Positions 1 to 64,000 of a stretch of 64,000 bases of DNA are shown here, one piece after another. The stretch is from a virus, in the IMG/VR virus record IMGVR_UViG_3300018481_000004, positions 1-64,000 of that record, one strand, 5' to 3'. The first letter of the stretch is position 1; every line of letters begins with the position of its first letter. Made by a program: the position numbers and the translations under genes. A model generated the notes under the pieces. That model saw nothing but the letters and a program-made list of their open reading frames with translations. It had not been told where the DNA came from and searched no databases.

Positions 1-493
1 CAATTTCGATCACAGACCTGCCTGCAACACTTGCCAAGCCAATACCCGACGACGGTGGCAGACAAGACGCAGCAACACGCCCGTCCACACCCAGCAAAGG
101 AACCTTCCCAGCATCCACAGCGCAAGCACTCGCAGCAACACCTGCACCCAACGAGTTCAGCTTCAACTTTTGCGCTGCAGTCATGAAACCCGCACCCGCG
201 GGCGAGGCCACGGCATGCAGCGCAGAATCGTCTTGTACTCCATGAACATGCACATGATCGGCTCGAGAAGCTCTTGAGCCACCCCCCAAGACGCTCACAG
301 CAGCAACAGGCGCTGGCACAAAAGACGAAAGCGCTGGACTGGAGAATTGCCACGCCGATCCAGTCCAACACAGTCTCTGCTGCTCGATCGTAGACCACAC
401 AACGACGCCGACAATGCCTGGATTTGGCATCGTTGCACCGACGCTAATCGCTAGCGCAGGAGGCGATCTGAAACTGTATGACCTACTTGCCAT
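1..493 (-). CDS. Tail-fibre / receptor-binding protein paralog, N-terminal part; the gene runs off the left edge
   Basis: Minus-strand ATG at 493, absent from the ORF track because there is no stop in the window. My translation is MASRSYSFRSPPALAISVGATMPNPGIVGVVVWST..ADHVHVHG..FMTAAQKLKLNSLGAG..SVAGRSV. It is colinear with the N-termini of the 501..1805 and 1789..3096 products. Confidence 0.7.
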   Translation of the reverse strand, partial: MASRSYSFRSPPALAISVGATMPNPGIVGVVVWSTIEQQRLCWTGSAWQFSSPALSSFVPAPVAAVSVLGGGSRASRADHVHVHGVQDDSALHAVASPAGAGFMTAAQKLKLNSLGAGVAASACAVDAGKVPLLGVDGRVAASCLPPSSGIGLASVAGRSVIEI

Positions 494-500
494 TACGTGG

Positions 501-1805
501 TCACCCCTCAAACTCCAGAAACATATGTACCACATCAACGCTATACGCCATATCACCGGTGTTACTGTTGCCGACCAAAGCCATCAGGAGAACACCAACG
601 CCAGGAACCATACTATTGACATTCGCTGGAATTGCCTGCGACACCCAACCGCCATCGGGCCACCTTCGCCACGCAATACCAATACTTACTGGGGCAGACG
701 GAGTATCTGTACGACCAATACTCATAACAAGGTCGTAGACCTCCCCTCTTCTGTAAGTAAGAGCCTCCGTCAGCGCTGTATCAGTATATGCACTTACACC
801 ATCTGTCTGAATAAAACGAAAGGCATTCTCTTGCCTAACCTTGAAAAACCCGAACATCGCAGAGCCGATGTTCTCGTAATACTTTGCACCAAATACATTG
901 GGACCCGGAACGCCACTGGATAATCCAAAAAACATACGATCCCAGTTAATTTCATTAAAGCTAATCCTGAATGCAGCCAGCACAGAGCTTGTGAATACAC
1001 CAGAACCATTAACAGATTGCCTCAAGTACACAGGACAGCTTGGGCTGTACAATGCACCCCACGAAGATCTAGGCGCAGGACTGGACAGCTTCACCCTGCA
1101 TATCGTATCGGTAATATTATAATATGGATCCACAGGCGTTATCGCCGTCAACGTGCCCACGACGGCGCTGGTCAAGCCGCTAAGTCCCAATGCGGCGCTA
1201 CCCCACTGTGCCTGCATCTTGCGCGTGCGACTTGTCCAACCGCGGGGCTGGACGAGCTCGCGCGAAAACAGACCGTAAACTGTCCCTTGCTGCGCAATAT
1301 CCACAACAGAACGTCCAGCCACAGATGCTGTGGCCATGCCGGATGCGTCAATACACGTAGCGTCAATAACACCGCTAGAATTGAGCACCGGAACATTGCC
1401 GGCATCTGGTGCGCCAATGCTCGAAACGACGCCAGCCCCCAGCGTATCTAGCTTCTGCTGATCCAGAGATGGCATGAAGCCATCGCGCGTAGTCGTCGCG
1501 CTTGCATGCAAAGAGGGATCGGTTTGGGTACCGTGAGCATGCACATGATCGGCCGCCGCCCCCGCCGGACTGACACCCTCGAACGCTGCCACACCCAATG
1601 GTGCAGGTAAAACACCTGACGCAAGGAGACCTGCCGATCTCCAACCTGCGCCATCCCAACACAACATGCAGTTCGCGACAGTCGACCAAACGGTCGCTCC
1701 CATAACTCCAGGGTCTGGCGCATTTGCTCCAACAGCAATCGGTACCGCAGGCAGTGCTTCATAGGTGTATGCGGCTTTACCCACAGGCTCACCCCTCATG
1801 CTCAA
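501..1805 (-). CDS. Tail-fibre / receptor-binding protein paralog
   Basis: 434-aa ORF. The N-terminal ~190 aa share PxxPIAVGAxAPDPG..VWST, ADHVHAHG, FMxxxxxKLxxLGAG, SVAGRSV and RTRKxQAQWG with its neighbours. The divergent low-GC C-terminal domain ends MFLEFEG. Confidence 0.8.
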   Translation of the reverse strand: MSMRGEPVGKAAYTYEALPAVPIAVGANAPDPGVMGATVWSTVANCMLCWDGAGWRSAGLLASGVLPAPLGVAAFEGVSPAGAAADHVHAHGTQTDPSLHASATTTRDGFMPSLDQQKLDTLGAGVVSSIGAPDAGNVPVLNSSGVIDATCIDASGMATASVAGRSVVDIAQQGTVYGLFSRELVQPRGWTSRTRKMQAQWGSAALGLSGLTSAVVGTLTAITPVDPYYNITDTICRVKLSSPAPRSSWGALYSPSCPVYLRQSVNGSGVFTSSVLAAFRISFNEINWDRMFFGLSSGVPGPNVFGAKYYENIGSAMFGFFKVRQENAFRFIQTDGVSAYTDTALTEALTYRRGEVYDLVMSIGRTDTPSAPVSIGIAWRRWPDGGWVSQAIPANVNSMVPGVGVLLMALVGNSNTGDMAYSVDVVHMFLEFEG

Positions 1806-3096
1806 GAAACATATGCACCAAGTCCATGCCTGTTACCAAGCCGGCACTCACGTCATTACCCACAGCGAACGTGGAGTACAAAGGCGTTGCAATAGACCAC
1901 GCACTTGAATCCGCCGGTATGACTTGAGATGTCCAACCGCCATTTGGCCATCTACGCCATGCCACGCCAATGCTATCCGGCGGATTCGAATCAGACGTCC
2001 TCCCCATGTGTATTACAAAGTCATACACAACATACGCAAGGTCTTTGTAGTTCAAAGGTTCAACCAACGCAGTCACGACAGCCTTGGTTCCATTCGTCTG
2101 GATGAAACTCAGCGCGTTTGCATTTGACGCCTGAACGAACCCGATCATTGCGCCATACCCTGTATACAAGGCAGTCGTATAGAACGAGCCGCTTGGAAGA
2201 GCTGCGGCTGCTGCCAAGCCAAAAAACAACCGACTTCTGTTCTGCAGACCTGGAAACGCCAACCGAAAAGACGACACAAACGGACACGGAAACTTTTTGA
2301 CAGATGCTACGGTCTGACCCATATACACAGGTCCCATGTTGTCTCGTACAATGCTCAAGGTTGGCGCCGCTGGAACAGCATAGTGAATCCTGCAACTGCG
2401 CTCAAAATCTGGGTTGCTAGGACTCGATACACTCACAGCCTGCGTCACTGCCGTCGCCGTACCTCCGGTGACGGCATTCCCCATACCGTCAAGCAGCGGC
2501 ACATTCGTGCCCCACTGCGCCTGCCATTTGCGCGTTCTATTTGTCCAAGACCTTGGCGCAAATAGCTCACCCGCAAACTTACCGTACACGGAGCTCTGCA
2601 ACTCAATGCCAAGAACCGAACGGCCCGCCACACTGGACAAGGACATGCCTGACGTCGCAGGCATGAGCGTAGCGTCAACTACCCCACTTGCCCCTAGCAG
2701 CGGCACTTTTCCGGCATCGGCCGCGCCCACGCTCGTCAACGTGCCAGCACCAAGTGAGCTCAATTTCACATGATCCGCTGCAGACATAAACCCATTGACA
2801 GCAGCGGTGGCACCTGCATGCATGGCTGGATCGCTCTGCACCCCATGCGCGTGCACGTGATCATCTCGTGCAAGCGTCGGATTGCTTCCTGCGCTTGATA
2901 CGGCGCTCAGCGCTGCCGGAGCGACAGTTGCGAGCGCTGCGCCTTCAGCCTGCCAAGACGTTCCGCTCCAGAAGAGTTCACGATTCTCAACCGTCGACCA
3001 GACGACCACGCCCACAATGCCAGGGTTGGGCGCCGTAGCCCCCTCGGCAATCGCCAGCGCAGGGGGTGCCTCGAAGCCGTACGCCCGCGTCGTCAC
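1789..3096 (-). CDS. Tail-fibre / receptor-binding protein paralog
   Basis: The track ORF 1789..3534 has an Arg-rich N-terminal extension overlapping 3093..4211. A GTG at 3096 overlaps the upstream stop (GTGA) and gives VTTRAYGFEAPPALAIAEGATAPNPG, matching the paralogs. The C-terminus ends MFLEHEG. Confidence 0.75.
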   Translation of the reverse strand: MTTRAYGFEAPPALAIAEGATAPNPGIVGVVVWSTVENRELFWSGTSWQAEGAALATVAPAALSAVSSAGSNPTLARDDHVHAHGVQSDPAMHAGATAAVNGFMSAADHVKLSSLGAGTLTSVGAADAGKVPLLGASGVVDATLMPATSGMSLSSVAGRSVLGIELQSSVYGKFAGELFAPRSWTNRTRKWQAQWGTNVPLLDGMGNAVTGGTATAVTQAVSVSSPSNPDFERSCRIHYAVPAAPTLSIVRDNMGPVYMGQTVASVKKFPCPFVSSFRLAFPGLQNRSRLFFGLAAAAALPSGSFYTTALYTGYGAMIGFVQASNANALSFIQTNGTKAVVTALVEPLNYKDLAYVVYDFVIHMGRTSDSNPPDSIGVAWRRWPNGGWTSQVIPADSSAWSIATPLYSTFAVGNDVSAGLVTGMDLVHMFLEHEG

Positions 3097-4211
3097 GCGT
3101 GAATCACGACGCGAAACTGCCCTGCCGTCGGGGCGACGGCGAACCCGAGCGTCATGACGTTGACCGAGCTCCGCACCTTGTCGCAACCGATCTCCGCACC
3201 GCTCGAGACCTCGAACACGCCCACGGTTACGTCGAGTGTGCCCAAGTTGTGCGTGATCGCGATGGACGTCGCGCCCCCGCCGACGTCCTGGGCAAACTTG
3301 CGCACCACGACCGCGGTGTCGATCCCGATCACGTTGCCACCGAGCGTGACGCCGGCACCATTCGTGTACGAGACTCCCGCCCCGATCTGCGCCCACGTGA
3401 TCGGCGTCGTGCCGACAGCGATGGCCCCGTCCGTGGTGATCCTCCACTGCGTGTCCGCCAGCGATCCTTCTTCCACGAAGACGGCTGCGTCGGCCGACAG
3501 CATGCCCACGTCCGCGTCGGCCGCGCGCGTCCACGCGCCCGCTCCCGCCACGTAGATGCCATTGGCCTGGGGTGAGGACTGCAGACGGACGAGGACCCGA
3601 TCGAATGCAACCAGCGTGACGCCGTCGACAACTTGCAGACCGCTGAGCGCGGCCAGGTTGTCGGTCGTGGCCACGCGGACGCTCGGCTTCCAGTCGGTTC
3701 CGTTGATCGCGTTTAAAAGCTGTCCGTAGGTGCAGCCGTCGGTCGCGACCGTCCCGTTGCCGACGTTGGTCAGCTTCTGTCCGTTCAACGAAACTGGCCC
3801 TGTCGGACTCGCCAACTGGTCGAGGCGCATCGTCGAGAACCCCGACTGCACCGCATCCAGCTGCGCCTTGTTGATCGCGTCTGTGCCGTTCACGCCCGGT
3901 GTGAGGTTGACGATCTTGTGATCGCCTAGATCCAGGCTGGTTGCGGGCGTTGCCAGCTGATCGAGCCTCGACGTGCGGACCTGCGCATCGAAGTCCGAGA
4001 TGGTGGCAGCGAGCTGCGACCCGAGGTGGTTCGCGCGCGCGGTGGGGTCGATGGTTCCCGAAGTGCCCCTGAACTCCAAGCGGCCCGAGACCGAGTTGAA
4101 CCAGAACTGTCCCGGCGTCGGCGACCCCGGCTGGCCCGCGATCACATGCGCGCGTGCGTTGAGGATCTCGAGCCCCGTCATGTCGATCGGTGTCTGCTGT
4201 TTGAACGCCAT
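3093..4211 (-). CDS. Tail fibre protein (372 aa), a short version of the 1536-aa fibre
   Basis: The N-terminus (TGLEILNARAH, GQFWFNS, LEFRG) and C-terminus (NGIYVAGAGAWTRAADAD, ITHNLG..) match the two ends of the 4608..9218 product. KIVNLTPGVNGTDAINKAQLD is a typical phage fibre collar motif. Confidence 0.85.
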   Translation of the reverse strand: MAFKQQTPIDMTGLEILNARAHVIAGQPGSPTPGQFWFNSVSGRLEFRGTSGTIDPTARANHLGSQLAATISDFDAQVRTSRLDQLATPATSLDLGDHKIVNLTPGVNGTDAINKAQLDAVQSGFSTMRLDQLASPTGPVSLNGQKLTNVGNGTVATDGCTYGQLLNAINGTDWKPSVRVATTDNLAALSGLQVVDGVTLVAFDRVLVRLQSSPQANGIYVAGAGAWTRAADADVGMLSADAAVFVEEGSLADTQWRITTDGAIAVGTTPITWAQIGAGVSYTNGAGVTLGGNVIGIDTAVVVRKFAQDVGGGATSIAITHNLGTLDVTVGVFEVSSGAEIGCDKVRSSVNVMTLGFAVAPTAGQFRVVIHA

Positions 4212-4220
4212 ATCTCTCCC

Positions 4221-4601
4221 CTAATTGCAGTGAGCAGAACCCGAGAACGGGTATGAGAAGGTCAGCGTCACCTGATTGGGGGAGTCGTGGCGCGTGTCGC
4301 CGCGCACCTCGTCACCCAAGCTGTCGATTACCGTAACCGACGGCACTTTGCCAAGGTTGTGAGTGACGATCCAAACGTCTGTGGCCACCCCCTGCGTGTG
4401 CACGTAGTGGGCGCCCTGCGCGCCCTGCGCGATGTCCCGCACGACAGCCTGCGGTTGCCACTCCGTACCGTCCCAGACGAGCACACGGGCCTCTACCGTC
4501 GACCAGACGGTTGCGCCCATGCCGCCGGGGTCAGGTTCCGTCGCGCCCGCCCCCAGAGCGAGGGCAGGCGGCGGCGCGAACGCGAGTGACTGGCGGGCCA
4601 T
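4221..4601 (-). CDS. Small fibre-associated protein: RBP-type N-terminal adaptor plus HNLG beta-module
   Basis: 126 aa. The N-terminus PPPALALGAGATEPDPGGMGATVWST matches the RBP paralogs. The C-terminus VTHNLGKVPSVTVIDSLGDEV..VTLTFSYPFSGSAHCN matches the 9230..9496 product and the fibre C-termini. Confidence 0.7.
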   Translation of the reverse strand: MARQSLAFAPPPALALGAGATEPDPGGMGATVWSTVEARVLVWDGTEWQPQAVVRDIAQGAQGAHYVHTQGVATDVWIVTHNLGKVPSVTVIDSLGDEVRGDTRHDSPNQVTLTFSYPFSGSAHCN

Positions 4602-4607
4602 CGGCTA

Positions 4608-7600
4608 TCACCCCACCACGACGCAGCGGAGCTGGTTGGCGGCCGGCGGGGCGGCGAAGCCGAGCGCGAGCGTGTTGAGCCCTGAGCGCTGGATGTCGCA
4701 CTCCACCTCGCTCCCGTCCGCGGCGAAGTACACCGAGACCGCCACGTCGCGCGAACCAAGGTTGTGCGTGATCGTAAAAGTTCTCGCGGCGCCGTTTCCA
4801 AAAGCAGCCGCGAACTTCCTCGGCACATTGGCCTGGAGCGAGAACGCGTTGCCCGTCAGATCGAGCCCTGCGCCTGCGACGTAGCTGACGGCTGCGCCGA
4901 TCTGCGTCCACACAAGCGGCGTGGTGCCGACTGTGATTGCGTCATTGGAGATCAGCCGCCACTGTGAGTCGCCGAATGTGGAGCCTTCCTCCACCATGAC
5001 GGCAGATGCGGCCGAGAGCGTGCCCTGGTCTGCGTCCGCTGCGCGCGTCCACGGTCCTGCGGACACGACGTAGATGCCGTTGAGAACTGGATCCAGCTGC
5101 TCGGTCAACAAGGCGCGATTGCCTTCGGCCAAGGCGACATTGTCTAGCGTCTGCAAACCGGAGAGGACGGGCACGTCCGCGGTCGACTTCGCACGCACGC
5201 TGACTTTCCAATCGGTTCCATTGGTCAGGTTCTCGACGTGTCCGAGGGTCACTGCATCGGACGGCGCAGTCGGCGCAGCCAGATTCGTGATGCGCTGTCC
5301 GCCAAGGTCCACAGGCGCAATAGCGGTCGGCACCTTGTCCAACGTCACCGCGCCGCTCGCCGCCGCGATGGCGTTGAGCTGCGCCATCGTTGCGGCGTCC
5401 GTGTCGGCGACGCCCGGCAAGACATTGACAAGCTTGTGCGTGCCAATGCTCAGGTCCGCTGTCGGCGCAGCGAAGTCACTCAGGCTGTTGTCGGCGACAC
5501 CGGCGACAGCCGTGTCGGTGTACGCGCGATCGGCGGTGCTAAGACCGTCTGCGTACGTCCGCTCGGCGGCGTCTTGCGTGTCGACGTACGCCTTGAGCGT
5601 TGCGTCCTGTGTGTCCGCGTAGGCCTTGTTGCTCGCAGTTTCGAACTGGAGCATCGCGTAGTTGACAGCATCTTCATCATCCACCGCGCCAGCCAGGCCG
5701 GTGATGCGGAAGTGGTTCATGAACAGGTCGCCGACGGGCTGACCCATCGCGCTGATCGACGCGTACGTGACACTTGTCGTGTTGATGTTCCAGGTCTGCG
5801 GATCCGTCGGTTCGACCCCAGCCTCGAGCGTGTCGAGGTGCCAGATCGTGCCTCGGTTGTACCCTTTGCGGACGTAGACCTGCGAACCTGCCGCAAGCCT
5901 GTTGAGCCGAGCTTCTCTTTGCCAAACGCAGGCGTTCGGCTGCCCGAGCAGTCCATCCAAGGTCCAGACGCCGTTCTGGCGTTTGTCGTCCTGATGGGTG
6001 AGCAGGACGTACTCAGACTTCCGGTTAGGATTGACGGTGAAGTCGCCTCCCAAAAAGATCGGCGGCGGACCGATGATCACGCCGTCGATCTGGTTGGGGT
6101 TGGACGCGATGTCGATGTTCAACTTGGACTCTGCCGCAACCACGCTGATCTTCGCGAGCGAGTGGTAACTGATGTCGTCGAACTTCTCCTGGTACTTCTG
6201 CACCCAGGTTCCGCCCTCGATCAACTGCCACGTCTCGTTCACCAGCGAGACATAGAGCTGCTCCCCGAGGGCGAACTCTCGCGGAGACGCACGCGTCCAC
6301 ACGTACTGGCCACCGGTCGCCACGACATCCCAGAGGCCGTTGTCTGCGGCAACGTCCTGAGCCGTAAGCAAGACCTGCGTGCCCTCTCCCTCGGCGAAGG
6401 TCATGTAGTAGTCGCCAACGTACCGTCCAGCGGGCTGATTGATCGCCACGTTGACGGCGCCGACGAGGCCGACCACCGAGCTCGCCAGCCCGCCTCCACT
6501 GTTGCGCTTCCAGATCTGCGAATCGCCGCCCTCGACGTCCTGATCTGTCGCGAGATACCAGATCGTGTTCTTGTGCACCCCTTCGCGAACGTAGATCTGC
6601 TCGCCCTTGCGAAAGAAGTTGCGCCAATACTCACGATCCCAACGTGCCCTTAGATCGTCATGGTTGTAGTACGTGACCGCATAGATACCGTTGTCGTAGT
6701 CGTTGGGCTGCGCCGTCAACAGGACGTACGCAGGCTTGTGGCTCTGATTGTAGCTTCCATCAGGAAGCGTTTGCGCCGACAGGCTAAGCGTGACTCCGTC
6801 CACGACATCTACGTTTGCCCACCGGTCCACCGGCGTCGTAGACACCGCCTCCACACTCGTCTTGAGCAGCGCGTTCTTGCGCAGGTCCTCGAGCTGATCG
6901 AGAGGGCCTCCGTTGATTTCAACCCAGTCATCCCCGTACCAAGTGCTGACCCAGAACGTGTGCTGGCGAGATTCCCATTCGACGCCTTGGAATCCGCGAT
7001 AGACGGACTGTGCGATAACGACGCGCCCGAACTTCTCATCGATGTTGAAGTACAGCTTTTCCCACGGCTGGGCTGGGCCATACACGGGAGGGCTGGTTTG
7101 TATTACCTCGCCCTTGTGCATGATCCAAATTCCGTTTTCGGAACGATCTTGCTGATCTAACAGCAACACAAGGTCGCCTTCGTCGAAACCCTGGCCGTGA
7201 ACCTCAGACGGTGTCGGCGCCAGATCAAGGTGCGATCGGACGACGAATTTCACAGCATCTGAAAAGAGCTGCGGAAGAAGTTTGATCCACCCCGTCTTGG
7301 TAAGCTGCCAGGTCTCCGGCTTGATGCCTCCGCTCACGAACACCATCTCACCGAAGCGATCGGTCGGTATCCGCTGCATGGTGCCGCCGAGACGGTACAG
7401 TCCGTTCTCGAGCGGGTCATCCTGCCTGACCAGTAGCAGTGCTTGGCCATCTAACTCCGGCGGAATCGGCCCCTGCAGATCCCAGTTCCACGTGAAGACC
7501 CAGTTCGCCTCGTACCTGGCCAGCGACTCTTCCGCGTTTTTCCAATCGAAGATTTCGCCGTTCGGATACCCTGGACGAAACCTCATGCGCCACGTCTGCC

Positions 7601-9218
7601 CCGCGTGAAGCCCACCCTTGACGTAGACCGTGGTGCCCTCATGCCACCCCGAGTAGTCGTCGGGCATCAGGTCTAGCTTTCGCCAGGACATCACCCCCGG
7701 CGACTTGACGCCGTACTCCCAGACCTTGTTGTCGGTCGGGTCTGGCTGGTTCGTCAGCAGCACGAGCCACGACTCGGTAAGGTCGAGCAACCGCCCATCG
7801 ATCGTAGGGCGCGGATCTCCGACGAGGCTGGTGTCGACAGGTTCCAGAGAGACAAGGTCGACGGCCACCCTGTACAGGGTGCTGTCGACCATGCTGATGT
7901 TCAGCAACGACCAGGTCTGCCAGACGTTGCCATCGGTTGCAGGCGTCACATCCTGGTTGTTCTGATAGATATAGATGTCGCGACCGATGAAGACGAGATC
8001 GCCCATCTTGATCGTTTCGGAATGCGAGGCACTCCAGCGCAGCATCGGCAGGCCACCGCCCTGGTAGATGTACAGACCATCCTCCAGGCCGCCGATCTGC
8101 GTGGCGCACAACACCGTCGCACCGTCTGCCAGGCCTTGGCCGTCCCTGCCCAAATACGGAACAGTCCCCGCCAACTCCTCGGGCGTCGGCTTCCTTGTAA
8201 TGAGCTGGTGCGCTCGAATCTGGTACTTCGACAGCAGCTTGGCCGTCTCCAAGCTGATCGCCTGCGTCTGTGCTGCAGGATCACTCAGATCGGCGATGGC
8301 CGGCAGGTTCGTGATGGGCTGCCCATTCACGTCAACCGGTGCCGTCGGCGGCGCCCAGTCGCTCAAGCTGTTGTCGGTGATGCCTGCAACTGCTGTGTCC
8401 GTGTATGCCCGATCCGCAGTGCTCAGCCCATCCGCGTAGACTCGCTCGGCTGCATCCTGAGTATCGATGTACGCGCGATCTGAGGCCGTGCTCGCGTTGA
8501 CTTGAGCCACCGTGGCAACGTCCGAGTCATTCACGCCCGGAGCGACGTTCGTCAACTTGAAACCGCCGATGTCCAAGTCGGCTGTTGGCGGCGAAAAGTC
8601 ACTCAGACTGTTGTCGGCGACACCGGCGACAGCCGTGTCCGTGTACGCGCGGTCGGCGACGCTGAGGCCATCTGCGTAGGCCTTATCTGCCACGCTGTTT
8701 GCAGCATCCTGCGTGTCGACGTACGCCTTGAGCGTTGCGTCCTGCGTGTCCGCGTACGCTCGGTCGGCAGTGCTCAACCCGTCCGCGTACGCCTGGTCTG
8801 CCACGCTGTTCGCAGCATCTTGCGCGTCGATGTACGCGCGATCCGATGCGGTGCTGGCGTTGACTTGTCCGACAGTAGCGACGTCTGAGTCAGCCACGCC
8901 AGGCGCGGCGTTCGTCAACTTGAATCCGCCGATGTCCAGATCGTTCGCCGGCACCGCGAGCGTGTTGAGCGGGTAGGCCTTGACGACGGCCTCGAGGTCG
9001 CTGATGGTGCTCGCCGCCTGCGTTCCGAAATGGGTCGCTCGATCTGTCGAGTCGATGTTTGCGTCGTCAAGTCCACGAAACATGAACTTGCCAAGAATGG
9101 GATCGAACCAGAACCTGCCCGGCTGCGCAGAAACTGGAGGCGTGTCGAGGCTTTCAGCCCTGACATCCTGTATCTCGCTACCGAGCAGGTTGAGATCTGT
9201 GGCAATTATCTTGGCCAT
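4608..9218 (-). CDS. Giant tail fibre / spike protein (1536 aa)
   Basis: AYADTQDATLKAYVDTQDAA-type repeats occur near both ends. There are collar motifs FKLTNVAPGVxDSDVATVxQVN and about 8 modules of LLTxQxDxxxNG(I/V/L)(W/Y). The C-terminus has NGIYVVSAGPWTRAADAD and ITHNLG. Confidence 0.9.
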   Translation of the reverse strand: MAKIIATDLNLLGSEIQDVRAESLDTPPVSAQPGRFWFDPILGKFMFRGLDDANIDSTDRATHFGTQAASTISDLEAVVKAYPLNTLAVPANDLDIGGFKLTNAAPGVADSDVATVGQVNASTASDRAYIDAQDAANSVADQAYADGLSTADRAYADTQDATLKAYVDTQDAANSVADKAYADGLSVADRAYTDTAVAGVADNSLSDFSPPTADLDIGGFKLTNVAPGVNDSDVATVAQVNASTASDRAYIDTQDAAERVYADGLSTADRAYTDTAVAGITDNSLSDWAPPTAPVDVNGQPITNLPAIADLSDPAAQTQAISLETAKLLSKYQIRAHQLITRKPTPEELAGTVPYLGRDGQGLADGATVLCATQIGGLEDGLYIYQGGGLPMLRWSASHSETIKMGDLVFIGRDIYIYQNNQDVTPATDGNVWQTWSLLNISMVDSTLYRVAVDLVSLEPVDTSLVGDPRPTIDGRLLDLTESWLVLLTNQPDPTDNKVWEYGVKSPGVMSWRKLDLMPDDYSGWHEGTTVYVKGGLHAGQTWRMRFRPGYPNGEIFDWKNAEESLARYEANWVFTWNWDLQGPIPPELDGQALLLVRQDDPLENGLYRLGGTMQRIPTDRFGEMVFVSGGIKPETWQLTKTGWIKLLPQLFSDAVKFVVRSHLDLAPTPSEVHGQGFDEGDLVLLLDQQDRSENGIWIMHKGEVIQTSPPVYGPAQPWEKLYFNIDEKFGRVVIAQSVYRGFQGVEWESRQHTFWVSTWYGDDWVEINGGPLDQLEDLRKNALLKTSVEAVSTTPVDRWANVDVVDGVTLSLSAQTLPDGSYNQSHKPAYVLLTAQPNDYDNGIYAVTYYNHDDLRARWDREYWRNFFRKGEQIYVREGVHKNTIWYLATDQDVEGGDSQIWKRNSGGGLASSVVGLVGAVNVAINQPAGRYVGDYYMTFAEGEGTQVLLTAQDVAADNGLWDVVATGGQYVWTRASPREFALGEQLYVSLVNETWQLIEGGTWVQKYQEKFDDISYHSLAKISVVAAESKLNIDIASNPNQIDGVIIGPPPIFLGGDFTVNPNRKSEYVLLTHQDDKRQNGVWTLDGLLGQPNACVWQREARLNRLAAGSQVYVRKGYNRGTIWHLDTLEAGVEPTDPQTWNINTTSVTYASISAMGQPVGDLFMNHFRITGLAGAVDDEDAVNYAMLQFETASNKAYADTQDATLKAYVDTQDAAERTYADGLSTADRAYTDTAVAGVADNSLSDFAAPTADLSIGTHKLVNVLPGVADTDAATMAQLNAIAAASGAVTLDKVPTAIAPVDLGGQRITNLAAPTAPSDAVTLGHVENLTNGTDWKVSVRAKSTADVPVLSGLQTLDNVALAEGNRALLTEQLDPVLNGIYVVSAGPWTRAADADQGTLSAASAVMVEEGSTFGDSQWRLISNDAITVGTTPLVWTQIGAAVSYVAGAGLDLTGNAFSLQANVPRKFAAAFGNGAARTFTITHNLGSRDVAVSVYFAADGSEVECDIQRSGLNTLALGFAAPPAANQLRCVVVG

Positions 9219-9229
9219 CTACAGCTCCT

Positions 9230-9496
9230 TCAATTGCAGAACGCGGTACCTGAGAACGCGCGCGAAAATTTCAGAGTGATCTGATTCTTCGAGTTGTGCC
9301 GAACGTCGCACCACATTTCGTCACCGCTCGTGTTGATCACGGTGATCGATGCGTATTTCCCAAGGTTGTGCTGAACGATCCATTGATTGCTTGGAGTCGA
9401 CTGCACGTGCTCGAAAGTCTTGTCTACGCCGTCTCCAGTTCCAGACGTCGCGCCTCGCGCAGCACCGGGCGAGATCCACAGGCCTGGGCTACTCAT
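9230..9496 (-). CDS. Small HNLG-module protein, paralog of the 4221..4601 C-terminus
   Basis: 88 aa: VQHNLGKYASITVINTSGDEMWCDVRHNSKNQITLKFSRAFSGTAFCN. It lies immediately upstream of the giant fibre gene on the same strand. Confidence 0.7.
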   Translation of the reverse strand: MSSPGLWISPGAARGATSGTGDGVDKTFEHVQSTPSNQWIVQHNLGKYASITVINTSGDEMWCDVRHNSKNQITLKFSRAFSGTAFCN

Positions 9497-9864
9497 ACAA
9501 ACACCATGCCCTCAGCGTCGAGCCAGAACCCTGACCCTTCTGGCGCTTGCGTGAAGTCCGCCAAAGTTGAGGAACACCCGAAGAACAGCTTCTCGAAGAC
9601 CCGACCGCTGTTCGCGGGCACCCATGTGAAGTGTGAGTTTGCCGGAACGGCAATGACGAAGGCCGGCACGAGCCCCGCTCTCGGTGCTTCCTCGAACAGC
9701 TGCAGATACAGGTCGATCGAGCTGCCGTTGAGACCCGTCAACACGTAGAGGACGCAACGTTCGCGGCGGATGCCCCCCGCGACTTTGAGACCCTTGCTCG
9801 TGTAGAGAAACGGGTTCGTCTTCGCCGTCGGTTGTCGAAGCCGGAAGCTTTCGAGCGACTCCAC
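9493..9864 (-). CDS. Hypothetical virion-module protein
   Basis: 123-aa ORF, start/stop-coupled to 9230..9496 (4-nt overlap), with ordinary composition. The competing 9512..10456 ORF is Arg-rich. Confidence 0.6.
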   Translation of the reverse strand: MESLESFRLRQPTAKTNPFLYTSKGLKVAGGIRRERCVLYVLTGLNGSSIDLYLQLFEEAPRAGLVPAFVIAVPANSHFTWVPANSGRVFEKLFFGCSSTLADFTQAPEGSGFWLDAEGMVFV

Positions 9865-9870
9865 GGGGCC

Positions 9871-10515
9871 TTATCTCCCCGTGCTGTGCGGCGAGTAAAT
9901 GAGAATCGCACACTCGTTCGCCATGTCGGAGCTCGTCATGGCGACGGTCACGTACTCGATTGGTGTGCCGTGAAAGTCGGCATTTTGAAGGCCGAACGGC
10001 CCTGCGTTCACGAGGCCCGCGTCCAGACTTTTGACGATGACCATGAGGTTGTCTGCGAAATAGGGGCTGGCACGAAGCTCTCGAGAGAAGTTTGTCAGGT
10101 CGATGTTCAGCGCGTTCGAACCGCTGCCGAGCTGCCCGTCGCTCTGCAGTTGGTCTAGCTTCGCACCGTTCCAACGCTGGCTTGCGCTCGAGGGTTGAAA
10201 GGTGAATCGAGACGCCGCGTCCAATGCACCGACGGGTCCCGGATCGTCCGCGTGCAGCAAGCCGAACCATGGGCCGTCGGCGTACTCGATCGACTCGATC
10301 GTGAAGAGCTTGCCGTTCAAAACCATCTTCTGGCCAGGTGCTGCGTCGTTGGTGTAGGTGGGCGGAGAGCCGCCGCCCTCGTAGACGAACTCGACGATCA
10401 CGATCGCAGTCGTGCTCTGTACGATCGGTCCTACGCCACAGGCGCCCGCGTAACACAGTGTTTGTGCGGACCCGTTCAGCAACGGCGGCTTGATGCTCGG
10501 CGCTGGTACGGCCAT
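9871..10515 (-). CDS. Hypothetical virion-module protein (beta-rich)
   Basis: 214-aa ORF with ATG at 10515, in series with the late operon. No recognisable motif. Confidence 0.65.
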   Translation of the reverse strand: MAVPAPSIKPPLLNGSAQTLCYAGACGVGPIVQSTTAIVIVEFVYEGGGSPPTYTNDAAPGQKMVLNGKLFTIESIEYADGPWFGLLHADDPGPVGALDAASRFTFQPSSASQRWNGAKLDQLQSDGQLGSGSNALNIDLTNFSRELRASPYFADNLMVIVKSLDAGLVNAGPFGLQNADFHGTPIEYVTVAMTSSDMANECAILIYSPHSTGR

Positions 10516-10542
10516 GCGGCTACCCCCCGGTGGCGGCCTCCG

Positions 10543-10590
10543 CTCAAAATGAGTAGGCCGCAGGGGGAAGGATACATCTGAAAATGAAAC
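10543..10590. promoter_or_regulatory. Pair of AAAATGA boxes with a CAGGGGGA element inside the late operon
   Basis: CTCAAAATGAGTAGG (10543-10557), CAGGGGGAAGG (10561-) and CTGAAAATGAAAC (10578-10590) sit in a 120-bp intergenic gap. The same box family occurs at 20437, 33821, 43917, 48836 and 54881. Confidence 0.35.
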
Positions 10591-10635
10591 GAGGCGGAGT
10601 AGAAAGCTCTGGGCGCGGGCGCAGTTTCAGAGGCC

Positions 10636-11196
10636 TCAGCGGCGCCGACGTCGCCGAGGAGCAAGGGGGCCAAGCCCTTCGACGCCAAAGCGGCGTTTGG
10701 CCTTGGACACGTAGCTCTGCGCGTGGGCGGAGACACTTCCGCGGTGCTGCCAGAGCAGGTAGCCAACCCCCGCCAGCGCGGCTGCGCCCCCGGCCCAGTA
10801 CAAGGGCGTGAGGTCGAACTCGACAGGGGGCACCTCGGTCTTGACCTTGACCTCGGCTCCGTGGGGCACATCCACGTTTCCGCCAGATGCGGGGCGTCCC
10901 GTCCAGCTCACGTACTTGGCCCGGTAGACGTTCAGCTGGTCCACGAACCCTTCGATGACCGAGACATTCCCACTGAACAGCCACGTCGTGATGCCGGCCG
11001 CGTTGTACCACTTGGCCCACTGGTCACGAAGCAAACGCCAAGCTTCGAGCTCGCCGGCAGGCAGCAGCTTGGCGTCCTTGGCGCGCGCCATGTCGTTGTT
11101 GAACGAAAGGAAGCCGGCGTGCGCGGTCTTCGCGAGTTCCTGGATGGCCGAAGGCGTCCAGAACAGCGGCTCGGTCATGTCGAGCATGTCGATCAT
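10636..11196 (-). CDS. Hypothetical protein with C-terminal membrane anchor and Arg tail
   Basis: 186 aa. Hydrophobic segment LYWAGGAAALAGVGYLLW near the C-terminus, which ends RRRRRR. Confidence 0.65.
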   Translation of the reverse strand: MIDMLDMTEPLFWTPSAIQELAKTAHAGFLSFNNDMARAKDAKLLPAGELEAWRLLRDQWAKWYNAAGITTWLFSGNVSVIEGFVDQLNVYRAKYVSWTGRPASGGNVDVPHGAEVKVKTEVPPVEFDLTPLYWAGGAAALAGVGYLLWQHRGSVSAHAQSYVSKAKRRFGVEGLGPLAPRRRRRR

Positions 11197-11570
11197 CGGA
11201 GGCTCTCCTTGAGCGTTGGAACTTCGGATGCGCGCCCGTCAACGACGTCGGCGCCGCTGTCTTGGAGCTCAGGAAAGCCGGGAGGCAGCCCGATCGGTTC
11301 GGAGTTGTGCCGCGTGATCGCGAACGTCACGACGAATGCGGCCAGGCTGCCGGGCCAAGGCGCGCCCAAGCCGACCCACACAAGCGACGCGATGACGGTC
11401 GACCAGAACGACATGCACAAGTCACACGCCCAGGGCTTGATACCTTGCTGTGTCCAACCGGCGAAGGGCGGCAGCGCGCGCACGATCGGCGGAATTGCAG
11501 CAGCCGACATGCCGATGAGTGCGGCAGTGGCGAGCAAGTGGAGTACGGCGCGCAAGTCCATCTCGATCAC
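11193..11570 (-). CDS. Small integral membrane protein (about 3 TM segments)
   Basis: 125 aa. Hydrophobic runs are LLATAALIGMSAAAIPPIV, FWSTVIASLVWVGLGAPW and LAAFVVTFAIT. It overlaps both neighbours by 4 nt. Confidence 0.65.
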   Translation of the reverse strand: MIEMDLRAVLHLLATAALIGMSAAAIPPIVRALPPFAGWTQQGIKPWACDLCMSFWSTVIASLVWVGLGAPWPGSLAAFVVTFAITRHNSEPIGLPPGFPELQDSGADVVDGRASEVPTLKESLR

Positions 11571-12073
11571 TCCAGGAAATCACCCGGTTCACATCCATGC
11601 CCGTCAACCATATCGGCTGATGCTTCTAGGTCATCACCAAAGTCAAGAAACTGCATCAACTTGTGAGGGTTTACTCTCTCCCACTCATCGTTACCCGAAC
11701 GATCGACAAGGATGGACCGCAATGCGCGCGCGAGTCTCATATCCCTTTGCTCCTCAGTCTCCGCTCGCTTCGCCGTTTTCCGCTTTCCGACTTTTGCCGG
11801 GTCCCCGAGCCCAGAGCCCCCAATGTCCGACTTGTTCTGCCCGCTGAGATCCATCATCCGCCGGCCGTAGGTGGCCATGTCCCTGACTTTTTTCACGAGC
11901 CTCGTGCGCGTCGGGGAAGGTGGCTCTTTCAAGAGAAACTTCAGCGCCGCCTTCAGCTCTTTCATGCCTTGGTCGAACAGACCGAAGTTGAACGAGCCAC
12001 GAGCGAAGCCCACTGCAGAGCTCACCAGTATGCTCGCGTTCTTGGCGTCGGCTGTGTCCCAGTCAATTTCCAT
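11567..12073 (-). CDS. Hypothetical protein
   Basis: The track ORF 11567..12598 has an Arg-rich front that overlaps 12088..12783. An in-frame ATG at 12073 gives MEIDWDTADAKNAS.. (168 aa) just after the upstream stop. Confidence 0.6.
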   Translation of the reverse strand: MEIDWDTADAKNASILVSSAVGFARGSFNFGLFDQGMKELKAALKFLLKEPPSPTRTRLVKKVRDMATYGRRMMDLSGQNKSDIGGSGLGDPAKVGKRKTAKRAETEEQRDMRLARALRSILVDRSGNDEWERVNPHKLMQFLDFGDDLEASADMVDGHGCEPGDFLE

Positions 12074-12087
12074 GGCCTTGTTCCCTC

Positions 12088-12783
12088 TCAGCGCCGGCTC
12101 TTGTCCCGAGTCAACGCATAAGCGGCCAGAGCGCCCGCAAGTCCGAGACCTGCCCACAGGCCGAGATTGAACTCTTCGATGCGCTGCACGGTCGCGAGGG
12201 TGTCCGCCGTCGACCACAGATTGAGCCCTGGCCGAAGCGCGCGATTGACCTCGGTGTGCAGTGGAAGCAGCGCCGGCCCGAGCGCCGCGAGTTTGGCTGC
12301 AGTCATCGACCCGTCGGACGGCTTCACGCGCAAGGTGTAGATCTGCGCCGTTTGTGGCAGCGTCACGTTGTCGGCCGGTGTCGGCGTGCCCGCCGCGTAC
12401 TTCTGGCCGACCTGGTACCCATTGAGTCGGGCAGGTCCGGTGCGAATGAGCGCCTCCCAGCCATCGGTGACAGACTCCCACTGAATCACGAGGGGTACGC
12501 TCGTGAGCGCGCTGTCGAGGACGCGGTAGCCCTTCTGCCGCAGACCCTCTGCAAAGGCAGCATCCAACGTCGCCTTGCTGAGCTTGTTCGGACCACACGT
12601 CATCTGCACATCGAGCAACACACCGCGATCAAGTCCCGCAGCCTGATCCGTCTCCACTACGCTCAGGCCTGAGCTGGCAAAAATCTCAGCGGCCTCGGTG
12701 ATATGGTGGACGACGCCCAGTCCAGAGAGCTGCACGCCACTGTGCGCAGTATCGTCGCCTCCGTACTTGATCTCCATCACCAT
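12088..12783 (-). CDS. Hypothetical protein with C-terminal membrane anchor
   Basis: 231 aa with C-terminal NLGLWAGLGLAGALAAYALTRDKSRR. Confidence 0.65.
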   Translation of the reverse strand: MVMEIKYGGDDTAHSGVQLSGLGVVHHITEAAEIFASSGLSVVETDQAAGLDRGVLLDVQMTCGPNKLSKATLDAAFAEGLRQKGYRVLDSALTSVPLVIQWESVTDGWEALIRTGPARLNGYQVGQKYAAGTPTPADNVTLPQTAQIYTLRVKPSDGSMTAAKLAALGPALLPLHTEVNRALRPGLNLWSTADTLATVQRIEEFNLGLWAGLGLAGALAAYALTRDKSRR

Positions 12784-12796
12784 GGGGCGCTCCGTT

Positions 12797-13024
12797 TCAG
12801 AAGGGCGTGCGGCCCACGCCCACGTCGGAGCACGGGCATTCGGCCGTAAAGGTCAGGATCGCGTTGTCGCCTTTGCGTAGGACCGCAATCCACTTGCCGA
12901 CTGGGCGAGAGAAGTACACGTGCGCCTTGTCGTTGCTCACGTCTCGATGGAGAACTGCTTGGTAACGGCGCAGGTACTCGTTGAGCTGCGCAATCGGCAC
13001 GGTCATCTTCTCGGCTTTGGCCAT
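12797..13024 (-). CDS. Small hypothetical protein
   Basis: ATG at 13024 is preceded by GGAGGAGGAAC (strong SD). 75 aa, MAKAEKMTVPIAQLNEYL... The upstream part of the track ORF is Arg/Ser-rich. Confidence 0.55.
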   Translation of the reverse strand: MAKAEKMTVPIAQLNEYLRRYQAVLHRDVSNDKAHVYFSRPVGKWIAVLRKGDNAILTFTAECPCSDVGVGRTPF

Positions 13025-13171
13025 GTTCCTCCTCCCCTCGTCAACAACGTGGGCGTCGCCTGATGCGCTTGCCTGGGCGCGTCGTGAAGCGTCGTCGCTC
13101 GGTCCGGTCGCGCGCGCGAGGAAGTAACTCCTGGCGCGCGTCCTTGCAGCTGATGAAGGCGGGCGCAATCA

Positions 13172-14272
13172 TCAGAACGGCAGCGGAGGCAAGCCCATCG
13201 CCATGGGGCCAAACTTCATGCCTACTTTGACAGCGGTTTTGAGCGTGGTCTTGAGACCCTTTCCGGCCAGTTTCACGCCCTTCTTCAGGTTCTGTTTGAG
13301 CTTGCGGCCGATCCTGCCCTCGAGCCCCGCGAGGTTGCCGTTCAGGCTGGCCAATCCCTCGAGGCCACTCAGCTGCGCGGTGGTGGTCGCATCACGCATC
13401 GCGACCAGGAACATCGCCTGCACTTGCTTCTTGTCCCAGCGTCCGCCCGCCATCACCTTGGTGCGGAACAGCCGCACCACAGCGAGGCGGCGCTGGATCT
13501 CGGCCTGCTTCGGGTTGCCGGTACGCTGTGCCGTGTCCCGGTCCCTCTCGAGCTTGCGTAACTCCGCATCGCCGCCGAGGCGCTCGTATTCCGCGAAGGT
13601 GGCGTTGTCGATGAAGTGCTTTCGAATCTCGTGGTTCTTCACTTGAGGGCCGCGTGGACCCACAGCGCCCAAACCGGAGACGCCGCACGAGGCGCAACCT
13701 CCCAGCCCTGCCAGACCTGCACTCGACGCAAGAAGCGGCGCGCCGGGGTAGAACGAAGAGCCCCCCATGAAGGTGCTTCCGCCTGATGGATCGATCAGTA
13801 GCTCGCGCGGGGAGCCGATCGGCGACATGCGCTGCGACTGAAACGCGTGCTTGGCGCCACCGTCCAGCGCTGCCATGTCGGCCGCGAGACCTGCACTCGA
13901 GGAGAGCAACGTCCCGCCGGGATAGTAGGAGGAGCCGCCGCCGTAGGTGCCTCCTTCGCTAGGATCGATCAGTGCGTGCTTGGGCATGGGATTCTCCGAA
14001 AAGGCTGCGAGGCCGGTGGTGAGAAGAGGAAGACCTGGCGTGTAGTTCGAACCGCCGCTGAAGAGTGCGCCACCCCCTGGAGCGACGACGCCGCGACGCT
14101 GCTCCGTGGGCAGGTCCACGACGTTCATGTAACGAAGGAACTCTCCCTCCGGCTCGACCAGGTACGCTTCCGCAGGGTTGGCCGAGACGATCGGTTGCCC
14201 CGCCCGCCTGGCCACAGGCGCCAAATCGAGCCCGTCGAGTACAGCGATTGGATCGCCCAACCCTCTACGCAT
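13172..14272 (-). CDS. Hypothetical Gly/Ser-rich protein with threefold internal repeat
   Basis: 366 aa. Three copies of LIDPS.GG(T/S)..GGSS.YPG..LL.SSAGLA, and a Lys-rich C-terminus. Confidence 0.65.
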   Translation of the reverse strand: MRRGLGDPIAVLDGLDLAPVARRAGQPIVSANPAEAYLVEPEGEFLRYMNVVDLPTEQRRGVVAPGGGALFSGGSNYTPGLPLLTTGLAAFSENPMPKHALIDPSEGGTYGGGSSYYPGGTLLSSSAGLAADMAALDGGAKHAFQSQRMSPIGSPRELLIDPSGGSTFMGGSSFYPGAPLLASSAGLAGLGGCASCGVSGLGAVGPRGPQVKNHEIRKHFIDNATFAEYERLGGDAELRKLERDRDTAQRTGNPKQAEIQRRLAVVRLFRTKVMAGGRWDKKQVQAMFLVAMRDATTTAQLSGLEGLASLNGNLAGLEGRIGRKLKQNLKKGVKLAGKGLKTTLKTAVKVGMKFGPMAMGLPPLPF

Positions 14273-15056
14273 AAAGCCTCCTGGTCAGACCCGCGACGCC
14301 CTGCGAGGGCTCCTTGGGTCGGAAATAGAAATACGCAGCGACAGCGCCGACGGCACCGACGCTGATCCACAACCAGACGTTGTCGTGGTCGAGACTTTCC
14401 TGACACGCGCTGATCGCGGCCTGTCGCGCCACATCGTTCGGCGCGCTGTACGCAGCCTCGAGACACGCCTGTAGCGCCTCGCCTGTCGCTTCGACGGTGT
14501 CGGCACTGCCGTTGACGGTCTCCGAAGCGAACTTGCCTGTCAGATAGGTCTGCACAATGGGGCCGGCTGCGGAGAGCACCGAGGAAATGCCCATCCACAC
14601 GACCGGGTTCTTCACCACCGCGTAGAGCGCGCGCCCGGCGGTGAGAAGCCAACCGAGCTCGTCAAGGCCAGCAAGTCCGCTGAGCACGGGACTTGCCGAC
14701 GGCTTCTGCAACGCCGCGACGATCGACTGCCAGGCGCTGACGGGGCTGAGCTCGCTCAGGCCCAATGCCGATGTGGCGAAGAGCGAGACCGTCGCTGCCG
14801 CGTCGATGGCCGCTTGCACGGCCGGAAAGCCCTTGATCGTTTCGACGATGATGTCGATGAGACGATTGAGCCCGCCGACCCAGGCATCAGCGCGGGCGCC
14901 GAGCTTGGTGACGTCGACGTCGCGCGCTTTCAGGTCGGTGACGATCTTCTCCATGCGCTGATAGCGGTCGACCTCTTTGGTCACGGTGTCGAGCAACCGC
15001 GTCCAAGGCGTCGCCGCGGTCGTAGCGGCTGCGAGCCCCGCGATCTCGACGGTCAT
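14265..15056 (-). CDS. Membrane protein (hypothetical)
   Basis: ATG at 15056 overlaps the upstream stop (ATGA) and gives MTVEIAGLAAATT... Hydrophobic segments are VVWMGISSVLSAAGPIV and WLWISVGAVGAVAAYFYF. Confidence 0.6.
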   Translation of the reverse strand: MTVEIAGLAAATTAATPWTRLLDTVTKEVDRYQRMEKIVTDLKARDVDVTKLGARADAWVGGLNRLIDIIVETIKGFPAVQAAIDAAATVSLFATSALGLSELSPVSAWQSIVAALQKPSASPVLSGLAGLDELGWLLTAGRALYAVVKNPVVWMGISSVLSAAGPIVQTYLTGKFASETVNGSADTVEATGEALQACLEAAYSAPNDVARQAAISACQESLDHDNVWLWISVGAVGAVAAYFYFRPKEPSQGVAGLTRRLYA

Positions 15057-17047
15057 GCCGCCCTCTGCTGCGTCGACCCTTGCGCGCGCTGCTGCATGAC
15101 GAGGTAGACCGCGAGCACGGCGGCACCCACGCAGCCGACGATCATCCAAGTGGGTGTGCCTTCGCTGCTGCTCTCCGTTGCTGTCGTCATCGCCGTCGAG
15201 TCAGCGGGGATCGCAGGTGCGTAATAGGCGGAGTTCGCAGGCGTCGACGTCGAAGGCACGAAGATGGCGCCTTGCCGCGGCGCCTCCTCCTGTTGTCCAG
15301 CGGTTGTTGCGTCGCCTGCCGGCTGCTCAGGAGCCTGCTGCTGCGGTTGCTGCGTGGGCGTAGCAGGTTCATCCTGCTGCTGCTGGGCCTGCTGCTTTTC
15401 TTCGCCCGCGGCGCCCTCGTCGTAGATCCGTGCCCCTACCGAGCTCGCATTCGCCATCGCAGGGGGCACACGCAGGTTCTGTCCTACAAGCAAGGTCGGG
15501 AGCGCGCGTTCGAACGCGGTGGTCTGGATTCCGGGCGCGTACTGCGCAATGGATGCGTAACCAGCTTGCGTCGCATCATCCCAGCTCCCGGTCACCTCGA
15601 CGCCGGCAAACTTTGACGGCGTCGCGCGGCGTGCCACGACCAGCATCTTCTGCACGGCCTGGACCGTGGTCGTCTGCGTGGCAAGCGCGATCATCTGTGC
15701 TGCGAGGCGGTCTTCGACGCTCGGCGCCGCGGGCTCCGTTCCGCCCCCTTCTTCGGCATCGCCGCCCGTGGGCAGCTGCGCTTCGCCTCCGGCCGCTTGC
15801 TGCGCACCCCCCGTGGTGATCGACGTCAGCCCCGGCATCCGCGCCGCTCTCGCGAGCGCGTCGTACGTGGCCGGCACGATCCACGCGGACGTGGGGCCAG
15901 CGCGATCAAAGGTGCCGTCGAGCTTCTTCGCCTTGGCTTTGGCCATCCACGCTGTGCGCGTCGCAGGTCCGAAGTTGCTGTCCCTCGTGAGCTTGACGCC
16001 GAGCTTCTTCAGGATGTCCTGCATGATGCCGACGCTCGCCTGCATCATGCCTTCCTTGGTGGCGTCGGTTGGCTTTGCAACCGCGGTCCCGGGCTTCGCT
16101 GCAGGCTTCGTGGAGCCCTTTGCCTTGCTCGCTTCTGCGTTCAAAGCCGCATAGGTCGCAGGATGGACCCACATCTCCGTCGGGCTCGCACGGTCGGCGC
16201 CCGTGTCTTGCCCGAGGCGCTTGGCGGCCTCAGCCCAGAGCTTGGCCGTCGTCGGTCCGTATTTCTTGTCGACGGTCAGCTTCGCGCCAAGCTTACGGAT
16301 CAGCTGCTGCGCGCTTTCGACGGTGATCTTGATGTACGCCTGGTTTGTCGCTGTGGTCGGCTTGGCTGCCGTCGCAGCGGATGCTTTGCCTTTCGCAGGC
16401 GCCTTGCCTTTCGCAGGCGCCTTGGCTTGCGCAGGCGCCGTGGTTGCACCGGCTGGCTTGAGCCGCGCCTCGAGCTCCTGCTTGCTCAGAATCAGCAGAC
16501 CCCACGCCGCCGCATCGACCACGGCGCTGTATTTGTCAGCGCCGCGCTCGATTTGCGGGCTCCTGCCTACGCGTGTGGCGAATGCCTGCCACACGGAGAC
16601 CGTCTTGGTTCCGTATGTCTTGTCGGCCTTGAGCTGCGCGCCGTGCTTGATCAGCTGCTTCTGCATGAACTCGACGTTCACGTGAAACTGACTGATCTCG
16701 ATCTTCTCGTCGTAGATCGCCGGGTGCTGCAGCGTGGGCCGCGTTTTGAGCGTAGTGTTGTACGGCGACAGCACCGCATTGGCTGCAGCAGGCGGGTTGC
16801 TCGCGACAGCCGGCGGCAACGCCTTCTTCTGCTGCGCGGTCGCAGTTGCCTTGGCCGGAGGCTTCACAGGTGGCTTGACCACGATGGGCTTCGCCGCGGC
16901 GGTCTTCTTGGCCGGGGTGGTCTTCTTGGCCGGGGTGGTCTTCTTGGCCGCGCCGAGCTCGCCGATCCCAAGCGCGAACTCGGCCAAGTAGGACGACAGG
17001 CCGCTCAAGTCCTGTTGCTGCTGCAGGTAGGGATCGTAGTAGTCCAT
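15053..17047 (-). CDS. Membrane-anchored protein with about 4 peptidoglycan-binding-like repeats
   Basis: 664 aa. Repeats resemble the PG_binding_1 pattern (V..Q..L..LG..L..D..(Y/F)G..T). Examples are VEFMQKQLIKHGAQLKADKTYGTKT, VESAQQLIRKLGAKLTVDKKYGPTT and VGIMQDILKKLGVKLTRDSNFGPAT. There are KKTTPAKKT low-complexity linkers and a C-terminal TM, WMIVGCVGAAVLAVYLV. Confidence 0.75.
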   Translation of the reverse strand: MDYYDPYLQQQQDLSGLSSYLAEFALGIGELGAAKKTTPAKKTTPAKKTAAAKPIVVKPPVKPPAKATATAQQKKALPPAVASNPPAAANAVLSPYNTTLKTRPTLQHPAIYDEKIEISQFHVNVEFMQKQLIKHGAQLKADKTYGTKTVSVWQAFATRVGRSPQIERGADKYSAVVDAAAWGLLILSKQELEARLKPAGATTAPAQAKAPAKGKAPAKGKASAATAAKPTTATNQAYIKITVESAQQLIRKLGAKLTVDKKYGPTTAKLWAEAAKRLGQDTGADRASPTEMWVHPATYAALNAEASKAKGSTKPAAKPGTAVAKPTDATKEGMMQASVGIMQDILKKLGVKLTRDSNFGPATRTAWMAKAKAKKLDGTFDRAGPTSAWIVPATYDALARAARMPGLTSITTGGAQQAAGGEAQLPTGGDAEEGGGTEPAAPSVEDRLAAQMIALATQTTTVQAVQKMLVVARRATPSKFAGVEVTGSWDDATQAGYASIAQYAPGIQTTAFERALPTLLVGQNLRVPPAMANASSVGARIYDEGAAGEEKQQAQQQQDEPATPTQQPQQQAPEQPAGDATTAGQQEEAPRQGAIFVPSTSTPANSAYYAPAIPADSTAMTTATESSSEGTPTWMIVGCVGAAVLAVYLVMQQRAQGSTQQRAA

Positions 17048-17057
17048 TCAAGACCTC

Positions 17058-17495
17058 TCAGAACGACACTTCGCTGACGATGAAGCTGACGTTGATCGGT
17101 GACTGCCCGTAGAGCGTCTCGCCCGGGAGCAGCACGCAACCGAAGCTCACGCCCGCGCCTGCGCCCATGCGCGGCTCGAGTTGGACCGGGATGCCAGCGC
17201 TGTCGCCTTGGGAGTCTTCCTTGCCGACCGTGATCGCGAGCGGACCGTCGGTCGAGAGCGGCAGGAAGAGCGCCACGAACGCGCAGTGCCGCGCAGCGGG
17301 CGCGATGTTGGCGATGCGCTTGGGCTCATCGGCCTCGAGATGAACCGTGCGCTTGGAGCCGTGTGCAATGCGGAACGGTCCGACGATCGACGCGATCAAC
17401 GCGTGCATCTGCAGGTTGCCTTCACCTGGATCGATCTCGAGGCGCGCACCACGGCGTACGGCCTCGCCGAAAAACTCGTCGTACCCGCTCGCCAC
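17058..17495 (-). CDS. Small beta-rich hypothetical virion protein; start uncertain
   Basis: The track ORF extends to 17654 but overlaps 17498..18055. A GTG at 17495 just after the upstream stop gives VASGYDEFFGEAV.. (145 aa). Confidence 0.5.
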   Translation of the reverse strand: MASGYDEFFGEAVRRGARLEIDPGEGNLQMHALIASIVGPFRIAHGSKRTVHLEADEPKRIANIAPAARHCAFVALFLPLSTDGPLAITVGKEDSQGDSAGIPVQLEPRMGAGAGVSFGCVLLPGETLYGQSPINVSFIVSEVSF

Positions 17496-17497
17496 GA

Positions 17498-18055
17498 TCA
17501 GCCGCCCTGTTGGGCTGTCGCCGACACGAGGTCGCCAATCAGCTGAATGCCCACTTCGCGGCTTGCGCCCACGAGCGGTCCCCAGCGGCTTGTGTCGACA
17601 GCCCACGTCACATCGAACGACGTGCCGGGCACGCAGATGTACGCGCCGTCCCACTCTGCGACGTTTCCCGCGCCGGAGAGCGAGATAAGCGAGGCGAACG
17701 AGACGTTGCGCTTGAAGACAGAGAACGAACGCCCCTGCTCCACGAGGTTGAAGTCGATCAACGCCGGAGCGTTGCCGAGCGAGCCCGGGTTCATCGCGAA
17801 GCCCGCGATTTTCCGGATCACGAAGTTGTAGTTGCTGACGATCTGCACCGGCGGCGTCTGAAACGTGATCGAACCTGACGGGTCGACACGGCAGCGAAAC
17901 TGCAAGCTCTCGATGCGCGCCTTTTCGGGGAACAGATACCCCGACGCCAGGTCTGAGTAGTAACCGAGCAGCGGCCCGACCACCTTCGCGCCCTGCGGCG
18001 TGCTCGCATTCGCCACGGCGGGCATGTCGCCCAAGTATCCGCGATTACCAGCCAT
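17498..18055 (-). CDS. Small beta-rich virion protein (capsid-component candidate)
   Basis: 185 aa, MAGNRGYLGDMPAV..NFVIRKIAGFAMNPG..IDFNLVEQGRSFSVFKRNVSFASL..EWDGAYICVPGTSFDVTW. No known motif. The pattern suggests alternating beta-strands. Confidence 0.7.
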   Translation of the reverse strand: MAGNRGYLGDMPAVANASTPQGAKVVGPLLGYYSDLASGYLFPEKARIESLQFRCRVDPSGSITFQTPPVQIVSNYNFVIRKIAGFAMNPGSLGNAPALIDFNLVEQGRSFSVFKRNVSFASLISLSGAGNVAEWDGAYICVPGTSFDVTWAVDTSRWGPLVGASREVGIQLIGDLVSATAQQGG

Positions 18056-18171
18056 AGTCCTTGTTCTCCCCTTGTGGCGATGCGCCAGCTTCTTCGGCGC
18101 CTCGACCCACGGTTAGGTCAAGGCGCCGAAGAAGCCGTCGAGCAGACATGAGTGTCTGCTCGACCGTCAGA

Positions 18172-18834
18172 TCACTTGGTGACGGCGGCCCGAACGAGGC
18201 CGTGAAGAAATGCCGTGATCGCGAGCGGATTGGTGATCTTGGGCTGTGAGACCACTGGTCCAGCAGTTCCAAGCGTCGTCACGCCGGTCGTCCAGGTGCG
18301 TGCGTCGAAGCGGATGGTGCCATCGAGCTCATGGTTCTGGTTCAGCATCTGCTTCTTGACGAGCCGACTCGCAGAAGCTGTGGCGGGGACGCCGATGGAC
18401 ACGATGCCGGAGTCGGTCTCCGTGGTCTGACCGTACAATCCGTAGCCCGAGGGGAACTTAATGATCGGACCTTCGTCCTGCATGATGTCGTTGATCTTGA
18501 GGCGAAAATATCCGTTTTCTACGACCTTTTTGATGTCTTTCGGCAGCGCGAGGATGTCGCCCAGCGCCAACCTGACACTCAGACCGATTCGATCGAGCAC
18601 CATGCTTTCGCCCGACGAGAGCTTGCGCTGCGTCTTGAAGTTCGTGTCGAGATCGCGCTTTCCCTGGATGTCGGAAAAGAAGACGAACTCGCTACCAGCC
18701 ACCAGGTTCTCGCCTGCGGGGATGATGACGGTGTCGAATTTATCTGACTCGCGAAAATCGCGAATGTTGACGATCTGTCCACTATCAGAGTCACGGAACA
18801 GACCTGGCTGTCCTTCGACGGGTGCGAGTGCCAT
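18172..18834 (-). CDS. Beta-rich virion protein (major structural protein candidate)
   Basis: 220 aa. SD GAGGAGA lies before the ATG at 18834, after a 165-bp gap. Sequence includes FVFFSDIQGKRDLDTNFKTQRKLSSGESMVLDRIGLSV. Confidence 0.75.
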   Translation of the reverse strand: MALAPVEGQPGLFRDSDSGQIVNIRDFRESDKFDTVIIPAGENLVAGSEFVFFSDIQGKRDLDTNFKTQRKLSSGESMVLDRIGLSVRLALGDILALPKDIKKVVENGYFRLKINDIMQDEGPIIKFPSGYGLYGQTTETDSGIVSIGVPATASASRLVKKQMLNQNHELDGTIRFDARTWTTGVTTLGTAGPVVSQPKITNPLAITAFLHGLVRAAVTK

Positions 18835-18999
18835 GGGATGTCTCCTCGAAAACGTGGGTGGTGTGCATGTCAGCCTTTCTTTTTCTTTCTGCCTTCGGTT
18901 TTGCTCGCCACGGACGCGCTCAAAGAGCTCGCCTAGACTTGCGTGACAGGTTCTGATTTAAAGTGCTGTTCCTGTCAGCAACACACGCATCGCCTACGA

Positions 19000-19563
19000 T
19001 CAGGCGAGGTACGGCATGTACGAGCCGAGCTGCTCGTTGGACACGTTCACGCCCGCGAGCGCAGGCATGGGTCCGAGGTTGCGGAACGCCGGATCACTCT
19101 GCTCGACCGCGGCCTCGGCCAGACCATTGATGGTCTGGTAGTCGTAGTCGGACAAGAGGCCGTCGCCTTCGTCGGCCTCGCCGAGCGGCACGCCGAGCGG
19201 GTTGGCGGTGAAGAAGGTGCCGATGAAGTTGGCGACGCCGAGGCCGATCAGGCCGCCCGCCACGCCCGCTGCCGCATCACGATTGATGTGGTAGAGCCCG
19301 CGCCCGCCCGCGATGCCTGCAACGACCGCAAAGCCGCTGAGCAGACGCGCCCGGTTCACCGGTTCGAGGGTCTTGAAGAACGGGGTCTCGGACTTCTGGA
19401 TCCACCCTGAGATCTTCTGCGTGATGATCGTGCCGAGAAGGATGGCAGCGGCACCACTGGCGCCGCTGATCCCGAACTCCTTGAGCATCTCGAGGTTGAT
19501 GATCTCGTCGAACTCCCCGAACTCGTAGCCCATCATGTCGTCGTAATCCTTGAGCGCTCCCAT
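19000..19563 (-). CDS. Gly-rich membrane protein (hypothetical)
   Basis: ATG at 19563 is preceded by GGAGGAACCG. 187 aa with hydrophobic Gly-rich segments AAAILLGTIITQKI, FAVVAGIAGG and VAGGLIGLGVANFIGTFF. Confidence 0.65.
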   Translation of the reverse strand: MGALKDYDDMMGYEFGEFDEIINLEMLKEFGISGASGAAAILLGTIITQKISGWIQKSETPFFKTLEPVNRARLLSGFAVVAGIAGGRGLYHINRDAAAGVAGGLIGLGVANFIGTFFTANPLGVPLGEADEGDGLLSDYDYQTINGLAEAAVEQSDPAFRNLGPMPALAGVNVSNEQLGSYMPYLA

Positions 19564-19711
19564 CGGTTCCTCCTTCGCTTTCCCCGCTGATTCGCCGTGG
19601 GGGCGCGAGGTTTTGGCTACGGTGCGCATCGATCACCAATGAATGGACTTGCGCCGCAACCGAAAATCAATATGAGATCAGCCTACAGTTGGACTAAAAC
19701 AGCGTCAAACT

Positions 19712-20437
19712 CTACATGACGCTGAAGATCCACGACTTCTCGACCATTGCGGCGGGTGCCTCCCAACCGAACTTGACGTCGACGGAGCTGTCCATCGTGA
19801 TCCACTTCTGTGGTGCGGCGCGTGGAAAGCCAGCCTGCGGGTAAATGTGATTCGGCTCCCGCGAGCCCTTGGTCTGAATGACCTTCATGCGCGCGGGGAT
19901 GCCGATGGTCAGGAGCAGCGCGCAGGTGGTCGCGGTGTAGTCGTCGCAGTCCCCAGACTGCAGCCCGATCGTCAGGCGCGGGTTCTGGAACGTGTCGACG
20001 CCGAGCGTGTCGCTCGTGTAGCGTACATGCGAGCGCATGTAGTCGAAGATGGCCTTTGCTTCAGCCAAGTTGTCCTTCTCGGGGACGCACCATCGATCGC
20101 CGCAGCGGCGCGAGACGATCTGCCGCGCCAAGGCGTAGATCTTCGGATCGCTGCGGCCCTTGTCGACGCGGCCTTTGATGTACGCGACGCGCTCGTTGAG
20201 CGTTCGAACGCTGGCCTTTTTCATCTGGCTGATGAGCGTGGCGGTCGGCGGGAGTGGCGCGGCCCCTTGCACAGGCAGCGGCAAACTCTCGCCGATCCCG
20301 CTGGGCGGCCCGCGCCGTCGAGGCGCAGGCCGGGGTTTGGGCGCATCGGTGCCTGCGAGGGCGCCGACGCCGCTACTCAACGCCTGCGCGCCGAGGATCA
20401 CCGACGCCAGGCCCACGACCACTTTGCCGAAGCTCAT
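19712..20437 (-). CDS. Transglutaminase-like cysteine peptidase with N-terminal signal/anchor
   Basis: GDCDDYTATTCALLLTIGIPARMKV..NHIYPQ..WITMDSS fits the Cys-His-Asp transglutaminase-core pattern. The N-terminus is MSFGKVVVGLASVILGAQALS. Confidence 0.75.
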   Translation of the reverse strand: MSFGKVVVGLASVILGAQALSSGVGALAGTDAPKPRPAPRRRGPPSGIGESLPLPVQGAAPLPPTATLISQMKKASVRTLNERVAYIKGRVDKGRSDPKIYALARQIVSRRCGDRWCVPEKDNLAEAKAIFDYMRSHVRYTSDTLGVDTFQNPRLTIGLQSGDCDDYTATTCALLLTIGIPARMKVIQTKGSREPNHIYPQAGFPRAAPQKWITMDSSVDVKFGWEAPAAMVEKSWIFSVM

Positions 20438-20472
20438 GAAAATGAATCGTAGGCGCCGCTCTCAAAATGAAC
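20437..20472. promoter_or_regulatory. Pair of AAAATGA boxes in a late-operon intergenic gap
   Basis: TGAAAATGAAT (20437-20447) and CTCAAAATGAAC (20461-20472) lie between 19712..20437 and 20498..22675. Confidence 0.35.
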
Positions 20473-20497
20473 AAGCTTGGGCGCCGTCGACGCAGTT

Positions 20498-22675
20498 TCA
20501 GTTGCTCGCGGCGGCGTGGTCCTCGTCCTGGCTGTCCCCGTCGTCGGACTCGTCATCCTCCTCGTCGCCCTCGTCATCCTCCTCCTCTTCGTCGTCTTCC
20601 GCGTGCTCATCGTGCGCATCGAGGGCGGCTTGGACGGGGTTGGAATCGTCGCCGAGCGGGACGCCTTGCAATGCGCTCTGGATCACGTCGAAGTTCTTAT
20701 CGAAGGTTGTGACGATCTTCTCGACCATCTCAGGACTGAGGAATCCGCTGACTTGCAGCCCCTGCATGATCACGGTGAGAATCTCAAGCGCCCTGTCGGC
20801 GCGCCCCCTCTGGACGAGTCCGAGCAACGTCTCGGTGGTCTCGCGCCATTCGTCGAACTCTGCGAAGTAAATCAGCATGTTCGTCACGCGTTGGAGGAGC
20901 TCCCCGTCATCTGCCGCGGCGACGATCTTGTTGATGTGCTCGTAGGTGGCGCTTGGCAGAGGCGGCAAACGTCTCGCCGGCCGCGCGCTGGGTCGCTCGC
21001 TCGGTTTCGCGGTGACCGTGTCGGTCTCCTCGACCACGTGCTTGTGGACCACTTCGCCGAACCCCTGGGGCGGCGGCGCAGCGGGGTTCGTGACAGGCGC
21101 GACGGCGATGGGTCGCACGACGCGGGGCTGCGGAACCGCTTGCACGGTCTGGGCCTGGGCTGGCGCCCCCTGCACCGGCTGCCCGGCGGGTGCTGCAACG
21201 ATGGGTGGTTGTCCCTTGCGCAGTTCCAGGATCATTGCCTTCTGATCAGCCATCAGCTTTCGCCGCTGCTCGATCAGTTGCGCTTGCGTCGAGGTTTCGG
21301 CCTTCTGCCGAACCAGTTGGGCAACCGCGCCACCGACATCACGGTTGCCTAGAAAATTTCCGAAAGCCTCCCAGAAGCCTCCCGAGGACCCTTGCTGATC
21401 TCCCTTAAGTTGCTGCGCGACGTTCAACATCATGCTCATGTGCTCCATGCTCTTCCTGAAGTCGTCGCCTCCTTTTTCGCCCTTGATATCCTGCAGCAGC
21501 GTGAGCATGTCGCGCGGCGTCAGAGTCTGCGCGTCCTTCGACGCGATCAGCTGCTTCACCAAATCCTTGGTCTCGCCGTCGCCATCACCTTTGCCTTTGC
21601 CCATGACGGTCGCCACGACCTCGACGATCTCCTTGAGACCCTCGAAAGGCGAAGGCGGCGGCGGAAGCGGCGGAGGCAGAGGCGCAGAGCTGCTCGACTT
21701 GTCATCGAGCAGCTTGGCGAGCATCCGCTTGAGCTCCAGATCTTCGCGCGGCTTCATGGCCTCGACAAGCAGCTGGAGGTTCTGCTGATTCTGCTGGCTT
21801 TGCAGTTGCTGCTGCTGGGCCATCATCTGCATGAATCCCTGCATCTGTTGACCCTGTGCAGCGATCACTGCCGCCAGCGTTCCATCTTCTCTGGGCGCCA
21901 TTTCCTTTTGAACCTCCTGCATGCCTCGAAGCAGCCCGATCGGATCGACATTTCCCTGCTGCACACGTGACTCCCACAGCTCGCGCTGCGCGCGCTGCGA
22001 CTGTTCAAAGACCGACTGCAGCATGTTCATGGTGCCGGTCCCTTCCGGTTCCGGGTTGGGGTCGAGCACGTTGACGGTGCCAGCTTCCAACTCGTTACCC
22101 GCGGCGTCGATGCCGGTGATTTTGTATTCGCCGGCCCCATATTTTGGCTTGATGTACTTCAGGATGAAGCTTTCGAGATCACTCGACGCCGACAGGTCTT
22201 GGAAGGAATACTCTCCGACCAGACCGAGCGCGCCGTTCACCATGCGCTGCTTGATCTTGACCTTCTCTGCACCAGGAAGCTTTTTGGCCAGTGCCTGTCC
22301 GAGGCGCTTCACCGCGGGTGATGCCTCGGGCTTGATCTTCCGGACCCGGTTTTGCGGCACCTGAAAGACCGTGTCGTCTTCCTGTGGCACCGGCGCGCGT
22401 GGTTCAGGCTGCTGCTGCATGTACCCAAACTGCGCGACCGGCGGCGGCTTCACCTCCGCCGACCGCTCGAACAAGGTATCGCGCAGGGGGGAGCGCCTCG
22501 TAGGAGCAGGGGCCGGCGAAGGTGCAGGTTCCCCCGCTTCTTCCTCGCTATCTACGAGTGCCTCGAACGCTTCGCGCGCGGCGTCGCCGTCGGTTTCTCC
22601 GTCGTCGTCGAGGCCCATGCCGAGCTCGCGCATCTTGTCGTCGACGTTCGCTTCGTTGGTCGTCTTTCTCGCCAC
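20498..22675 (-). CDS. Large Gln-rich coiled-coil protein with acidic C-terminal tail (scaffold- or internal-protein-like)
   Basis: 725 aa. GTG start with GAGGAG SD. Contains QQQQLQSQQNQQNLQ and PPPLPPPPSP tracts and a C-terminal EDDEEEEDDEGDEEDDESDDGD. No NTPase motif seen. Confidence 0.75.
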   Translation of the reverse strand: MARKTTNEANVDDKMRELGMGLDDDGETDGDAAREAFEALVDSEEEAGEPAPSPAPAPTRRSPLRDTLFERSAEVKPPPVAQFGYMQQQPEPRAPVPQEDDTVFQVPQNRVRKIKPEASPAVKRLGQALAKKLPGAEKVKIKQRMVNGALGLVGEYSFQDLSASSDLESFILKYIKPKYGAGEYKITGIDAAGNELEAGTVNVLDPNPEPEGTGTMNMLQSVFEQSQRAQRELWESRVQQGNVDPIGLLRGMQEVQKEMAPREDGTLAAVIAAQGQQMQGFMQMMAQQQQLQSQQNQQNLQLLVEAMKPREDLELKRMLAKLLDDKSSSSAPLPPPLPPPPSPFEGLKEIVEVVATVMGKGKGDGDGETKDLVKQLIASKDAQTLTPRDMLTLLQDIKGEKGGDDFRKSMEHMSMMLNVAQQLKGDQQGSSGGFWEAFGNFLGNRDVGGAVAQLVRQKAETSTQAQLIEQRRKLMADQKAMILELRKGQPPIVAAPAGQPVQGAPAQAQTVQAVPQPRVVRPIAVAPVTNPAAPPPQGFGEVVHKHVVEETDTVTAKPSERPSARPARRLPPLPSATYEHINKIVAAADDGELLQRVTNMLIYFAEFDEWRETTETLLGLVQRGRADRALEILTVIMQGLQVSGFLSPEMVEKIVTTFDKNFDVIQSALQGVPLGDDSNPVQAALDAHDEHAEDDEEEEDDEGDEEDDESDDGDSQDEDHAAASN

Positions 22676-22678
22676 TGT

Positions 22679-23590
22679 TCACGCTCCTCTGCGCTCACCG
22701 TGCATGGACTTGAGAATGTCCGAGTCGTCGAGCGCCAGGTAATGCCGGAAGGTCGTCTGCAGATTCTTGTGCCCTGCGATGCGCGCGATAATCGTCGCGT
22801 CTACACCGCGCCGCCACAAGGTTACGAGGTACGTTCTACGCATCGTGTGCGGTGAGAAATCCATGCCAAGCGGATCGCAGAGCTTGCTCAGCATCTCCCG
22901 CAACGTACGATCGGCGATGTGTTTATTGCGTCCCGGAACCTTGGGGAACAGCCACGGTCCCTTCTGCCAGCGACGCCACGTGTGGAAGTAGTAGTTGAGG
23001 ATCGGACGCCCCTCATCGAGGACGGGCACGATCCGCTCGTCACCTCCCTTGCCGATCAGCTTGAGCACGATCGTGTCGCGCACCGTGCCACCACGCAGCG
23101 TCACCTCGCGACGACTCAACGAGCTCATACTGAGCCCCGCAATCTCGCTTCCACGCAAGCCCACACACGGCATTAGCTGCACCGCGGTACGGTACGGCTC
23201 CTGCAGCATTTGGTTGGCGAGATCCATGTACCGAACGAGAAACTCCGGCGGCAGGATGTCTCGCATGCGGTGCTGCACGCGCGGAAGATCGGGCGGGTAG
23301 GGAACGACCACGTTGGCGCCCTGCTCGCGGACCCAGCGCAGGTAGCGTTTGACCGCGGCGATATAGAGGTGCGTGGTCGGCGCCGCGAACCCCTCCCCGC
23401 TCATGCTCGAGGCGTATCTCGAGAGGATGTTCGGCGGGACGTCCTCGAGGTTGGAAATGCCCCACTCGCGGAGCTGGGCGAGGAACAGGCGCGTCACAGC
23501 CGCGTATTTCCCTGCAGTCCCAGACGCCCGCACCCCCGTAAGGTACGCCTCGAACCCCTCCACAGATGTGTCGTGCGCAGTTTCTGCCAT
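22679..23590 (-). CDS. Tyrosine recombinase, XerC/XerD-like
   Basis: GLRGSEI (Arg), GKGGDERIVP (Lys), HTMRRT (HxxR) and GHKNLQTTFRHY (His..Tyr). ATG at 23590; the track start at 23599 is TTG. Confidence 0.85.
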   Translation of the reverse strand: MAETAHDTSVEGFEAYLTGVRASGTAGKYAAVTRLFLAQLREWGISNLEDVPPNILSRYASSMSGEGFAAPTTHLYIAAVKRYLRWVREQGANVVVPYPPDLPRVQHRMRDILPPEFLVRYMDLANQMLQEPYRTAVQLMPCVGLRGSEIAGLSMSSLSRREVTLRGGTVRDTIVLKLIGKGGDERIVPVLDEGRPILNYYFHTWRRWQKGPWLFPKVPGRNKHIADRTLREMLSKLCDPLGMDFSPHTMRRTYLVTLWRRGVDATIIARIAGHKNLQTTFRHYLALDDSDILKSMHGERRGA

Positions 23591-23617
23591 GGGAAACAAG
23601 CAGAGTGTAGGCGAGTC

Positions 23618-23753
23618 GCAGTTTGAATTGGCAGAAACTGCCTCGCGTGAAAATCAAACTCGCACCGGGGCTCTGGCTGTTTCACGTGAAACTCAAACCG
23701 GCGGCAGCTTCCGCTACTTGCGTTTCGGGTCTCCTCCGTCTGAAACTCAGCGG
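23618..23753. promoter_or_regulatory. Divergent control region with a palindrome and three GAAA(A)(C/T)TCA boxes
   Basis: GCAGTTT-N9-AAACTGC palindrome (23618-23640). Boxes are GTGAAAATCAAACTCG (23647-23662), GTGAAACTCAAACCG (23686-23700) and CTGAAACTCAGCGG (23740-23753). It lies between the recombinase gene and the first rightward gene. Confidence 0.4.
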
Positions 23754-23756
23754 ACC

Positions 23757-24137
23757 ATGACCAACTTCTTCCTCGTCGACGGCGACGAACAGCGCGCGCG
23801 GGGTGCCGAGTACCTCGATGACGTCGACCTCATCTACAGCAAAGAAGCTTGCGGCCCATGGGGTCCCTCGCTCGTGGTAGTCGCGCAGCGCGAAGGGATG
23901 CATGTGTGCTGGCGGTGCGGCGAGCACTTCGACCCGTCCTCGCGCAAGCAAAAGCCGGTCGAGACCGTCACGGGCCACTCCCGCGTCCTCTTACACGCCG
24001 CCTGCGTGGCCCCGGCCAAGAGCATGCGGTCCTTCCATGACATCACCCGTGGCCTCCAGGCCCGGCGCTTCTTCGCCAGGGCCGTCAAAACGGTCGAGGG
24101 CGCGATCGAGAGCGTGAAAGAGCGCCTGTCTGAGTAG
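23757..24137 (+). CDS. Hypothetical protein (CxxC-containing)
   Basis: An in-frame ATG at 23757 gives MTNFFLVDGDEQ.. (126 aa). Contains CWRCGEHF. Confidence 0.6.
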   Translation: MTNFFLVDGDEQRARGAEYLDDVDLIYSKEACGPWGPSLVVVAQREGMHVCWRCGEHFDPSSRKQKPVETVTGHSRVLLHAACVAPAKSMRSFHDITRGLQARRFFARAVKTVEGAIESVKERLSE

Positions 24138-24160
24138 TCCCCACAGAGAGGAGAGAGCCG

Positions 24161-24484
24161 ATGGAGCGTTACGCGCCGCCCCTAGAGGTCGTCACCGAGC
24201 TCGAGAGCCGCCTCGGCAGCTATTCGATCGACCTGCGCTTCCTGGCCAACGGTGCCGGAGTGGTAGCGGTCGTCAAGAGAGCGGATGGTGCGTGCATCAG
24301 CCTCTTGTTCGACGTGGCCGACCAGCCGCACCGGATTACAGCGCTTTGGAGAGGGCTCGACCTCCACGCGCTGAGCGTCGCCCCTCTCCGGCGCGCGAGA
24401 GCCCCCGCAGCCAGGGAGGATGCGGCGCTTGCGGAGCTGGCCGGCGAGGGCATGCGGCTTGCGCGGCTTGCCCTCGAAGCATGA
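24161..24484 (+). CDS. Hypothetical protein
   Basis: 107-aa ORF. GAGAGGAGAGAG lies upstream of the ATG. Confidence 0.55.
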   Translation: MERYAPPLEVVTELESRLGSYSIDLRFLANGAGVVAVVKRADGACISLLFDVADQPHRITALWRGLDLHALSVAPLRRARAPAAREDAALAELAGEGMRLARLALEA

Positions 24485-24987
24485 GCGACTGCGAGACATG
24501 GTACGTCTCCGTGCACACCTCGCGGGGGCGCGATTGGTTCGATGTCGTGCAACGTCCGTACGGTTCGACCCTCGCAGCGGGAAGCAAGGCGGCATGCGAT
24601 GCCGCTGCCCGGCTCCTATTCAGCCCCGAGTGGGAGGAACAGCAGGTCTGGCGCGCTCGCTACTACCAGGCGTGTGGGGTGACGATCTTTCCCCTGCGTC
24701 GTGCGGCTGAGAGCGTTCTCGATCTCAAACTCAAAGTGATACGCTGTGCGCATGCTCGACGCTGCACTCGCGGACGCACTCACCTCTTCGGCGGTACAGA
24801 CTCCGCCGCGCTCGGCGCTCTACCAGATCGTGCAAGAGACCGCGCTCGGTCCACGCTATCTGACCGCGTTCGACGACATGGACGCGGCCATGCGGCAGGC
24901 GCGGTACCTGAACGAGCAGACTGGCAACGCGTTCAAGACCGTGATGTGGGGGACCGGCAAACCGGTCGTGCGCGTCGATCCGCGTAA
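24481..24987 (+). CDS. Hypothetical protein; 3-prime end doubtful
   Basis: ATG at 24481 overlaps the upstream stop (ATGA). MSDCETWYVSVHTSRGRDWFDVV.. looks real for about 85 aa. It then turns Arg-rich and overlaps 24752..25393. Confidence 0.3.
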   Translation: MSDCETWYVSVHTSRGRDWFDVVQRPYGSTLAAGSKAACDAAARLLFSPEWEEQQVWRARYYQACGVTIFPLRRAAESVLDLKLKVIRCAHARRCTRGRTHLFGGTDSAALGALPDRARDRARSTLSDRVRRHGRGHAAGAVPERADWQRVQDRDVGDRQTGRARRSA

Positions 24988-25393
24988 GCTCCGGTTTCGC
25001 GGCGACAACATCCTGCCCTCGTTCGTCCTGCACCCCGCAGCCGTCAAGGGGCGCTCCGATGCCGTGCCGGTGAGCGCTGTCTATCGTGGAGGAACCGAGG
25101 TCGTGTTCGGCGCCGACGGTTCCGCCACGCCGACGCACCTCGACGGGTTCACCGTCGACGGTATCCCGAGCTTCAAAGGGTCGTTTGCGAAAGCGACTGC
25201 GCTCGCCAAACGTGCGGCCAAAAACCGCAACAAGCCTGTTTTTGTCCGAACGAAGAAGCGCCGTGCACCACTCGTTCGCGCGGCCCCCGCATCAGGTGTG
25301 AATGGGCTCGGCGATTTTCAGGTCGGCGCCGTGATCTCACCCGTATCCCCCGAAGAGTTCCAGGAGCTCGTGAAGATGGCAGAAGGCGCGTAG
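24752..25393 (+). CDS. Hypothetical protein
   Basis: ATG at 24752 (MLDAALADALTSS..), ordinary composition throughout, 213 aa. Confidence 0.5.
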   Translation: MLDAALADALTSSAVQTPPRSALYQIVQETALGPRYLTAFDDMDAAMRQARYLNEQTGNAFKTVMWGTGKPVVRVDPRKLRFRGDNILPSFVLHPAAVKGRSDAVPVSAVYRGGTEVVFGADGSATPTHLDGFTVDGIPSFKGSFAKATALAKRAAKNRNKPVFVRTKKRRAPLVRAAPASGVNGLGDFQVGAVISPVSPEEFQELVKMAEGA

Positions 25394-25472
25394 CGCTAAC
25401 TCAAAACCTCGTGTTCGTGTTGCGGCTGGTGCTTCATCGAGCATCAGCCGCCTGACTTTTTGGTGAGGGCAC

Positions 25473-26081
25473 GTGCTTCGCGATCCAGCGTCGTTCGAAC
25501 CCGTGAATGCCGTGGTGCTCTGCCTCGACGCAGCGAAGCACAAGTCTGGCTCGTCTCTCGTCATCCCTGACCGAAAGGCGCGCGGCGGCCTTCAGATCCT
25601 GCATCGATGCGAGGTGACTGAGCAGGAAGACCGCGAAGCATGCGTGCGCCACCTCTACAGCGAGGCGCTCGCGCGTGGGCTGCCGCCCGCGATCTACGCC
25701 GAGATATGGACACCCATGGGCAAGTCCACCTACGAGACCTTGCTCGGCCTCGGGGAAGGGTGGGGCTGGTGGACCGCGGAGTTCAATCGCGCTGCGAAGC
25801 TCCATCGTCAGGTGTTGGTGGCGCCCGTGATCTGCCGCGCGACGCCGGATGAATGGCGAGACGCGCTGTTCGGGCCACATCGCCCTCGCAAGCGCGCGCC
25901 GCTCAAAGAGCTCGCGATTCAGTACGTGCACAGCTTGTTCGGTTTTCACGTCGGCGACGACGTTGCCGAGTCGCTCTGCATCGGCCTGTACGGCATCCGC
26001 AATCAACGACTGCTCGACGAGGTGCGAAAATGGAGCAAGCGGCAGCAGAAGCTTCAAGAGGCCGCGGGGACGGCAGCGTAA
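25473..26081 (+). CDS. RuvC-like Holliday junction resolvase
   Basis: VVLCLDAAKHKSGSS (Asp), YAEIWT (Glu) and VGDDVAESLCIGLYG (acidic pair) fit the RuvC/RNase H-fold resolvase pattern. GTG start. Confidence 0.65.
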   Translation: MLRDPASFEPVNAVVLCLDAAKHKSGSSLVIPDRKARGGLQILHRCEVTEQEDREACVRHLYSEALARGLPPAIYAEIWTPMGKSTYETLLGLGEGWGWWTAEFNRAAKLHRQVLVAPVICRATPDEWRDALFGPHRPRKRAPLKELAIQYVHSLFGFHVGDDVAESLCIGLYGIRNQRLLDEVRKWSKRQQKLQEAAGTAA

Positions 26082-26896
26082 GAGCCCTCTTGAAGTGGGT
26101 CGGGAGCAAAGCACGGCTTATCCCGGCGCTCCTCTCTCGGCTCCCTGTGGAAATTGATGAGCTGCGCCACGTCGAGCCGTTCTGCGGCTCCGCGGCGTTG
26201 TTCTTTGCGCGGCAGCCTGCCACGGCGCTGCTTGCAGATCAGAACGGGCGCCTGATCGAGACCCTGCGATCAGTGCGCGACGAGCCCGACGCCGTCATCA
26301 ACCACCTCGAGGAGTTTCAGGCCGAGCACAACAGCGAGCTCTACTACGAGACGCGCTACTACGTGAACCTCGGGTGCTTGGCCGGTGCGCTCCACGCAGC
26401 GGCTTTTTTGTATCTCAACCGGACCTGCTTCAACGGGCTCTACCGAGAAAACCGGAAGGGCGAGTTCAACGTTCCAATTGGCCAGTACGAGGATCCGAAG
26501 ATTCTCGACGCGCAGTCGGTTCGCGAGGCGTCCACTCGTTTGGGTTGCGCGCGCATCGTGCAGGATTCATTCGAGCACACGGTGCTGCACTGCGGACCGT
26601 CTGATTTTGTCTACCTCGATCCGCCGTACGAGCCGCTTTCCGAGACGAGCAGCTTCACTGCGTACAACCGCGCCGGGTTTCAACGCAAAGAACAGGAGCG
26701 CCTGCGTGAGTGCTTCGACGAACTCACGCGCATCGGTGCGCGCGTGATGCTGAGCAACTCCGACACCGAGTACACGCGCGCGCTGTACTCCGACTACGTC
26801 GTGGAGACCGTCGAGGTTCACCGCTCCGTGAGCGCCGGCAAACGCGGCACGGCGCGGGAGCTGATCGTCCGTAACTACGGGAGGATTGCACTGTGA
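26030..26896 (+). CDS. dam: DNA adenine methyltransferase (Dam / D12 class)
   Basis: LLKWVGSKARL, EPFCGSAALFF (motif I), NRTCFNGLYRENRKGEFNVP and VYLDPPY (motif IV). ATG at 26030 overlaps the RuvC-like gene by 52 nt. Confidence 0.85.
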   Translation: MEQAAAEASRGRGDGSVRALLKWVGSKARLIPALLSRLPVEIDELRHVEPFCGSAALFFARQPATALLADQNGRLIETLRSVRDEPDAVINHLEEFQAEHNSELYYETRYYVNLGCLAGALHAAAFLYLNRTCFNGLYRENRKGEFNVPIGQYEDPKILDAQSVREASTRLGCARIVQDSFEHTVLHCGPSDFVYLDPPYEPLSETSSFTAYNRAGFQRKEQERLRECFDELTRIGARVMLSNSDTEYTRALYSDYVVETVEVHRSVSAGKRGTARELIVRNYGRIAL

Positions 26897-27096
26897 CCCA
26901 AGACAGCTGTCCGAATCCGAAGAGCATGCAGGTGTCACTTTTTGAAAATCGCGAGGGCAATCACTGCGTGGTGTTGCAGGTCGACGGCGTCCGCTTGTCA
27001 ACGTGCGTGCAACGCCAAGAGCGTGGCTCGTTCAGTGAGCCCAACACGCTCAAAGCACTCGCACTGCTGATCGAGCAAGCCGAGAAGCAAGCATGA
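26893..27096 (+). CDS. Small hypothetical protein
   Basis: 67 aa. GTG start overlapping the dam stop (GTGA). Its stop overlaps the next ATG. Confidence 0.45.
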   Translation: MTQDSCPNPKSMQVSLFENREGNHCVVLQVDGVRLSTCVQRQERGSFSEPNTLKALALLIEQAEKQA

Positions 27097-27797
27097 ACGA
27101 GCCGATGATCAGCTGCATCATGCCCACAGCCGATCGGCGCGCCTTTGTTCCGCAAGCGCTGCGATGCTTCAGTCGTCAGACCTACCCAAATCGCGAGCTG
27201 ATCGTGGTGGACGATGGCATCGACGGCGTCAGCGATCTGTGCGTGGGCATTGCGAACGTGCGTTACACGGTCCTGCACGGAAAACACTCGGTCGGCGAGA
27301 AGCGAAACATCGCTTGCGAGCAGGCAAACGGCGAATTCGTCGCCCATTGGGACGACGACGACTGGCACCACCCGGAACGTCTCGAGTCGCAGCTCGCCGC
27401 GTTGTGTAGCTCGGCGGCAAACGTCTGCGGTCAAGACAACGTTCTATACTTTGACGTCGATAGTCGCCAGGCCTGGCGCTACCAGTACCCGCCACACGTG
27501 CAGCACAAGCCAGGCTGGGTCGCCGGCAACACGTTCTTCTATTGGCGCGACTACTGGAGCGCCAACCGCTTCCTACGCGTCTCGTGTGGCGAAGACACGC
27601 GATTTCTGTGGGATGCCCCGCGCGCGCTCGTGGAAGTCTCGAACACAGACCATGTCGTCGGGATCATTCACACGAGGAATGTCGCGCCGAAGCTGCCACA
27701 CAAGTTCCCGGGCCAATGGATTCCGGTCGAGCAGCGCCTGGTTGAAGTGGCTGTGGGCAACGACATGCAGTTTTACCACGACTTTGGCCGCGGTTGA
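27093..27797 (+). CDS. Family 2 glycosyltransferase
   Basis: ISCIMPTADRRAFVPQALRCFSRQTYPNRELIVVDDG, GEKRN and HWDDDDW (DxD) are typical of GT-A/GT2. Confidence 0.8.
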   Translation: MNEPMISCIMPTADRRAFVPQALRCFSRQTYPNRELIVVDDGIDGVSDLCVGIANVRYTVLHGKHSVGEKRNIACEQANGEFVAHWDDDDWHHPERLESQLAALCSSAANVCGQDNVLYFDVDSRQAWRYQYPPHVQHKPGWVAGNTFFYWRDYWSANRFLRVSCGEDTRFLWDAPRALVEVSNTDHVVGIIHTRNVAPKLPHKFPGQWIPVEQRLVEVAVGNDMQFYHDFGRG

Positions 27798-27815
27798 TTC
27801 CTCAGGAGTACCGTC

Positions 27816-28334
27816 ATGCAGCAGTCGGGCAACAAGACGATTCGACAGCTCACAGCAGCCGACCGAAACAAGCTCTTCGGCAAGTTCGCGTTCGAGCCTG
27901 CACCCACCAAAGACAGTCCCGAGCGCATCAAAGTCACCGACTCCTGGGCGCGCGACAACCTGGTCAAGGTGGAGATGCCCTGGCCCATCGTTGCAGGCGT
28001 CAAGACGGCCTGGTTTCATGTGAAGGTCGCGGACCGCTTTCTCGAGCTGCTCAACGAGTGGCAGGCCAAAGAGGTCGCCGCCGACATCCTCACCTGGAAC
28101 GGCAGCTACGCAGCGCGCTTCATCCGTGGCAGCACGACCAGCCTGTCTGCGCACGCCTGGGGGTCTGCGTTCGACATCAACGTGCCGTGGAACCGGCTCA
28201 ACCACCCCGCTGCACTCGAAGGCATGCGGGGTTCGGTGATGCGCCTCGTGCCGATCGCAGAACGTCACGGTTGGGTGTGGGGCGGACGTTTCGCACGCTG
28301 CGATGGGCAGCACTTCGAGGTCGGCAAGCTCTAG
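27816..28334 (+). CDS. Peptidase M15 (VanY / L-Ala-D-Glu peptidase-like), probable endolysin
   Basis: SAHAWGSAFDIN (H-x6-D) and DGQHFE (third zinc ligand) are the M15 zinc-peptidase signature. Confidence 0.8.
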   Translation: MQQSGNKTIRQLTAADRNKLFGKFAFEPAPTKDSPERIKVTDSWARDNLVKVEMPWPIVAGVKTAWFHVKVADRFLELLNEWQAKEVAADILTWNGSYAARFIRGSTTSLSAHAWGSAFDINVPWNRLNHPAALEGMRGSVMRLVPIAERHGWVWGGRFARCDGQHFEVGKL

Positions 28335-28978
28335 TCGGAGAGGAAGCCGTAGAGCGAGATCGGTCCGCCGTCCACGCTGTCGATGTCGATCTCAATGCGT
28401 CCCGGACCAAACAGTGGCATGCGATCAAAGACCTGCACGAAGCCGTTGTCAGGCTGGGCGGACCCGAGATTCGGTCCTTCGAACCTAAGGGCAAGAACGT
28501 CCGCAGGCTCGTCGGGCGCGAACCGCAGTGTGCACTTGCTTGAGACATCTGGCGAGTGGAGGAACAACGACAGGTTCACGGATGACTCGATGCGGCAGAC
28601 GCGGGCCGTGCCTTTTTCTTCGAACACCTGTGTTGCGAGGGGAATGAAGAAGGTGGGCTCGTCTGGTCCTTCGAGCTCCAAGTGGCCTGTGAACGTTGTC
28701 GAAAAAACAAGCGGAAAGGCGTTGAGCAGAACGGCGACGGGTCCACGCACGGGCAAGCGTTCGAACACAGGCTCGAAGGGAACGCTGGGGAAAGTGATGA
28801 TCGGACCGTCATCTCGATCATCGACAATGCGAATGCTCTTCGTCCCCGTGCTGCGACCGTGGTGCCGTAACGTCAGGAAGTAGAGAATGTCCTCGGTCCC
28901 TTCGACTGCGTTTCGTAGATCGAGGACGGGTCGAAAGGTGCTCAGCGAAAAACCATAGGTCTGCAACGGGATGCGCAT
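28331..28978 (-). CDS. Orphan paralog A of a three-gene family
   Basis: 215 aa. Shares LRF(Y/E), P(M/L)(R/F)GPGRIE and a C-terminal YG(F/T) motif with 28994..29668 and 29665..30372. Its stop overlaps the convergent M15 gene stop. Confidence 0.65.
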   Translation of the reverse strand: MRIPLQTYGFSLSTFRPVLDLRNAVEGTEDILYFLTLRHHGRSTGTKSIRIVDDRDDGPIITFPSVPFEPVFERLPVRGPVAVLLNAFPLVFSTTFTGHLELEGPDEPTFFIPLATQVFEEKGTARVCRIESSVNLSLFLHSPDVSSKCTLRFAPDEPADVLALRFEGPNLGSAQPDNGFVQVFDRMPLFGPGRIEIDIDSVDGGPISLYGFLSD

Positions 28979-28993
28979 CGGATGGTCTTCCTT

Positions 28994-29668
28994 TCAGCGT
29001 CGAATGACGGTGCCGTACGCGAAGGACGTGCACTGATCTGTGCCCGTCCAAGCTGCTTCGATGCGGCCCGGTCCACGCATCGGGACGCCGTCGAGCACGG
29101 GGTATGCGACCTGCGGTCCGCGAACGACGAGCGATGCGTACGTGTCTGTGGTGTCGTAAAAGCGCAGTTCGATCTGCTGCTCCACAACCTCCTCAACGGC
29201 ATCGGTCATGTCCACGATCAGGCTTACTTCGTGAACTTCCTCGGTCAGAACGTGGAGGGTCTCGATCGCCTCTGTACGCAGCTCACCCTCGGCATCCTCG
29301 GACAGGAGCACACCGCGTGGGTTCGATGCGAAGAATGCGCTCGGTGTTTGCGCACGAAGGCCCGGCTCCAGCTCGGACCACCCAAAGCAGTGAACAGAGG
29401 GTGCAGTGGTGACGCGCAACGCGGAACCCGGCAGAAGAGGCAGGCGGCGCAGCACCGTGAACGGTCCACCGCTTGGCAAGTCGATGGAAAGTAGGGGGGT
29501 AACCTCCTCTCCTTCCAGGGCGAGTGCCAGGTTTGCCGGGGCCTCCTCATTGTTCACGGCGATCAACGTGATGTAGCGAGGAAGAACGTCTTGGCTTGCA
29601 TTTCGCAGATCCTGCACGAGACGCGAACCTGAAAACGGATGACCGTTGTCCGTCAGCAGCATCTTCAT
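28994..29668 (-). CDS. Orphan paralog B of a three-gene family
   Basis: 224 aa with ELRFYD..VPMRGPGRIEAAW..YGTVIRR. The N-terminal DLRNA motif is shared with paralog A. Confidence 0.65.
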   Translation of the reverse strand: MKMLLTDNGHPFSGSRLVQDLRNASQDVLPRYITLIAVNNEEAPANLALALEGEEVTPLLSIDLPSGGPFTVLRRLPLLPGSALRVTTAPSVHCFGWSELEPGLRAQTPSAFFASNPRGVLLSEDAEGELRTEAIETLHVLTEEVHEVSLIVDMTDAVEEVVEQQIELRFYDTTDTYASLVVRGPQVAYPVLDGVPMRGPGRIEAAWTGTDQCTSFAYGTVIRR

Positions 29669-30372
29669 CGGAGCACCGTCCCAAGCACGAGGGCCATCTT
29701 GTCATCGTCTCCGCCGGTCGCCACGACGGTGATACGCCCTGGCCCGCGCATTGGATGTCGATCGAGCAAGAGACCGCGCACAGGCTTGTTCACATCCTTG
29801 TACGACGTCGCGACTGTCTCGAAGAGAGCCTGGCCGTTCTGGTAGCGCCCATCGTAAAACCGCAGCTCGACATCGAGAGCTGGTTTCAGCACGACGAGCT
29901 GCAACGAGACGAGATCGACATAATCATCGGCGAGCCGATGGACTTCAGTCTCTGGATCCCCGACACCGATGCTCAACAAGGGCGTCAAAAAAGGCGCCAT
30001 GGGTTTCTGTGTAATGAACGGCCGATCTGGAACACGCACGTCCACGTCGTCAATTTCGACGTGACCCCATGCGCGATACATCGGAAAAGGACGAGAGGAC
30101 GAGACGCTGACCGAGTTGCCTTCGCCGGAGATGGGGTAGTCGAGCAGCAGCGTTTGGGGTGCATACTGATTGGGGACGACACTCACGCTGCCGAGCTCAT
30201 ACGTCTTGACGCCCGCGATGGTCACGGTTCGCCGCACGTCGAGCCGGTCGGACTCCTCGCTGTCGATGGTTCGCGCAAACATCGACACGCGAAAGAGGGT
30301 GTCGCCGGCACCCTTCGGGACTTGGAAGTGTAGCGAGGTGGACGGGAATCCTCGTCCGATAGGCATGCGCAT
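29665..30372 (-). CDS. Orphan paralog C of a three-gene family
   Basis: 235 aa with ELRFYD..HPMRGPGRITVVA..LGTVLR. ATGA overlap with paralog B. The GAGTTTGAGAAGG and TGAAACTCAGAGG boxes lie upstream. Confidence 0.65.
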   Translation of the reverse strand: MRMPIGRGFPSTSLHFQVPKGAGDTLFRVSMFARTIDSEESDRLDVRRTVTIAGVKTYELGSVSVVPNQYAPQTLLLDYPISGEGNSVSVSSSRPFPMYRAWGHVEIDDVDVRVPDRPFITQKPMAPFLTPLLSIGVGDPETEVHRLADDYVDLVSLQLVVLKPALDVELRFYDGRYQNGQALFETVATSYKDVNKPVRGLLLDRHPMRGPGRITVVATGGDDDKMALVLGTVLR

Positions 30373-30449
30373 ATTGTGCGACCTCTGAGTTTCAAAACGA
30401 TACGCGGGCTTGCTCTCGAACTCCAGATCGGATTAGCCTTCTCAAACTC

Positions 30450-30587
30450 ATGCCCAACCGCTTCTACGCCGTCTTCGGCATCTGCGTGCGCAAGGGCGGC
30501 ACGAAGAAGAAGTGCTACGTGAAAGCGATGGACGCGGTGAAGAGCAAGGCACGTCGCAAGCGACGTCGATCGCGCCGCCGCGGCTGA
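30450..30587 (+). CDS. Possible 45-aa highly basic peptide
   Basis: My translation is MPNRFYAVFGICVRKGGTKKKCYVKAMDAVKSKARRKRRRSRRRG. No clear SD, and it is below the ORF-track size cutoff. Confidence 0.25.
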   Translation: MPNRFYAVFGICVRKGGTKKKCYVKAMDAVKSKARRKRRRSRRRG

Positions 30588-30690
30588 ATCTGACCCTCGA
30601 TAGGGACGTCACTCGCTCCGATCAAAGACCCTCGCGCAATCCACCAATTTCTGGTGCAATTGCAGATGGGTTTTTGCTGCGGGGAATGAC

Positions 30691-31770
30691 GTGAAACGGA
30701 ATGCTTTGGCTTACATGATGGTGCTGCTTGCGGCATGTGGTTCTACAGAATCGAGTGATGACGGACCCTCCGAGAGAGACGGAGGTGAGCAGGGCGCAGA
30801 AGACGCCCAGGTAGACGCACAGGTGGACGCATCCGTTGTCCTCGACGCGTCCTCAGACGGGGCAGCGACAACAGATGGGCGCATCCTTCCGGTGGATGCC
30901 GGTGTGGTGACGGACAGCGCGGCGCCGAGCGCACGCCTCACGGCCAGCAAAGTCAGCGTGGGTGCCGGGCAGACCTGCGCGGTGACCTCGGACAAGCGGA
31001 TAGCGTGTTGGTCCATTGCGATGTCGCAGGCGCATGTCTTCTCGGAGCTGACAAACGTCAGCGGCCTGTCGATGGGCTCGAATTACGGTTGTGCCATCGC
31101 TGCGGGCGCGGCGCAGTGTTGGGGCAAGGACGGCCGCGTACTCAACAAGCCCACCGGATCCGAGACGCCTGTGATCTCACTTGCCGGCGCGACCGCTGTT
31201 TCGGCTGGTGTGACCTTCACGTGCGCCATCGCGGGGGGTGCACGATGCTGGGGTACATTCACCATGGGCAACCCTGACGTCAAACAGGTCGACGTCGGCG
31301 GCTCTACGGTGTGCGGCGTGACGGCCGGCGGCCGGCTCGACTGTTGGGGCAGCGATGCCCCGAATTCCCCGCCAACGCAGGTGCTCCCCGCAGACGTCGC
31401 GCAGGTCTCCTGTGGCTTAGGGCACTGCTGCCTCGTGGCGACCACAGGCGAGACTGGATGCTGGGGCTTCAACGAGACCGGTCAGATCGGGCAGAAGCCT
31501 ACGAGGACGCCCACAACCGGGCCGGCGATAATCGAGGGCCTGCCCAGCGTCTCGCGCGTGAGCGCGGGCGCCGAGCATTCGTGCGCGCTCACGCCGAATG
31601 GCGAGGTGTGGTGTTGGGGCGTGAGCTACGGCTTCAAGCCCGTGAAGGTCGAGCTCGGGCAGGGTGCAACCGAAGTTGACGCGGGGGATGGCTACAGCTG
31701 CGCGGTGCTCGCGGACCAGAGCGTCAAGTGCTGGGTGCCCGGCGGCGCGGCGACGACGATCCAAATCTAA
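30691..31770 (+). CDS. RCC1-repeat (beta-propeller) lipoprotein
   Basis: Lipobox MKRNALAYMMVLLAACGS. Repeated G..H/T.CA....G...CWG units run through the protein. GTG start. Confidence 0.8.
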   Translation: MKRNALAYMMVLLAACGSTESSDDGPSERDGGEQGAEDAQVDAQVDASVVLDASSDGAATTDGRILPVDAGVVTDSAAPSARLTASKVSVGAGQTCAVTSDKRIACWSIAMSQAHVFSELTNVSGLSMGSNYGCAIAAGAAQCWGKDGRVLNKPTGSETPVISLAGATAVSAGVTFTCAIAGGARCWGTFTMGNPDVKQVDVGGSTVCGVTAGGRLDCWGSDAPNSPPTQVLPADVAQVSCGLGHCCLVATTGETGCWGFNETGQIGQKPTRTPTTGPAIIEGLPSVSRVSAGAEHSCALTPNGEVWCWGVSYGFKPVKVELGQGATEVDAGDGYSCAVLADQSVKCWVPGGAATTIQI

Positions 31771-31811
31771 GCCAAGGCTCGCCCGTGTCAGGTGGTGCCT
31801 CGCGATAGCCC

Positions 31812-31850
31812 TTGACTCGTCGCCATGCATTACCCAATATCACCCAATAT
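31812..31850 (+). promoter_or_regulatory. Sigma-70-like promoter plus tandem ACCCAATAT repeat upstream of the TA pair
   Basis: TTGACT (31812-31817), a 17-nt spacer and CAATAT (31835-31840). ACCCAATAT occurs at 31832-31840 and 31842-31850. The ATG at 31853 has no SD, so the mRNA is near-leaderless. Confidence 0.45.
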
Positions 31851-31852
31851 AG

Positions 31853-32104
31853 ATGCGCGTCCTACTCGCACCTGAAGCCGCCCCCGACGTGGAAAACCTG
31901 CCGGTGGTGATCAAAGCGCGATTCGCGGCTGTCGTCGCACGACTCGAAGCCTGGCCCAACGTATCAGGTGCCAAACCTCTGCGCGGGGAGTGGAAAGGCC
32001 ACTACCGCATTCGCATCGGGGACTGGCGCGTGATCTTCAAGCCGGTGCGCCCTGACTTGATCGTGGTGCGCGTGGCGAATCGTCGAGACGTCTACGAGGA
32101 GTGA
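31853..32104 (+). CDS. RelE/ParE-family toxin
   Basis: 83 aa. LRGEWKGHYRIRIGDWRVIFKPVRPDLIVVRVANRRDVY is the classic RelE/ParE C-terminal pattern. Confidence 0.8.
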   Translation: MRVLLAPEAAPDVENLPVVIKARFAAVVARLEAWPNVSGAKPLRGEWKGHYRIRIGDWRVIFKPVRPDLIVVRVANRRDVYEE

Positions 32105-32472
32105 AAGCTATGCCTAAGCCCAAAGTTGCCGTTGCCGGAGCCCTTACCGTAGGCGGCGTGGACTACGTCATCATCCCAAAGACTGACTACCTGCGCATGC
32201 AGGACTCGAAGCTCGGCGTGGACGCGCAGGCGTTTGTCCAGGACTCCATTGCGAAGGACCTGCGCACGGCACGCGAGAGCGTGGGTCTAACCCAGGCTGA
32301 GCTCGCTATGCGCCTGCACAAGAGCCAGACGATGGTGAGCCAAGCGGAGTCGGGTACCACGCGCGTGTCGGAGCGATACGTCCGTAGCGCGTTGGCAGCG
32401 TGCGGGCTGCCGGATACCTGGAGCGCGAAGGATGTGCGATCGAAGAAGCGAAGCGCGCGCAAGACGGGGTGA
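32101..32472 (+). CDS. XRE-family HTH antitoxin (HigA-like gene order)
   Basis: LRTARESVGLTQAELAMRLHKSQTMVSQAESG is an XRE HTH. It overlaps the toxin stop, and the toxin-first order resembles HigBA. Confidence 0.75.
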   Translation: MKAMPKPKVAVAGALTVGGVDYVIIPKTDYLRMQDSKLGVDAQAFVQDSIAKDLRTARESVGLTQAELAMRLHKSQTMVSQAESGTTRVSERYVRSALAACGLPDTWSAKDVRSKKRSARKTG

Positions 32473-32475
32473 CCG

Positions 32476-32721
32476 CTACGATGCCGGTCCTGATACCCCG
32501 AACGCCGCTGCAACGAGACCCGCGACCGGTCTCTCGAGCTTGCCGAACTTCGTGGCAAGCCTGACACAGACCTCGCCCTGCTTGTTCACGTACGTCTTGA
32601 TCACGTGCGGCTCGCGCCGCAGATTGACGCCAATGCTCGTCAGCCACGAACGTACACGACCCCGGTCGCTGACGTCGTAGCCGCGAAACCCGTCGACGGG
32701 CAGCCAGCGCTCTTCGGGCAT
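32476..32721 (-). CDS. NUMOD4-motif protein (no HNH domain)
   Basis: ATG at 32721 shares one base with the upstream stop (TGATG). MPEERWLPVDGFRGYDVSDRGRVRSW is a NUMOD4 signature. 81 aa. Confidence 0.6.
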   Translation of the reverse strand: MPEERWLPVDGFRGYDVSDRGRVRSWLTSIGVNLRREPHVIKTYVNKQGEVCVRLATKFGKLERPVAGLVAAAFGVSGPAS

Positions 32722-33110
32722 CAGGCCACAGCACGCGGCCCGTCTGTGCTCTTGTCGGCGTCGGCGCCCACCAAACCGTGCTCGCGTTCGAGCTCGATGG
32801 CGTGGCGGTCGCAAACGCGCGCCTCCGCCTCGGCGCCGGCCTCTCGATGCTGCAGGGCCAGCGTACGCCACACCCGCGCCTCACAGCGCGCAACAGCCTT
32901 GCGGTCTTGTCGCTGGTTTTCAAACCACACGCCTACCAGGGCAGGTGCGTTCTCGAGGAGCAGAGCGCGAATGCGGTCGAAGGGATCGGGCGGCAGCGGC
33001 TCGCCTGCTTCGCGCAGCTCCTTCTCGATCTCCCGTATTTGACGTTGCCCGCGCAAGAACAGGAGCGCTCCCGAGGTGACCACGATGAATCGCAATGCTG
33101 AGTCGATCAT
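32721..33110 (-). CDS. Hypothetical protein with N-terminal TM segment
   Basis: 129 aa, MIDSALRFIVVTSGALLFL... Confidence 0.5.
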   Translation of the reverse strand: MIDSALRFIVVTSGALLFLRGQRQIREIEKELREAGEPLPPDPFDRIRALLLENAPALVGVWFENQRQDRKAVARCEARVWRTLALQHREAGAEAEARVCDRHAIELEREHGLVGADADKSTDGPRAVA

Positions 33111-33334
33111 TTGGAGTTCTCCGTGTCTTCATCGTCATCGTCATCGTCATCGTCTTCGTCTTCGTCATCGTAGACGTCGATGCCGTCTTCCTTTTCGTCG
33201 AGCACCTGTTCGAGCAGATGCTTCAGCGCGACGCCGAGAGGACTGTCGAGTGCAGCGTCGCGCGCGGCCTCGAGAGTGCGCGCTTCGCTGGCCGTGAGGG
33301 CAGCACAGATATGCACGTCGTTGTCGTCAGTCAT
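33107..33334 (-). CDS. Small acidic protein with poly-Asp/Glu tail
   Basis: ATG at 33334. 75 aa ending DVYDDEDEDDDDDDDDEDTENSK, encoded by a (GAC/GAT) microsatellite at about 33125-33172. Confidence 0.55.
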   Translation of the reverse strand: MTDDNDVHICAALTASEARTLEAARDAALDSPLGVALKHLLEQVLDEKEDGIDVYDDEDEDDDDDDDDEDTENSK

Positions 33335-33495
33335 GACAGCACGACCGGCGTGCGAAGCGGATCGAGATCGCGCTTGGCCTGCGCAATGATCTCGGCCGCG
33401 GTGAGCGGTCGATTCCTCTGCACGAGGTAAACGGCGAGTGTGGCGACGCCCAGAGCGCCGGCTGCGTAGGCGAGGTCGCGGGAGTCTTTGGTCAT
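33331..33495 (-). CDS. Small single-pass membrane protein
   Basis: ATG at 33495. 54 aa, MTKDSRDLAYAAGALGVATLAVYLV... ATGA overlap with the next gene. Confidence 0.45.
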   Translation of the reverse strand: MTKDSRDLAYAAGALGVATLAVYLVQRNRPLTAAEIIAQAKRDLDPLRTPVVLS

Positions 33496-33818
33496 CGGTG
33501 CCCTCGAGCCTATCCAAACCGTTCGGTCGAGACAACCTCGGGTTCCTGGTCGAATTCTGATTTTTGATTGCGCCGTGCCCTTTTGCCGCGAAAACAGCGG
33601 CAAACCGCTTCGAAGCCAAAATGCCGCCCTCGAATCAGCCCACCACAGCTGTCACAGCGCTGGTTTCCTTGCTCCATCGATGCACATCCCCTTGTGGTGG
33701 AGCCATGTAGGCAGCCACGAGTTTGAGATCGGAGCTTGCGTAAAACAGCGGGCTCTGGCAACGGTTTCAGCTCTTCATTCGATTTTGACATCGATCGCAG
33801 ACGGGACTAAAAACCGAG

Positions 33819-33835
33819 AGTCAAAATGAGATCTC
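33819..33835 (+). promoter_or_regulatory. AAAATGAGATCTC box upstream of the primase-helicase gene
   Basis: AGTCAAAATGAGATCTC. The GAGATCTC palindrome also follows the box at 43917. Confidence 0.35.
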
Positions 33836-33999
33836 ACCCCGCCGAACCGGGGCGCGACCTCTGGAGCTGCTGGGGCCAAGAGAGCGGTTATGCGCCGCGC
33901 TCGAGTGAGCTGCTCGTCTGAAGTGTACGAGTGATCGTGTCGGTCGTCTAGTGACTGACACGCGTGGCGAAGCCTTGCTCCGAGGGAGAGGGAAAGCAC

Positions 34000-36492
34000 A
34001 TGCGTACGGAGCTTGATCAGACCGATTCGCAGCAGGCGTTTCACTGCGTGTTCCTCGGCAACATCTACCGACCCGAAGAAGGCGTGTGGAAACCCGAGGG
34101 CAGGCCCATTGGGGCGACGCACACGCCTTGGGAGCAGCTCTTCACCTTCCTCACCGAGGACCGGCGCGTCGCAAGCAAAGGCGAAGCGAAGCTGTTTTTA
34201 CCTGGCAAGCTCATCGACGAACCGGTGGAAAATGAGAAGGGCTCGACCCTGCTCAACGAGAACATCGAGCACCTGAGCTTCCTCGCTATCGACATCGAGG
34301 GCGGAGGCACACTCGACAAGCGCCAGCCGCTGCTGACCGAAGACGACCTCGTCGACATCCTCGCGCGCCTGCAGTCGCTTCCGTACGAGACCGTCTTCTT
34401 TAATAGCTTCTCGGACGGCGCGCAGTTCAAGGGGCGTCGCGGACGTATCCTCGTGCCCTTCGCCGCGCCCGTGGACCCCGCGCAGTTCGGACAGACGCGC
34501 AAGACCCAGGGCAAGTGGTGGAGCCGCTACATCTTCATGGCGCTGGCCAAGGAGATCCTCGGCGACTGCATGCTGCACCCGGGCGTCCGGGCCGGCCTTG
34601 AGGGCGCCAAGATCCTCGCTGGTAAGTATTACGTGCGCTCTGCTCCCAAGGAGCCGGCTGCAGAGCCGTGGCTGATGCGGTTCAACGAAGGCACGTACTT
34701 CGACCCGACGATGGTCGTCGCCAAAGCCAGCGAGCGTGCGAACGAGCTACAGGAGATCGGCGAGCGCGACGCAACCGGGCTCGGCATCCAACCGGCCAAG
34801 CTCAAGAAGGTGCTCAAGCGCTGGCAGGACTCAGACAACCCGGACGAAAACCGCGCGTTTCAAGCGATGCAGAAGGTGATGCGCGGCGAGTGTGAGGCTG
34901 CCCCTGGTGCGGGTTTTGACACCAACAACCTCGTCTGCCGCCTACTGGCCAAACACTGCAGCCCCTTTGACCCGCAGGTCGTCGCGCGCGAGCTGTTCAC
35001 GAAGAGCAGCCAAGCGTGGGCCGCGATCAGCCACCAGTCCCTGGAGCACGAGGTCGGCTACGTCACGAAGAACCTGCACCACTGGCACGAGTTTTTTCAC
35101 AAGCAGGCAATTGACTTCGCCAAAGAGACGCGCGCATGGCGCGGCCGACTTGCGTTCAAGGCCAATGGCGAGGCCAAGAGCACGACCGCCAACGTCCTGC
35201 TGATCCTGGATAACCACCCCGACTGGGAAGGGGTGCTCGGGTACAACACCCGATCAGAAACCTTGTGCTTCATGAAGCGCCCACCGTCGGAGAAGCGCAC
35301 CGATCAGATCTACCCCATCGCGGTGACGGACGCTGACCAGTCACACGTCCTGCCGTGGTTACAGTCAGAGGTCGACATCTCCGTGGAGAGTCGCGCGGTG
35401 TTCGAGTGCATGACCGCCGTGGCGCGCAAAAACCGGTTCGACCCGGTCAAGACCTACTTCAATAGCTTGAAGTGGGACGGTAAGCCCCGCCTCGACACCT
35501 GGCTCATCGAGTGCGGTGGAGTCGCCGACAACGTGTACACACGCGCGGTCTCTTCCCGCTGGATGATCTCGGCAGTCGCGCGCACCTACGAACCTGGATG
35601 CAAGGCAGACCATATGCTGGTGCTCGAAAGCCCCCAGGGCTGTGGCAAGAGCACGGCCTTTCGGACGCTGTGCGCCGACCCCGCGTGGTTCACGGACCAC
35701 CTCCCGGACATGCACTCCAAAGAGGCGTTTATGGCGCTGCGCGGCAAGCTCATCGTCGAAGTCAGCGAGCTCAACGCAATAGCCCGCTCAACCAATGAGG
35801 CGCAGAAGAAGTTCTTGTCGAGCCAAGTCGACTGCTTCCGTCCACCATACGCGCGGACCACCATCGACAGTCCTCGTCATTGTGTCCTCGGTGCGTCCAC
35901 GAACACGTACCGGTACACATCGGACGTGACGGGCACGCGGCGCCACTGGCCTGTGCGCATCACCGTCGAGCGCATCGACATCCAGAAGCTAGGCGCGATG
36001 CGCGACCAGCTCTGGGGCGAAGCGGTGCACCGTTACCACCAGGGCGCCACATGGTGGCTCGAGACAACCTTTCTCGAGAAGCTCGCCCAGCGCGAGCAAT
36101 CCAAGCGGCGGCAAGAGGATCCATTCGAGGGTTTCCTCGAGCGATATCTCCACACTGAGCCAATCGCGATGCCCAAGCCCGAGGAGGTCGACAACGTCTT
36201 TCGGGCGATTGGTACGGCGTTGAAGGTGTACCGCCGTGACAACGGCCAACCAGGCGGGGAGCTCCTTGTCTTTCATGAAGCAGTCTTTTGCGCGCTCGGC
36301 ATTGACAAGGCCGCCCACCAGATGATGGGGCGCCGCGTTAGCCAAGCCATGAATGCTCTTGGGTGGGAGGAGGGGCCACACCTTCGCTTTGGCGTCGAGC
36401 GAGCTCGGACGTTCGTCCGTAAGGGAGCAGAAGGAACAGAAGGTGCGGATGTTGTTCCTATTGTTGTTCCTGAAAAAGATCAACCAAAATAA
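34000..36492 (+). CDS. DNA primase / VirE-type P-loop helicase
   Basis: Walker A LVLESPQGCGKSTAFRTL, then EVSEL, FRPPYARTT, GASTN and TGTRRHWPVRI, the VirE-family pattern. The large N-terminal region may be primase-polymerase-like. ATG at 34000 follows GGGAGAGGGAAAG. Confidence 0.85.
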   Translation: MRTELDQTDSQQAFHCVFLGNIYRPEEGVWKPEGRPIGATHTPWEQLFTFLTEDRRVASKGEAKLFLPGKLIDEPVENEKGSTLLNENIEHLSFLAIDIEGGGTLDKRQPLLTEDDLVDILARLQSLPYETVFFNSFSDGAQFKGRRGRILVPFAAPVDPAQFGQTRKTQGKWWSRYIFMALAKEILGDCMLHPGVRAGLEGAKILAGKYYVRSAPKEPAAEPWLMRFNEGTYFDPTMVVAKASERANELQEIGERDATGLGIQPAKLKKVLKRWQDSDNPDENRAFQAMQKVMRGECEAAPGAGFDTNNLVCRLLAKHCSPFDPQVVARELFTKSSQAWAAISHQSLEHEVGYVTKNLHHWHEFFHKQAIDFAKETRAWRGRLAFKANGEAKSTTANVLLILDNHPDWEGVLGYNTRSETLCFMKRPPSEKRTDQIYPIAVTDADQSHVLPWLQSEVDISVESRAVFECMTAVARKNRFDPVKTYFNSLKWDGKPRLDTWLIECGGVADNVYTRAVSSRWMISAVARTYEPGCKADHMLVLESPQGCGKSTAFRTLCADPAWFTDHLPDMHSKEAFMALRGKLIVEVSELNAIARSTNEAQKKFLSSQVDCFRPPYARTTIDSPRHCVLGASTNTYRYTSDVTGTRRHWPVRITVERIDIQKLGAMRDQLWGEAVHRYHQGATWWLETTFLEKLAQREQSKRRQEDPFEGFLERYLHTEPIAMPKPEEVDNVFRAIGTALKVYRRDNGQPGGELLVFHEAVFCALGIDKAAHQMMGRRVSQAMNALGWEEGPHLRFGVERARTFVRKGAEGTEGADVVPIVVPEKDQPK

Positions 36493-36660
36493 CCACTTAC
36501 CTCTCTAGGAACACTAGGAACAACAGGAACAGATAGGTAAAGGATAGGAAAAATGAAAACTAGGGGAGTAATAAAAATGATTTTCAATGCCACAACAGGA
36601 CGTGTGTAATTCACGTGAATTTAGAAAGAGGAAGGGCTGTTCCGTTGTGCCCGTTGTTCC
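36433..36660. repeat. Iteron cluster plus AT-rich core, a putative replication origin
   Basis: GGAACA at 36433, 36508, 36517 and 36526. TGTTCC at 36453, 36465, 36638 and 36655. An AT-rich stretch spans 36535-36630 and includes the 14-bp palindrome AATTCACGTGAATT (36608-36621). Confidence 0.5.
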
Positions 36661-36714
36661 TAACAGGATAGTCAGCAAGGCGATTGAAACTGATTTTTAT
36701 TGAGGGGGAGAAAG

Positions 36715-37212
36715 ATGATCACGCAAGCTGAACTGCACGAATACATCGCAAACCCAGAGTTTGGGACGGTTTTGGACGTGCTTGTCGAAGCCGGCCTGCT
36801 GGCGGGGCAGTGGACGGCGGCCGACCTCGAGCGCGCGCTCGCCCTGCTGGCTCGCCGCGCACAGATCCACGAGGACATCCAGTCGGTGCAGTTGAGTGCG
36901 CAGTCGTTCGAGGAAATCGCGTACTCGCTGGCGGCTGTCGCGGCTGTTTCCTCGGAGAAGAGGATGAGCCGCTGGAACAGCGCGGAGGGCGCCGGGTACA
37001 AGCGCATCTGGAAGCGCAACTGGCGCGCGATCGAAGAAAACCGCGCCGCGGAGATGGAGCGCGAAAGCGAGCTGGCCAGGAAGCGTCGTAACAAGCAGCG
37101 TCGCGTGGAGAAGAGCGCGCGCCTCGAAAGTTTGAAAGAAGCACGCCTGGCTCGGAAGGCGCAACTTCGCGCGATCCGCACCTACAAGTCGCCGCCGCGC
37201 GACTCGATGTGA
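36715..37212 (+). CDS. Hypothetical protein with basic coiled-coil C-terminus
   Basis: ATG at 36715 follows GAGGGGGAGAAAG. 165 aa. Confidence 0.6.
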   Translation: MITQAELHEYIANPEFGTVLDVLVEAGLLAGQWTAADLERALALLARRAQIHEDIQSVQLSAQSFEEIAYSLAAVAAVSSEKRMSRWNSAEGAGYKRIWKRNWRAIEENRAAEMERESELARKRRNKQRRVEKSARLESLKEARLARKAQLRAIRTYKSPPRDSM

Positions 37213-37309
37213 ATCTGAGGCGTGGGGAGGGAATGTGGACGGTCGTCGCAAGTCTTCATTCTCATAATGAAAATGAGCCGACAGGGCCTGTGGATAAGGG
37301 GCGGAAAAC

Positions 37310-38686
37310 ATGGAGCAGACGGCGACGACGGTGCTGGAACGTGCGCGGGAACAACAGCAAGCTAGCTTGTCGTCGCTGCTGCCACCGCGCTCCATCGACT
37401 TCTTCTCGGACGAGCGCCATGCGGAGGCCGCCTCGCGCGTGCGCATCGTTGGCGCCGAGGACCTTTCCCCGGACCAGCGCGCAGCGTTCGAACAGATCCT
37501 CAGCTGGGCGCACCGTCCGAGCCAGCCAGTGCTCAGCCTGGGCGGCTATGCGGGCACGGGGAAGACGACACTCATGGCGGCAGTGGCTGACGTCCTGTGC
37601 CGGCAGCGGGGGCTAGCGGTCGCCTTCCTGACGCCTACTGCCAAGGCCAGCTCGGTGCTCACGCGCAAGCTCGGCAAACTGGCCTACGCCGCAACCTTTA
37701 TCGGCACGGTCCACTCGTTCATGTATGTGCCGATTCTCGACGCGAACGAAGAGCTGACAGGCTGGGGCCGCCGCTACTTCGAGCGGGTCGAGTACCCGGA
37801 CGGATCCGTCTCCTACATGGCCAAGGGCAACTCCGACGTGCCGCGGCTGAACCTGATCATCGTCGACGAGGCGTCCATGGTGAACGCGGAGATGGAGGCA
37901 GACATCCTCGCCTTCGGCATCCCCGTGCTCGCGGTCGGCGACCACGGACAGCTGCCGCCTGTGCAGGGGCAGAGCTCGTGGATGACGAGCCCGGACATCC
38001 GCCTCGAGCAGATCCATCGGCAGGCCGCCGACAACCCCATCCTCGCGCTCGCGACCTTCGTGCGCGAAGTGGGCCGCCTGCCGCCGGGCGTCGAGGACTT
38101 CGGCATCCCGTACTTCCACAGCCTCAAGGCAATGGAGAACGGCCTTCGTGACGCGTACGTGCGCCGGGGCTTGCACGAGGTCGCCATGATCACCTACACC
38201 AACCGGCTGCGCGCGCAGCTCAACCTCGCGGTGCACCAGGAGCTGCAGCACGCGGACGACCCGTGCAAGGGCACGCAGGTCATCTGCTTGAAGAACGACC
38301 GGCCCATGATCAACGGGATGCGCGGCGTGGTCGTGTCGGACGTCGAGCACAAACACATCTGGTGCGTGGGACGCGTCGAGTTCCCGGACGAGGGCTTGAC
38401 CTACCACGGGCCGTTTTTGCGCAAGCAGTTCGGGCTCGCCAAGGTTCCCAAGAACTTGGACGTCGCCTCAGAGCTGCTCGGCCGCAAGGTCGAAAAGCTT
38501 GAACACCTCGGAGTCTTGCTCGACTACGGGTATGCGCTGACGTGCCACAAGGCGCAGGGCTCGCAGTTTCAAGAGGTCTTCGTCGTCCTCGAGGGAGGCC
38601 GTCGACCGCCCGACTACGCGCGCTGGCTCTACACCGCGATCACCCGCGCGAGCGAGCAGCTGTCCTTCTGCGAGACGTGGAGCTGA
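37310..38686 (+). CDS. RecD/Dda-like SF1 DNA helicase
   Basis: GGYAGTGKTTLM (Walker A), LIIVDEASMV (Walker B), VGDHGQLPPV, QIHRQ and YALTCHKAQGSQF. Confidence 0.85.
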   Translation: MEQTATTVLERAREQQQASLSSLLPPRSIDFFSDERHAEAASRVRIVGAEDLSPDQRAAFEQILSWAHRPSQPVLSLGGYAGTGKTTLMAAVADVLCRQRGLAVAFLTPTAKASSVLTRKLGKLAYAATFIGTVHSFMYVPILDANEELTGWGRRYFERVEYPDGSVSYMAKGNSDVPRLNLIIVDEASMVNAEMEADILAFGIPVLAVGDHGQLPPVQGQSSWMTSPDIRLEQIHRQAADNPILALATFVREVGRLPPGVEDFGIPYFHSLKAMENGLRDAYVRRGLHEVAMITYTNRLRAQLNLAVHQELQHADDPCKGTQVICLKNDRPMINGMRGVVVSDVEHKHIWCVGRVEFPDEGLTYHGPFLRKQFGLAKVPKNLDVASELLGRKVEKLEHLGVLLDYGYALTCHKAQGSQFQEVFVVLEGGRRPPDYARWLYTAITRASEQLSFCETWS

Positions 38687-38688
38687 CC

Positions 38689-39165
38689 ATGGAAAACAAC
38701 GATGATCTGACTCTTCGATCGCTACAGGTGCAGCTTCCGTGGAACCTGCCCTACAGCCATGCGTTCAACAGCGCGCGCTTACCTCATCTCGACTTTCAAC
38801 ACGCGTTGATGCACGTCGTGAAGGCGAGCGGCAAGCTTGCTGCGCTCTGCGACGATGCAGACCACGGGCGGGACAACTTCGAGACCGAGGAGGTCAGCGC
38901 ACGGCTCGCCGACCTGGTGATTTGCGCGCTGCGCATGGCCAACACTGCGCCGGGCGGGCTCATCTGCCTACAGTCCGCGGTCGAGGATCGCGTCGAGAGC
39001 AAAAACCACGTCAAGCTCACGCGGGGCGAGCTTCTCAACCATGCAGAGAAGCTCGTGCTCGCGGACGTGCTTGCGCTCGATGCGCGGCTCGACACGCTCC
39101 GATACCAGGGGTCTGCCCTCGATGTGTTGCAGGGCATGCTCCGCAAGCTGGGAGCCAAGCCATGA
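38689..39165 (+). CDS. Hypothetical all-alpha protein (possibly MazG-like NTP pyrophosphohydrolase fold)
   Basis: ATG at 38689. HALMHVVKASGKLAALCDDADHG..EEVSARLADLVICALRMAN loosely resembles MazG-type helices. This is a weak call. Confidence 0.55.
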   Translation: MENNDDLTLRSLQVQLPWNLPYSHAFNSARLPHLDFQHALMHVVKASGKLAALCDDADHGRDNFETEEVSARLADLVICALRMANTAPGGLICLQSAVEDRVESKNHVKLTRGELLNHAEKLVLADVLALDARLDTLRYQGSALDVLQGMLRKLGAKP

Positions 39166-39392
39166 GAAAACTGAACGACGTTGGCGCCCGAATTCTTGAA
39201 CTGGTGAGGGCGCAACAGGCACCCCCAGAACCAGCAGCAGCAGCCACCGGCGAGGCGGAGGAGCAACACTTCATCGCGACGCACGATGAGAAGACGGGCG
39301 GGCCGAAACTGACACCGGTGAGGCGCAGCCCCAATCGGCGTGAACGTCGCGCAGAGAGAGCGCGCCATCGCTCGCGCTCAAAGGTGCTCTAG
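39162..39392 (+). CDS. Small hypothetical protein
   Basis: ATG at 39162 overlaps the upstream stop (ATGA). 76 aa with a basic C-terminus. Confidence 0.45.
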   Translation: MRKLNDVGARILELVRAQQAPPEPAAAATGEAEEQHFIATHDEKTGGPKLTPVRRSPNRRERRAERARHRSRSKVL

Positions 39393-39576
39393 CCCCTATC
39401 CGTTTGGGCTTTTCCTTCTTCGCGTGCATCGAACCGGTGCGACCGCTGCGACCCTTGTGTACGGGACCGGCGCTGCGCCCGTGACGTTGGATTGCGCGCC
39501 ATTTTCGTCGCGTTTTGCGCTGGTGGCGAACACGTGCCGGCTTGGCCATGGGAAAGAGCCTACCCCACGAGGCGCG

Positions 39577-39676
39577 AGTTTGAGTAGGAGAGGCCCCGTT
39601 CTTAAACTCAAACTCGGCTGGCAAGTCAACGCAATCTGCAAGGTTTTGTCCCGTTGGCGTGCAGGGGGATGCAGAG
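39577..39676 (+). promoter_or_regulatory. Inverted AGTTTGAGT / AAACTCAAACTC boxes plus CAGGGGGATGCAGAG
   Basis: 39577-39585 and 39604-39615 form an inverted repeat. CAGGGGGATGC lies at 39662. All sit in a 320-bp intergenic region. Confidence 0.35.
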
Positions 39677-39714
39677 AGGGTGGTAGGGGCGGCGTGTAAT
39701 CGCGGGGGGAGCGC

Positions 39715-39963
39715 ATGACACTCGGGCAAAAGCAGGTGCACCTGCGCGCTGAGATTCTTCAGCGCTTCAAGTATCGCGACACGGTCAAGCCATGCTGCCC
39801 GATCTGTGAGCTGCCCGCGCCGCCGCGCTGCCGTCTCATTCGTTGGGCAGAGCCGTGGGGACACCGCTGTCCCCACGGCGAGCCGTGCCCTGCCTTCATG
39901 CAGCAGCACGCGCTGGGCGCCTCGTTCTGCCAAGAGTGCAGCCCCATCCACGTGAGCGCGTGA
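39715..39963 (+). CDS. Cys-rich small protein (zinc-binding candidate)
   Basis: 82 aa with CCPIC, CRLIRW, HRCPHGEPC and CQEC. GGGGGGAGCGC precedes the ATG. Confidence 0.5.
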   Translation: MTLGQKQVHLRAEILQRFKYRDTVKPCCPICELPAPPRCRLIRWAEPWGHRCPHGEPCPAFMQQHALGASFCQECSPIHVSA

Positions 39964-39994
39964 TGGGGACCGTCCCCAACATGGACGTGCGCCC

Positions 39995-41671
39995 ATGAGC
40001 GAGCCCTTCGCGAACTTGGCAGGGTTCAAGCTGCCCGTCGTGCAGGCGCCCGCGCCATCGGACCGCGACCGGCCCAAGCATCATCCGCTGCTCAAGCTCA
40101 ACCCGCTCGGCCTCGTGCCGCGCTTCCCATGGAACTACAGCGCGTCGCAGATCGACACCTGGCGCCTATGCCGGCGCAAGTGGGGCTATGGCGCGCTCGA
40201 GAGCATTCGCGGGCAAAATCGTTTCGCAGTGCGCGGCACCGAGGTGCACCGGCACGTCGAGAACTGGCTCGTCTACGGCCAGGATCCACCTGAAGACGAC
40301 CGCTACGGCCTGCTCGCGCGCGTGGGGATCAAGCACCTGCCTCTGCCCAACCAGTGTGAGGTCGAGCGCGAGTTCGAGTTCATCTCTCCGCTCGGCCATC
40401 GCTACACGGGCGCCATTGATGTCATGAAGTTCGACGAGGAGCGGCGACGTCCCGTGATCTGGGACCACAAGTCGACCACCTCGAAGAAGTGGGCTCTCAC
40501 CCCAGACACGCTGCGCACGAACGTGCAGGCCGTCATCTACGGATTGATCGCCGCCATCCGCTGGCAAGCGGCCGAGATCGACCTGCACTGGCTCTACTAC
40601 ATCGATGTGAAAAATCGCGCGCGGTGCCATCCCGTGTCGACGACCGTCACGTTCGATCACCTGCTGTTCGAGTTCGACAAGATCGAGCAGACAGCGTGCG
40701 AGATGGCGGAGTTTGGGCGCTCGCAGAAGACGGCAGTTGCACTGTCGCCCAACGCGCTCGCCTGCGAGCAGTACGGCGGATGTCCTCATCGGGATCGATG
40801 CCCGCTCACGGATGAAGAAAAAATGGAGGCCATCATGGAGCAAAGTTCGTTACGCGAGAAGTTGATGCAGCGGGCCAAGGTGGGCGGCGCGCAGGCTGCT
40901 GCACCAGAGACCACCCCCGCAGCGCAAGCCGCGCCCGCAGCGCAAGCCACGCCCGCTGCGCAAGCCGCGCCCGCTGCGCAAGCCGCGCCCGCGGCGCAGA
41001 CCACCACGCCTGAGCAAGCGCCTGCAACGCAGACCGCGGCGCCCGCGAGCCAGCCCGTGGGCAAGCCGGTGTCCGTGCTCGACAAGATGAAGGCGCAGGC
41101 GTCGGCGAGTGCAGCCAAGGGTGCGACCGTGACAAACATCCATGCAAGCGCGCCTGCAGCCCCGCCGGCTGCGTCGACGGTCGCGCCGCCCGCAACCAAC
41201 CTCTTGCAGAAGCTCAAGCAGCGCGTTGCGCAGGGCGAGGCACCGGCCGAGGCAGACGCGCAGTCAGTAGACCGCGTTGAAGCGGCGGGCCTCGCCGCGC
41301 TCGAAGAGGCCGCGGCTTTGAATGGGGAGGTAGAGCCGGCCCAGGATCCAGTTTCGTTTCAAGCATCTGACGTCAACCCACCCGAACAACCTGAGACTCC
41401 CGTCGATGACCCAGACGTGCTAGCGCAGCAGACCCCTGCCGCGGCAAAGAGCAAAAAAGCGGCGACTGAAACCCAGGGTGAAAGTAGCGCCGAAGATGAG
41501 AAGAAGAAGCGTGGCCGCCCTGTCGGCAGCGCAACTGTCAAGCCCTTGACCGACGACGGTTACATTTTCGGACGTGTCTATGAAGCGGCGCTCATGGTGT
41601 TTCAGGATGAGGGAAAGGCGCAGGTGTGCGCGCAGAACGCACTCAAATCTTTCCGCGAGGTTCGAGCATAA
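39995..41671 (+). CDS. PD-(D/E)XK nuclease, Cas4/RecB-like, with Fe-S Cys motif and a long low-complexity C-terminal region
   Basis: N-terminal Cys in SQIDTWRLCRRKW, then GTEVHRHVE, GAIDVMKFDE, VIWDHKST (D..DxK), QAVIYGL and CEQYGGCPHRDRC. PAAQA repeats follow. Confidence 0.8.
   Translation: MSEPFANLAGFKLPVVQAPAPSDRDRPKHHPLLKLNPLGLVPRFPWNYSASQIDTWRLCRRKWGYGALESIRGQNRFAVRGTEVHRHVENWLVYGQDPPEDDRYGLLARVGIKHLPLPNQCEVEREFEFISPLGHRYTGAIDVMKFDEERRRPVIWDHKSTTSKKWALTPDTLRTNVQAVIYGLIAAIRWQAAEIDLHWLYYIDVKNRARCHPVSTTVTFDHLLFEFDKIEQTACEMAEFGRSQKTAVALSPNALACEQYGGCPHRDRCPLTDEEKMEAIMEQSSLREKLMQRAKVGGAQAAAPETTPAAQAAPAAQATPAAQAAPAAQAAPAAQTTTPEQAPATQTAAPASQPVGKPVSVLDKMKAQASASAAKGATVTNIHASAPAAPPAASTVAPPATNLLQKLKQRVAQGEAPAEADAQSVDRVEAAGLAALEEAAALNGEVEPAQDPVSFQASDVNPPEQPETPVDDPDVLAQQTPAAAKSKKAATETQGESSAEDEKKKRGRPVGSATVKPLTDDGYIFGRVYEAALMVFQDEGKAQVCAQNALKSFREVRA
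40916..41005 (+). repeat. Five tandem 18-bp units encoding PAAQA(A/T)
   Basis: CCCGCAGCGCAAGCCGCG-type units were read directly. They lie in frame within the nuclease gene. Confidence 0.8.
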
Positions 41672-41754
41672 AAAGTGCGCTCAGACCCTCGAATAGCTGG
41701 TACTAACTCCTGGGTCCGGCGTGTAGGAGCCATGAGGTTGAGGAGGGGGAGCGC

Positions 41755-41973
41755 ATGAATCTCGGTAGATACGCCGTCGCCTTCGCGGACTTGGACGGAG
41801 AGCTCTTTCAGGAGGTTTTCGATTCTGAAAACGAGCTTCGGGCCGGTCAGATGTTCCTGTTTTCCTACTCGCCCGAGGCGGAGGCAGAGATCGCCGGGTT
41901 CCAAACCTTCGAGGAAATGAACGAGTGGTGCACGCGCTGCGGGACGGCCATGATCGTGACCTCGCTAGCCTGA
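41755..41973 (+). CDS. Small hypothetical protein
   Basis: 72 aa. GAGGAGGGGGAGCGC precedes the ATG, and a strong terminator follows. Confidence 0.5.
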   Translation: MNLGRYAVAFADLDGELFQEVFDSENELRAGQMFLFSYSPEAEAEIAGFQTFEEMNEWCTRCGTAMIVTSLA

Positions 41974-42003
41974 ATAGGGCGACGCGCTGCAGGCGCTTGT
42001 ATG

Positions 42004-42047
42004 AAAACGGGTTCGTCAGACTGATCTGACGAACCCGTTTTTGTTTG
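42004..42047 (+). terminator. Rho-independent (bidirectional) terminator
   Basis: AAAACGGGTTCGTCAG (42004-42019), loop ACTGAT, CTGACGAACCCGTTTT (42026-42041), then TGTTTG. The 16-bp stem is perfect. Confidence 0.8.
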
Positions 42048-42093
42048 TGTTGGCTGCTGTCAAATTCAAACCAAAGAGATTTTGGAGGAAGAC

Positions 42094-43920
42094 GTGGCTC
42101 AAACTGCCGCACAGAGGTTGATCGCAAGAACGGGTAAGGCTGCAGCAGACTTTCGCTCTAACTCCGTACTCGGCGAGATCTTTCGTAAGGTCGGCGTGCG
42201 CGACACGCCCGAGCTTCAACGTATCAAGCACCTGCCACGACGCGACTGGAACGAGATCAGCAAAGAGGGATACGCCGAGCTTCTCAGTGCACATCTTCGC
42301 GCACCGGGCGGCTCGATGACGTTGCGCCCTTCGCAAGTCGCGCTGCTTACCGAGGCGTGTGATCTTGGCGGATGCCTTGGACAGTTGGGGCTCGGGGTCG
42401 GCAAGACGTTGATCACCGCGGTGCTGCCAACGTTGGTCGGTGCAGAGCGCCCCGTGCTACTCGCCCCTGCGAAGCTGCGCGACAAGACCAAGCGCGACTT
42501 CGACAAGCTACGCGAGCACTGGATCATCCATCCGCGGATCGAATTCGTCAGCTACCAGCAGCTGAGCCGCAAGAAGCAGGCAGACCTGCTCGAGGAGCTC
42601 GATCCAGACCTGTTGATGTGCGACGAAGTCCACGCCCTCAAGAACCTGAAGTCGGGCCGCACGAGGCGCGTGGCGCGCCGCATGAGCGCACGCCCAGACA
42701 CGATGTTCGTCGGGCTCTCGGGCACGCTCACGGTGCGTACGCCCATGGACTACTGGCACCTGCTCCTCTGGGCACTCTTGCGCAAGGGCCTCGTGCCGCT
42801 GCCGAAGAACGCCGACGAAGCGCAGGAGTGGGCGCTGGCCATCGGCGTGAACGTCGACGCCGACAAGCGCGTCTTGCCTGGTGCACTGCTCGACCTGCCG
42901 ATGCCCGAAGGACTCGATCCGGCGCTGCCCGCGATCACCAAGGCGAGGTTCGCGGTGCGTAAGCGTTTGCGCGAGACGCCCGGGTTCGTGATGACCGAGG
43001 AGACCGACGTCGACGCGAGCATCTCGCTGGAGCTCATCCACCCGCCGCCGAGCGACGCGGTCAACCAAGCCCTGATGGACGTGCGCACCACGTTCACTTC
43101 GCCCAACGGCGACATCCTCCTGCGCCCCGTGGACGTGTGGCGCCAGGCGCGGCAGCTCGCGTGCGGCTTCTACTACCGGTGGACGCCTCAGGCGCCCTCT
43201 GACTGGCTGTTCTGGCGCTCGAACTGGGGCCGCTACGTGCGGCACGTGCTCGGCTACAGCCAGAAGCTCGACACGCCCGAGCAGGTGCTGCACTGGGTCG
43301 AGAGGAACGTGAAGGAAGGCGTCCGTGAGGAGAAGTTTCGCCTGCACGACCCCGCCAAGCCCGACGACCCGGACACGGGCATCGACATGCTGCCGAGCCA
43401 AATCCTCTCCGAGTGGCAGCGCTGGCGCCCCACGTTCAAACCCAACCCCCAGGCGTACTGGATCGACGACAGCCATATGCGCTGGCTGATGCACACCCAC
43501 TGCACCGACAAGGAGGACCCGACCCTGATCTGGGTCGAGCATGTCGCCGTGGGTGAGCTGCTCGCTGAGATCACCGGCTTTCCGTACTGCCATGAAGGGG
43601 GACGCGATCAGCAGGGCCGGTACATCGAAGACCTCGATGGGCAGCACGTGATCTGCTCGGTCGAGTCCTGTAACGAGGGCATGAACCTGCAGGCGTGGCA
43701 CCGTAACCTCGTGGTCTCGTGCGCGCCCAGCGGCAAAACTTGGGAGCAGATGATCGGGCGCACACATCGCTCCGGACAGCTCGCCGACGAGGTCGAGGTG
43801 CTCGTGTTTCGCAGCTGCATCGAGCAGGAAGAGGGCCTCGACGAGGCGACCAAGCAAGCCGAGTACGCGTTCGAGACGTTCGGACAAAAGCAACGGCTCA
43901 TGCTCGCTGACCGCATCTGA
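42094..43920 (+). CDS. SNF2-family (SF2) helicase
   Basis: LGLGVGKTLITAV (motif I), LLMCDEVHALKN (DEVH) and the C-terminal EGMNLQ..GRTHRSGQ (motif VI). GTG at 42094 follows GGAGGAAGAC. Confidence 0.85.
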   Translation: MAQTAAQRLIARTGKAAADFRSNSVLGEIFRKVGVRDTPELQRIKHLPRRDWNEISKEGYAELLSAHLRAPGGSMTLRPSQVALLTEACDLGGCLGQLGLGVGKTLITAVLPTLVGAERPVLLAPAKLRDKTKRDFDKLREHWIIHPRIEFVSYQQLSRKKQADLLEELDPDLLMCDEVHALKNLKSGRTRRVARRMSARPDTMFVGLSGTLTVRTPMDYWHLLLWALLRKGLVPLPKNADEAQEWALAIGVNVDADKRVLPGALLDLPMPEGLDPALPAITKARFAVRKRLRETPGFVMTEETDVDASISLELIHPPPSDAVNQALMDVRTTFTSPNGDILLRPVDVWRQARQLACGFYYRWTPQAPSDWLFWRSNWGRYVRHVLGYSQKLDTPEQVLHWVERNVKEGVREEKFRLHDPAKPDDPDTGIDMLPSQILSEWQRWRPTFKPNPQAYWIDDSHMRWLMHTHCTDKEDPTLIWVEHVAVGELLAEITGFPYCHEGGRDQQGRYIEDLDGQHVICSVESCNEGMNLQAWHRNLVVSCAPSGKTWEQMIGRTHRSGQLADEVEVLVFRSCIEQEEGLDEATKQAEYAFETFGQKQRLMLADRI

Positions 43921-43993
43921 AAATGAGAAGTCGGCTGAGATCTCTTCGGGATCGTTTGCCAAATCTCATTTTTAGACACAGGGGGATGCATAG
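43917..43993 (+). promoter_or_regulatory. Inverted AAAATGAGA boxes plus CAGGGGGATGCATAG
   Basis: AAAATGAGA (43920-43928) is inverted as TCTCATTTT (43964-43972), flanking the GAGATCTC palindrome (43937-43944). CAGGGGGATGCATAG is at 43979-43993. Confidence 0.4.
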
Positions 43994-44026
43994 GAGGTGC
44001 AAGGGCGACAAAAAAGGAGCTGGCAG

Positions 44027-44491
44027 ATGTTCGGAACAGAGCGCAACGACCCGTTCGCACAGATCAACAGCGTGAGCTCGCGAGGCGCGCGCAACCCCTA
44101 CCTTCTCGACGGGCAGTACCACTTGCGTGTCGAGAAATGCGCGACCTTGCGCAGCCGCGATGACAAGCTTTTTTTCATCGTCGAGCTCGACATCCTCAGC
44201 TCGACCAATCTCGAGCGACCCGAGGGTCTGCGCGTCACTTGGATGACCAACCTCCAGCGCGACATGGGTCCCATCAACACGAAGCGCTTTTTGTCCGCGG
44301 CGATGGGCATCGACCCGGACTCCAAGCAGGCCGACGAGGAGATCACCTCGGACGTTGCGCGTCTCGCGGTCGGTGAAGATCAACCGATGAAGGGCATGGA
44401 GCTCTATGCCCAGGCCACCACCATTCAGACCAAGGCGGGCGACCCGTTCTTGGACGTCAAGTGGATGCCCATCGTCCAGACGGTGGAGTAA
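44027..44491 (+). CDS. Hypothetical protein (replication-module)
   Basis: ATG at 44027 follows AAAAAGGAG. 154 aa, MFGTERNDPFAQ... Confidence 0.6.
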   Translation: MFGTERNDPFAQINSVSSRGARNPYLLDGQYHLRVEKCATLRSRDDKLFFIVELDILSSTNLERPEGLRVTWMTNLQRDMGPINTKRFLSAAMGIDPDSKQADEEITSDVARLAVGEDQPMKGMELYAQATTIQTKAGDPFLDVKWMPIVQTVE

Positions 44492-44494
44492 GTC

Positions 44495-44734
44495 GTGGCC
44501 GGCCTTCGCGCGGAGTTCATCGTTCATCGACTAAACCAGGACGGCATGGAGCGCGTGGCGCGCGTCGCTGTGCTCTACTCAGACCTTCTGCAGGAGCTCG
44601 AGGCCCTTGCAGGGTCGGCAGGACGCGAGATGTCGATTGTCCGCACCAAGCTCGAGGAGGCCGCGTTCTTCACGAACAGGGCCATCGCACTGCGCGACAT
44701 CTACCAGCAGCCGCCAACAACGGGGGCACCATGA
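44495..44734 (+). CDS. Small helical protein, possible Acb2/Tad1-type hairpin (cyclic-nucleotide sponge candidate)
   Basis: 79 aa, GTG start. GREMSIVRTKLEEAAFFTNRAIALRD resembles the SRE.SLA.TKLEEA.MWAN.AIA hairpin as I recall it from that family. This rests on memory only. Confidence 0.5.
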   Translation: MAGLRAEFIVHRLNQDGMERVARVAVLYSDLLQELEALAGSAGREMSIVRTKLEEAAFFTNRAIALRDIYQQPPTTGAP

Positions 44735-45045
44735 AGTTCGAAGATTCCAAGTTCGGCGACGAAGTCGACGACGAGCCTTCGCCCAAGACGCTGGCGATGA
44801 TGGAGCTGCAGCGCTCCTACTTTCGAGCGGTGATCGGACCGCTCGTATCGAAGGCGTCTGGTCCCGCCGGAGGCATGACCCAGGAGGCACGCGAACACGT
44901 CTGCGAGCAAGCATGGGAGCTCGCGGAGGTGGCAATGCAATGGGACCGCGCCGCATTGGACCACCTTCTTGATCTCGAGGAAGCCGAAGCGGAGCGCCGG
45001 TTGAAAGCCGGGTGGAAGGCTTCCCCCGTTCATGACGGGGCGTAG
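44731..45045 (+). CDS. Hypothetical acidic protein
   Basis: ATG at 44731 overlaps the upstream stop (ATGA). 104 aa. Confidence 0.55.
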   Translation: MKFEDSKFGDEVDDEPSPKTLAMMELQRSYFRAVIGPLVSKASGPAGGMTQEAREHVCEQAWELAEVAMQWDRAALDHLLDLEEAEAERRLKAGWKASPVHDGA

Positions 45046-45113
45046 AGGGCGCGGACTGGGTCCGGCAGAGACTCCAAATCTCCGCTCGCAAGGTTCGATC
45101 CCTTGGCGCCCTG
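45046..45113 (+). tRNA. tRNA-Trp(CCA)-like element with a truncated D-arm
   Basis: Acceptor AGGGCGC/GCGCCCT is a perfect 7 bp with an A1-T72 pair and discriminator G. The anticodon loop is CTCCAAA. The T-arm is CAAGG-TTCGATC-CCTTG. Only 14 nt (GGACTGGGTCCGGC) occupy the D-arm position. A T-run lies at 45119-45124. Confidence 0.45.
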
Positions 45114-45309
45114 CAACGTTTTTTCGTGGGGTCTTTGCTGTGATCTGTTCGAACTCCGCGGAGAGCAGCGAAGTCCGTCTACTTCGCGCCGGCCGAAGCC
45201 CACGAACGCCGGCAACTTTTCACGAGGGGGAACGAGAGGGTTGCGCGTCACCGGGGGGTAGCGCGCTGACGCTGGGAAAGACCAGGGGCGCCCCGCCGCC
45301 TCTAGCGCG

Positions 45310-45651
45310 GTGACTGTCGGGAACAGACCGGCCCTTTTCGAGCAAGGACGGTGGTCAATGACGTGGCGAGCACGGCTCAGGTTCGAAAAGCGCGATCTCT
45401 GGTTCGGCGTCTTCTGGGACCTGAAGCCACGCAGCGCTTGGATTCCTGTTGCGAACGGAATCTACGAGGTGTGCGCAAGGGCTTGGCTTGCCTCGGGAGA
45501 GGCGCCAGGACCCCTCGCGAGCACCCAGATCAACGGCGTGAGCACTGTCGCAGGTGATTGCGTGCTGGTCCAGGAAGAGCCGCCGCGCGACCTGCACCTG
45601 TACATCTGCTTGGTCCCGTGTCTGCCCTTGCACGTCTGGAGGGAGACATGA
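45310..45651 (+). CDS. Hypothetical protein
   Basis: 113-aa ORF (GTG), with an alternative ATG at 45358. Contains RFEKRDLWFGVFWD. Confidence 0.5.
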   Translation: MTVGNRPALFEQGRWSMTWRARLRFEKRDLWFGVFWDLKPRSAWIPVANGIYEVCARAWLASGEAPGPLASTQINGVSTVAGDCVLVQEEPPRDLHLYICLVPCLPLHVWRET

Positions 45652-45857
45652 GCGGACTCATCAACGGCACGATGCCGCTACTCATGCATGGGCTCTGCCC
45701 GCGCTGCCACTACCTGCTCGAGACCGAAGGTCCGAACTACACGGGCGTGCTCTGCGACAGGTGCGGGGGAACGACAGCGCGCTACGTCGACCGCGACTGG
45801 CTTTGGGTCTACGCGGGCGACGAGCCCGAGGTCGCGGCAGAGGACCTGATCGAATGA
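45648..45857 (+). CDS. Small zinc-ribbon protein
   Basis: ATG at 45648 overlaps the upstream stop. CPRC..(17)..CDRC. 69 aa. Confidence 0.5.
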   Translation: MSGLINGTMPLLMHGLCPRCHYLLETEGPNYTGVLCDRCGGTTARYVDRDWLWVYAGDEPEVAAEDLIE

Positions 45858-45952
45858 GCCAGGAGATCGAAGACCGCTACTGACGCACGCGGGCTAGTGC
45901 CGATATGTGGGCACCTGAAAATCAAAGCGAACCTGAGAGGAGAGACGCACCC

Positions 45953-46870
45953 ATGGCCATCGTCCGGATCATCAAAGAGCCCACCATCATCATCGTCGCG
46001 GACATGGCGCTGCGCGAGACGGCGGCAAGCGAGCTCGTGCAGTGGCTGGAGGAAGTCGACCCTGAATGTCTCGAGGGCAGCGAAGACGAGCCTCCGTTTG
46101 ACCGGCTGCTCGTCCACGGGGGTGCCCGCAGCGAAGGCGAGGATTTGACCGACAACGAGTGCCTGGTGGAGCTTGCGGGTCGTGGTTGTTATCGGAGCTT
46201 CGGCACCAAAGCAGGCCGACGTGAAAACGATGCGTACGTGGCCAACCTCTTCGGGGAGCCCGGCAAGATCCCGCACGCGAGCGTCCTCTATCACGCGAAG
46301 ATGACCTTCTTTTTCGCAGGATTGTCTCGACGTGCGAGCCACGAGCTCATTCGGCACTACGTGGGCGCCGACCGCTCGGAAGAGGGTTGTCCATCTCAGG
46401 AGTCGACCCGCTACACCGAGCACCCCGGCCACTTCGCGCTGCACCCACGGGATGCGGGCGCATCGACGCAGGAGCAGCTGCAGTACGTCGACGACATGGG
46501 GCAGGCGTACGCGGCCTATCGTGGCTACCTCGAGCGCGCGGAGGTCGCGTACGAGCACCGTCACGGGCATGCGCCCAAGGGCATGAATCGCAAGCGCATC
46601 TACGAGGCCGCGGCGATGCGGCTGCCGGCGAGCGCCTGCACCAGCTTTTTCTGGACGACCAATCCCGAAGCACTCGACAAGCTGTTCCGCGAGCGCTGCG
46701 ACTTTGCTGCCGACCTTGAAATCCAGCGTTTTGCGACGAAATTGCGCACGACTTGCCAGACTGCCTGGCCGAACCTCTTCCGCGCGAGCAACCCCGTGTA
46801 TCAAAAAATGATACATCCGGCGGACACGTTGCCGCGGGCCGTCGGCGAAGTCAGGTTGAATGAAGAGTGA
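45953..46870 (+). CDS. thyX: FAD-dependent thymidylate synthase ThyX
   Basis: ELIRHYVGADRSEEGCPSQESTRY is a ThyX RHR..S..QS.RY motif carrying an insertion. ATG at 45953 follows GAGAGGAGAG. Confidence 0.75.
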   Translation: MAIVRIIKEPTIIIVADMALRETAASELVQWLEEVDPECLEGSEDEPPFDRLLVHGGARSEGEDLTDNECLVELAGRGCYRSFGTKAGRRENDAYVANLFGEPGKIPHASVLYHAKMTFFFAGLSRRASHELIRHYVGADRSEEGCPSQESTRYTEHPGHFALHPRDAGASTQEQLQYVDDMGQAYAAYRGYLERAEVAYEHRHGHAPKGMNRKRIYEAAAMRLPASACTSFFWTTNPEALDKLFRERCDFAADLEIQRFATKLRTTCQTAWPNLFRASNPVYQKMIHPADTLPRAVGEVRLNEE

Positions 46871-47154
46871 AATCCATACTGAAATCGCGTGAAACTCGAG
46901 GCTGGTGCACCAAATACGCGCTTACCAGCGGCATTTTCAACGCTTCGGTGAGTCCGGAGGGCCGCTTTTTGATCTGGCGCTCCCCCGAAGGAACGAAGGT
47001 CAAACTGAGCCGGGGCGTGAACTTCTTCGGAACGTTCGAAGCCGCAAGCGTGAGTGCACGCCGTATGGCAAAGCGTCGTATCCGTTCTCTGGAGCGGCAA
47101 ATTGCGGCACTTCGACACCTCTCGCGAGAGCCGAAACTGCTGAGTCGAGATTGA
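46867..47154 (+). CDS. Hypothetical protein (lower-GC segment)
   Basis: 95 aa. GTG overlaps the thyX stop. Confidence 0.45.
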   Translation: MKSILKSRETRGWCTKYALTSGIFNASVSPEGRFLIWRSPEGTKVKLSRGVNFFGTFEAASVSARRMAKRRIRSLERQIAALRHLSREPKLLSRD

Positions 47155-47181
47155 GGTGACGCGACCTTCTCCCCCCTGCAA

Positions 47182-47943
47182 ATGAAACGGCCAACGGAGT
47201 CACTTGCCATGATATGCAACGGATGTGGGCGGCCTAGCCGTGAACCCCTTGTGCCCGTGTTCGACTGGAAATTCTGCCCCCGGTGCGCGAAGAAGAGCGC
47301 GCGATCGACCGAGATCTTCGTCAAGGGGGGGCTCGCCACCGGGGTGCCGCGCGCCAAGCACGGACAGCGCCTGCGCGAAGTCGGGGAGATCATTGCCGCG
47401 CAAGGCTACGTGGATGCAGCCTCGCTCCATGAGGCCACGGGCAAAACGCTTCAGGCCTGCACCACCTATCTCAATCGGAAGGTGTTCGACGGCAAGCTTC
47501 GGCGCGTTCAGGACTGGTACGTGTTGCCCCTGCATACCCCGATGAACTTCGGGGCGGAGCCGGCTCTTTATTTTCAACGCATTTTCGGCTCCATCTCCGA
47601 CGCGATGGTGATGATCGATGTGCGGACGCAGCGCGCGCTGGCGATCAACCAAACCTCTCTCGATGTGACAGGGCGTGATTTAGAGGCGTTTCAAGCCCTA
47701 GACCTCTCGCAGATCGTGTTGCCGGAGGATTTGCCCGCCGTGCAGCGGGGGCTCGAGGCTGCGGAGAAAACAGGTCAGGCGAACTGGACCGCGCGCATCC
47801 GCGACGCCGATGGAAAGGTGCTCTTCACCGAGTCTCATGCGCTGTTGGCGTCTGCGGGACCTGATCCATCGCTGTTGATTCGTACGGTCTACACGTCGCC
47901 CGCAGAGGTCACTCGCGGCCGATCTGCGCAGCGTTCAGTGTAG
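47182..47943 (+). CDS. Zn-ribbon / winged-helix / PAS-domain protein (regulator candidate)
   Basis: CNGCG..CPRC at the N-terminus, a central wHTH-like segment, and a C-terminal PAS-like region FQRIFGSISDAMVMIDVRTQRALAINQTSLDVTGRDLEAFQALDLSQIV..IRDADGKVLFTESHALL. Confidence 0.7.
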   Translation: MKRPTESLAMICNGCGRPSREPLVPVFDWKFCPRCAKKSARSTEIFVKGGLATGVPRAKHGQRLREVGEIIAAQGYVDAASLHEATGKTLQACTTYLNRKVFDGKLRRVQDWYVLPLHTPMNFGAEPALYFQRIFGSISDAMVMIDVRTQRALAINQTSLDVTGRDLEAFQALDLSQIVLPEDLPAVQRGLEAAEKTGQANWTARIRDADGKVLFTESHALLASAGPDPSLLIRTVYTSPAEVTRGRSAQRSV

Positions 47944-47952
47944 GAAGTGGGG

Positions 47953-48696
47953 ATGAGCGCGCAGCCATGCATGCGCTGTGTCCAAGCACCGGGTGTGATC
48001 CGTACGAACGGGTTTTTGCTGTGTGAAGGATGCGCCGAACTGGCGAAGGCTGCGATCGCTGAGGAGGTGATCGCAGCGGCAGCGCCGCGGGCGCGTTACG
48101 GCGAGCGGCTCGCCCAAGCGCTTGCGATCGCCGAGCAGCACGGCGTCGTGACCTCGGCACTCTTGAGCGCGAGGGCGTCGATCTCGAAGTCCATGGCGAG
48201 CGGATACCTGCACACGCTCGCCAAGCAAGGGTGGCTGGTCTTCGAGGGCAAGGGGCGGTTTCGGCTCGCGTCTCTTGATGGCCATTTTCAGCCAGGCCTT
48301 GCCGAGCCGAACGAGGCGCTCAAGAGCGAGGCACGCAAGCGCTGGGCGCTGCAATTTGACCAGGTTTGGGGCACCGCGAACGACATCATGGGCATGTTCG
48401 CGGCCGATCAGCAGATGCAAGTGGTCGCGTTGAACCAGGCATTCGAGCGCATGTTCGGCCACGGTCTTGCCGAGGCCCAAGCGATGTCTCTCGAGCATCG
48501 GCTACAGCTGAGCGAAAATGTCGAGACGGCAGACGAGGTGATCGCGCGCTTACAGATCGATGACTATGTCCAGTGCGCACTGCGCCTGCGTGATTCCACG
48601 CGGCGGCTCATCACGCTCGAAGTGCACTACTATGTGGTGCAGCGCGACCCGGAGATCATCGTCTTCGTCCACGCAAGTGTAGAGGATAAGCCGTAG
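47953..48696 (+). CDS. Zn-ribbon / winged-helix / PAS-domain protein, paralog of 47182..47943
   Basis: CMRC..CEGC, SKSMASGYLHTLAKQGWLVFEGKGRF (wHTH-like), and the PAS-like FDQVWGTANDIMGMFAADQQMQVVALNQAFERMFGHGLAEAQ. ATG at 47953 follows AGGAAG. Confidence 0.7.
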   Translation: MSAQPCMRCVQAPGVIRTNGFLLCEGCAELAKAAIAEEVIAAAAPRARYGERLAQALAIAEQHGVVTSALLSARASISKSMASGYLHTLAKQGWLVFEGKGRFRLASLDGHFQPGLAEPNEALKSEARKRWALQFDQVWGTANDIMGMFAADQQMQVVALNQAFERMFGHGLAEAQAMSLEHRLQLSENVETADEVIARLQIDDYVQCALRLRDSTRRLITLEVHYYVVQRDPEIIVFVHASVEDKP

Positions 48697-48798
48697 ATGG
48701 ACGCTCTCGATCGCAAGGTCGTGCTGTGGGGCCTTCTCGTGATGGCCGCCAACGTCATCGGGTTCGCGCTGCACAGGTGGTTGCACCCTTGGATCTGA
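48697..48798 (+). CDS. Possible 33-aa membrane peptide
   Basis: My translation is MDALDRKVVLWGLLVMAANVIGFALHRWLHPWI. It starts 1 nt after the upstream stop. Confidence 0.3.
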   Translation: MDALDRKVVLWGLLVMAANVIGFALHRWLHPWI

Positions 48799-48812
48799 GG
48801 CCGGGTTCTGCA

Positions 48813-48886
48813 GTTTGAGTTTGAGCTGGGAACCTCTCAAAATGAGAAGGCTTTGTCGGTGCAGACGTGCAGGGGGATGCGCATAG
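48813..48886 (+). promoter_or_regulatory. GTTTGAGTTTGAG, CTCAAAATGAGAAGG and CAGGGGGATGCGCATAG boxes
   Basis: The boxes lie at 48813-48825, 48836-48850 and 48870-48886, upstream of 48933..49415. Confidence 0.4.
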
Positions 48887-48932
48887 TCTGTAGGAGGCGC
48901 GTGCTGCGCCTTCGGCGACGAGGGGATCCCGG

Positions 48933-49415
48933 ATGCCGAACGAGCAAGACATCGCCATGGCCGCCATGGTCGGTGCCACCCATGACAGGGCTGCTGAGCT
49001 GATCGCACAGTACCGCGAGGACTCCGCAGCCCTGGCTTCCTACAGGCCTTGGGGGCAAGACTCCATGGTGCGCGCTGACGTCGCCAAGGCGCAGCTCGAC
49101 AACGCCTACGACGAGCGCAACCGCCTGGTCGCTGCGCTCGCGCGCTCCGTGGTCGACTCCGGCGGACTTGCCTGGCTGGGCAGGCATGAGGGCGACCCTG
49201 CCCACTGGGATCCGGAGTGGCTGAACGTCGTCTACGTCGAGCTGCCGACGGGCCAATGCAGCTGGCACGTGCACGACGGTGACCTGCCACTGTTCGCGTT
49301 CCTGCAGCAGGCCAACCTGCAGCCGTGGGACGGGCACAGCACGATCGAGAAGTACGACCGCCTCGATGCCTTTGCGAACGGTCAGGGCGCCTTTGGGCCT
49401 CAGGGGGCGCGGTGA
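48933..49415 (+). CDS. WDGH-motif phage protein (hypothetical)
   Basis: 160 aa with QCSWHVHDGDLPLF and QPWDGHSTIEKYDRL. I recall this motif pair from uncharacterised phage proteins. Confidence 0.65.
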   Translation: MPNEQDIAMAAMVGATHDRAAELIAQYREDSAALASYRPWGQDSMVRADVAKAQLDNAYDERNRLVAALARSVVDSGGLAWLGRHEGDPAHWDPEWLNVVYVELPTGQCSWHVHDGDLPLFAFLQQANLQPWDGHSTIEKYDRLDAFANGQGAFGPQGAR

Positions 49416-49423
49416 TGTCAGGC

Positions 49424-50023
49424 CTAGTGCAGCGTCTCAAGGAACGCGCCCATCGCGACGACGCGCAGCTCCCATCTTGCGATGTAGCTTTCGGGCAATT
49501 CGTTCTGTGTGACCGACAGCTCACGCAAGGCGGACAGCTGTCGATGAAGATACGTGACGCCGAAGCTGATGGCGCCTCGTTGGACGTGTCGCGCGCTCTC
49601 GATTCGGGCCTGCTTCTGGCGGCTGCGCGCCTTGGGCAGGTGCGGCGATTCCAGCTCTGCATCTCGGATGAGCGCTGCGCGTTTGTCGTCAAGGCTGCCA
49701 AAGAACCGCGAAAACTCGCACGCAAGATCGATCGCAACGTCGTATTCGGCGGTGAGAGCAAGCGAACGTTTTCGGCGCCGCCGCATCAGAGAAGCAAAGC
49801 GGACGAGTTCCTGGGTGACTTCGTAAGACTCAGGCCGTGGCCCGAACTCGGATTCCATCTCGGCGCGCTCCCATTCGAGATAAGCCTTCGAGGGGCGGCC
49901 TTTTCCGCTCCATGCGGGGGTGTCGTCGCTCATGAGGTCGGCTCTAGCATCGCTTCGCCAAGTGTCTTGAAGTCGCGAGTCACAAAGGTCGCACTCTACT
50001 GTGTAAAAGGCGCGTGATTTCAT
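49424..50023 (-). CDS. Hypothetical protein; strand assignment uncertain
   Basis: 199-aa minus ORF. All its Ile codons are ATC and it has few GTA or ATA codons. The opposite-strand ORF 49415..50017 contains ATA and GTA codons but is start/stop-coupled to the upstream gene. Confidence 0.4.
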   Translation of the reverse strand: MKSRAFYTVECDLCDSRLQDTWRSDARADLMSDDTPAWSGKGRPSKAYLEWERAEMESEFGPRPESYEVTQELVRFASLMRRRRKRSLALTAEYDVAIDLACEFSRFFGSLDDKRAALIRDAELESPHLPKARSRQKQARIESARHVQRGAISFGVTYLHRQLSALRELSVTQNELPESYIARWELRVVAMGAFLETLH

Positions 50024-50591
50024 GGGTTATCCACGCCTACGCGCTTTGCCGCCCCCAGTTGTCTACCCTCTCGACGCATGGGTAAAGATCGACGAAGCGG
50101 CGGCCTACATACGAAAAACTCCTGCCGCTCTGCGGATGGCGATCATGCGCAAGCGTATTGCGCCTGACGGTCGCGCTGCGAACGGAGCCGCCATGTTCAA
50201 GGTTGCGACTCTGGATGCATATCTGCGTGCAGGAACCTGCTATACAACGCGACACCATGTGGCGCCCTGGGAAGAGGATGAGCATGGAAAAGGCAGAGAA
50301 GAAGGCACCAAGAAGGAAAGGCAAGGCCACCCGCTTCCCGGGGATCAAGATGCTGGGAGGAGGCAGAGCCTCCATCCGCATCTACTACGTAAACCCGAAA
50401 AACAAACTGAGAGAGGAAGCGTTCTTCATCCGAGACGGGATTCAGAACGCACAGCAAGCGAACGAGTTGAAGGAGAGACTTCGCAAAGAGATTCTGGCGA
50501 AGCTCGAAAGCACTCCAGGCGAAATGCCGCGCTTGTCCACCTACGTGGAATCTTGGCTGCTGGACAAACAGAAGGTAAGCGCAGACGGTAA
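50022..50591 (+). CDS. Excisionase-like (MerR/Xis-type HTH) protein; 3-prime extent uncertain
   Basis: The N-terminal WVKIDEAAAYIRKTPAALRMAIMRKRIAPDGRAANGAAMFKVATLDAYL fits Xis-type HTH domains. The frame stays open about 300 nt into int, and that part looks non-coding. Confidence 0.4.
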   Translation: MGYPRLRALPPPVVYPLDAWVKIDEAAAYIRKTPAALRMAIMRKRIAPDGRAANGAAMFKVATLDAYLRAGTCYTTRHHVAPWEEDEHGKGREEGTKKERQGHPLPGDQDAGRRQSLHPHLLRKPEKQTERGSVLHPRRDSERTASERVEGETSQRDSGEARKHSRRNAALVHLRGILAAGQTEGKRRR

Positions 50592-51729
50592 GAAAAAGCC
50601 GCTCTCACCCAGCACCTTGGATCGCTACACAAGGACGTTAGCCCACTTCGTTCTCGACAAGCCGATCGGGAAGATGTTTCTCGATAAGATTACGAAGGCA
50701 GATGTGGAAGAGTGGAGAGACGATCAAAACGATGATTCAGCAGTCACGATCAACACGCGTCTTCGCCTTCTGAAGACGCTGTTGGCCGACGGGGCTGCTG
50801 ATTACGTGATTGCGGCGGGGAGTCCTGCTGCGCGCGTTCAGTTCCTCGCAGAGAAGAAGAAGTACACGCGCGAGAATCCGAACGCGTTGACGGCGTCCGA
50901 GCGTCGAGCGTTGCTCGATGGCGCGAAGGCGGTTCAACCCAAGTGGCACATCTTGATTCTCGTGCTTGCAACCACGGGCATGCGGATTGGTGAGGCCACT
51001 GCACTGCGCTGGGATGACGTGCTCTGGCCTGATCCGGAGAACGGCGAGCCAGGACGCATCCTCGTGCAACATGGCCAATATCGGGGTGTCCTGAAGGATC
51101 CCAAGACCGAAGGTTCTGTTCGTGATTGCTACGTGGGACCAGAGCACGAACTGTGGACTGCTTTGCGTCATCACCGTCGCTTCCTCGGAACCTGGACGCT
51201 GCACGCCAACCAGCGTGATGCGATTCTGGCGAAGAAGACGCCGCACGAGGTCAAGGCGCTCCAGGAGCACTATCGAGAGCTGGGCTGGGTCTTCCCGAAC
51301 AGCAAAGAGGGGAAGGACGCTCCAATCTTTACCTCGGTGCTGCGCAAGCCCTTGAAGCAGATCCTCGATTACCTGGAAGGGCTGGGAGAGGGGGTCACCA
51401 GTATCAACGTGCACGGGTTGCGACGAACCGTGAACACGTTGATGGACGGTGTCGTGTCTCCCGCGCAGCAGCGCCAGCAGATGGGGCACACGCAGCCGGC
51501 GACCAACCTTCTCTATGTCGCGCAGGTCGACGAGAAGCGCGTCGAAGCAAGCCGCGCGCTCGACGAATACATCCGCATCCAGGAGCAGAAGACTCTGCCG
51601 AAAAAGGCGGGACAAACGCCGGGACGCGCACCGGGACGCGCGACCCTATCAAGGGAGAGTGCGCAAGCGCACGCGCCAAGTGCACGGAAGCGTATCGTTT
51701 CCATGCAAACGGAAGAAGAGGTCGCCTGA
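50284..51729 (+). CDS. int: Tyrosine integrase
   Basis: TTGMRIGEATALRWDDV (Arg), HGLRRTVNT (HxxR) and MGHTQPATNLLYV (His..Tyr). ATG at 50284 follows GAAGAGGA. Adjacent to attP. Confidence 0.85.
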   Translation: MEKAEKKAPRRKGKATRFPGIKMLGGGRASIRIYYVNPKNKLREEAFFIRDGIQNAQQANELKERLRKEILAKLESTPGEMPRLSTYVESWLLDKQKVSADGKKKPLSPSTLDRYTRTLAHFVLDKPIGKMFLDKITKADVEEWRDDQNDDSAVTINTRLRLLKTLLADGAADYVIAAGSPAARVQFLAEKKKYTRENPNALTASERRALLDGAKAVQPKWHILILVLATTGMRIGEATALRWDDVLWPDPENGEPGRILVQHGQYRGVLKDPKTEGSVRDCYVGPEHELWTALRHHRRFLGTWTLHANQRDAILAKKTPHEVKALQEHYRELGWVFPNSKEGKDAPIFTSVLRKPLKQILDYLEGLGEGVTSINVHGLRRTVNTLMDGVVSPAQQRQQMGHTQPATNLLYVAQVDEKRVEASRALDEYIRIQEQKTLPKKAGQTPGRAPGRATLSRESAQAHAPSARKRIVSMQTEEEVA

Positions 51730-51788
51730 TGTTGCGACTTTTTCCCGACTCTGAGTCCGCAATCTCCGTGATCGTGCCCTTTCCATCA

Positions 51789-51812
51789 GGATCGGGACTT
51801 TTGCCGGGACTT
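51789..51812. repeat. Putative integrase arm-type sites (P arm)
   Basis: GGATCGGGACTTTT (51789-51802) and CGGGACTT (51805-51812). The same words recur at 52027-52048. Confidence 0.5.
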
Positions 51813-51827
51813 CGGCCCTCAGCGACG

Positions 51828-51861
51828 AAAAAACCCGGCTAGCGCTGCAACGCTAACCGGG
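51828..51861 (-). terminator. Rho-independent terminator downstream of the tRNA fragment (minus strand)
   Basis: On the minus strand CCCGGTTAGCG-loop-CGCTAGCCGGG is followed by TTTTTT (plus-strand A-run 51828-51833). The stem has one mismatch. Confidence 0.6.
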
Positions 51862-51883
51862 CGAGATCACACGAAAAAGTTCC

Positions 51884-51927
51884 GGAGCGGGACAAGGGAT
51901 TCGAACCCTCGACTTCGACCTTGGCAA
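51884..51927 (-). other. attP core: 3-prime half of a tRNA-Gly(GCC) gene
   Basis: The minus strand reads TTGCCAAGGTCGAAGTCGAGGGTTCGAATCCCTTGTCCCGCTCC. That covers the anticodon loop, T-arm and acceptor 3-prime strand of a bacterial tRNA-Gly(GCC). No matching 5-prime acceptor (GCGGGAC) or D-arm lies upstream. Confidence 0.65.
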
Positions 51928-52026
51928 CAAGGCAATCTCCCTCGGAACTACGCGACTAATCGAATCATTCCGTTACTTTAGGCGTCACAGGGCGCCACGT
52001 GGTGTAACGGGCTGTTTCGGTACTTT

Positions 52027-52048
52027 CGGGACTTGGATCGGGACTTTT
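52027..52048. repeat. Putative integrase arm-type sites (P-prime arm)
   Basis: CGGGACTT (52027-52034) and GGATCGGGACTTTT (52035-52048). Confidence 0.5.
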
Positions 52049-52144
52049 TCGGGGTCCCGCCGGGTCATGTAGCCGACGTGATAGTCCCTATTTTTATAGG
52101 GGCAAATCGCTCTCGGCGCTCGCGGTACCGGGGGATTTCGAAAA

Positions 52145-52765
52145 ATGGGACATTTGGGGGACGCGCAGCTCCGGGGGGAGCGGCGTGAGGAGCGGCGCTC
52201 CGTCGTAGGCAATCCGTTACACGAGGGGAGCGACCGAGCACCGGAGCGGCGTGAGGAGTGGCGTTCCGTCGTCGGCAATCCGTTGTACGAGGTGAGCAAC
52301 CGAGCGCGCGTCCGGTGGGCCAAGTCAGGCCGCATCAGGAAGCCGTGCCCCGACCATCGGGGGTACCCGAAGCTCTCGCTCGTCTGGCCGCACCATCGCC
52401 CGGAGAGCGGGCGCCGGCAGCGCAGCGTGTTCGTGCACGTCCTGGTCGCCGAGGCGTGGATCGGCCCGCGGCCGACTCCGACGCACCGCGTCCGGCATCG
52501 TGATGGTGTCAAGCAGCACTGCACGCCGGACAACCTCCTGTGGGGAACCCCGGTCGAGAACGAACGCGACAAGCGAGCGCACGGCACGTACCTGGCGGGC
52601 TCTCGAATGTACAACGCCAAGCTCGACCCGTCGCTCATCGAGCGAGCGCGGTCCCTGCTTGATTTGGGTCACTCGCTGCGCAAGGTCGCGCGCGAGCATC
52701 TGGGCGTCTGCCACTCGACCCTGTCCCGCGCGCTGCGCGGCCACACGTACCGGGAGGCCATCTGA
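52145..52765 (+). CDS. HNH homing-type endonuclease with NUMOD4 N-terminus and C-terminal HTH
   Basis: EEWRSVVGNPLYEVSNRARVRW (NUMOD4), HRDGVKQHCTPDNLLWGTPVEN (HNH_3-like) and a C-terminal LRKVAREHLGVCHSTLSRAL. Confidence 0.8.
   Translation: MGHLGDAQLRGERREERRSVVGNPLHEGSDRAPERREEWRSVVGNPLYEVSNRARVRWAKSGRIRKPCPDHRGYPKLSLVWPHHRPESGRRQRSVFVHVLVAEAWIGPRPTPTHRVRHRDGVKQHCTPDNLLWGTPVENERDKRAHGTYLAGSRMYNAKLDPSLIERARSLLDLGHSLRKVAREHLGVCHSTLSRALRGHTYREAI
52177..52308 (+). repeat. 66-bp tandem duplication (2 copies, about 86% identical) at the 5-prime end of the HNH gene
   Basis: Copy 1 is 52177-52242 and copy 2 is 52243-52308. Both start GGAGCGGCGTGAGGAG, and the duplication is in frame (22 codons). 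Confidence 0.8.
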
Positions 52766-54873
52766 TGGAGGCCGCTCACCAGCTCGCAGCGCCCGCACCC
52801 GCGCCGCGTAACCCTCGCGGTTGGGACACCGAGACCGCGCTGATCCAGGCCGGGCTCCTCGCCCCGCCGCTCGCCTGCCTCACCTGGACCGACGACCTCA
52901 CCAAGGACCCGGAGATCGTCCACCACGCGGACCCTGCCGCCAAGCGCATCGCCGAGGAGACGCTCTCTCAGCACAACGTCGCGGCGAACCTGGCCTACGA
53001 CCTGGGGGTCGTCGGCGCCAAGTGGCCGGACCTTCTCCCCCTCATCTTCGACTGCCTCGACGAGGGCCGCGGACATGACGTCTCCATGGCGCAAAAGCTC
53101 TGCGACATTGGCGAAGGTTGCTACCGGATCAAAGAGGTAGACGAGGGTTTGGACGAGCCCGTCTTCGTGTCGATGAAGTACGGATTGAGTGACCTACACA
53201 ATCGTCATTTCGGCGAGTTCTTGGAGAAGGATCAATGGCGACTTCAATACGGTAAGTTGCGCCATCTTCCCCTCAGCGAGTGGCACCCGGGAGCCATCCA
53301 CTACGCCAAGTACGACGCCCACGTTCATAAGAAGGTTTGGGGTGCGATTCTCGCCCAGAACCTGCGCGTCGACATCGACAGCTACCTGGTCACCGAGCCG
53401 TTCCAAACCAACGCGGCATTCTCCCTGCACCTCATCGCTTGCTGGGGCATCGCCACCGACTCCGCGGAGGTGACGCGCTTCCTCGCCCAGCTCTGGGAGG
53501 AGCAGCAAAAACGAAAGACGTTCTTGCAGAAATGCAATCTCGTCAAGTCCGACGGTAGCCGGACCCTGAAGTACGCCAAGGACCTGATGGAGGCGGCAGC
53601 GGGCGACAACCGTGTGCTGACCCCCAAAGGGCTCGACCTCTACCGCGACTGGTGGACCGCCATGAAGAAGGCGAACCAGCTCACGGACGAGCGCAAGCTG
53701 GCCGAGAAGCGAAGGCTCTGGAAGGAAGGCTACGTCTCGCTCTCGGCCGACGCGTGCATGCTCGCCGGCAACGACACGCTCATGGAGTTCGCGCGCTACG
53801 GCCAATTCCAGACCCTCATCTCGAAGGTCTCGAAGCTGCGCACGAACGGGTACCCGATCCAGACCAGCTTCGAGCCGATGCTCGAGACGGGACGCGCGTC
53901 GAGCTTCTCTTCGAAGATCATCCCGAACAGCGTCGCGATCCTCAACCTCCCGCGTAAGCCCGGCATGCGCGAGTGCTTCATCCCGCGCAACTCTGGGATG
54001 CACATCCCAGAGGAAGAGCGCCGCATCTTCATCGCGGCGGACTTCGGCATGGCAGAGCTCGTGAGCCTCGCACAGGTTTGCTACGTCCTCTTCGGCGAGT
54101 CCCGGCTCCGTGATGCCCTCAACGCCGGAATCGATCCGCACCTCGACTTCGCGGCCACGATGCTCGGCATCACCTACGAGGAAGCGCTCGTGCGCAAGCA
54201 CGAGGAGTTGATTGCCGAGCACCGGCAGATGGCCAAGCCGTTCAACTTCGGCAAGCCTGGGGGTCTCGGCATTGACACGTTTATCTTGTTCGCACGCGCC
54301 CAGTACAAGGTGAAGTTCGGCAAGACGCCCGCGGAGGCATACGAGAAGGTCAAGGGCTTCACCAAGCTCTACTTCAAGAAGTGGCCTGAGGTGCGCGAAT
54401 ACCTCAACTTCATCGGCGAACAGTGCTCTCGTGATCCCGACAATCTCTGCGACATCCGCTCGTACGGCAGTGGAATGCTCCGGGGCCGGATGCAGTACCC
54501 GGTCGCGAGTAACCACCAGTTCCAGCACCTGACCGCGATGGGCTTCAAGTCCGCGCTCAACGCCGTGCAGCGCCGCTGCTACGTCGGCGAGAAAACCCCG
54601 AGTGGGTACATTCACACGCATCTCTACGGTAACCGTGTCGTCGCGCCCGTGCATGACGAGGTCGTGCTGGAAGCGCGCGAGATTGATGCGGACGAGATCG
54701 CGAACGAGCTGCGCGCCGTGATGCGCGAGCGCTACCGGCAGTTCACGCCCGACGTGGAGATCGACGTCGAAGCCGCAGCGATGCGCCGCTGGCGCAAGGG
54801 CGCCAAGCCCGCCTTTCACAACGGGCGTTTGATCCCCGTCGAAGACAAACACCTGTACGAGAGGGCAGCATGA
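52765..54873 (+). CDS. Family A DNA polymerase with 3-prime-5-prime exonuclease domain
   Basis: Exo motifs are WDTETAL, NLAYDLGV and YAKYDA. Pol motif A is IAADFGMAELVSLA, motif B is RQMAKPFNFGKPGGLG and motif C is VAPVHDEVVLE. Confidence 0.9.
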   Translation: MEAAHQLAAPAPAPRNPRGWDTETALIQAGLLAPPLACLTWTDDLTKDPEIVHHADPAAKRIAEETLSQHNVAANLAYDLGVVGAKWPDLLPLIFDCLDEGRGHDVSMAQKLCDIGEGCYRIKEVDEGLDEPVFVSMKYGLSDLHNRHFGEFLEKDQWRLQYGKLRHLPLSEWHPGAIHYAKYDAHVHKKVWGAILAQNLRVDIDSYLVTEPFQTNAAFSLHLIACWGIATDSAEVTRFLAQLWEEQQKRKTFLQKCNLVKSDGSRTLKYAKDLMEAAAGDNRVLTPKGLDLYRDWWTAMKKANQLTDERKLAEKRRLWKEGYVSLSADACMLAGNDTLMEFARYGQFQTLISKVSKLRTNGYPIQTSFEPMLETGRASSFSSKIIPNSVAILNLPRKPGMRECFIPRNSGMHIPEEERRIFIAADFGMAELVSLAQVCYVLFGESRLRDALNAGIDPHLDFAATMLGITYEEALVRKHEELIAEHRQMAKPFNFGKPGGLGIDTFILFARAQYKVKFGKTPAEAYEKVKGFTKLYFKKWPEVREYLNFIGEQCSRDPDNLCDIRSYGSGMLRGRMQYPVASNHQFQHLTAMGFKSALNAVQRRCYVGEKTPSGYIHTHLYGNRVVAPVHDEVVLEAREIDADEIANELRAVMRERYRQFTPDVEIDVEAAAMRRWRKGAKPAFHNGRLIPVEDKHLYERAA

Positions 54874-55499
54874 CTGAAACTCAAAATGAGATGGTCACGC
54901 TTGCCGAGGTGCCTGTTTCGGCAACGACGTCGCTTGCGGTTTTGAAAGCCGAGGAGGTGGAGGCACGAAGCATCCGCCAGGAGTTCGCGGCTCTCACCAT
55001 CAACTCTCAAGAGGATATCGAGTTCGCCAACGAACTCCTCCGAGACGTCAAGGCAAAATGGGAAGTGCTCGAGGAGCGCCGAACGCGGATTACAGGCCCC
55101 CTCAACAAGTCCCTGCGTGAGACCAATGCTCTCTTTCAGCCAGCTCTCAAGCTTCTCAGCGAATGCGAGAGGGTACTCAAAAGCAAAGTCGCGGAGGGAA
55201 TTAAGGAGCTCAAAAGGCTACAAACGGAGTCGTTGCGGCTCATCGCGCAGCAGTCGCGCTCCGGAGATCTCGATGCGGCCAGAGCGACCATGCTTCGGAT
55301 GCCCGATGCGCGGTTACCTGAGAAAACCAACGTGCGCGAGAAGCTCGACTTCGAAGTGATCAGCCTGTTCGATGTCCCCGAGGAGTTCTTGGCCATCGTG
55401 GTGAACGTCGAAGCAGTAGAGGCAGCCTTAGACAACGGCGTGAGGGTTATTTCAGGGTTGCGAATCTTCCCGCGGTCGATCGTGACGGTACGCAAGTGA
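54870..55499 (+). CDS. Hypothetical coiled-coil protein
   Basis: 209 aa. An alternative in-frame ATG at 54891 would leave the CTGAAACTCAAAATGAGATGG box (54874-54894) in the 5-prime leader. Confidence 0.6.
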   Translation: MTETQNEMVTLAEVPVSATTSLAVLKAEEVEARSIRQEFAALTINSQEDIEFANELLRDVKAKWEVLEERRTRITGPLNKSLRETNALFQPALKLLSECERVLKSKVAEGIKELKRLQTESLRLIAQQSRSGDLDAARATMLRMPDARLPEKTNVREKLDFEVISLFDVPEEFLAIVVNVEAVEAALDNGVRVISGLRIFPRSIVTVRK

Positions 55500-55933
55500 G
55501 GCGCTCCCTCATACGAACCAGCTTGAGCTGGCTGCGATCGCGCCTGCACGCATGGGCATTCGGTTGCATTCGGTGGTGGCATGTAGGTGTGCTGAGGGTT
55601 CGGCACGATCGCTACGTCGCGCAGCTGGCACCAAGCGATCTCGAGGCCGCACAAATCGCCATCCGGAGAGTCGCGGAGGCCCGCTTATTCCCTCCGGACT
55701 GCGTCTCTGCAGGGGTCGTCCGCGGAGGCCCTGCGCTGATCTTCCGGCACGACGGAGCTGTGGAGATCTTCATCGGCACCAGTTACGACCATGCCGCGGA
55801 GAAGCTGCTGCAATGGTTTCGCGAGGAACGATCTGCGGGCGAAGCTCCACAGACACGGAAAACGACACGTCTGAATCGCGCGACGCGTCGCGCATGGGGA
55901 AGCAACAAGCGGAAGGGACAAGCGGATGGCTGA
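55496..55933 (+). CDS. Hypothetical protein
   Basis: 145 aa. GTG overlaps the upstream stop. Confidence 0.45.
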   Translation: MRRSLIRTSLSWLRSRLHAWAFGCIRWWHVGVLRVRHDRYVAQLAPSDLEAAQIAIRRVAEARLFPPDCVSAGVVRGGPALIFRHDGAVEIFIGTSYDHAAEKLLQWFREERSAGEAPQTRKTTRLNRATRRAWGSNKRKGQADG

Positions 55934-56186
55934 TCCACTTCAGAGGCAGGTCGGCGGCGGCCACTACAAGGGTCTGGCGATCCAACCGATTACGTACATC
56001 TTCGCGAATGGCCTCGGGTTCGCGGAGGGCAACGTGATTAAATACGTCACACGGTGGCGAGCGAAGAACGGCATCGAAGATCTGAAGAAAGCGCAGCACT
56101 ACCTGGAGCTCCTCATCCAGCAGGCGCAATCTGAAGAGGCCGAATCGCCCGTCAGGAGAGGCGCAGAGGCAGCTGAAAGAGGCTGA
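55926..56186 (+). CDS. DUF3310-family phage protein
   Basis: GGGHYKGLAIQPITYIFANGLGFAEGNVIKYVTRWRAKNGIEDLKKAQHYLELL matches the DUF3310 pattern. Confidence 0.7.
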   Translation: MADPLQRQVGGGHYKGLAIQPITYIFANGLGFAEGNVIKYVTRWRAKNGIEDLKKAQHYLELLIQQAQSEEAESPVRRGAEAAERG

Positions 56187-56218
56187 CCAGCTGCCAGGGA
56201 GTTGATTCGTTTTATCCA

Positions 56219-56431
56219 ATGAATACCGTGGAGGCGGCCATGTCAGCGGAGCAGCTCAGTTTCCATCTCGTTCAACTCTCGCAAAATCAGGCATTGCTGA
56301 CGGAAGACGAGGCTGCCTACGTCCAATCCGTGGAGTTCTGGCTCGCCTCCGGTGAAGCAGTCACGGAAGCGGAGCAGGTACGCATCCAGGCTATTTACGA
56401 AGCGCTTGAACAGAGGCAGTTTTCAGGGTGA
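56219..56431 (+). CDS. Small acidic hypothetical protein
   Basis: 70-aa ORF. Confidence 0.45.
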   Translation: MNTVEAAMSAEQLSFHLVQLSQNQALLTEDEAAYVQSVEFWLASGEAVTEAEQVRIQAIYEALEQRQFSG

Positions 56432-56438
56432 TGCGCCG

Positions 56439-56765
56439 ATGGAAACTGCCGTCCGGGACTTAGTTGTGGCTGCCCGAAACTGGGCGGAGGCGCGCGAACG
56501 GTGCCGAACGCTTGCCGATAGCAAGCGTGCAGATCCTCAAAAATTGGAGAAAGCCAAGCGACAGCTATCCCGTCATTCGGATACGCTCTTCAAGGCCGTC
56601 AAGCGATTCGAAACGTTCTTGCGCAAAAAACCAAAGAGTCGTAATAAGCCCGTGGACTGGAACGTTGTTTTTGGCGCGGTGGGAGAGCTCGCAAAGGCGT
56701 TCGATGCGTCAAGCGCTCGGTCACCGGATGCCATATACATTGACACCGCCGGTGAAGAAGTTTGA
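56439..56765 (+). CDS. Hypothetical protein
   Basis: An in-frame ATG at 56439 gives METAVRDLVVAARNW.., 108 aa. Confidence 0.5.
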   Translation: METAVRDLVVAARNWAEARERCRTLADSKRADPQKLEKAKRQLSRHSDTLFKAVKRFETFLRKKPKSRNKPVDWNVVFGAVGELAKAFDASSARSPDAIYIDTAGEEV

Positions 56766-56849
56766 ATACGCGGATGCCCGGCCAGTCTGAGTTTGAAAGC
56801 TGAAGCTGAAGCTGAAGTTGAAGTCGCAAAAGGCTGAGGAGGAGAAGCT

Positions 56850-57311
56850 ATGGGCCGCCCATCGACTCTGGACCGTTGGACCGCAGAAGAGTTGCAATCG
56901 CTTGAAAAGATGGCTCTCAAGGACTCCAGCAAAGACGCGATGGAAGTCGCTCGGCTTTTTGTGGAGAAGTACCCGACTCGGACGCTCGATGCTGCAAAAC
57001 AGCGCGTCTTCAAGATACGCCGCGAGCAGAAGGGCGTCCCGCCGAGGATCAAAGGCGTCTCGCAGGGCGCCTCCGCCAAGACAGCGCCTCCGCCAAGACA
57101 ACAGGCCAAGCCCGCGGCGCCTGACGTAGCGCCCGAAGCGCCTGTGTCAAAAGCAGCAGTGAGCGTTGCAACACCCACGGCGAAGAGATCACTCTCGCCA
57201 GATCCCGAGAACGCGGAGTGGGTGGTGATCGAGACTCGGAACGGCCACAAGGTCAGAGGCACGCCGGAAGCTGCTGCAAAGGCGGTGCAAGCACTCGATC
57301 GCACCGCCTGA
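56850..57311 (+). CDS. Myb/SANT-like HTH protein
   Basis: RWTAEELQSLEKMA..KDAMEVARLF resembles a SANT/Myb repeat. GAGGAGGAG SD. A (GCTGAA)n hexamer run lies upstream at 56799-56826. Confidence 0.55.
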   Translation: MGRPSTLDRWTAEELQSLEKMALKDSSKDAMEVARLFVEKYPTRTLDAAKQRVFKIRREQKGVPPRIKGVSQGASAKTAPPPRQQAKPAAPDVAPEAPVSKAAVSVATPTAKRSLSPDPENAEWVVIETRNGHKVRGTPEAAAKAVQALDRTA

Positions 57312-57425
57312 CAAGCGCGTTCCAAACTCAAACTCGCTCCACCCCCCGAAACTGACGCTGGACCTTGCGCGATCTGCGCGGAGGTGCTCTCTACTGCCTC
57401 AGAAGGCTGAAAGAGGGGGCGTCTC

Positions 57426-58115
57426 TTGGAAGAAGCTGAGCCGATCGACTTTGAAGCAGTTCGCCGCGTAGAGGAGCGCTGGTTCACCCCAACGCGTACC
57501 CGTGAGGAGAAGCTTCAGCGGTACGGAGAAGGCCCGTGGATAGATGAGTCTGATGAGCTCGAAGGCTGGCACATGGGCTTGCGTTTCCTTGTGCTCCGGA
57601 TGCCTGGCACAGGCGTTTTGAACGGCTATGTGGAGATTCCTCCGCAACATCCCTGGAGCGTGAGACCCGAGTTCACGCGGGCGCAGATCGTGATTCACGG
57701 CGGTCTCACATACGCGCGACACGAATACCCGGGATTCGGCAAAGCGCTCCGAAAAACGCGCGCTTTGTGGGTGGGGTTTGATACCGGCCATGCAGGAGAC
57801 CTCCAGCCGGGGCTCGCGAGCGCTATCCAGATTTTTCGCGACTTCGGCTACACCTACAAGGATCTCAACTGGGTCGCAGAGCGGTGTCGAGTGCTCGCGG
57901 AGAAGATCGCAGTGGAGCCTGGGTGGCGCGCCAGGCGTAAAGCGTTGCCGCAAGCGAGGACACGCCGACAGCGTAAGCAGCTCGATGTAAAGCTTGCGTT
58001 GGCACAGCGTCGGCGGCGTATGAGCAAGCTTGAGGTGGACAGGTTGGCTCTGTTTTTGCGGGATATCATGGCGATTGAAGACGACGGTCCCATGCGGGTG
58101 GCGCAGTCGCACTAG
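57426..58115 (+). CDS. Hypothetical phage protein
   Basis: 229 aa with GYVEIPPQHPW, VIHGGLTYA and WVGFDTGHAGD, a motif set I recall only from uncharacterised phage proteins. TTG start. Confidence 0.55.
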   Translation: MEEAEPIDFEAVRRVEERWFTPTRTREEKLQRYGEGPWIDESDELEGWHMGLRFLVLRMPGTGVLNGYVEIPPQHPWSVRPEFTRAQIVIHGGLTYARHEYPGFGKALRKTRALWVGFDTGHAGDLQPGLASAIQIFRDFGYTYKDLNWVAERCRVLAEKIAVEPGWRARRKALPQARTRRQRKQLDVKLALAQRRRRMSKLEVDRLALFLRDIMAIEDDGPMRVAQSH

Positions 58116-58174
58116 GTGAAGGTTCCCTTCTCTCGTGATAGCTTCGGCGCAGGCTGAGGACGAGGAGAAGAGAA

Positions 58175-59257
58175 GTGCCGCAACATCGCGCTGTGCAGTG
58201 GTTGTCGACCTATGGGCAACGGTACCCGATGGCTTGGGATCTGTTCGCCAACTTCCAGCACCTGCGGTTGATGAAGCGCCAGGCCGGGCCAAAGGTCCCT
58301 GGGTTTGAGAGCGTGCACGACTGGCCGGACTGGTGCTGGGCGCCGATTGCAGCGGCGCACGCTGTCGTGACGCTGCAGAACCGGCCCGAGGAGGCCAAGC
58401 AGAAGCTCAAGGGCATACCGAGCGCTGACAAGGTCCCCGCGGAGCTCTTGGCGCCCACCCAGGACACAGGTGCGCTGGCAGCGGTTGCCGCGTGGAGAGC
58501 GACGCAAGGAATCTATCGCTTCGATCCGGATGTCATTCGGGAGCTCTACAAGACGCCGGTCAAGGGAGACATTCCTGCTGATGTGCTTCGGCGCCTCCCA
58601 GCATGGTGCGTGTACATCGAAGCGCCGTCGGATCTACTCGGGGCGCCGGGTTCTCTCCGAGGTTTTTTCGCGTATTTGGAGTTCGACGCGATCGATTCAC
58701 ACGAGGAGCTTCGCTTCGCGCTCGACATCGAGGACTACGAGCAGCTGGTGCCCATGATGGTTCGCCTCGGCGGCTCTCTCGAGGAGGGTGTGCGCGCCGC
58801 GCATGAGCGTATGAGAGAGCTGTCCGAGCAGCACTGGAGGCCGAAGTTCCCGGATCTTTGGAAGGCTCGCGATTTCATCGAGGGCCTCACGTCGATCGTG
58901 CTTTTCCTCTGTGCGGACGAGACGGATGTTCCGCCGGCTGCAGAGCGGCCCGACCGTATCGCGAAGACTTCCAAAGGCCGGCAGATCCTACCCACGGGGC
59001 GGCCGACCGTCATCGATTGTGGAGTGAAGCTCGGCGCAGCGCTGCGTAAGTCGCGCGAGCCTCGCGCAGCGCCAAGCGAAGGGGAGGAGACGGGGCGCAC
59101 CGTCGGAGGACATATTCGAGCCCCGCACTGGCACACCTTCCTCGCAGGCCCTCGGAATGAAGAGCGAAGGCGCATCGTCAAGTGGTTGCCGCCGATTCGT
59201 GTCGCGCTCGACGACGATGAGCTACCCGATCCGACGCTTCACCCAGTTCGGGATTGA
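58175..59257 (+). CDS. Hypothetical protein
   Basis: 360 aa. GTG follows GAGGAGAAGAG. Contains the C-terminal HIRAPHWHTFLAGPR. Confidence 0.65.
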   Translation: MPQHRAVQWLSTYGQRYPMAWDLFANFQHLRLMKRQAGPKVPGFESVHDWPDWCWAPIAAAHAVVTLQNRPEEAKQKLKGIPSADKVPAELLAPTQDTGALAAVAAWRATQGIYRFDPDVIRELYKTPVKGDIPADVLRRLPAWCVYIEAPSDLLGAPGSLRGFFAYLEFDAIDSHEELRFALDIEDYEQLVPMMVRLGGSLEEGVRAAHERMRELSEQHWRPKFPDLWKARDFIEGLTSIVLFLCADETDVPPAAERPDRIAKTSKGRQILPTGRPTVIDCGVKLGAALRKSREPRAAPSEGEETGRTVGGHIRAPHWHTFLAGPRNEERRRIVKWLPPIRVALDDDELPDPTLHPVRD

Positions 59258-59320
59258 AGATCCCCTATCAAGGTTGAGTTTATGTTGGCAGGGGCACGGC
59301 TCTTGTGCGATGTCCGCCTT

Positions 59321-59767
59321 ATGCCCAAGACGAATCAACCGAAAGCCGCTTTCGGGTCGAAGCGAGAGTTCATCCTCAAGCACATCGATCTTCCGACCCA
59401 GCAGATCATCCGAGAAGCCGCGAAGCAGAAGCTGAAACTTGGCGCGCAGTATATCTACGTGGTGCGCAGCAGCCTCAAGCCCGCGAAGCCGCCCAAGAAG
59501 TTGAAGAAAGCGCCGCCTTCGTCAGCGAAGGCGCTCGCGATCCTCAACGGAGGCGAAGTAACGTCGCCAGCACCTCGGCACGTTGCCGCTCGGCGCGCAG
59601 CTGCTCAACCCGTCACCAATGGCAATGGGCACGCGCCAGTCCAGGGTCCTGCGTCGTCTCAGCGTTCGTCGCTGGAAGCCTCCTTCTTCGACGCCGCCAT
59701 CAGCCTTGGAACAGTCCGAGCGGAGGAGCTTCTGAAAGAGCTCAAGGGCCGCGTCCACGTCTGGTGA
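59321..59767 (+). CDS. Lys/Pro-rich hypothetical protein
   Basis: ATG at 59321 gives MPKTNQPKAAFGSKREF.., 148 aa. Confidence 0.5.
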   Translation: MPKTNQPKAAFGSKREFILKHIDLPTQQIIREAAKQKLKLGAQYIYVVRSSLKPAKPPKKLKKAPPSSAKALAILNGGEVTSPAPRHVAARRAAAQPVTNGNGHAPVQGPASSQRSSLEASFFDAAISLGTVRAEELLKELKGRVHVW

Positions 59768-59841
59768 GAGAACGGCGTCATGACGTAGGGCAGGGTGTGC
59801 TGAATCGGGTTTGAGTTTGAGGTCGTGATAGATTCGCGTCC

Positions 59842-60666
59842 ATGGAACTCGGAGACACCCCGTGGGTGGACCGCACCTGGAAGAAGCTCGTCGACCGCGT
59901 GCAGGTTCGGGACGACATCGAGTGGAAGTGGGTGCCGCGGGTCTCAAACGACCGCCCGCTCCGCTTCGAGGAGTACGGCTGCGGGGCCTACGGGTGCGTC
60001 TCGCCGACCGAGCAGCCCGGCATCGTCGTCAAGCTGACGAGCGACGCGTCGGAGGCGCTCTTCGTGGCCTGGTCGCTCACCGTGCCCAAGCCGGCCGCCG
60101 GGCTCATCCCCTTCCACAAGGTCTTGGCCGTGCCGGATGCGACCTACCGTGGCCGGCCGCTCTACGTCCTGTGGCGCGACGAGGCCGTCGACGTCGGCGC
60201 CCTGGACGTCAGCCGCCGGGGGGTCGGGCACGCCGTGCGCACGTACCAGCTCGAGATCACGCACCTCAACCAGCTGATGGAAAACGCCCGCCAGGTGGGG
60301 CAGGCACTCAAGCGCTGGCGCGCCCGCATGTCTGACGAGGGGTTTTTGAGCACCTTGCCGCTGCTCTGGGACGCCTACCAGGCCCCGGGCACGCTCGAGG
60401 TGCCCAAGCACGTCACCGTGGTGCTCGTCGCCTTGCAGAAGGCCGAGCACTACATGCAGGAGCTCTCGCGCTCCCGCTTCAAGGGCGTCGCCACGGCGCT
60501 CTTGCACTACCTCAAGCGGGGCGTTCTCTTGGCGGACGTGCGGGGCGCCAACGTCGCGCGCCGAATCGGAACCTATGGCTCGCCCGGCGATTGGACGATC
60601 ATCGATCCCGGCCTGTCGATCGTCCTGAACCCCTCGGTCGAAATCCCCGCGATCGAGGCGCTCTGA
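59842..60666 (+). CDS. Protein-kinase-like fold protein (atypical)
   Basis: YGCGAYGCV (Gly-loop-like), IVVKLT (VAIK-like Lys), LLADVRGANV (catalytic D....N-like) and TIIDPG (DFG-like). Motif order and spacing fit a kinase core. Confidence 0.55.
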   Translation: MELGDTPWVDRTWKKLVDRVQVRDDIEWKWVPRVSNDRPLRFEEYGCGAYGCVSPTEQPGIVVKLTSDASEALFVAWSLTVPKPAAGLIPFHKVLAVPDATYRGRPLYVLWRDEAVDVGALDVSRRGVGHAVRTYQLEITHLNQLMENARQVGQALKRWRARMSDEGFLSTLPLLWDAYQAPGTLEVPKHVTVVLVALQKAEHYMQELSRSRFKGVATALLHYLKRGVLLADVRGANVARRIGTYGSPGDWTIIDPGLSIVLNPSVEIPAIEAL

Positions 60667-60679
60667 AGGAGTTCTGCGC

Positions 60680-60871
60680 ATGCACCTGCTGATGCCCTGC
60701 AAGCACGACGACCGAAACAGCGTCTGGACCTACCTCATTGGGGGCGACACGGCCGACCACACCATTCAATGGTGCCCCATCTGCGGCGCCGTGCAGGAGG
60801 TCTGGGACGGCCACAAGCGCCCGTGGCAACTGCCGCAGCTGGCCCAACAGCACCCCCTGGGAGTCTCGTGA
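60680..60871 (+). CDS. Small Cys-containing protein
   Basis: 63 aa with a CPICG motif. Confidence 0.45.
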   Translation: MHLLMPCKHDDRNSVWTYLIGGDTADHTIQWCPICGAVQEVWDGHKRPWQLPQLAQQHPLGVS

Positions 60872-61098
60872 GCGAGCATCGCCGCAGGCTGGCGCGGGAC
60901 CGCGCGTTTGATGCCCGCAACGGGCTCGCCGCCCTGATCAAGCACTCCGGCGTCGCTCCGGCCTACGTCGAGAAGATGCAGGGCAAGCTCGTCGAGCTCT
61001 GGACCGAGGCGGTGAGCGCCATGGGTGATCTCGGCGAGCCTGTGTACCCGAGCCTGATCACGGTGGCGGTGAAGAAGGACCCGGAAGACGAAAAATGA
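60868..61098 (+). CDS. Small hypothetical protein
   Basis: GTG at 60868 overlaps the upstream stop (GTGA). 76 aa. Confidence 0.45.
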   Translation: MSEHRRRLARDRAFDARNGLAALIKHSGVAPAYVEKMQGKLVELWTEAVSAMGDLGEPVYPSLITVAVKKDPEDEK

Positions 61099-61177
61099 CC
61101 TGGCACGAAAATAGTCCGTGGGGTTCTTCGAACGCCGGTCATATAGAAGCGAATGCGACCACGTAAGACGGTGTTGT

Positions 61178-61531
61178 GTGCTCTCGTTTGAGGAGTACCT
61201 CGAGCTTATCAAGCAGCCGCGAACCCCGCGCAATCAGTGGCTCTACGAGGCGGGCCTCCGCATCTACGTGCGCGTCAGCCATCCGTTGTTTCGGCCGACA
61301 GAGGTCGATTTTGACCTCGCGAACATGGATGCCGACGAACCGGGCCAGGGGGCGCTCACGCGATTTCTCGACAGGTACGAGCCTCGTTTCGGTTTCTACG
61401 TCCAGAACTGCCTCAACGAGCGGCTCGTGCTCTACCTTCAGCGACGTGGCTACAAGAGCTTCTCGCTTGCAGGGGATTACGGCATCCACCTGTTCCGCGG
61501 GCGCCCTGCGAGCAGTTTTCAGCGTCCTTGA
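61178..61531 (+). CDS. Possible GNAT-like acetyltransferase fragment / hypothetical
   Basis: EPGQGALTRFLDRYE..FYVQNCLNERLVLYLQRRGY resembles the GNAT acetyl-CoA-binding core. I prefer the GTG at 61178 over the track start at 61118. Confidence 0.45.
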   Translation: MLSFEEYLELIKQPRTPRNQWLYEAGLRIYVRVSHPLFRPTEVDFDLANMDADEPGQGALTRFLDRYEPRFGFYVQNCLNERLVLYLQRRGYKSFSLAGDYGIHLFRGRPASSFQRP

Positions 61532-61599
61532 TCTGAAACAGGCCCACCCTGTAAGGTTTGAGCGTGACTCGCGGCAGTCGGCGAGGGGGTGGAGGCAGT

Positions 61600-61725
61600 A
61601 TGCGACGATGGTGGCACTGGGCGCTGTGTCGCTTGGGACGGCACGCTTTACGGCGCCGAGGGGGCTTGCTCGTGTGCGAACGGTGTCCGAGCCGATGGGA
61701 GCCGTTCGGCGAGTTTGAGACCTGA
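61600..61725 (+). CDS. Possible 41-aa Arg/Trp/Cys-rich peptide
   Basis: SD GGTGGAGG lies 5 nt before the ATG. My translation is MRRWWHWALCRLGRHALRRRGGLLVCERCPSRWEPFGEFET. A 13-bp hairpin follows. Confidence 0.35.
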   Translation: MRRWWHWALCRLGRHALRRRGGLLVCERCPSRWEPFGEFET

Positions 61726-61732
61726 CGTAAAA

Positions 61733-61767
61733 GAGGCCCCGGTCGGCGGGAACGCGACCGGGGCCTC
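61733..61767. terminator. GC-rich hairpin (13-bp stem)
   Basis: GAGGCCCCGGTCG-loop-CGACCGGGGCCTC. The minus-strand reading is followed by TTTTAC, and there is no T-run on the plus strand. Confidence 0.45.
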
Positions 61768-61890
61768 TGCGGAGCTTGCCAACCGTGAGAGTCAACCAAA
61801 CGTGAGAACCAGCCAACGTGATATTCGCACAGCACGTTGAGACGCGTCGAGAGTTTTCGTTTGACCCCCTGCAACTGCGAGAACTTGGCC

Positions 61891-62181
61891 ATGACAGACC
61901 GACTGACCCTGCTTGAGAGGCAACAAAAGTTGCTCGACGAGATGACCGACCAAATCCATGAGCACGATGTGCTGCTCACCCGCGTCATGTGGTGCGCCTG
62001 GATCCTCGGCATCCTCACGATCGCCTACTTCTTTGGGCTCATTCCGAGTAGCGCGCTGTTCGCGGCCATCGGCGTCGCATGCCTTTTCGCAGGCTATTGG
62101 GCCTGGCGCACACGCCAGCTCGTCCAATACATGGAGGGGTACTGGAAGGCGCAGGCACGCCTGCTGAAGCTCAACAGCTAG
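61891..62181 (+). CDS. Small membrane protein
   Basis: ATG at 61891 gives MTDRLTLLERQQ... It has two hydrophobic segments, WCAWILGILTIAYFFGLI and LFAAIGVACLFAGYWAW. Confidence 0.5.
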   Translation: MTDRLTLLERQQKLLDEMTDQIHEHDVLLTRVMWCAWILGILTIAYFFGLIPSSALFAAIGVACLFAGYWAWRTRQLVQYMEGYWKAQARLLKLNS

Positions 62182-62190
62182 CGCTGGCCC

Positions 62191-62517
62191 TTACTTTTCT
62201 TTGGAAATGCGCTCTTCGAGACGTGCCACAGAAGCCCGTGTCCCCGCCTCGCCTTCGATCGTGCGCACCCACGTGGTCGAGAGCCGCTCAATGCGCTTGT
62301 CGAGCCCGTCGACACGCCGATCGATCTCGTCCGTGCGTCGTTCCTCGCGACCTGCCCGATTTTCGAGTATCTCCAGCCGCAGATCTTGCGCTCCATGGAC
62401 CATCGCGGCGTTGTGCACAAACCACACGATCGGGATGAGCACTGCCATCGACACGACGACCCACGAGACGAAGTACCCCACGATGTGCGACTTCTTGATT
62501 GTGAGTGTTCCTTCCAT
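62191..62517 (-). CDS. Single-pass membrane / coiled-coil protein
   Basis: 108 aa with the TM VGYFVSWVVVSMAVLIPIVWFV, then a charged helix. Confidence 0.55.
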   Translation of the reverse strand: MEGTLTIKKSHIVGYFVSWVVVSMAVLIPIVWFVHNAAMVHGAQDLRLEILENRAGREERRTDEIDRRVDGLDKRIERLSTTWVRTIEGEAGTRASVARLEERISKEK

Positions 62518-62546
62518 GTGACCCCCTGCAGCTAGCCTACCAGCTG

Positions 62547-63008
62547 TCAGTGGAACTCGGTCACGGCCTCGCGCAGGTACTTCGCGCAGAGCGCCTGGGC
62601 TTTGGCTTCGCCGATCGTCTCGAGGTCGTCCGCGCGATCGCCGATCTTCGCGAGGTCTTTGCTGCGCTCATCCCAAAGATCGCAGAAGCCGAGCACGACC
62701 TGGCGCAAGCGCTCCACAGCGTCGTCCGCAGTCGTAGGCGTGTCTTTCCGCGTAGGCTCCTCCTCGAGCAGCCATTCCGTGACCCGCTTGAACATCTCTT
62801 CGAAGCCGGGACGAGCCTGATCAGCGATGTAGCGAGCCACGGTGCAGCGCGCCCTCCAACTTGGCTCGCCATCGAAGACCGGCCACGCAACTTTCACCGC
62901 GCTCGTGGCCACGAGGAAGCCGTAGACCTCTGCGAAGTATGGGTGCTCTCGCCTGGTGTGGATGAGAGCAGCGACGAAGGCGAGTTCGGAAGGATGAGGC
63001 TTCGGCAT
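62547..63008 (-). CDS. Hypothetical protein
   Basis: 153-aa ORF of ordinary composition. Confidence 0.6.
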   Translation of the reverse strand: MPKPHPSELAFVAALIHTRREHPYFAEVYGFLVATSAVKVAWPVFDGEPSWRARCTVARYIADQARPGFEEMFKRVTEWLLEEEPTRKDTPTTADDAVERLRQVVLGFCDLWDERSKDLAKIGDRADDLETIGEAKAQALCAKYLREAVTEFH

Positions 63009-63016
63009 GGGGTGAC

Positions 63017-63307
63017 TCAGCTCCTTGTCAGCTTCGTTGTGAGATCCTGGATGTAAGCCTGCTCAGCACTCGGCTTGAGTGCTTGGGCAGCTTTGACGAG
63101 AGCGGTGACGGCCCACATGGGGTCCTTCATTTCGGAGGTAAGAACGAACTGCGTGCCCAGCTCGGGGTTGCTGCGCTTTTGAACCGCCGCGCTGAGGGCG
63201 TACTTCATCCGATAGCGCGTGCAGAGCGGCGCAAGCACCGCACGTACCTCTTCGGCGATGGCGAGCATTTCCGCCTCGGTCAGGTCCACCTGCTCGGCTT
63301 CGTTCAT
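63017..63307 (-). CDS. Hypothetical protein
   Basis: 96-aa ORF in series with its neighbours. Confidence 0.55.
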   Translation of the reverse strand: MNEAEQVDLTEAEMLAIAEEVRAVLAPLCTRYRMKYALSAAVQKRSNPELGTQFVLTSEMKDPMWAVTALVKAAQALKPSAEQAYIQDLTTKLTRS

Positions 63308-63603
63308 GGTGTATCTTTCACGGGAGGCGCTTCGCGCGCGGCCCGACCACGACGCCGACGCACAAGCTCGGCCGTGCGCAGCTTGGCCTTGGGTGGAGCC
63401 AGCTTCGCGCCCAGCTTGGAAGGATCATACTGCCTCACCAGCTCGATGCCCTGCTGGAGCCGCGACATGAGCTCTACGACCTGCTCCTGCGAAAGCGGCA
63501 CGTCGATGCGGTCTCCACCGACCTCGATGGTCATCGTCAGAGTGCCAGTGCCGAGGTTGCTGATGACGGTAAGGTCAGCGATTCGTTGCACGTGTACCTT
63601 CAT
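63304..63603 (-). CDS. Hypothetical protein
   Basis: ATG at 63603 follows GGAGG and gives MKVHVQRIADLTV.., 99 aa. Confidence 0.5.
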   Translation of the reverse strand: MKVHVQRIADLTVISNLGTGTLTMTIEVGGDRIDVPLSQEQVVELMSRLQQGIELVRQYDPSKLGAKLAPPKAKLRTAELVRRRRGRAAREAPPVKDTP

Positions 63604-63636
63604 GCCGGGTGCCTCCAAAGGGTCTGGAACAGGTGC

Positions 63637-63921
63637 CTACAGATCGTCCTCGGCGACGAACTGGACGACGCCCAAGTGCTTCGCCAGGCGCATGACCAGC
63701 GTGCGATCAGAGTCGCGGTCCCAGTCACCGCGGCACATCACCCCGCGATCGTTCTTCGTCGACGACTTATGGCAGACGAAGTGCGTGTCCATCGACGCGC
63801 AGTGGTCGAGGACGTCATCGACGCGTGTTTGAGAAACGATGCGCGCGCTCGAAAACAAGCACTGGTTACAGCGCTTGGCCATCACGAGCAGCGTGGAAGG
63901 GTCGTGCGGTGCGCGCGCCAT
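63637..63921 (-). CDS. Cys/His-rich small protein
   Basis: 94 aa with CNQC..HC..H.VCH..CRGDW. Confidence 0.5.
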   Translation of the reverse strand: MARAPHDPSTLLVMAKRCNQCLFSSARIVSQTRVDDVLDHCASMDTHFVCHKSSTKNDRGVMCRGDWDRDSDRTLVMRLAKHLGVVQFVAEDDL

Positions 63922-64000
63922 AGGGGGTAAGCGCGTTTTATCGCCGAGTGGTGCAAACGACCAAGAAAAAATCAGAGTGGTTGAGAATCCGGGCAGCGCT

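Follow-up and report, generated by a model that had tools for sequence, protein, structure and literature searches.

Two described viruses bear most directly on the locus analysed here. According to reviews, SSIP-1 is a T=49 phage that has an internal membrane and two types of major capsid protein (MCP), and in SPV1 (Sulfolobus polyhedral virus 1, of the Portogloboviridae) single jelly-roll (SJR) proteins, VP4 in the hexamers and VP10 in the pentons, lie over an inner membrane. The locus is a gene block at positions 9493-22675 (minus strand) of the window, that is, of the whole stretch of 64,000 nucleotides that was analysed (positions 1 to 64,000 of the IMG/VR record IMGVR_UViG_3300018481_000004). 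We assign a probability of roughly 0.6 to the reading that this block is the virion module of a large, tailless, internal-membrane bacterial virus resembling SSIP-1 and SPV1, on the computed evidence of gene content, gene order, predicted folds and the best matches to them, homology of a transglutaminase (TGase)-like protein and lack of head-tail genes in the part of the genome seen. An earlier note, made from the sequence letters, had proposed a non-tailed, internal-membrane morphogenesis module of PRD1 or sphaerolipovirus type; the first part is supported by two predicted jelly-roll proteins, the TGase-like homology with SSIP-1 gp34 and the missing head-tail genes, but the comparison with PRD1 and sphaerolipoviruses fails, as there is neither a double jelly-roll (DJR) MCP nor an FtsK/HerA-type packaging ATPase beside the capsid genes.

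In the block, about 17 co-oriented ORFs with a strong GC3 coding signal follow one another without a break (Table 1), and they coincide with genes called independently on the source contig. The layout is that of the earlier note, about 13 kb upstream of fibre genes, the latter being identified by gene calls and by YadA_stalk repeats (Pfam) in the 1536-aa and 372-aa fibre proteins. The label of late genes is suggested by content and orientation. Several products named in the note were likewise recovered: the TGase-like protein, the four peptidoglycan (PG)-binding repeats (readable directly in the translation) and the 725-aa Gln-rich protein, which is very acidic. The tyrosine recombinase gene at the head of the co-oriented block is probably not part of the virion; its homologues (35-41% identical) lie directly upstream of the 725-aa homologue in four relatives (L002, L003, L007 and L010), and in L011 a recombinase homologue was found nearby, with no 725-aa homologue detected.

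Table 1. Features of the block and of its borders (TM, transmembrane; coordinates are those of the window)
Coordinates	Strand	Feature	Basis	Relatives examined
501..9218	-	Fibre genes, 1536, 126, 372, 435 and 427 aa, more beyond the window	Gene calls; downstream of the block	
9230..10515	-	Three lineage-specific proteins, 214, 123 and 88 aa	Gene calls; between conserved core and fibres; no Pfam or PHROGs family match	No homologues
10636..11196	-	186-aa protein, marginal C-terminal hydrophobic stretch, Arg-rich tail	Kyte-Doolittle only 1.11	None found by BLAST
11193..11561	-	122-aa integral membrane protein, two or more TM segments	Kyte-Doolittle scan	Homologues in five
11567..12073	-	168-aa soluble protein	Gene call; no Pfam family match	
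12088..12783	-	231-aa protein, weak Gly/Ala-rich C-terminal hydrophobic segment	Kyte-Doolittle 1.53, residue 207	None found by BLAST
12797..13024	-	75-aa conserved small protein	Source-contig gene call	Homologues in five
13172..14272	-	366-aa protein, internal Gly/Ser/Tyr repeats, Lys-rich C-terminus	Read from the translation	Homologues 31-34% identical in five
14265..15056	-	263-aa tail-anchored protein, C-terminal TM	Kyte-Doolittle 1.68, residues 227-245	None found by BLAST
15053..17047	-	664-aa protein, four PG-binding-like repeats, C-terminal TM 633-651	PG_binding_1 6e-7, PG_binding_3 2e-6	Homologues of 945-1203 aa
17058..17480	-	140-aa conserved small protein after the two jelly-roll genes	No Pfam, PHROGs or NCBIfam match	Same-position homologues in L002, L003, L007, L012
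17498..18055	-	185-aa second predicted jelly-roll capsid protein	AF2 and Foldseek	Always adjoins the 220-aa gene
18172..18834	-	220-aa candidate major capsid protein, predicted single jelly-roll	AF2, Foldseek and conservation	Best-conserved late protein
19000..19563	-	187-aa Gly-rich membrane protein, two TM segments	Kyte-Doolittle scan	Homologues with conserved hydrophobic segments in six, just upstream of the 220-aa gene
19712..20437	-	241-aa transglutaminase-like protein, Cys-His-Asp core	Pfam PF01841, 3.7e-10; TM residues 2-20	
20498..22675	-	725-aa Gln-rich, strongly acidic protein	119 D+E vs 76 K+R	Homologues of 29-44% identity
22679..23599	-	306-aa tyrosine recombinase, XerC/D-like	Pfam Phage_integrase 5.6e-20, SAM-like N domain	See text

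Among the late proteins, the 220-aa candidate MCP stands out by its conservation (51-73% identity, vs 28-59% for its neighbours). It has 294 homologues, 120 of which are listed at 65% identity or more, and belongs to a large, uncultured family of 239 clusters at 50% identity; some of the contigs concerned are 73-109 kb long, including MAG-binned ones labelled with five bacterial groups. Its AF2 model (pLDDT 64) is an all-beta sandwich whose top PDB match in Foldseek is SPV1 6oj0_Z (E 5e-3), followed by coat proteins of ssRNA and ssDNA viruses. In BFVD the model matches I1ZBH9 (211 aa) and I1ZBI0 (256 aa), both with probability 0.99, and these are, to judge only by their lengths and consecutive accessions, apparently gp46 and gp47 of SSIP-1. 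When a diverse profile of the family was aligned with 34 SSIP-1 proteins using hhalign, gp46 came out best (P 0.0055). The fold matches of this protein are statistically weak, with pLDDT 64, a TM-score of about 0.3 and none below E 1e-3.

For the 185-aa protein, the AF2 model (pLDDT 79, pTM 0.70) consists of an N-terminal helix and an eight-strand sandwich, and its top PDB match is SPV1 6oj0_A (E 1.9e-4, probability 1.0, TM 0.48), so that the two models find different chains of one virus. Further matches are 6oj0_Z, the SH1 capsid protein 6qt9_h, IBDV VP2 and TNF-like trimers, a frequent feature of receptor-binding proteins. This protein is a candidate penton protein or second MCP. For neither jelly-roll protein was sequence-level homology to a known capsid protein found. 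Both of these adjacent small proteins are missing from the earlier note. The 140-aa protein may be a minor capsid protein.

The TGase-like protein is the link with SSIP-1 at the sequence level: it matches the structural protein gp34 (blastp 2e-9), and members of its family do so with phmmer values down to 5e-14. Directly upstream of its gene lies that of the 725-aa protein, an order that mirrors the Gln-rich ORF33 followed by gp34 in SSIP-1. This long protein has no match in Pfam, PHROG, NCBIfam, PDB or the phage database, and may act as an assembly, scaffold or size-determining factor. The 664-aa protein, proposed here as a cell-wall-engaging membrane protein, matches endolysin-type PHROGs and, weakly, the NCBIfam model of a holin-associated muramidase.

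Membrane anchors were searched for using a Kyte-Doolittle scan (19-residue window, threshold 1.6). Seven membrane-anchored products had been listed in the earlier note; five are supported (N-terminal in the TGase-like protein, C-terminal in the 664-aa and 263-aa proteins, two segments each in the 187-aa and 122-aa proteins), and the 231-aa and 186-aa proteins are marginal. The block is modestly enriched in TM-bearing ORFs over the rest of the window, with 5 of 15 vs 6 of 49 (one-sided Fisher p = 0.07; p = 0.03 without two likely false positives, RCC1 and PolA; p = 0.008 with the two marginal anchors counted). The anchors of the PG-binding protein (at its C-terminus), of the two-TM Gly-rich protein and of the 122-aa protein are kept in relatives.

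Profile searches with Pfam, PHROGs and NCBIfam gave no terminase, portal, HK97 capsid, tape-measure, tube or sheath protein in the block, in agreement with the earlier note. Pfam finds only the PG_binding_1/3 and Transglut_core domains; PHROGs finds only the endolysin-type PG-binding matches and a marginal one of phrog_473 ('virion structural protein') to the first 24 residues of the 220-aa protein (E 0.0016); and NCBIfam nothing relevant to the head or tail. Over the whole window, no terminase, portal, HK97 MCP, protease, tape-measure, tube, sheath or baseplate family was found, nor any head-tail family in 16 kb of flanks (precomputed Pfam lists, and PHROGs on the flank proteins). The only canonical Walker A motif in a coding frame of the window is that of a RecD-like helicase at 37310. 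A search for packaging ATPases gave none, of whatever type, either in the vicinity of the capsid genes or in the rest of the sequence seen.

The genome, which the note had put above 64 kb, assembles as a circle of ~101.8 kb. The note had called for a search of its remainder: in the 79% seen (all but 21.6 kb, record positions 41,222-62,844, ENA ERZ27251452 k141_2125684), no head-tail genes were found, terminase, portal and HK97 MCP included, and no FtsK/HerA-type packaging ATPase either. A circular relative of 82.6 kb (IMGVR_UViG_3300017963_000029) has no head-tail genes in the 78% seen (17.9 kb being outside view). Gene order is conserved across the family, and by this order the segment unseen in either genome corresponds to one seen in the other.

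It is thus unlikely that the head genes simply lie outside the window, as the note had allowed. The same holds for the wider explanation that this is an ordinary, very divergent tailed phage (Caudoviricetes), whose terminase, portal and HK97 capsid genes fall in the 21.6 kb outside view or have diverged beyond the reach of profile HMMs, and with tail-tip, baseplate, ejection and fibre parts in the block, the jelly rolls being decoration or receptor-binding proteins. With 21% of the genome outside view, such genes would have room, and a 149-aa protein near the unseen region has a weak PHROG 'virion structural protein' match; however, the unseen segment is about the size of the excess over the relative (19.2 kb), which suggests accessory genes, and the relative's region past the late block, fully read, has no ORF above 280 aa except a helicase and a GP88-like protein. 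TNF-like and decoration jelly rolls do occur in tailed phages (7eel_H, a head decoration protein among the matches of the 220-aa model, 9k09_A and 8ke9_A), as do PG-binding or lysozyme-like domains and long fibres in tail modules, yet 27 kb of co-oriented late genes hold no tube, sheath, tape-measure, baseplate or connector family, and the most conserved late gene encodes the 220-aa jelly roll and not a typical head or tail protein. The replication module (PolA, VapE and helicases) is of tailed-phage type and is found also in a genuine myovirus-like genome, the 48.5-kb metagenomic MW202816.1, in which distant homologues of the Cas4-like exonuclease, SNF2 helicase and PolA genes stand in the same order and the layout is likewise two-arm and convergent. 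The opposite arm of MW202816.1 carries TerL, a probable portal, protease, HK97-type MCP, tail and baseplate genes with no counterpart here, and its TerL, portal, MCP and protease have no tblastn match in any locus examined. With one arm shared and the virion arm unmatched, the block occupies the arm in which this type of replicon has its virion module.

A jelly-roll capsid devoid of internal lipid, in which the TM proteins would be non-structural (holin- or spanin-like lysis, superinfection exclusion or assembly-site proteins), is rather improbable. The modest TM enrichment, the two marginal anchors and the weak endolysin and muramidase matches of the PG-binding protein would fit it, as would PG-hydrolase genes outside the block (M15 peptidases, SLT-like lysozyme); against it, the best structural comparators (SPV1, SSIP-1 and SH1) are membrane-containing icosahedral viruses, at least five TM proteins are interleaved with the capsid genes, several of them position-conserved across relatives, and the SSIP-1 homologue of the TGase-like protein is a virion protein. 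We consider it very improbable that the block serves a large plasmid-like element for transfer or as part of the cell envelope, in spite of the membrane-anchored and PG-binding proteins, YadA-like adhesin stalks, tyrosine recombinase, circular replicon and the binning of contigs into MAGs from several phyla. No relaxase, coupling protein or ATPase for secretion or conjugation was found, 72,556 plasmids gave no match, the relatives are IMG/VR entries, the folds resemble those of viral coat proteins, and the genome carries lysis and anti-defence genes along with its phage-type replication genes.

On the preferred reading, in which a tailless icosahedral dsDNA bacterial virus has its core virion-morphogenesis operon here, the capsid roles, the lipid and the mode of DNA packaging are inferred. 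The shell would be built of small SJR proteins around a protein-studded lipid vesicle, the 220-aa protein forming hexameric capsomers and the 185-aa protein pentons or a second capsomer subunit, with the 140-aa protein as a minor component and the 725-aa protein taking part in assembly or in determining size. The inner membrane would bear the N-anchored TGase-like protein, the two-TM Gly-rich protein, the tail-anchored protein with four PG-binding repeats and other TM proteins, which at entry could bind or cut the cell wall and provide a conduit for DNA. The lineage-specific proteins, possibly vertex or fibre adaptors, and the YadA-like fibres would make up the vertex and host-recognition apparatus.

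Such a virus would share with PRD1-type Tectiviridae and other DJR-MCP phages a tailless icosahedral virion, an inner membrane with proteins for DNA delivery and for hydrolysis or binding of PG, and spikes at the vertices, but these phages have a single DJR MCP of ~400 aa, a P9-type ATPase and genomes below 20 kb, and the block has neither a DJR-sized gene nor an ATPase gene. Helvetiavirae (Sphaerolipoviridae, Simuloviridae and Matshushitaviridae: SH1, HHIV-2, P23-77) encode small vertical-SJR MCPs in two neighbouring genes, possess an internal membrane and have a structural operon with many small membrane proteins, and an SH1 protein is among the matches of the 185-aa model; no P23-77 capsid protein is among the best 50. 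Their genomes of 17-31 kb differ, however, as does their hallmark FtsK/HerA-type ATPase beside the MCP genes, absent from the ~101.8-kb genome as seen and from all relatives examined. SPV1, besides giving the top PDB match of both jelly-roll proteins, has two separate SJR capsid proteins and no recognisable packaging ATPase, but it infects a hyperthermophilic archaeon and has a 20-kb genome, no polymerase genes and a nucleoprotein coil core, and the structural alignments have 7-11% identity and TM-scores of only 0.30-0.49. With SSIP-1 the likeness extends from the TGase-like protein and its Gln-rich neighbour to the adjacent small structural proteins gp46 and gp47 (about 200-250 aa), the co-oriented structural genes, among which lie those for predicted membrane proteins and for a spike or fibre protein of very large size, and a circular genome. 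Sequence similarity is limited to the TGase-like protein, the virion P-loop protein gp40 of SSIP-1 (Walker A GEKGSGKS) has no homologue here, and the replication module differs. The genome is 2.3 times larger than that of SSIP-1 (44 kb) and, if our preferred reading is true, would exceed more than twofold the largest of any tailless membrane-containing phage in the literature compared, namely SSIP-1 itself.

The window has a G+C content of 62% and comprises two arms, a minus-strand arm running from about 23.6 kb to position 1 and a mainly plus-strand arm that starts at 23.4 kb and extends to the right end. A block of about 17 minus-strand ORFs, which have a strong GC3 coding signal and match independent gene calls on the source contig, occupies the upstream half of the minus arm; fibre genes with YadA_stalk repeats make up the downstream half. 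Genes of replication and auxiliary function lie on the plus arm, namely those for a Dam methylase, a GT2 glycosyltransferase, an M15 peptidase, an RCC1-repeat protein, a VapE-type primase, a RecD-like helicase, a Cas4-like exonuclease, an SNF2 helicase, tRNA-Trp, ThyX, PAS/HTH regulators, a second recombinase, an HNH endonuclease and PolA. The late operon is headed by a XerC/D-like tyrosine recombinase gene, also found directly upstream of the 725-aa gene in four related loci (L002, L003, L007 and L010; 35-41% identity across relatives); an integrase would not be expected at this position, which may hint that the enzyme acts in genome resolution. Proteins of the Acb2/Tad1-hairpin type (anti-CBASS/Thoeris sponge family) and of the AcrVA2-like type, both detected by precomputed Pfam matches, suggest anti-defence genes.

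Features of the window and its flanks (window coordinates unless a locus of the source contig is named)
Feature	Position	Strand	Size	Remark
Fibre genes	501-9218	minus		
Four consecutive fibre genes	501-4211 and L020 7574-12539		372, 435, 427, 415 aa	follow a 1536-aa fibre
Block	9493-22675	minus		
PG-binding protein	15053-17047	minus		Pfam PG_binding
Second predicted jelly roll	17498-18055	minus	185 aa	
Candidate major capsid protein	18172-18834	minus	220 aa	
2-TM protein	19000-19563	minus		
Transglutaminase (TGase)-like protein	19712-20437	minus		Pfam Transglut_core
Gln-rich protein	20498-22675	minus	725 aa	
XerC/D-like recombinase	22679-23599			
RCC1/tectonin-like beta-propeller repeat protein	30691-31770		359 aa	among early genes
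Contig end overlap	31599-31721		123 bp	window sequence continuous here
Order shared with MW202816.1	39995-54873			
Acb2/Tad1-hairpin protein	44495-44734		79 aa	
tRNA-Trp (CCA)	45037-45114		78 nt	ARAGORN; Rfam tRNA model silent at gathering threshold
Second, longer recombinase-like gene	50158-51729			
AcrVA2-like protein	58175-59257		360 aa	
Ro60/TROVE + vWA protein	L005 16007-17770		587 aa	~2.0-3.8 kb beyond right end
Two extremely basic proteins	L020 17629-18365		131, 51 aa	~5.8-6.6 kb beyond left end

An earlier note had described the block as devoid of head and tail genes, rich in membrane anchors and similar to PRD1- or sphaerolipovirus-type virions. The missing head-tail genes were confirmed by Pfam, PHROGs, NCBIfam and a Walker A scan. 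The two Pfam families listed in the table were the sole matches in the block; PHROGs gave endolysin-type PG-binding matches and one marginal match, in which the N-terminus of the 220-aa protein aligned with a family termed "virion structural protein", and NCBIfam gave no relevant match. In the 64-kb window, a canonical Walker A motif in a coding frame was detected only in the RecD-like helicase. No Walker A/P-loop protein that could be an FtsK/HerA-type packaging ATPase was found in the block, beside the genes resembling those of major capsid proteins (MCP), and in eight relatives no P-loop ATPase was found up to 10 kb away from the MCP-like gene. No double-jelly-roll (DJR) MCP was matched either, and the specific likeness to PRD1- or sphaerolipovirus-type virions is not borne out. 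A 254-aa protein beside the capsid genes of the related locus L011 was rejected as an ATPase, its Walker-A-like motif not being kept in the 77%-identical L010 homologue and no Pfam match being found; a 558-aa protein at 39995, considered as a terminase, is a Cas4-like exonuclease instead. A megablast search of 50,697 phage genomes with the block gave no match, nor did tblastn searches of phages with the 220-aa or 725-aa protein and of plasmids with the 220-aa protein, and phmmer/hmmsearch of the 220-, 185-, 725- and 558-aa proteins against PDB sequences gave spurious matches only.

The source genome is a circular assembly of ~101.8 kb (ENA ERZ27251452:k141_2125684, 101,912 bp). The coordinate maps of its loci L001 and L004/L005 differ by 101,789, which implies the 123-bp contig end overlap. 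Using window proteins as anchors, flanks were covered for 9.5 kb past the left end and 6.7 kb past the right end, so that 80.2 of 101.8 kb (79%) were covered, all but record positions 41,222-62,844 (21.6 kb). In the left flank, further fibre paralogues close the late arm and are followed by small genes, among them those for an SLT-like lysozyme, for an M15 peptidase and for small proteins of very basic character; the right flank holds small genes, a virus-encoded Ro60/TROVE protein, an SNF2-type helicase and a methyltransferase-like protein. Neither precomputed Pfam lists nor PHROGs revealed head or tail families in the two flanks. Rfam at gathering threshold gave no match in the window or flanks, Y-RNA-like families included. 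The 51-aa basic protein has a duplicated K-T-x-A-G-R-R-C-A-K-F motif, and both basic proteins could be DNA-condensing, which would be relevant to packaging without an ATPase.

A second circular genome, IMGVR_UViG_3300017963_000029 (82.56 kb in total, with a homologue of the 220-aa protein at 63% identity), was covered at positions 1-21,917 and 39,797-82,687 (78%). Its end overlap of 123 bp has the same length as that of the source contig. Its late arm encodes, in order, the recombinase, a 716-aa protein, the TGase-like protein, a TM protein, proteins of 220, 186 and 142 aa, a 1104-aa PG-binding protein, then proteins of 344, 67, 247, 118, 142 and 90 aa, and ends without any head-tail gene. The set of four similarly sized fibre genes does not follow this arm and has no BLAST match in the covered part of the relative, which suggests a lineage-specific expansion of host-recognition genes. 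The 43 kb past the late arm, read without gap, hold small genes and genes for a 1094-aa helicase, a GP88-like P-loop protein, a dCMP deaminase, an HD protein, an M23 peptidase, an endolysin, a DNA methyltransferase-exonuclease fusion and the end of PolA (Pfam, PHROGs). No homology exists between the GP88-like protein (409 aa) and the 360-aa protein that has a similar place in the window.

The two partly covered genomes are complementary, assuming that core genes keep their places. The uncovered 17.9 kb of the relative are bounded by PolA and by the homologue of window gene 24746, an interval fully visible in the window and made purely of replication and auxiliary genes; the uncovered 21.6 kb of the source genome match the fully read stretch past the relative's late arm, and their length is close to the difference in genome size (19.2 kb). 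No terminase was matched by Pfam or PHROGs in the window, the flanks or the circular relative (79% of the source genome covered). Over the same sequence, neither a portal nor an HK97-fold MCP was found, no late ORF of suitable size matching either; structure prediction was applied to selected proteins. No tail family (tube, tape measure, sheath or baseplate) was detected by Pfam or PHROGs across the whole 27-kb co-oriented late arm, composed of the window together with L001/L020, which carries fibres with YadA_stalk repeats instead.

Two adjacent genes of the block, overlooked in the earlier note, encode small all-beta proteins of single-barrel size. The 220-aa protein has 294 homologues (identity at least 65% among the 120 matches listed), some of them on contigs of ~74-109 kb, and a profile search of the whole library placed its family in 239 clusters at 50% identity. 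Across eight related loci no other late protein is conserved as well, its identity being 51-73% versus 28-59% for its neighbours. Its AlphaFold2 model, of moderate confidence (pLDDT 64, pTM 0.59), is a beta sandwich with one helix. The top PDB match was chain 6oj0_Z of Sulfolobus polyhedral virus 1 (SPV1; E 5e-3, probability 0.85, TM 0.30), followed mainly by single-jelly-roll (SJR) coat proteins of circo-, picorna-, luteo-, tymo- and bromoviruses, none individually significant; as to DJR proteins, the PBCV-1 MCP appeared only at rank 42 (TM 0.26). In BFVD the model matched I1ZBH9 (211 aa, rank 2) and I1ZBI0 (256 aa), both with probability 0.99, which we infer from length and consecutive accessions to be gp46 and gp47, neighbouring structural proteins of SSIP-1 (the Salisaeta icosahedral phage 1). 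The model of the 185-aa protein is better (pLDDT 79, pTM 0.70), with an N-terminal helix followed by an eight-strand sandwich. Its top PDB match was SPV1 chain 6oj0_A (E 1.9e-4, probability 1.0, TM 0.48 over 177 columns), and further matches included 6oj0_Z, SH1 6qt9_h and birnavirus VP2; TNF-family trimers score as well. Both predicted jelly rolls have viral coat proteins as best matches, at moderate model confidence; hhalign of one family against the other gave nothing significant. Three distant members of the 220-aa family (P0236, P0242 and P0255) have a 60-120-aa extension before the conserved N-terminal arm, with a twin-arginine-like motif (RRxFLRG, then a hydrophobic stretch), and appear truncated after ~55 residues of similarity; they may form a subfamily with membrane or Tat targeting, or may stem from faulty gene calls.

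The description of the block as membrane-rich holds for the anchors themselves, five of the seven being clear and two marginal in a Kyte-Doolittle scan and several being conserved in relatives, but compared with the remaining window the enrichment is modest and statistically soft (Fisher p 0.07; 0.03 and 0.008 when counted in two other ways). The TM or tail-anchored proteins interleaved with the candidate capsid genes, five to seven in number, may point indirectly to a putative lipid bilayer under the shell.

Related loci were found on 73-96-kb contigs in MAGs labelled Gemmatimonadota, Fimbriimonadaceae, Acidimicrobiia, Actinomycetota and Anaerolineae, and two more in IMG/VR. The conserved core order is recombinase, 725-aa and TGase-like proteins, 2-TM protein, 220-, 185- and 140-aa proteins, PG-binding protein, 366-aa and 75-aa proteins and a 122-aa TM protein. 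More distant relatives have the first three of these genes inverted or lack them at that position; the jelly-roll gene pair stays together. In MW202816.1, a 48.5-kb circular myovirus-like genome, the genes for the Cas4-like exonuclease, SNF2 helicase and PolA are ordered as in the window, whereas its opposite arm encodes TerL, a probable portal, a Mu-I-like protease, an MCP and tail and baseplate proteins. None of its structural proteins, TerL included, had a tblastn match in any locus of this virus family. Given the shared arm and the unmatched structural arm, the block sits where an MW202816.1-type replicon keeps its virion module, with different content, which looks like a module exchange between virus realms.

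In our main reading, with a probability of about 0.6, the block encodes the virion core of a large tailless icosahedral virus of SSIP-1/SPV1-like type, which bears fibres and has virion proteins anchored in a membrane. By fold, conservation, position and analogy, the 220-aa protein would be the hexon-type MCP and the 185-aa protein the penton or a second MCP, the TM proteins would act in the inner membrane and in entry, and the 725-aa protein would be an assembly factor. The probability was not set higher because the fold statistics of the 220-aa protein are weak, a TNF-like alternative exists for the 185-aa protein, a packaging enzyme is completely absent from the covered sequence with a fifth of the genome outside it, and the lipid membrane is a prediction from sequence. 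As the main rival, which we consider unlikely, the virus would be a tailed phage of great divergence, with head genes that escape detection or lie in the uncovered segment: the replication genes shared with a myovirus-like genome would suit it, and it has to be set against a late arm without tail families and a relative complementary in coverage. A jelly-roll virus without membrane would agree with the soft TM enrichment and is opposed by the conserved anchors among the candidate capsid genes; it is judged improbable. That the contig is a non-viral element, as the MAG bins of several phyla might allow, is very improbable beside the coat-protein matches.

A broader reading is put forward tentatively, as possible rather than probable: a widespread uncultured lineage of family rank or higher, comprising 73-110-kb bacterial viruses with SPV1/SSIP-1-like SJR shells over an internal membrane, which would package a ~100-kb genome without terminase or FtsK/HerA ATPase, bridge Portogloboviridae and Helvetiavirae in bacteria, and exchange their replication module with tailed phages. 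Those of its contigs that fall in MAG bins have been assigned to Gemmatimonadota, Actinomycetota, Chloroflexota and Armatimonadota. If this is true, ~100 kb would be, to our knowledge, the largest genome of a tailless prokaryotic virus. The family, with its PolA-based replicon and anti-defence genes, would extend the architecture far past the known bacterial range and provide the first relatives of SSIP-1; the relatedness and DNA packaging of SJR-capsid viruses (Portogloboviridae, Helvetiavirae) would become testable, no packaging ATPase being visible here. In the literature covered, no such group was found to have been described. A blind spot of virome annotation is also indicated, two IMG/VR relatives having no tailed-phage marker gene and six others lying in MAG bins labelled bacteria.

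The virion architecture itself is of a known kind; novelty would lie in how large the genome is, in the fact that no packaging ATPase can be recognised, in the pairing with a tailed-phage-type replicon and in how broad the family is. Phages of the DJR-MCP kind, Tectiviridae included, have a double-jelly-roll MCP, whereas the candidates here are of 185 and 220 aa with no DJR match. Helvetiavirae have an FtsK/HerA-type ATPase beside their MCP genes, unlike the block and the 10-kb surroundings in eight relatives; their two vertical SJR MCPs may have a parallel in the two adjacent predicted jelly-roll proteins, modelled with moderate confidence. DJR phages have genomes of < 20 kb and Helvetiavirae of 17-31 kb (PMC6356626, PMC6260650, PMC8812541). 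SPV1 has a T=43 shell of the SJR hexamer protein VP4 and the SJR penton protein VP10 with an inner membrane beneath (PMC8459092), and is without packaging ATPase (PMC8812541). It provides the top PDB match of both small proteins, with no sequence homology, and, having a VP1 nucleoprotein core, differs (Portogloboviridae) by its archaeal host and its ~20-kb genome; the genome studied here has 101.8 kb and probably a bacterial host, since PG-binding and M15 peptidase genes are present and the MAG bins are also bacterial.

SSIP-1 is an internal-membrane phage with a 43.8-kb circular genome and a T=49 capsid, said to encode two MCP types (PMC6356626, PMC4958249, PMC6260650); at 44 kb it is the largest tailless membrane-containing prokaryotic virus in the reviews cited, unclassified and with no relatives described (PMC6356626, PMC6260650, PMC8812541). 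Its virion P-loop protein gp40 (ATPase), gp43 and gp57 are without counterpart in the covered 79% of this genome. In hhalign, a diverse profile of the 220-aa family ranked gp46 best among 34 SSIP-1 proteins (P 0.0055, not significant after correction), and the 185-aa, 140-aa and 2-TM families gave nothing significant; gp46 and gp47, if correctly identified, match the 220-aa model only at the fold level. By sequence, gp34 alone is homologous to a window protein: this virion protein matches the TGase-like protein (blastp 2e-9; phmmer down to 5e-14 with family members), and its gene directly follows the Gln-rich ORF33, as the TGase-like gene of the window follows that of the Gln-rich 725-aa protein.

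Follow-up and report, generated by a model that had tools for sequence, protein, structure and literature searches.

A conserved operon of three paralogous all-beta proteins in an uncultured temperate-phage lineage

The window analyzed here, a stretch of 64,000 nucleotides from the viral record IMGVR_UViG_3300018481_000004, contains three consecutive paralogous genes that form an operon belonging to the core of a novel lineage of temperate phages, with a sister lineage carrying a single copy. The encoded proteins are soluble, acidic and all-beta, they belong to a previously undescribed family, and in every one of them a beta-sandwich domain of about 95 residues has been duplicated internally. 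The three genes are ancient paralogs with a fixed order. The lineage is metagenomic and high in GC (62%).

All three genes are located on the minus strand. Gene 1 (29665-30372, 235 aa), the first in the operon, starts with MRMPIGRGFP and ends with LGTVLR; gene 2 (28994-29668, 224 aa) starts with MKMLLTDNGHPFSG and ends with YGTVIRR; and gene 3 (28331-28978, 215 aa) starts with MRIPLQTYGFSL and ends with YGFLSD. The stop of gene 1 and the start of gene 2 share an ATGA (29665-29668), and genes 2 and 3 are separated by 15 nt (28979-28993). The ORF positions thus confirmed the layout, sizes and spacing given in the original prediction, and the tight coupling of the genes is consistent with a hetero-oligomer. 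The gene 3 stop was likewise found to overlap that of the convergent M15 peptidase gene as described, both being within the palindrome CTAG at 28331-28334. The ribosome-binding sites are AGAGG (30382-30386) for gene 1 and AAGGAAG for gene 3, and GC content by codon position follows a pattern typical for coding sequence in the three genes. The proteins have pI values of 5.8, 4.6 and 4.8 for genes 1, 2 and 3, respectively, and, as had been stated, none has a TM segment or a signal peptide. The shared motifs that had been listed are present as PMRGPGRI(T/E) or PLFGPGRIE, LRF, a C-terminal (Y/L)G(T/F)(V/L) and, in genes 2 and 3, DLRNA. Two details required correction: gene 3 contains TLRFA instead of (L/E)LRF(Y/E), and the distance from LRF to GPG is about 26-42 aa, not 25-30 aa. 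An invertible segment or shufflon was ruled out, as the flanking inverted repeats are only short matches at chance level. An Rfam scan of the whole window showed no RNA families.

The proposed paralogy of the three genes extends over their full length and is well past chance by BLASTP, HMM and hhalign comparisons. The BLASTP E values between the pairs were 2e-7, 8e-4 and 4e-3, and HMMs built from single clades matched only the other two genes of the trio among the 503 ORFs of the window. The family has three clades (g1, g2 and g3), which correspond to the three gene positions, with g1 orthologs always occupying the first one; comparisons of clade against clade gave hhalign probabilities of 98.6-99.9% across 190-230 columns. 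Sequence comparison of close orthologs indicates that the genes are under purifying selection, with dN/dS of about 0.09-0.16 overall, 0.13-0.16 for gene 1 and 0.11 for gene 3. The two halves of the proteins are also related to each other. Domain 1 and domain 2 were aligned by hhalign at 96.9% (E 1.5e-10), the signature VTL ... L(D)RxPxRGp ... YG is present in both halves, and the same internal duplication is visible in the DNA as a 32-nt repeat at the motif (repeat family D1). The domains are joined by a Pro-rich linker of about 35 residues that is partially conserved. The original prediction had overlooked both this duplication inside the individual proteins and the wider family. Domain fusions were considered as clues to function, but the longer members (282-360 aa) carry insertions inside domain 1 and no added domains.

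To describe the fold, we relied on an AF2 model of gene 2 built on 44 sequences (pLDDT 89.2, pTM 0.85). The model has 15 strands and zero helix, and the earlier guess of a beta-rich protein is thus supported by a predicted all-beta structure. It places domain 1 at residues ~2-99 (nt 29372-29665), the linker at ~100-134 (nt 29267-29371) and domain 2 at ~135-223 (nt 29000-29266), all on the minus strand. The family-invariant residues are nearly all Gly and Pro, a single Glu is near-invariant, and the invariant columns form no recognizable catalytic pattern. Because the invariant residues are almost exclusively Gly and Pro, a catalytic pattern is lacking and the genes are coupled, the products most likely form a non-enzymatic hetero-oligomer. 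The coupling, presumably translational, also suggests that the three proteins are made in roughly equal amounts. In such an assembly, the three products would bring six homologous beta-sandwich domains into one complex, and a homo-oligomer of the single copy would take its part in the sister lineage. Two other candidates were rejected. A sliding clamp, such as the PCNA-like heterotrimer with its two-domain subunits of beta-alpha-beta-beta-beta topology and ring-lining helices, is incompatible with a model that has no helix at all. A PHM-like enzyme (peptidylglycine monooxygenase) is disfavored since PHM aligned with a TM-score of only 0.26-0.42 and none of the invariant residues of the family is a His or Met capable of binding copper.

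The original prediction recognized no known sequence family in the three proteins, and our searches agree. Neither the trio proteins nor other family members had significant matches in Pfam, PHROGs, NCBIfam or PADLOC, where the PHROGs search covered all 44 family members and the PADLOC search covered 6 members with E up to 1 and returned 0 matches. A profile search of PDB sequences produced only noise, with XepA and YomS absent at E up to 10. The family is rare, with 46 cluster representatives in 1.84 billion proteins. The region and gene 1 had no match among GenBank phages by megablast and tblastn, and the DNA polymerase of this phage is only ~26% identical to uncultured Caudoviricetes in the same collection. 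The g1 and g2 profiles detected no relatives when GTDB genomes and IMG/VR were scanned by motif.

Related contigs show that the trio is neither an orphan cassette nor part of an accessory island, as it had been called. The ordered trio was found with the same synteny in at least 6 independent relatives and in every readable related contig, among them L001/L002, L005, L006/L007, L008 and L009; the contigs of L003 and L010 end after gene 2. It belongs to the core of the lineage. The nearby RCC1 lipoprotein gene is conserved as well, and only the ParE/HTH toxin-antitoxin pair varies. The 4-nt overlap of genes 1 and 2 is retained among the genes called in L001, L003, L005, L006, L008 and L009 and among the ORFs listed for L010, and the gap between genes 2 and 3 is 2-16 nt in all trios. 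The related phages L014/L017, L013 and L016 have a single-copy family member. Two genes next to the single copy of L014 were considered as additional diverged paralogs but rejected on an hhalign probability of only 0.1%. The trio diverges faster than its neighbors: identity to L001 is 74-78% for the trio and 83-93% for the neighboring genes, and identity to L005 is 33-43% and 51-70%, respectively.

The only consistent structural match was XepA (6i56), and the resemblance is at the level of the fold only. XepA was the top PDB match for both models examined (E 1e-5 and 9e-6, probability 1.00), with both domains aligned. Its global TM-score is only ~0.30, however, the matches ranked after it are tandem beta-sandwich or CBM-like proteins of a generic kind (PHM, a CBM22 tandem, vicilins and neuropilin b1b2), and hhalign of the 44-sequence profile gave only 0.2% for sequence homology. 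XepA consists of two 4+4 beta-sandwiches with a 30-residue connector; it has no TM domain, is exported in prophage development and is located in a lysis cassette (PMC6834076). Export during prophage development and cytotoxicity to host-related cells are traits of the XepA/YomS family, in which YomS (SPbeta, 6i5o) is a one-domain relative of XepA. Like XepA and YomS, the trio proteins are phage-encoded and of similar size (~220-280 aa). Like XepA, they are predicted from the gene 2 model to have two antiparallel beta-sandwich domains and a linker of ~30-35 residues, they lack a TM segment, a signal peptide and a catalytic site, and peptidoglycan-hydrolase genes are nearby. There are also clear differences. 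The compact shape of the trio model contrasts with the extended homopentameric dumbbell of XepA, which accounts for the low global TM-score; instead of a single gene there are three diverged paralogs, coupled in one operon; the trio converges with a peptidase gene and is apparently outside any late holin-endolysin cassette; and a metagenomic high-GC lineage is compared with a Bacillus prophage (PBSX).

Our leading guess is by analogy with XepA and is tentative: the trio may have an envelope or lysis role beside the M15 peptidase. This is the weakest step of our interpretation. The complex would be made in the cytoplasm as a tandem beta-sandwich oligomer and would act at the envelope around lysis or egress, binding the membrane or the wall and cooperating with the adjacent M15 peptidoglycan peptidase without itself being an enzyme. 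XepA itself is mechanistically poorly understood, which counts against reasoning from it, and the literature searched contained no newer functional work on this protein.

The genes around the family bear on this proposal in both directions. The convergent peptidase gene (27816-28334, plus strand, 172 aa) encodes an M15_4 (VanY-like) enzyme (Pfam PF13539, E 4e-14) with an intact SxHxxGxAxD / DxxH motif and no signal sequence. Its position is the same in L001, L005, L008 and L009; the trio directly adjoins it in the window, L001, L005 and L008, and an extra 61-aa gene intervenes in L009. In L016, a different M15_4 paralog with an N-terminal hydrophobic segment is 1.8 kb downstream of the family member on the same strand, and the family member itself comes after a 2-TM protein in the same orientation. 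Against a lysis role, the trio is not co-transcribed with the convergent, export-signal-free M15_4 gene, and no peptidoglycan hydrolase adjoins the family in the L014 and L006 lineages. Likelier candidates for the lysis genes of this phage, namely an SLT transglycosylase and a second M15_4 whose N-terminus is hydrophobic, are far off and outside the window. No holin was identified. A 177-aa protein of L016 was considered as a SleB-type hydrolase, an idea that had no Pfam support.

The region upstream of gene 1 provides hints about when the trio is expressed. This divergent control region of 77 bp (30373-30449), between gene 1 and a gene for a small basic protein, is conserved in close relatives. 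It had been said to carry two phage-wide boxes. A core of these, GAGTTTSAG, is indeed over-represented, with 13 sites against 1.2 expected, and one copy, GAGTTTGAG, is at 30441-30449 on the minus strand. The full 13-mers, by contrast, are each unique, and the second box is not phage-wide, having 4 matches when up to 2 mismatches are allowed, where 1.2 would be expected; it combines a weaker copy of the core in inverted orientation, GAGTTTCAA (30387-30395, plus strand), with the gene 1 ribosome-binding site. No sigma-70-like promoter was found in the control region. Nearly all GAGTTTSAG sites are in the non-structural half of the genome, and this could mean early rather than late expression of the trio, which counts against a lysis role.

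Such timing would suit an intracellular host-interaction module, expressed early or from the prophage, in which a binding or sequestering complex serves superinfection exclusion, anti-defense or host takeover. We consider this explanation improbable, though only slightly behind the XepA-like one. The trio is a self-contained operon, oriented oppositely, between the replication genes and an auxiliary block (Dam methylase, GT2 and M15), and GAGTTTSAG is common to it and to the sequences preceding non-structural genes. The trio and the M15 operon converge and no terminator separates them, which implies that they are expressed at different times. A NUDIX gene neighbors the family in L005, L008, L009, L006 and L014, an Acb2/Tad1-like gene is ~6 kb from the family member of L016, and the faster divergence of the trio fits a host-interaction role. 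Counter-defense and exclusion genes are usually variable, however, and the order and content of the trio are fixed down to 33-43% identity, while the family persists in sister lineages. The proteins also have no PADLOC match, no effector-like domain, no TM segment and no nucleic-acid-mimic composition, and we know of no anti-defense protein of the same architecture.

The gene on the other side of the control region (30450-30587, plus strand) encodes a small, very basic 2-Cys protein of 45 aa, comprising MPNRFYAVFGICVRKGGTKKKCY and then an Arg-rich tail. The window, L001, L003, L005, L008 and L009 have it in divergent orientation to the trio; in L014 it is just downstream of the single-copy member on the same strand. 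This association, kept in two different arrangements, would be accounted for if the trio were an acidic, nucleoplasmin-like chaperone or partner of the basic protein, a beta-sandwich oligomer handling a basic nucleic-acid-binding peptide. The low pI of genes 2 and 3 and the several similar K/R-rich miniproteins encoded by the genome are in keeping with such a role. We nevertheless regard it as very unlikely: the argument is purely one of position, in most genomes the trio and the basic miniprotein are transcribed divergently, the acidity of the gene 1 product is slight, and no histone chaperone was among the structural matches.

Phage proteins with tandem beta-sandwiches are mostly structural, and the trio might thus be a virion-associated accessory set, that is, decoration, cement, or a fibre- or baseplate-associated adhesin of CBM-like or jelly-roll beta-sandwiches; it might take the form of a pseudo-hexameric heterotrimer with affinity for glycans on the host surface. 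We judge this unlikely, with slightly less in its favor than a host-interaction module. In BFVD, the weaker model matched tail-fibre-like proteins of cyanophages and virion structural proteins (TM up to 0.5), and PDB matches include tandem CBM22, SGBP-B and HA70. The L016 member is preceded by homologs of two genes from the presumed structural block of the window, the rapid divergence of the trio resembles that of receptor-binding proteins, and the YomS gene adjoins tail genes. The tandem CBMs (CBM22-1/CBM22-2 of Xyn10C, and SGBP-B) have a similar tandem beta-sandwich shape with Foldseek E of 1e-4 to 1e-3, but the TM-score is 0.2-0.3 and there is no sequence signal. Unlike them, the trio proteins have no secretion signal, and no conserved aromatic binding platform is evident in the mostly Gly/Pro invariant columns. 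Double jelly-roll capsid proteins are missing from the 50 PDB matches listed for the confident model; with the weaker model, the triple jelly-roll turret protein of an archaeal virus (4ind) was at rank 27. The genomic context argues further against a virion component. The trio forms its own small operon in the orientation opposite to its neighbors, tail-fibre-like genes exist in the window but their long minus-strand block is >5 kb from the trio, and the L014 member is among non-structural genes (a homolog of the 202-aa gene of the window, NUDIX and the basic miniprotein). None of the 44 members had a PHROG structural match. Most presumed structural genes of the window had no PHROG or Pfam match.

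Side-by-side paralogous beta-sandwich units are also found in picornavirus VP1-3, double jelly-roll capsomers and C1q A/B/C, and three two-domain subunits give six related domains as in the logic of pseudo-hexameric rings, although both parallels are analogies only. In line with the hetero-oligomer that we favor, the trio might conceivably represent a new assembly, a heterotrimer or higher hetero-oligomer whose six domains form a pseudo-symmetric ring functionally unlike capsid, tail or clamp rings, with a homo-oligomeric single-copy form persisting in sister phages; we hold this to be a speculative and rather unlikely idea. Such a ring could serve in egress or at the envelope in the manner of XepA, or it could be a platform that binds the linked basic miniprotein.

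These results identify a new, confidently foldable protein family, fixed in the core of a temperate-phage lineage that is uncultured and has no close relatives among GenBank phages, in IMG/VR or among GTDB genomes. Its evolution, a domain duplication followed by gene triplication and a freezing of gene order, is the pattern expected of an obligate heteromer. If the XepA analogy is true, a poorly understood class of lysis-cassette proteins would extend beyond Firmicutes and a second system would be available for its study; if the analogy fails, the family remains a well-defined target for phage biology.

The three neighbouring minus-strand genes, referred to here as genes 1, 2 and 3, encode ORFs of 235 aa (29665-30372), 224 aa (28994-29668) and 215 aa (28331-28978) in a window with a GC content of 62%, and their GC distribution over codon positions is typical of genuine genes. 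They are consecutive and coupled as originally predicted: genes 1 and 2 share an ATGA stop/start overlap, and a 15-nt gap with a ribosome-binding site separates genes 2 and 3. The predicted paralogy is solid. Pairwise BLASTP among the proteins gave E values of 2e-7, 8e-4 and 4e-3, HMMs trained on the orthologs of a single gene picked exactly the other two among 503 window ORFs, and profile-profile comparison between the ortholog clades (g1, g2 and g3) gave probabilities of 98.6-99.9% over almost the full length. The motifs first noted are present, although the LRF context and spacing had been given slightly wrong; invariant family positions are Gly and Pro, almost without exception. The proteins are acidic (pI 5.8, 4.6 and 4.8 for genes 1, 2 and 3). 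No hydrophobic segment was found in them, in line with the initial reading that they lack TM segments, nor any catalytic, export or membrane signature. The initial observation was thereby confirmed and strengthened.

Relatives were identified by exact-sequence and profile searches, and the related contigs are metagenomic. Complete trios in identical gene order, the triplet synteny that had been suggested as a check, were found in L001/L002, L005 (~33-43% identity to the window trio), L006/L007, L008 and L009; among incomplete contigs, L003 stops just past gene 2 and L010 has genes 1 and 2. Throughout the trios read, the 4-nt overlap of genes 1 and 2 is preserved and the gap between genes 2 and 3 is 2-16 nt. 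On the divergent side, a small basic protein, an RCC1-repeat lipoprotein and/or NUDIX, and then a VapE-type primase and a helicase are conserved. An M15_4 peptidase, a GT2 glycosyltransferase and a Dam methylase are conserved on the convergent side, with an integrase, a ~740-aa protein and a transglutaminase-like protein beyond them. The trio diverges in sequence faster than almost every neighbour gene, and dN/dS among its close orthologs is 0.09-0.16. Since both the ordered trio and its surroundings are conserved, describing it as an accessory orphan was wrong. The truly variable insertion of the region is instead the ParE-like toxin gene with its HTH antitoxin (31853-32472, +), as the pair is missing from the otherwise syntenic L001, L003 and L005.

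Several other features of these genomes were recorded. The L005 ortholog (L005:383-2872, 829 aa) of the window's 458-aa helicase (37310-38686) has a weak LAGLIDADG match, which suggests an intein or homing-endonuclease insertion. The window carries one tRNA-Trp gene (45037-45114, +), a 306-aa integrase (22679-23599, -) and a 523-aa protein with a weak Phage_integrase match (50158-51729, +). An identical protein occurs in two assemblies of 101,912 and 101,942 bp, and the ENA contig stops only ~1.4 kb upstream of gene 1, while the window continues beyond that point; these data suggest that the genome is ~102 kb long and either circular or circularly permuted.

AlphaFold2 gave a poor model from 13 sequences (pLDDT 63) and a confident one from 44 (pLDDT 89.2, pTM 0.85). 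The latter has 15 strands and zero helices, arranged as domain 1 (residues ~2-99), a lower-confidence linker with conserved Pro and Phe positions (residues 100-134) and domain 2 (residues ~135-223). The two halves of the family alignment matched each other (hhalign 96.9%, E 1.5e-10, 76 columns), which shows that every protein is internally duplicated and that the three genes together specify six homologous beta-sandwich domains. Both halves have the pattern VTL ... L(D)RxPxRGp ... YG, and a 32-nt repeat at a spacing of ~330 nt (repeat family D1) is a trace of the duplication in the DNA. The three genes are full-length paralogs that form a conserved, coupled operon, and each product is a tandem beta-sandwich. 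These products are inferred to be made in roughly equal amounts and to form a hetero-oligomer that works by binding.

Foldseek searches of the PDB with both models, another check proposed at the outset, placed XepA of the PBSX prophage (6i56) first (E 1e-5 and 9e-6, probability 1.00, 12-14% identity, ~262 aligned columns). The match is at the level of fold, with a global TM-score of only ~0.30, and is followed by generic tandem beta-sandwiches (PHM, CBM22 tandem, SGBP-B, vicilins and neuropilin b1b2). XepA consists of two 4+4 beta-sandwiches joined by a 30-residue link in a pentameric dumbbell; it has no TM domain, undergoes export as the prophage develops, does not occur in mature particles and is cytotoxic to Bacillus (PMC6834076). 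A XepA sequence identical to 6i56 scored only 0.2% probability against the family profile in hhalign. The relationship is therefore architectural, without demonstrable homology. In BFVD, the weaker model matched tail-fibre-like and uncharacterised virion proteins (TM <=0.5). A role as a virion accessory or adhesin is an unlikely alternative. The window also encodes 372-aa (3093-4211, -) and 1536-aa (4608-9218, -) proteins with a common C-terminal domain of ~250 aa that matches PHROGs for head decoration, tail fibre and virion structural protein (E down to 5e-100), and more fibre-like genes follow this pair outside the window.

By analogy with XepA, the top structural match, the trio may possibly have an envelope- or lysis-associated function. 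M15_4 genes adjoin the family in two lineages, with two different M15_4 paralogs. However, the trio is convergent with its adjacent M15_4 gene (27816-28334, +), that peptidase has no export signal, and some lineages have no hydrolase neighbour. Likelier lysis genes lie outside the window, to its left and downstream of fibre-like genes: a second M15_4, whose N-terminus has a hydrophobic segment, and an SLT-type transglycosylase (L012:18422-18934, -, and L012:19287-19793, +, in the same genome).

No terminator was found between the trio and the convergent M15_4 gene, and the stop codons of gene 3 and M15_4 overlap in CTAG, as had been noticed, which argues that the two units are transcribed at different times. 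A host-interaction module acting early or in lysogeny is a rather doubtful reading of the trio. No sigma-70-like promoter was found in the 77 bp that separate gene 1 from the divergently transcribed gene for the basic protein; this region contains GAGTTTGAG and a weaker inverted copy. The core 9-mer GAGTTTSAG occurs at 13 window sites versus 1.2 expected (507, 23740, 24724, 26312, 30441, 33719, 39576, 39607, 48817, 54874, 57327, 59813 and 61711). Most of them are intergenic, both orientations occur, two sites form an inverted pair at 39576-39615, and nearly all fall within 23.7-62 kb, the non-structural half. This distribution fits an operator better than a directional promoter, and GAGTTTSAG is probably a regulator-binding site.

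The divergent gene (30450-30587, +) encodes a 45-aa, very basic 2-Cys protein (40% K+R) with MPNRFYAVFGICVRKGGTKKKCY and an Arg-rich tail, which had no match in any library. In the trio lineage it adjoins the beta-sandwich family, as it also does in the single-member contig L014 (L014:10743-11018). Several further K/R-rich 2-Cys miniproteins occur in the genome (L012:19795-19929, L012:20056-20451 and L012:20637-20792), and another lies beside the L016 family member (L016:5714-5833). That the trio is the partner of the linked miniprotein is very improbable.

When 1.84 billion cluster representatives were searched exhaustively with an HMM, only 46 family members emerged, all of 210-360 aa, and the names checked gave nothing beyond 'hypothetical protein'. 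Relatives were not found in GTDB genomes or GenBank phages, nor in IMG/VR except for L017. In a neighbour-joining tree, three clades coincide with gene position in the trio and carry the C-terminal signatures YGxVxR (g1), YGTxVRR (g2) and YGFxS[DS] (g3); a fourth is single-copy wherever genomic context is readable. L014/L017 has a backbone of integrase, 743-aa protein and transglutaminase in common with the trio lineage; its one family member is co-directional with a basic-miniprotein homolog and NUDIX. In L016, from an NCBI metagenome assembly, the lone member is preceded by a 2-TM protein and by homologs of two genes of the window's presumed structural block, and 1.8 kb downstream, in the same orientation, there is an M15_4 paralog other than the one beside the trio. 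L016 also encodes, a few kb from this member, a GAF-GGDEF protein (L016:9405-10448) and an Acb2/Tad1-like (anti-CBASS/Thoeris sponge) gene (L016:11252-11620). The trio represents a new, rare protein family of XepA-like architecture, and its three-paralog operon is fixed in an undescribed temperate-phage lineage.
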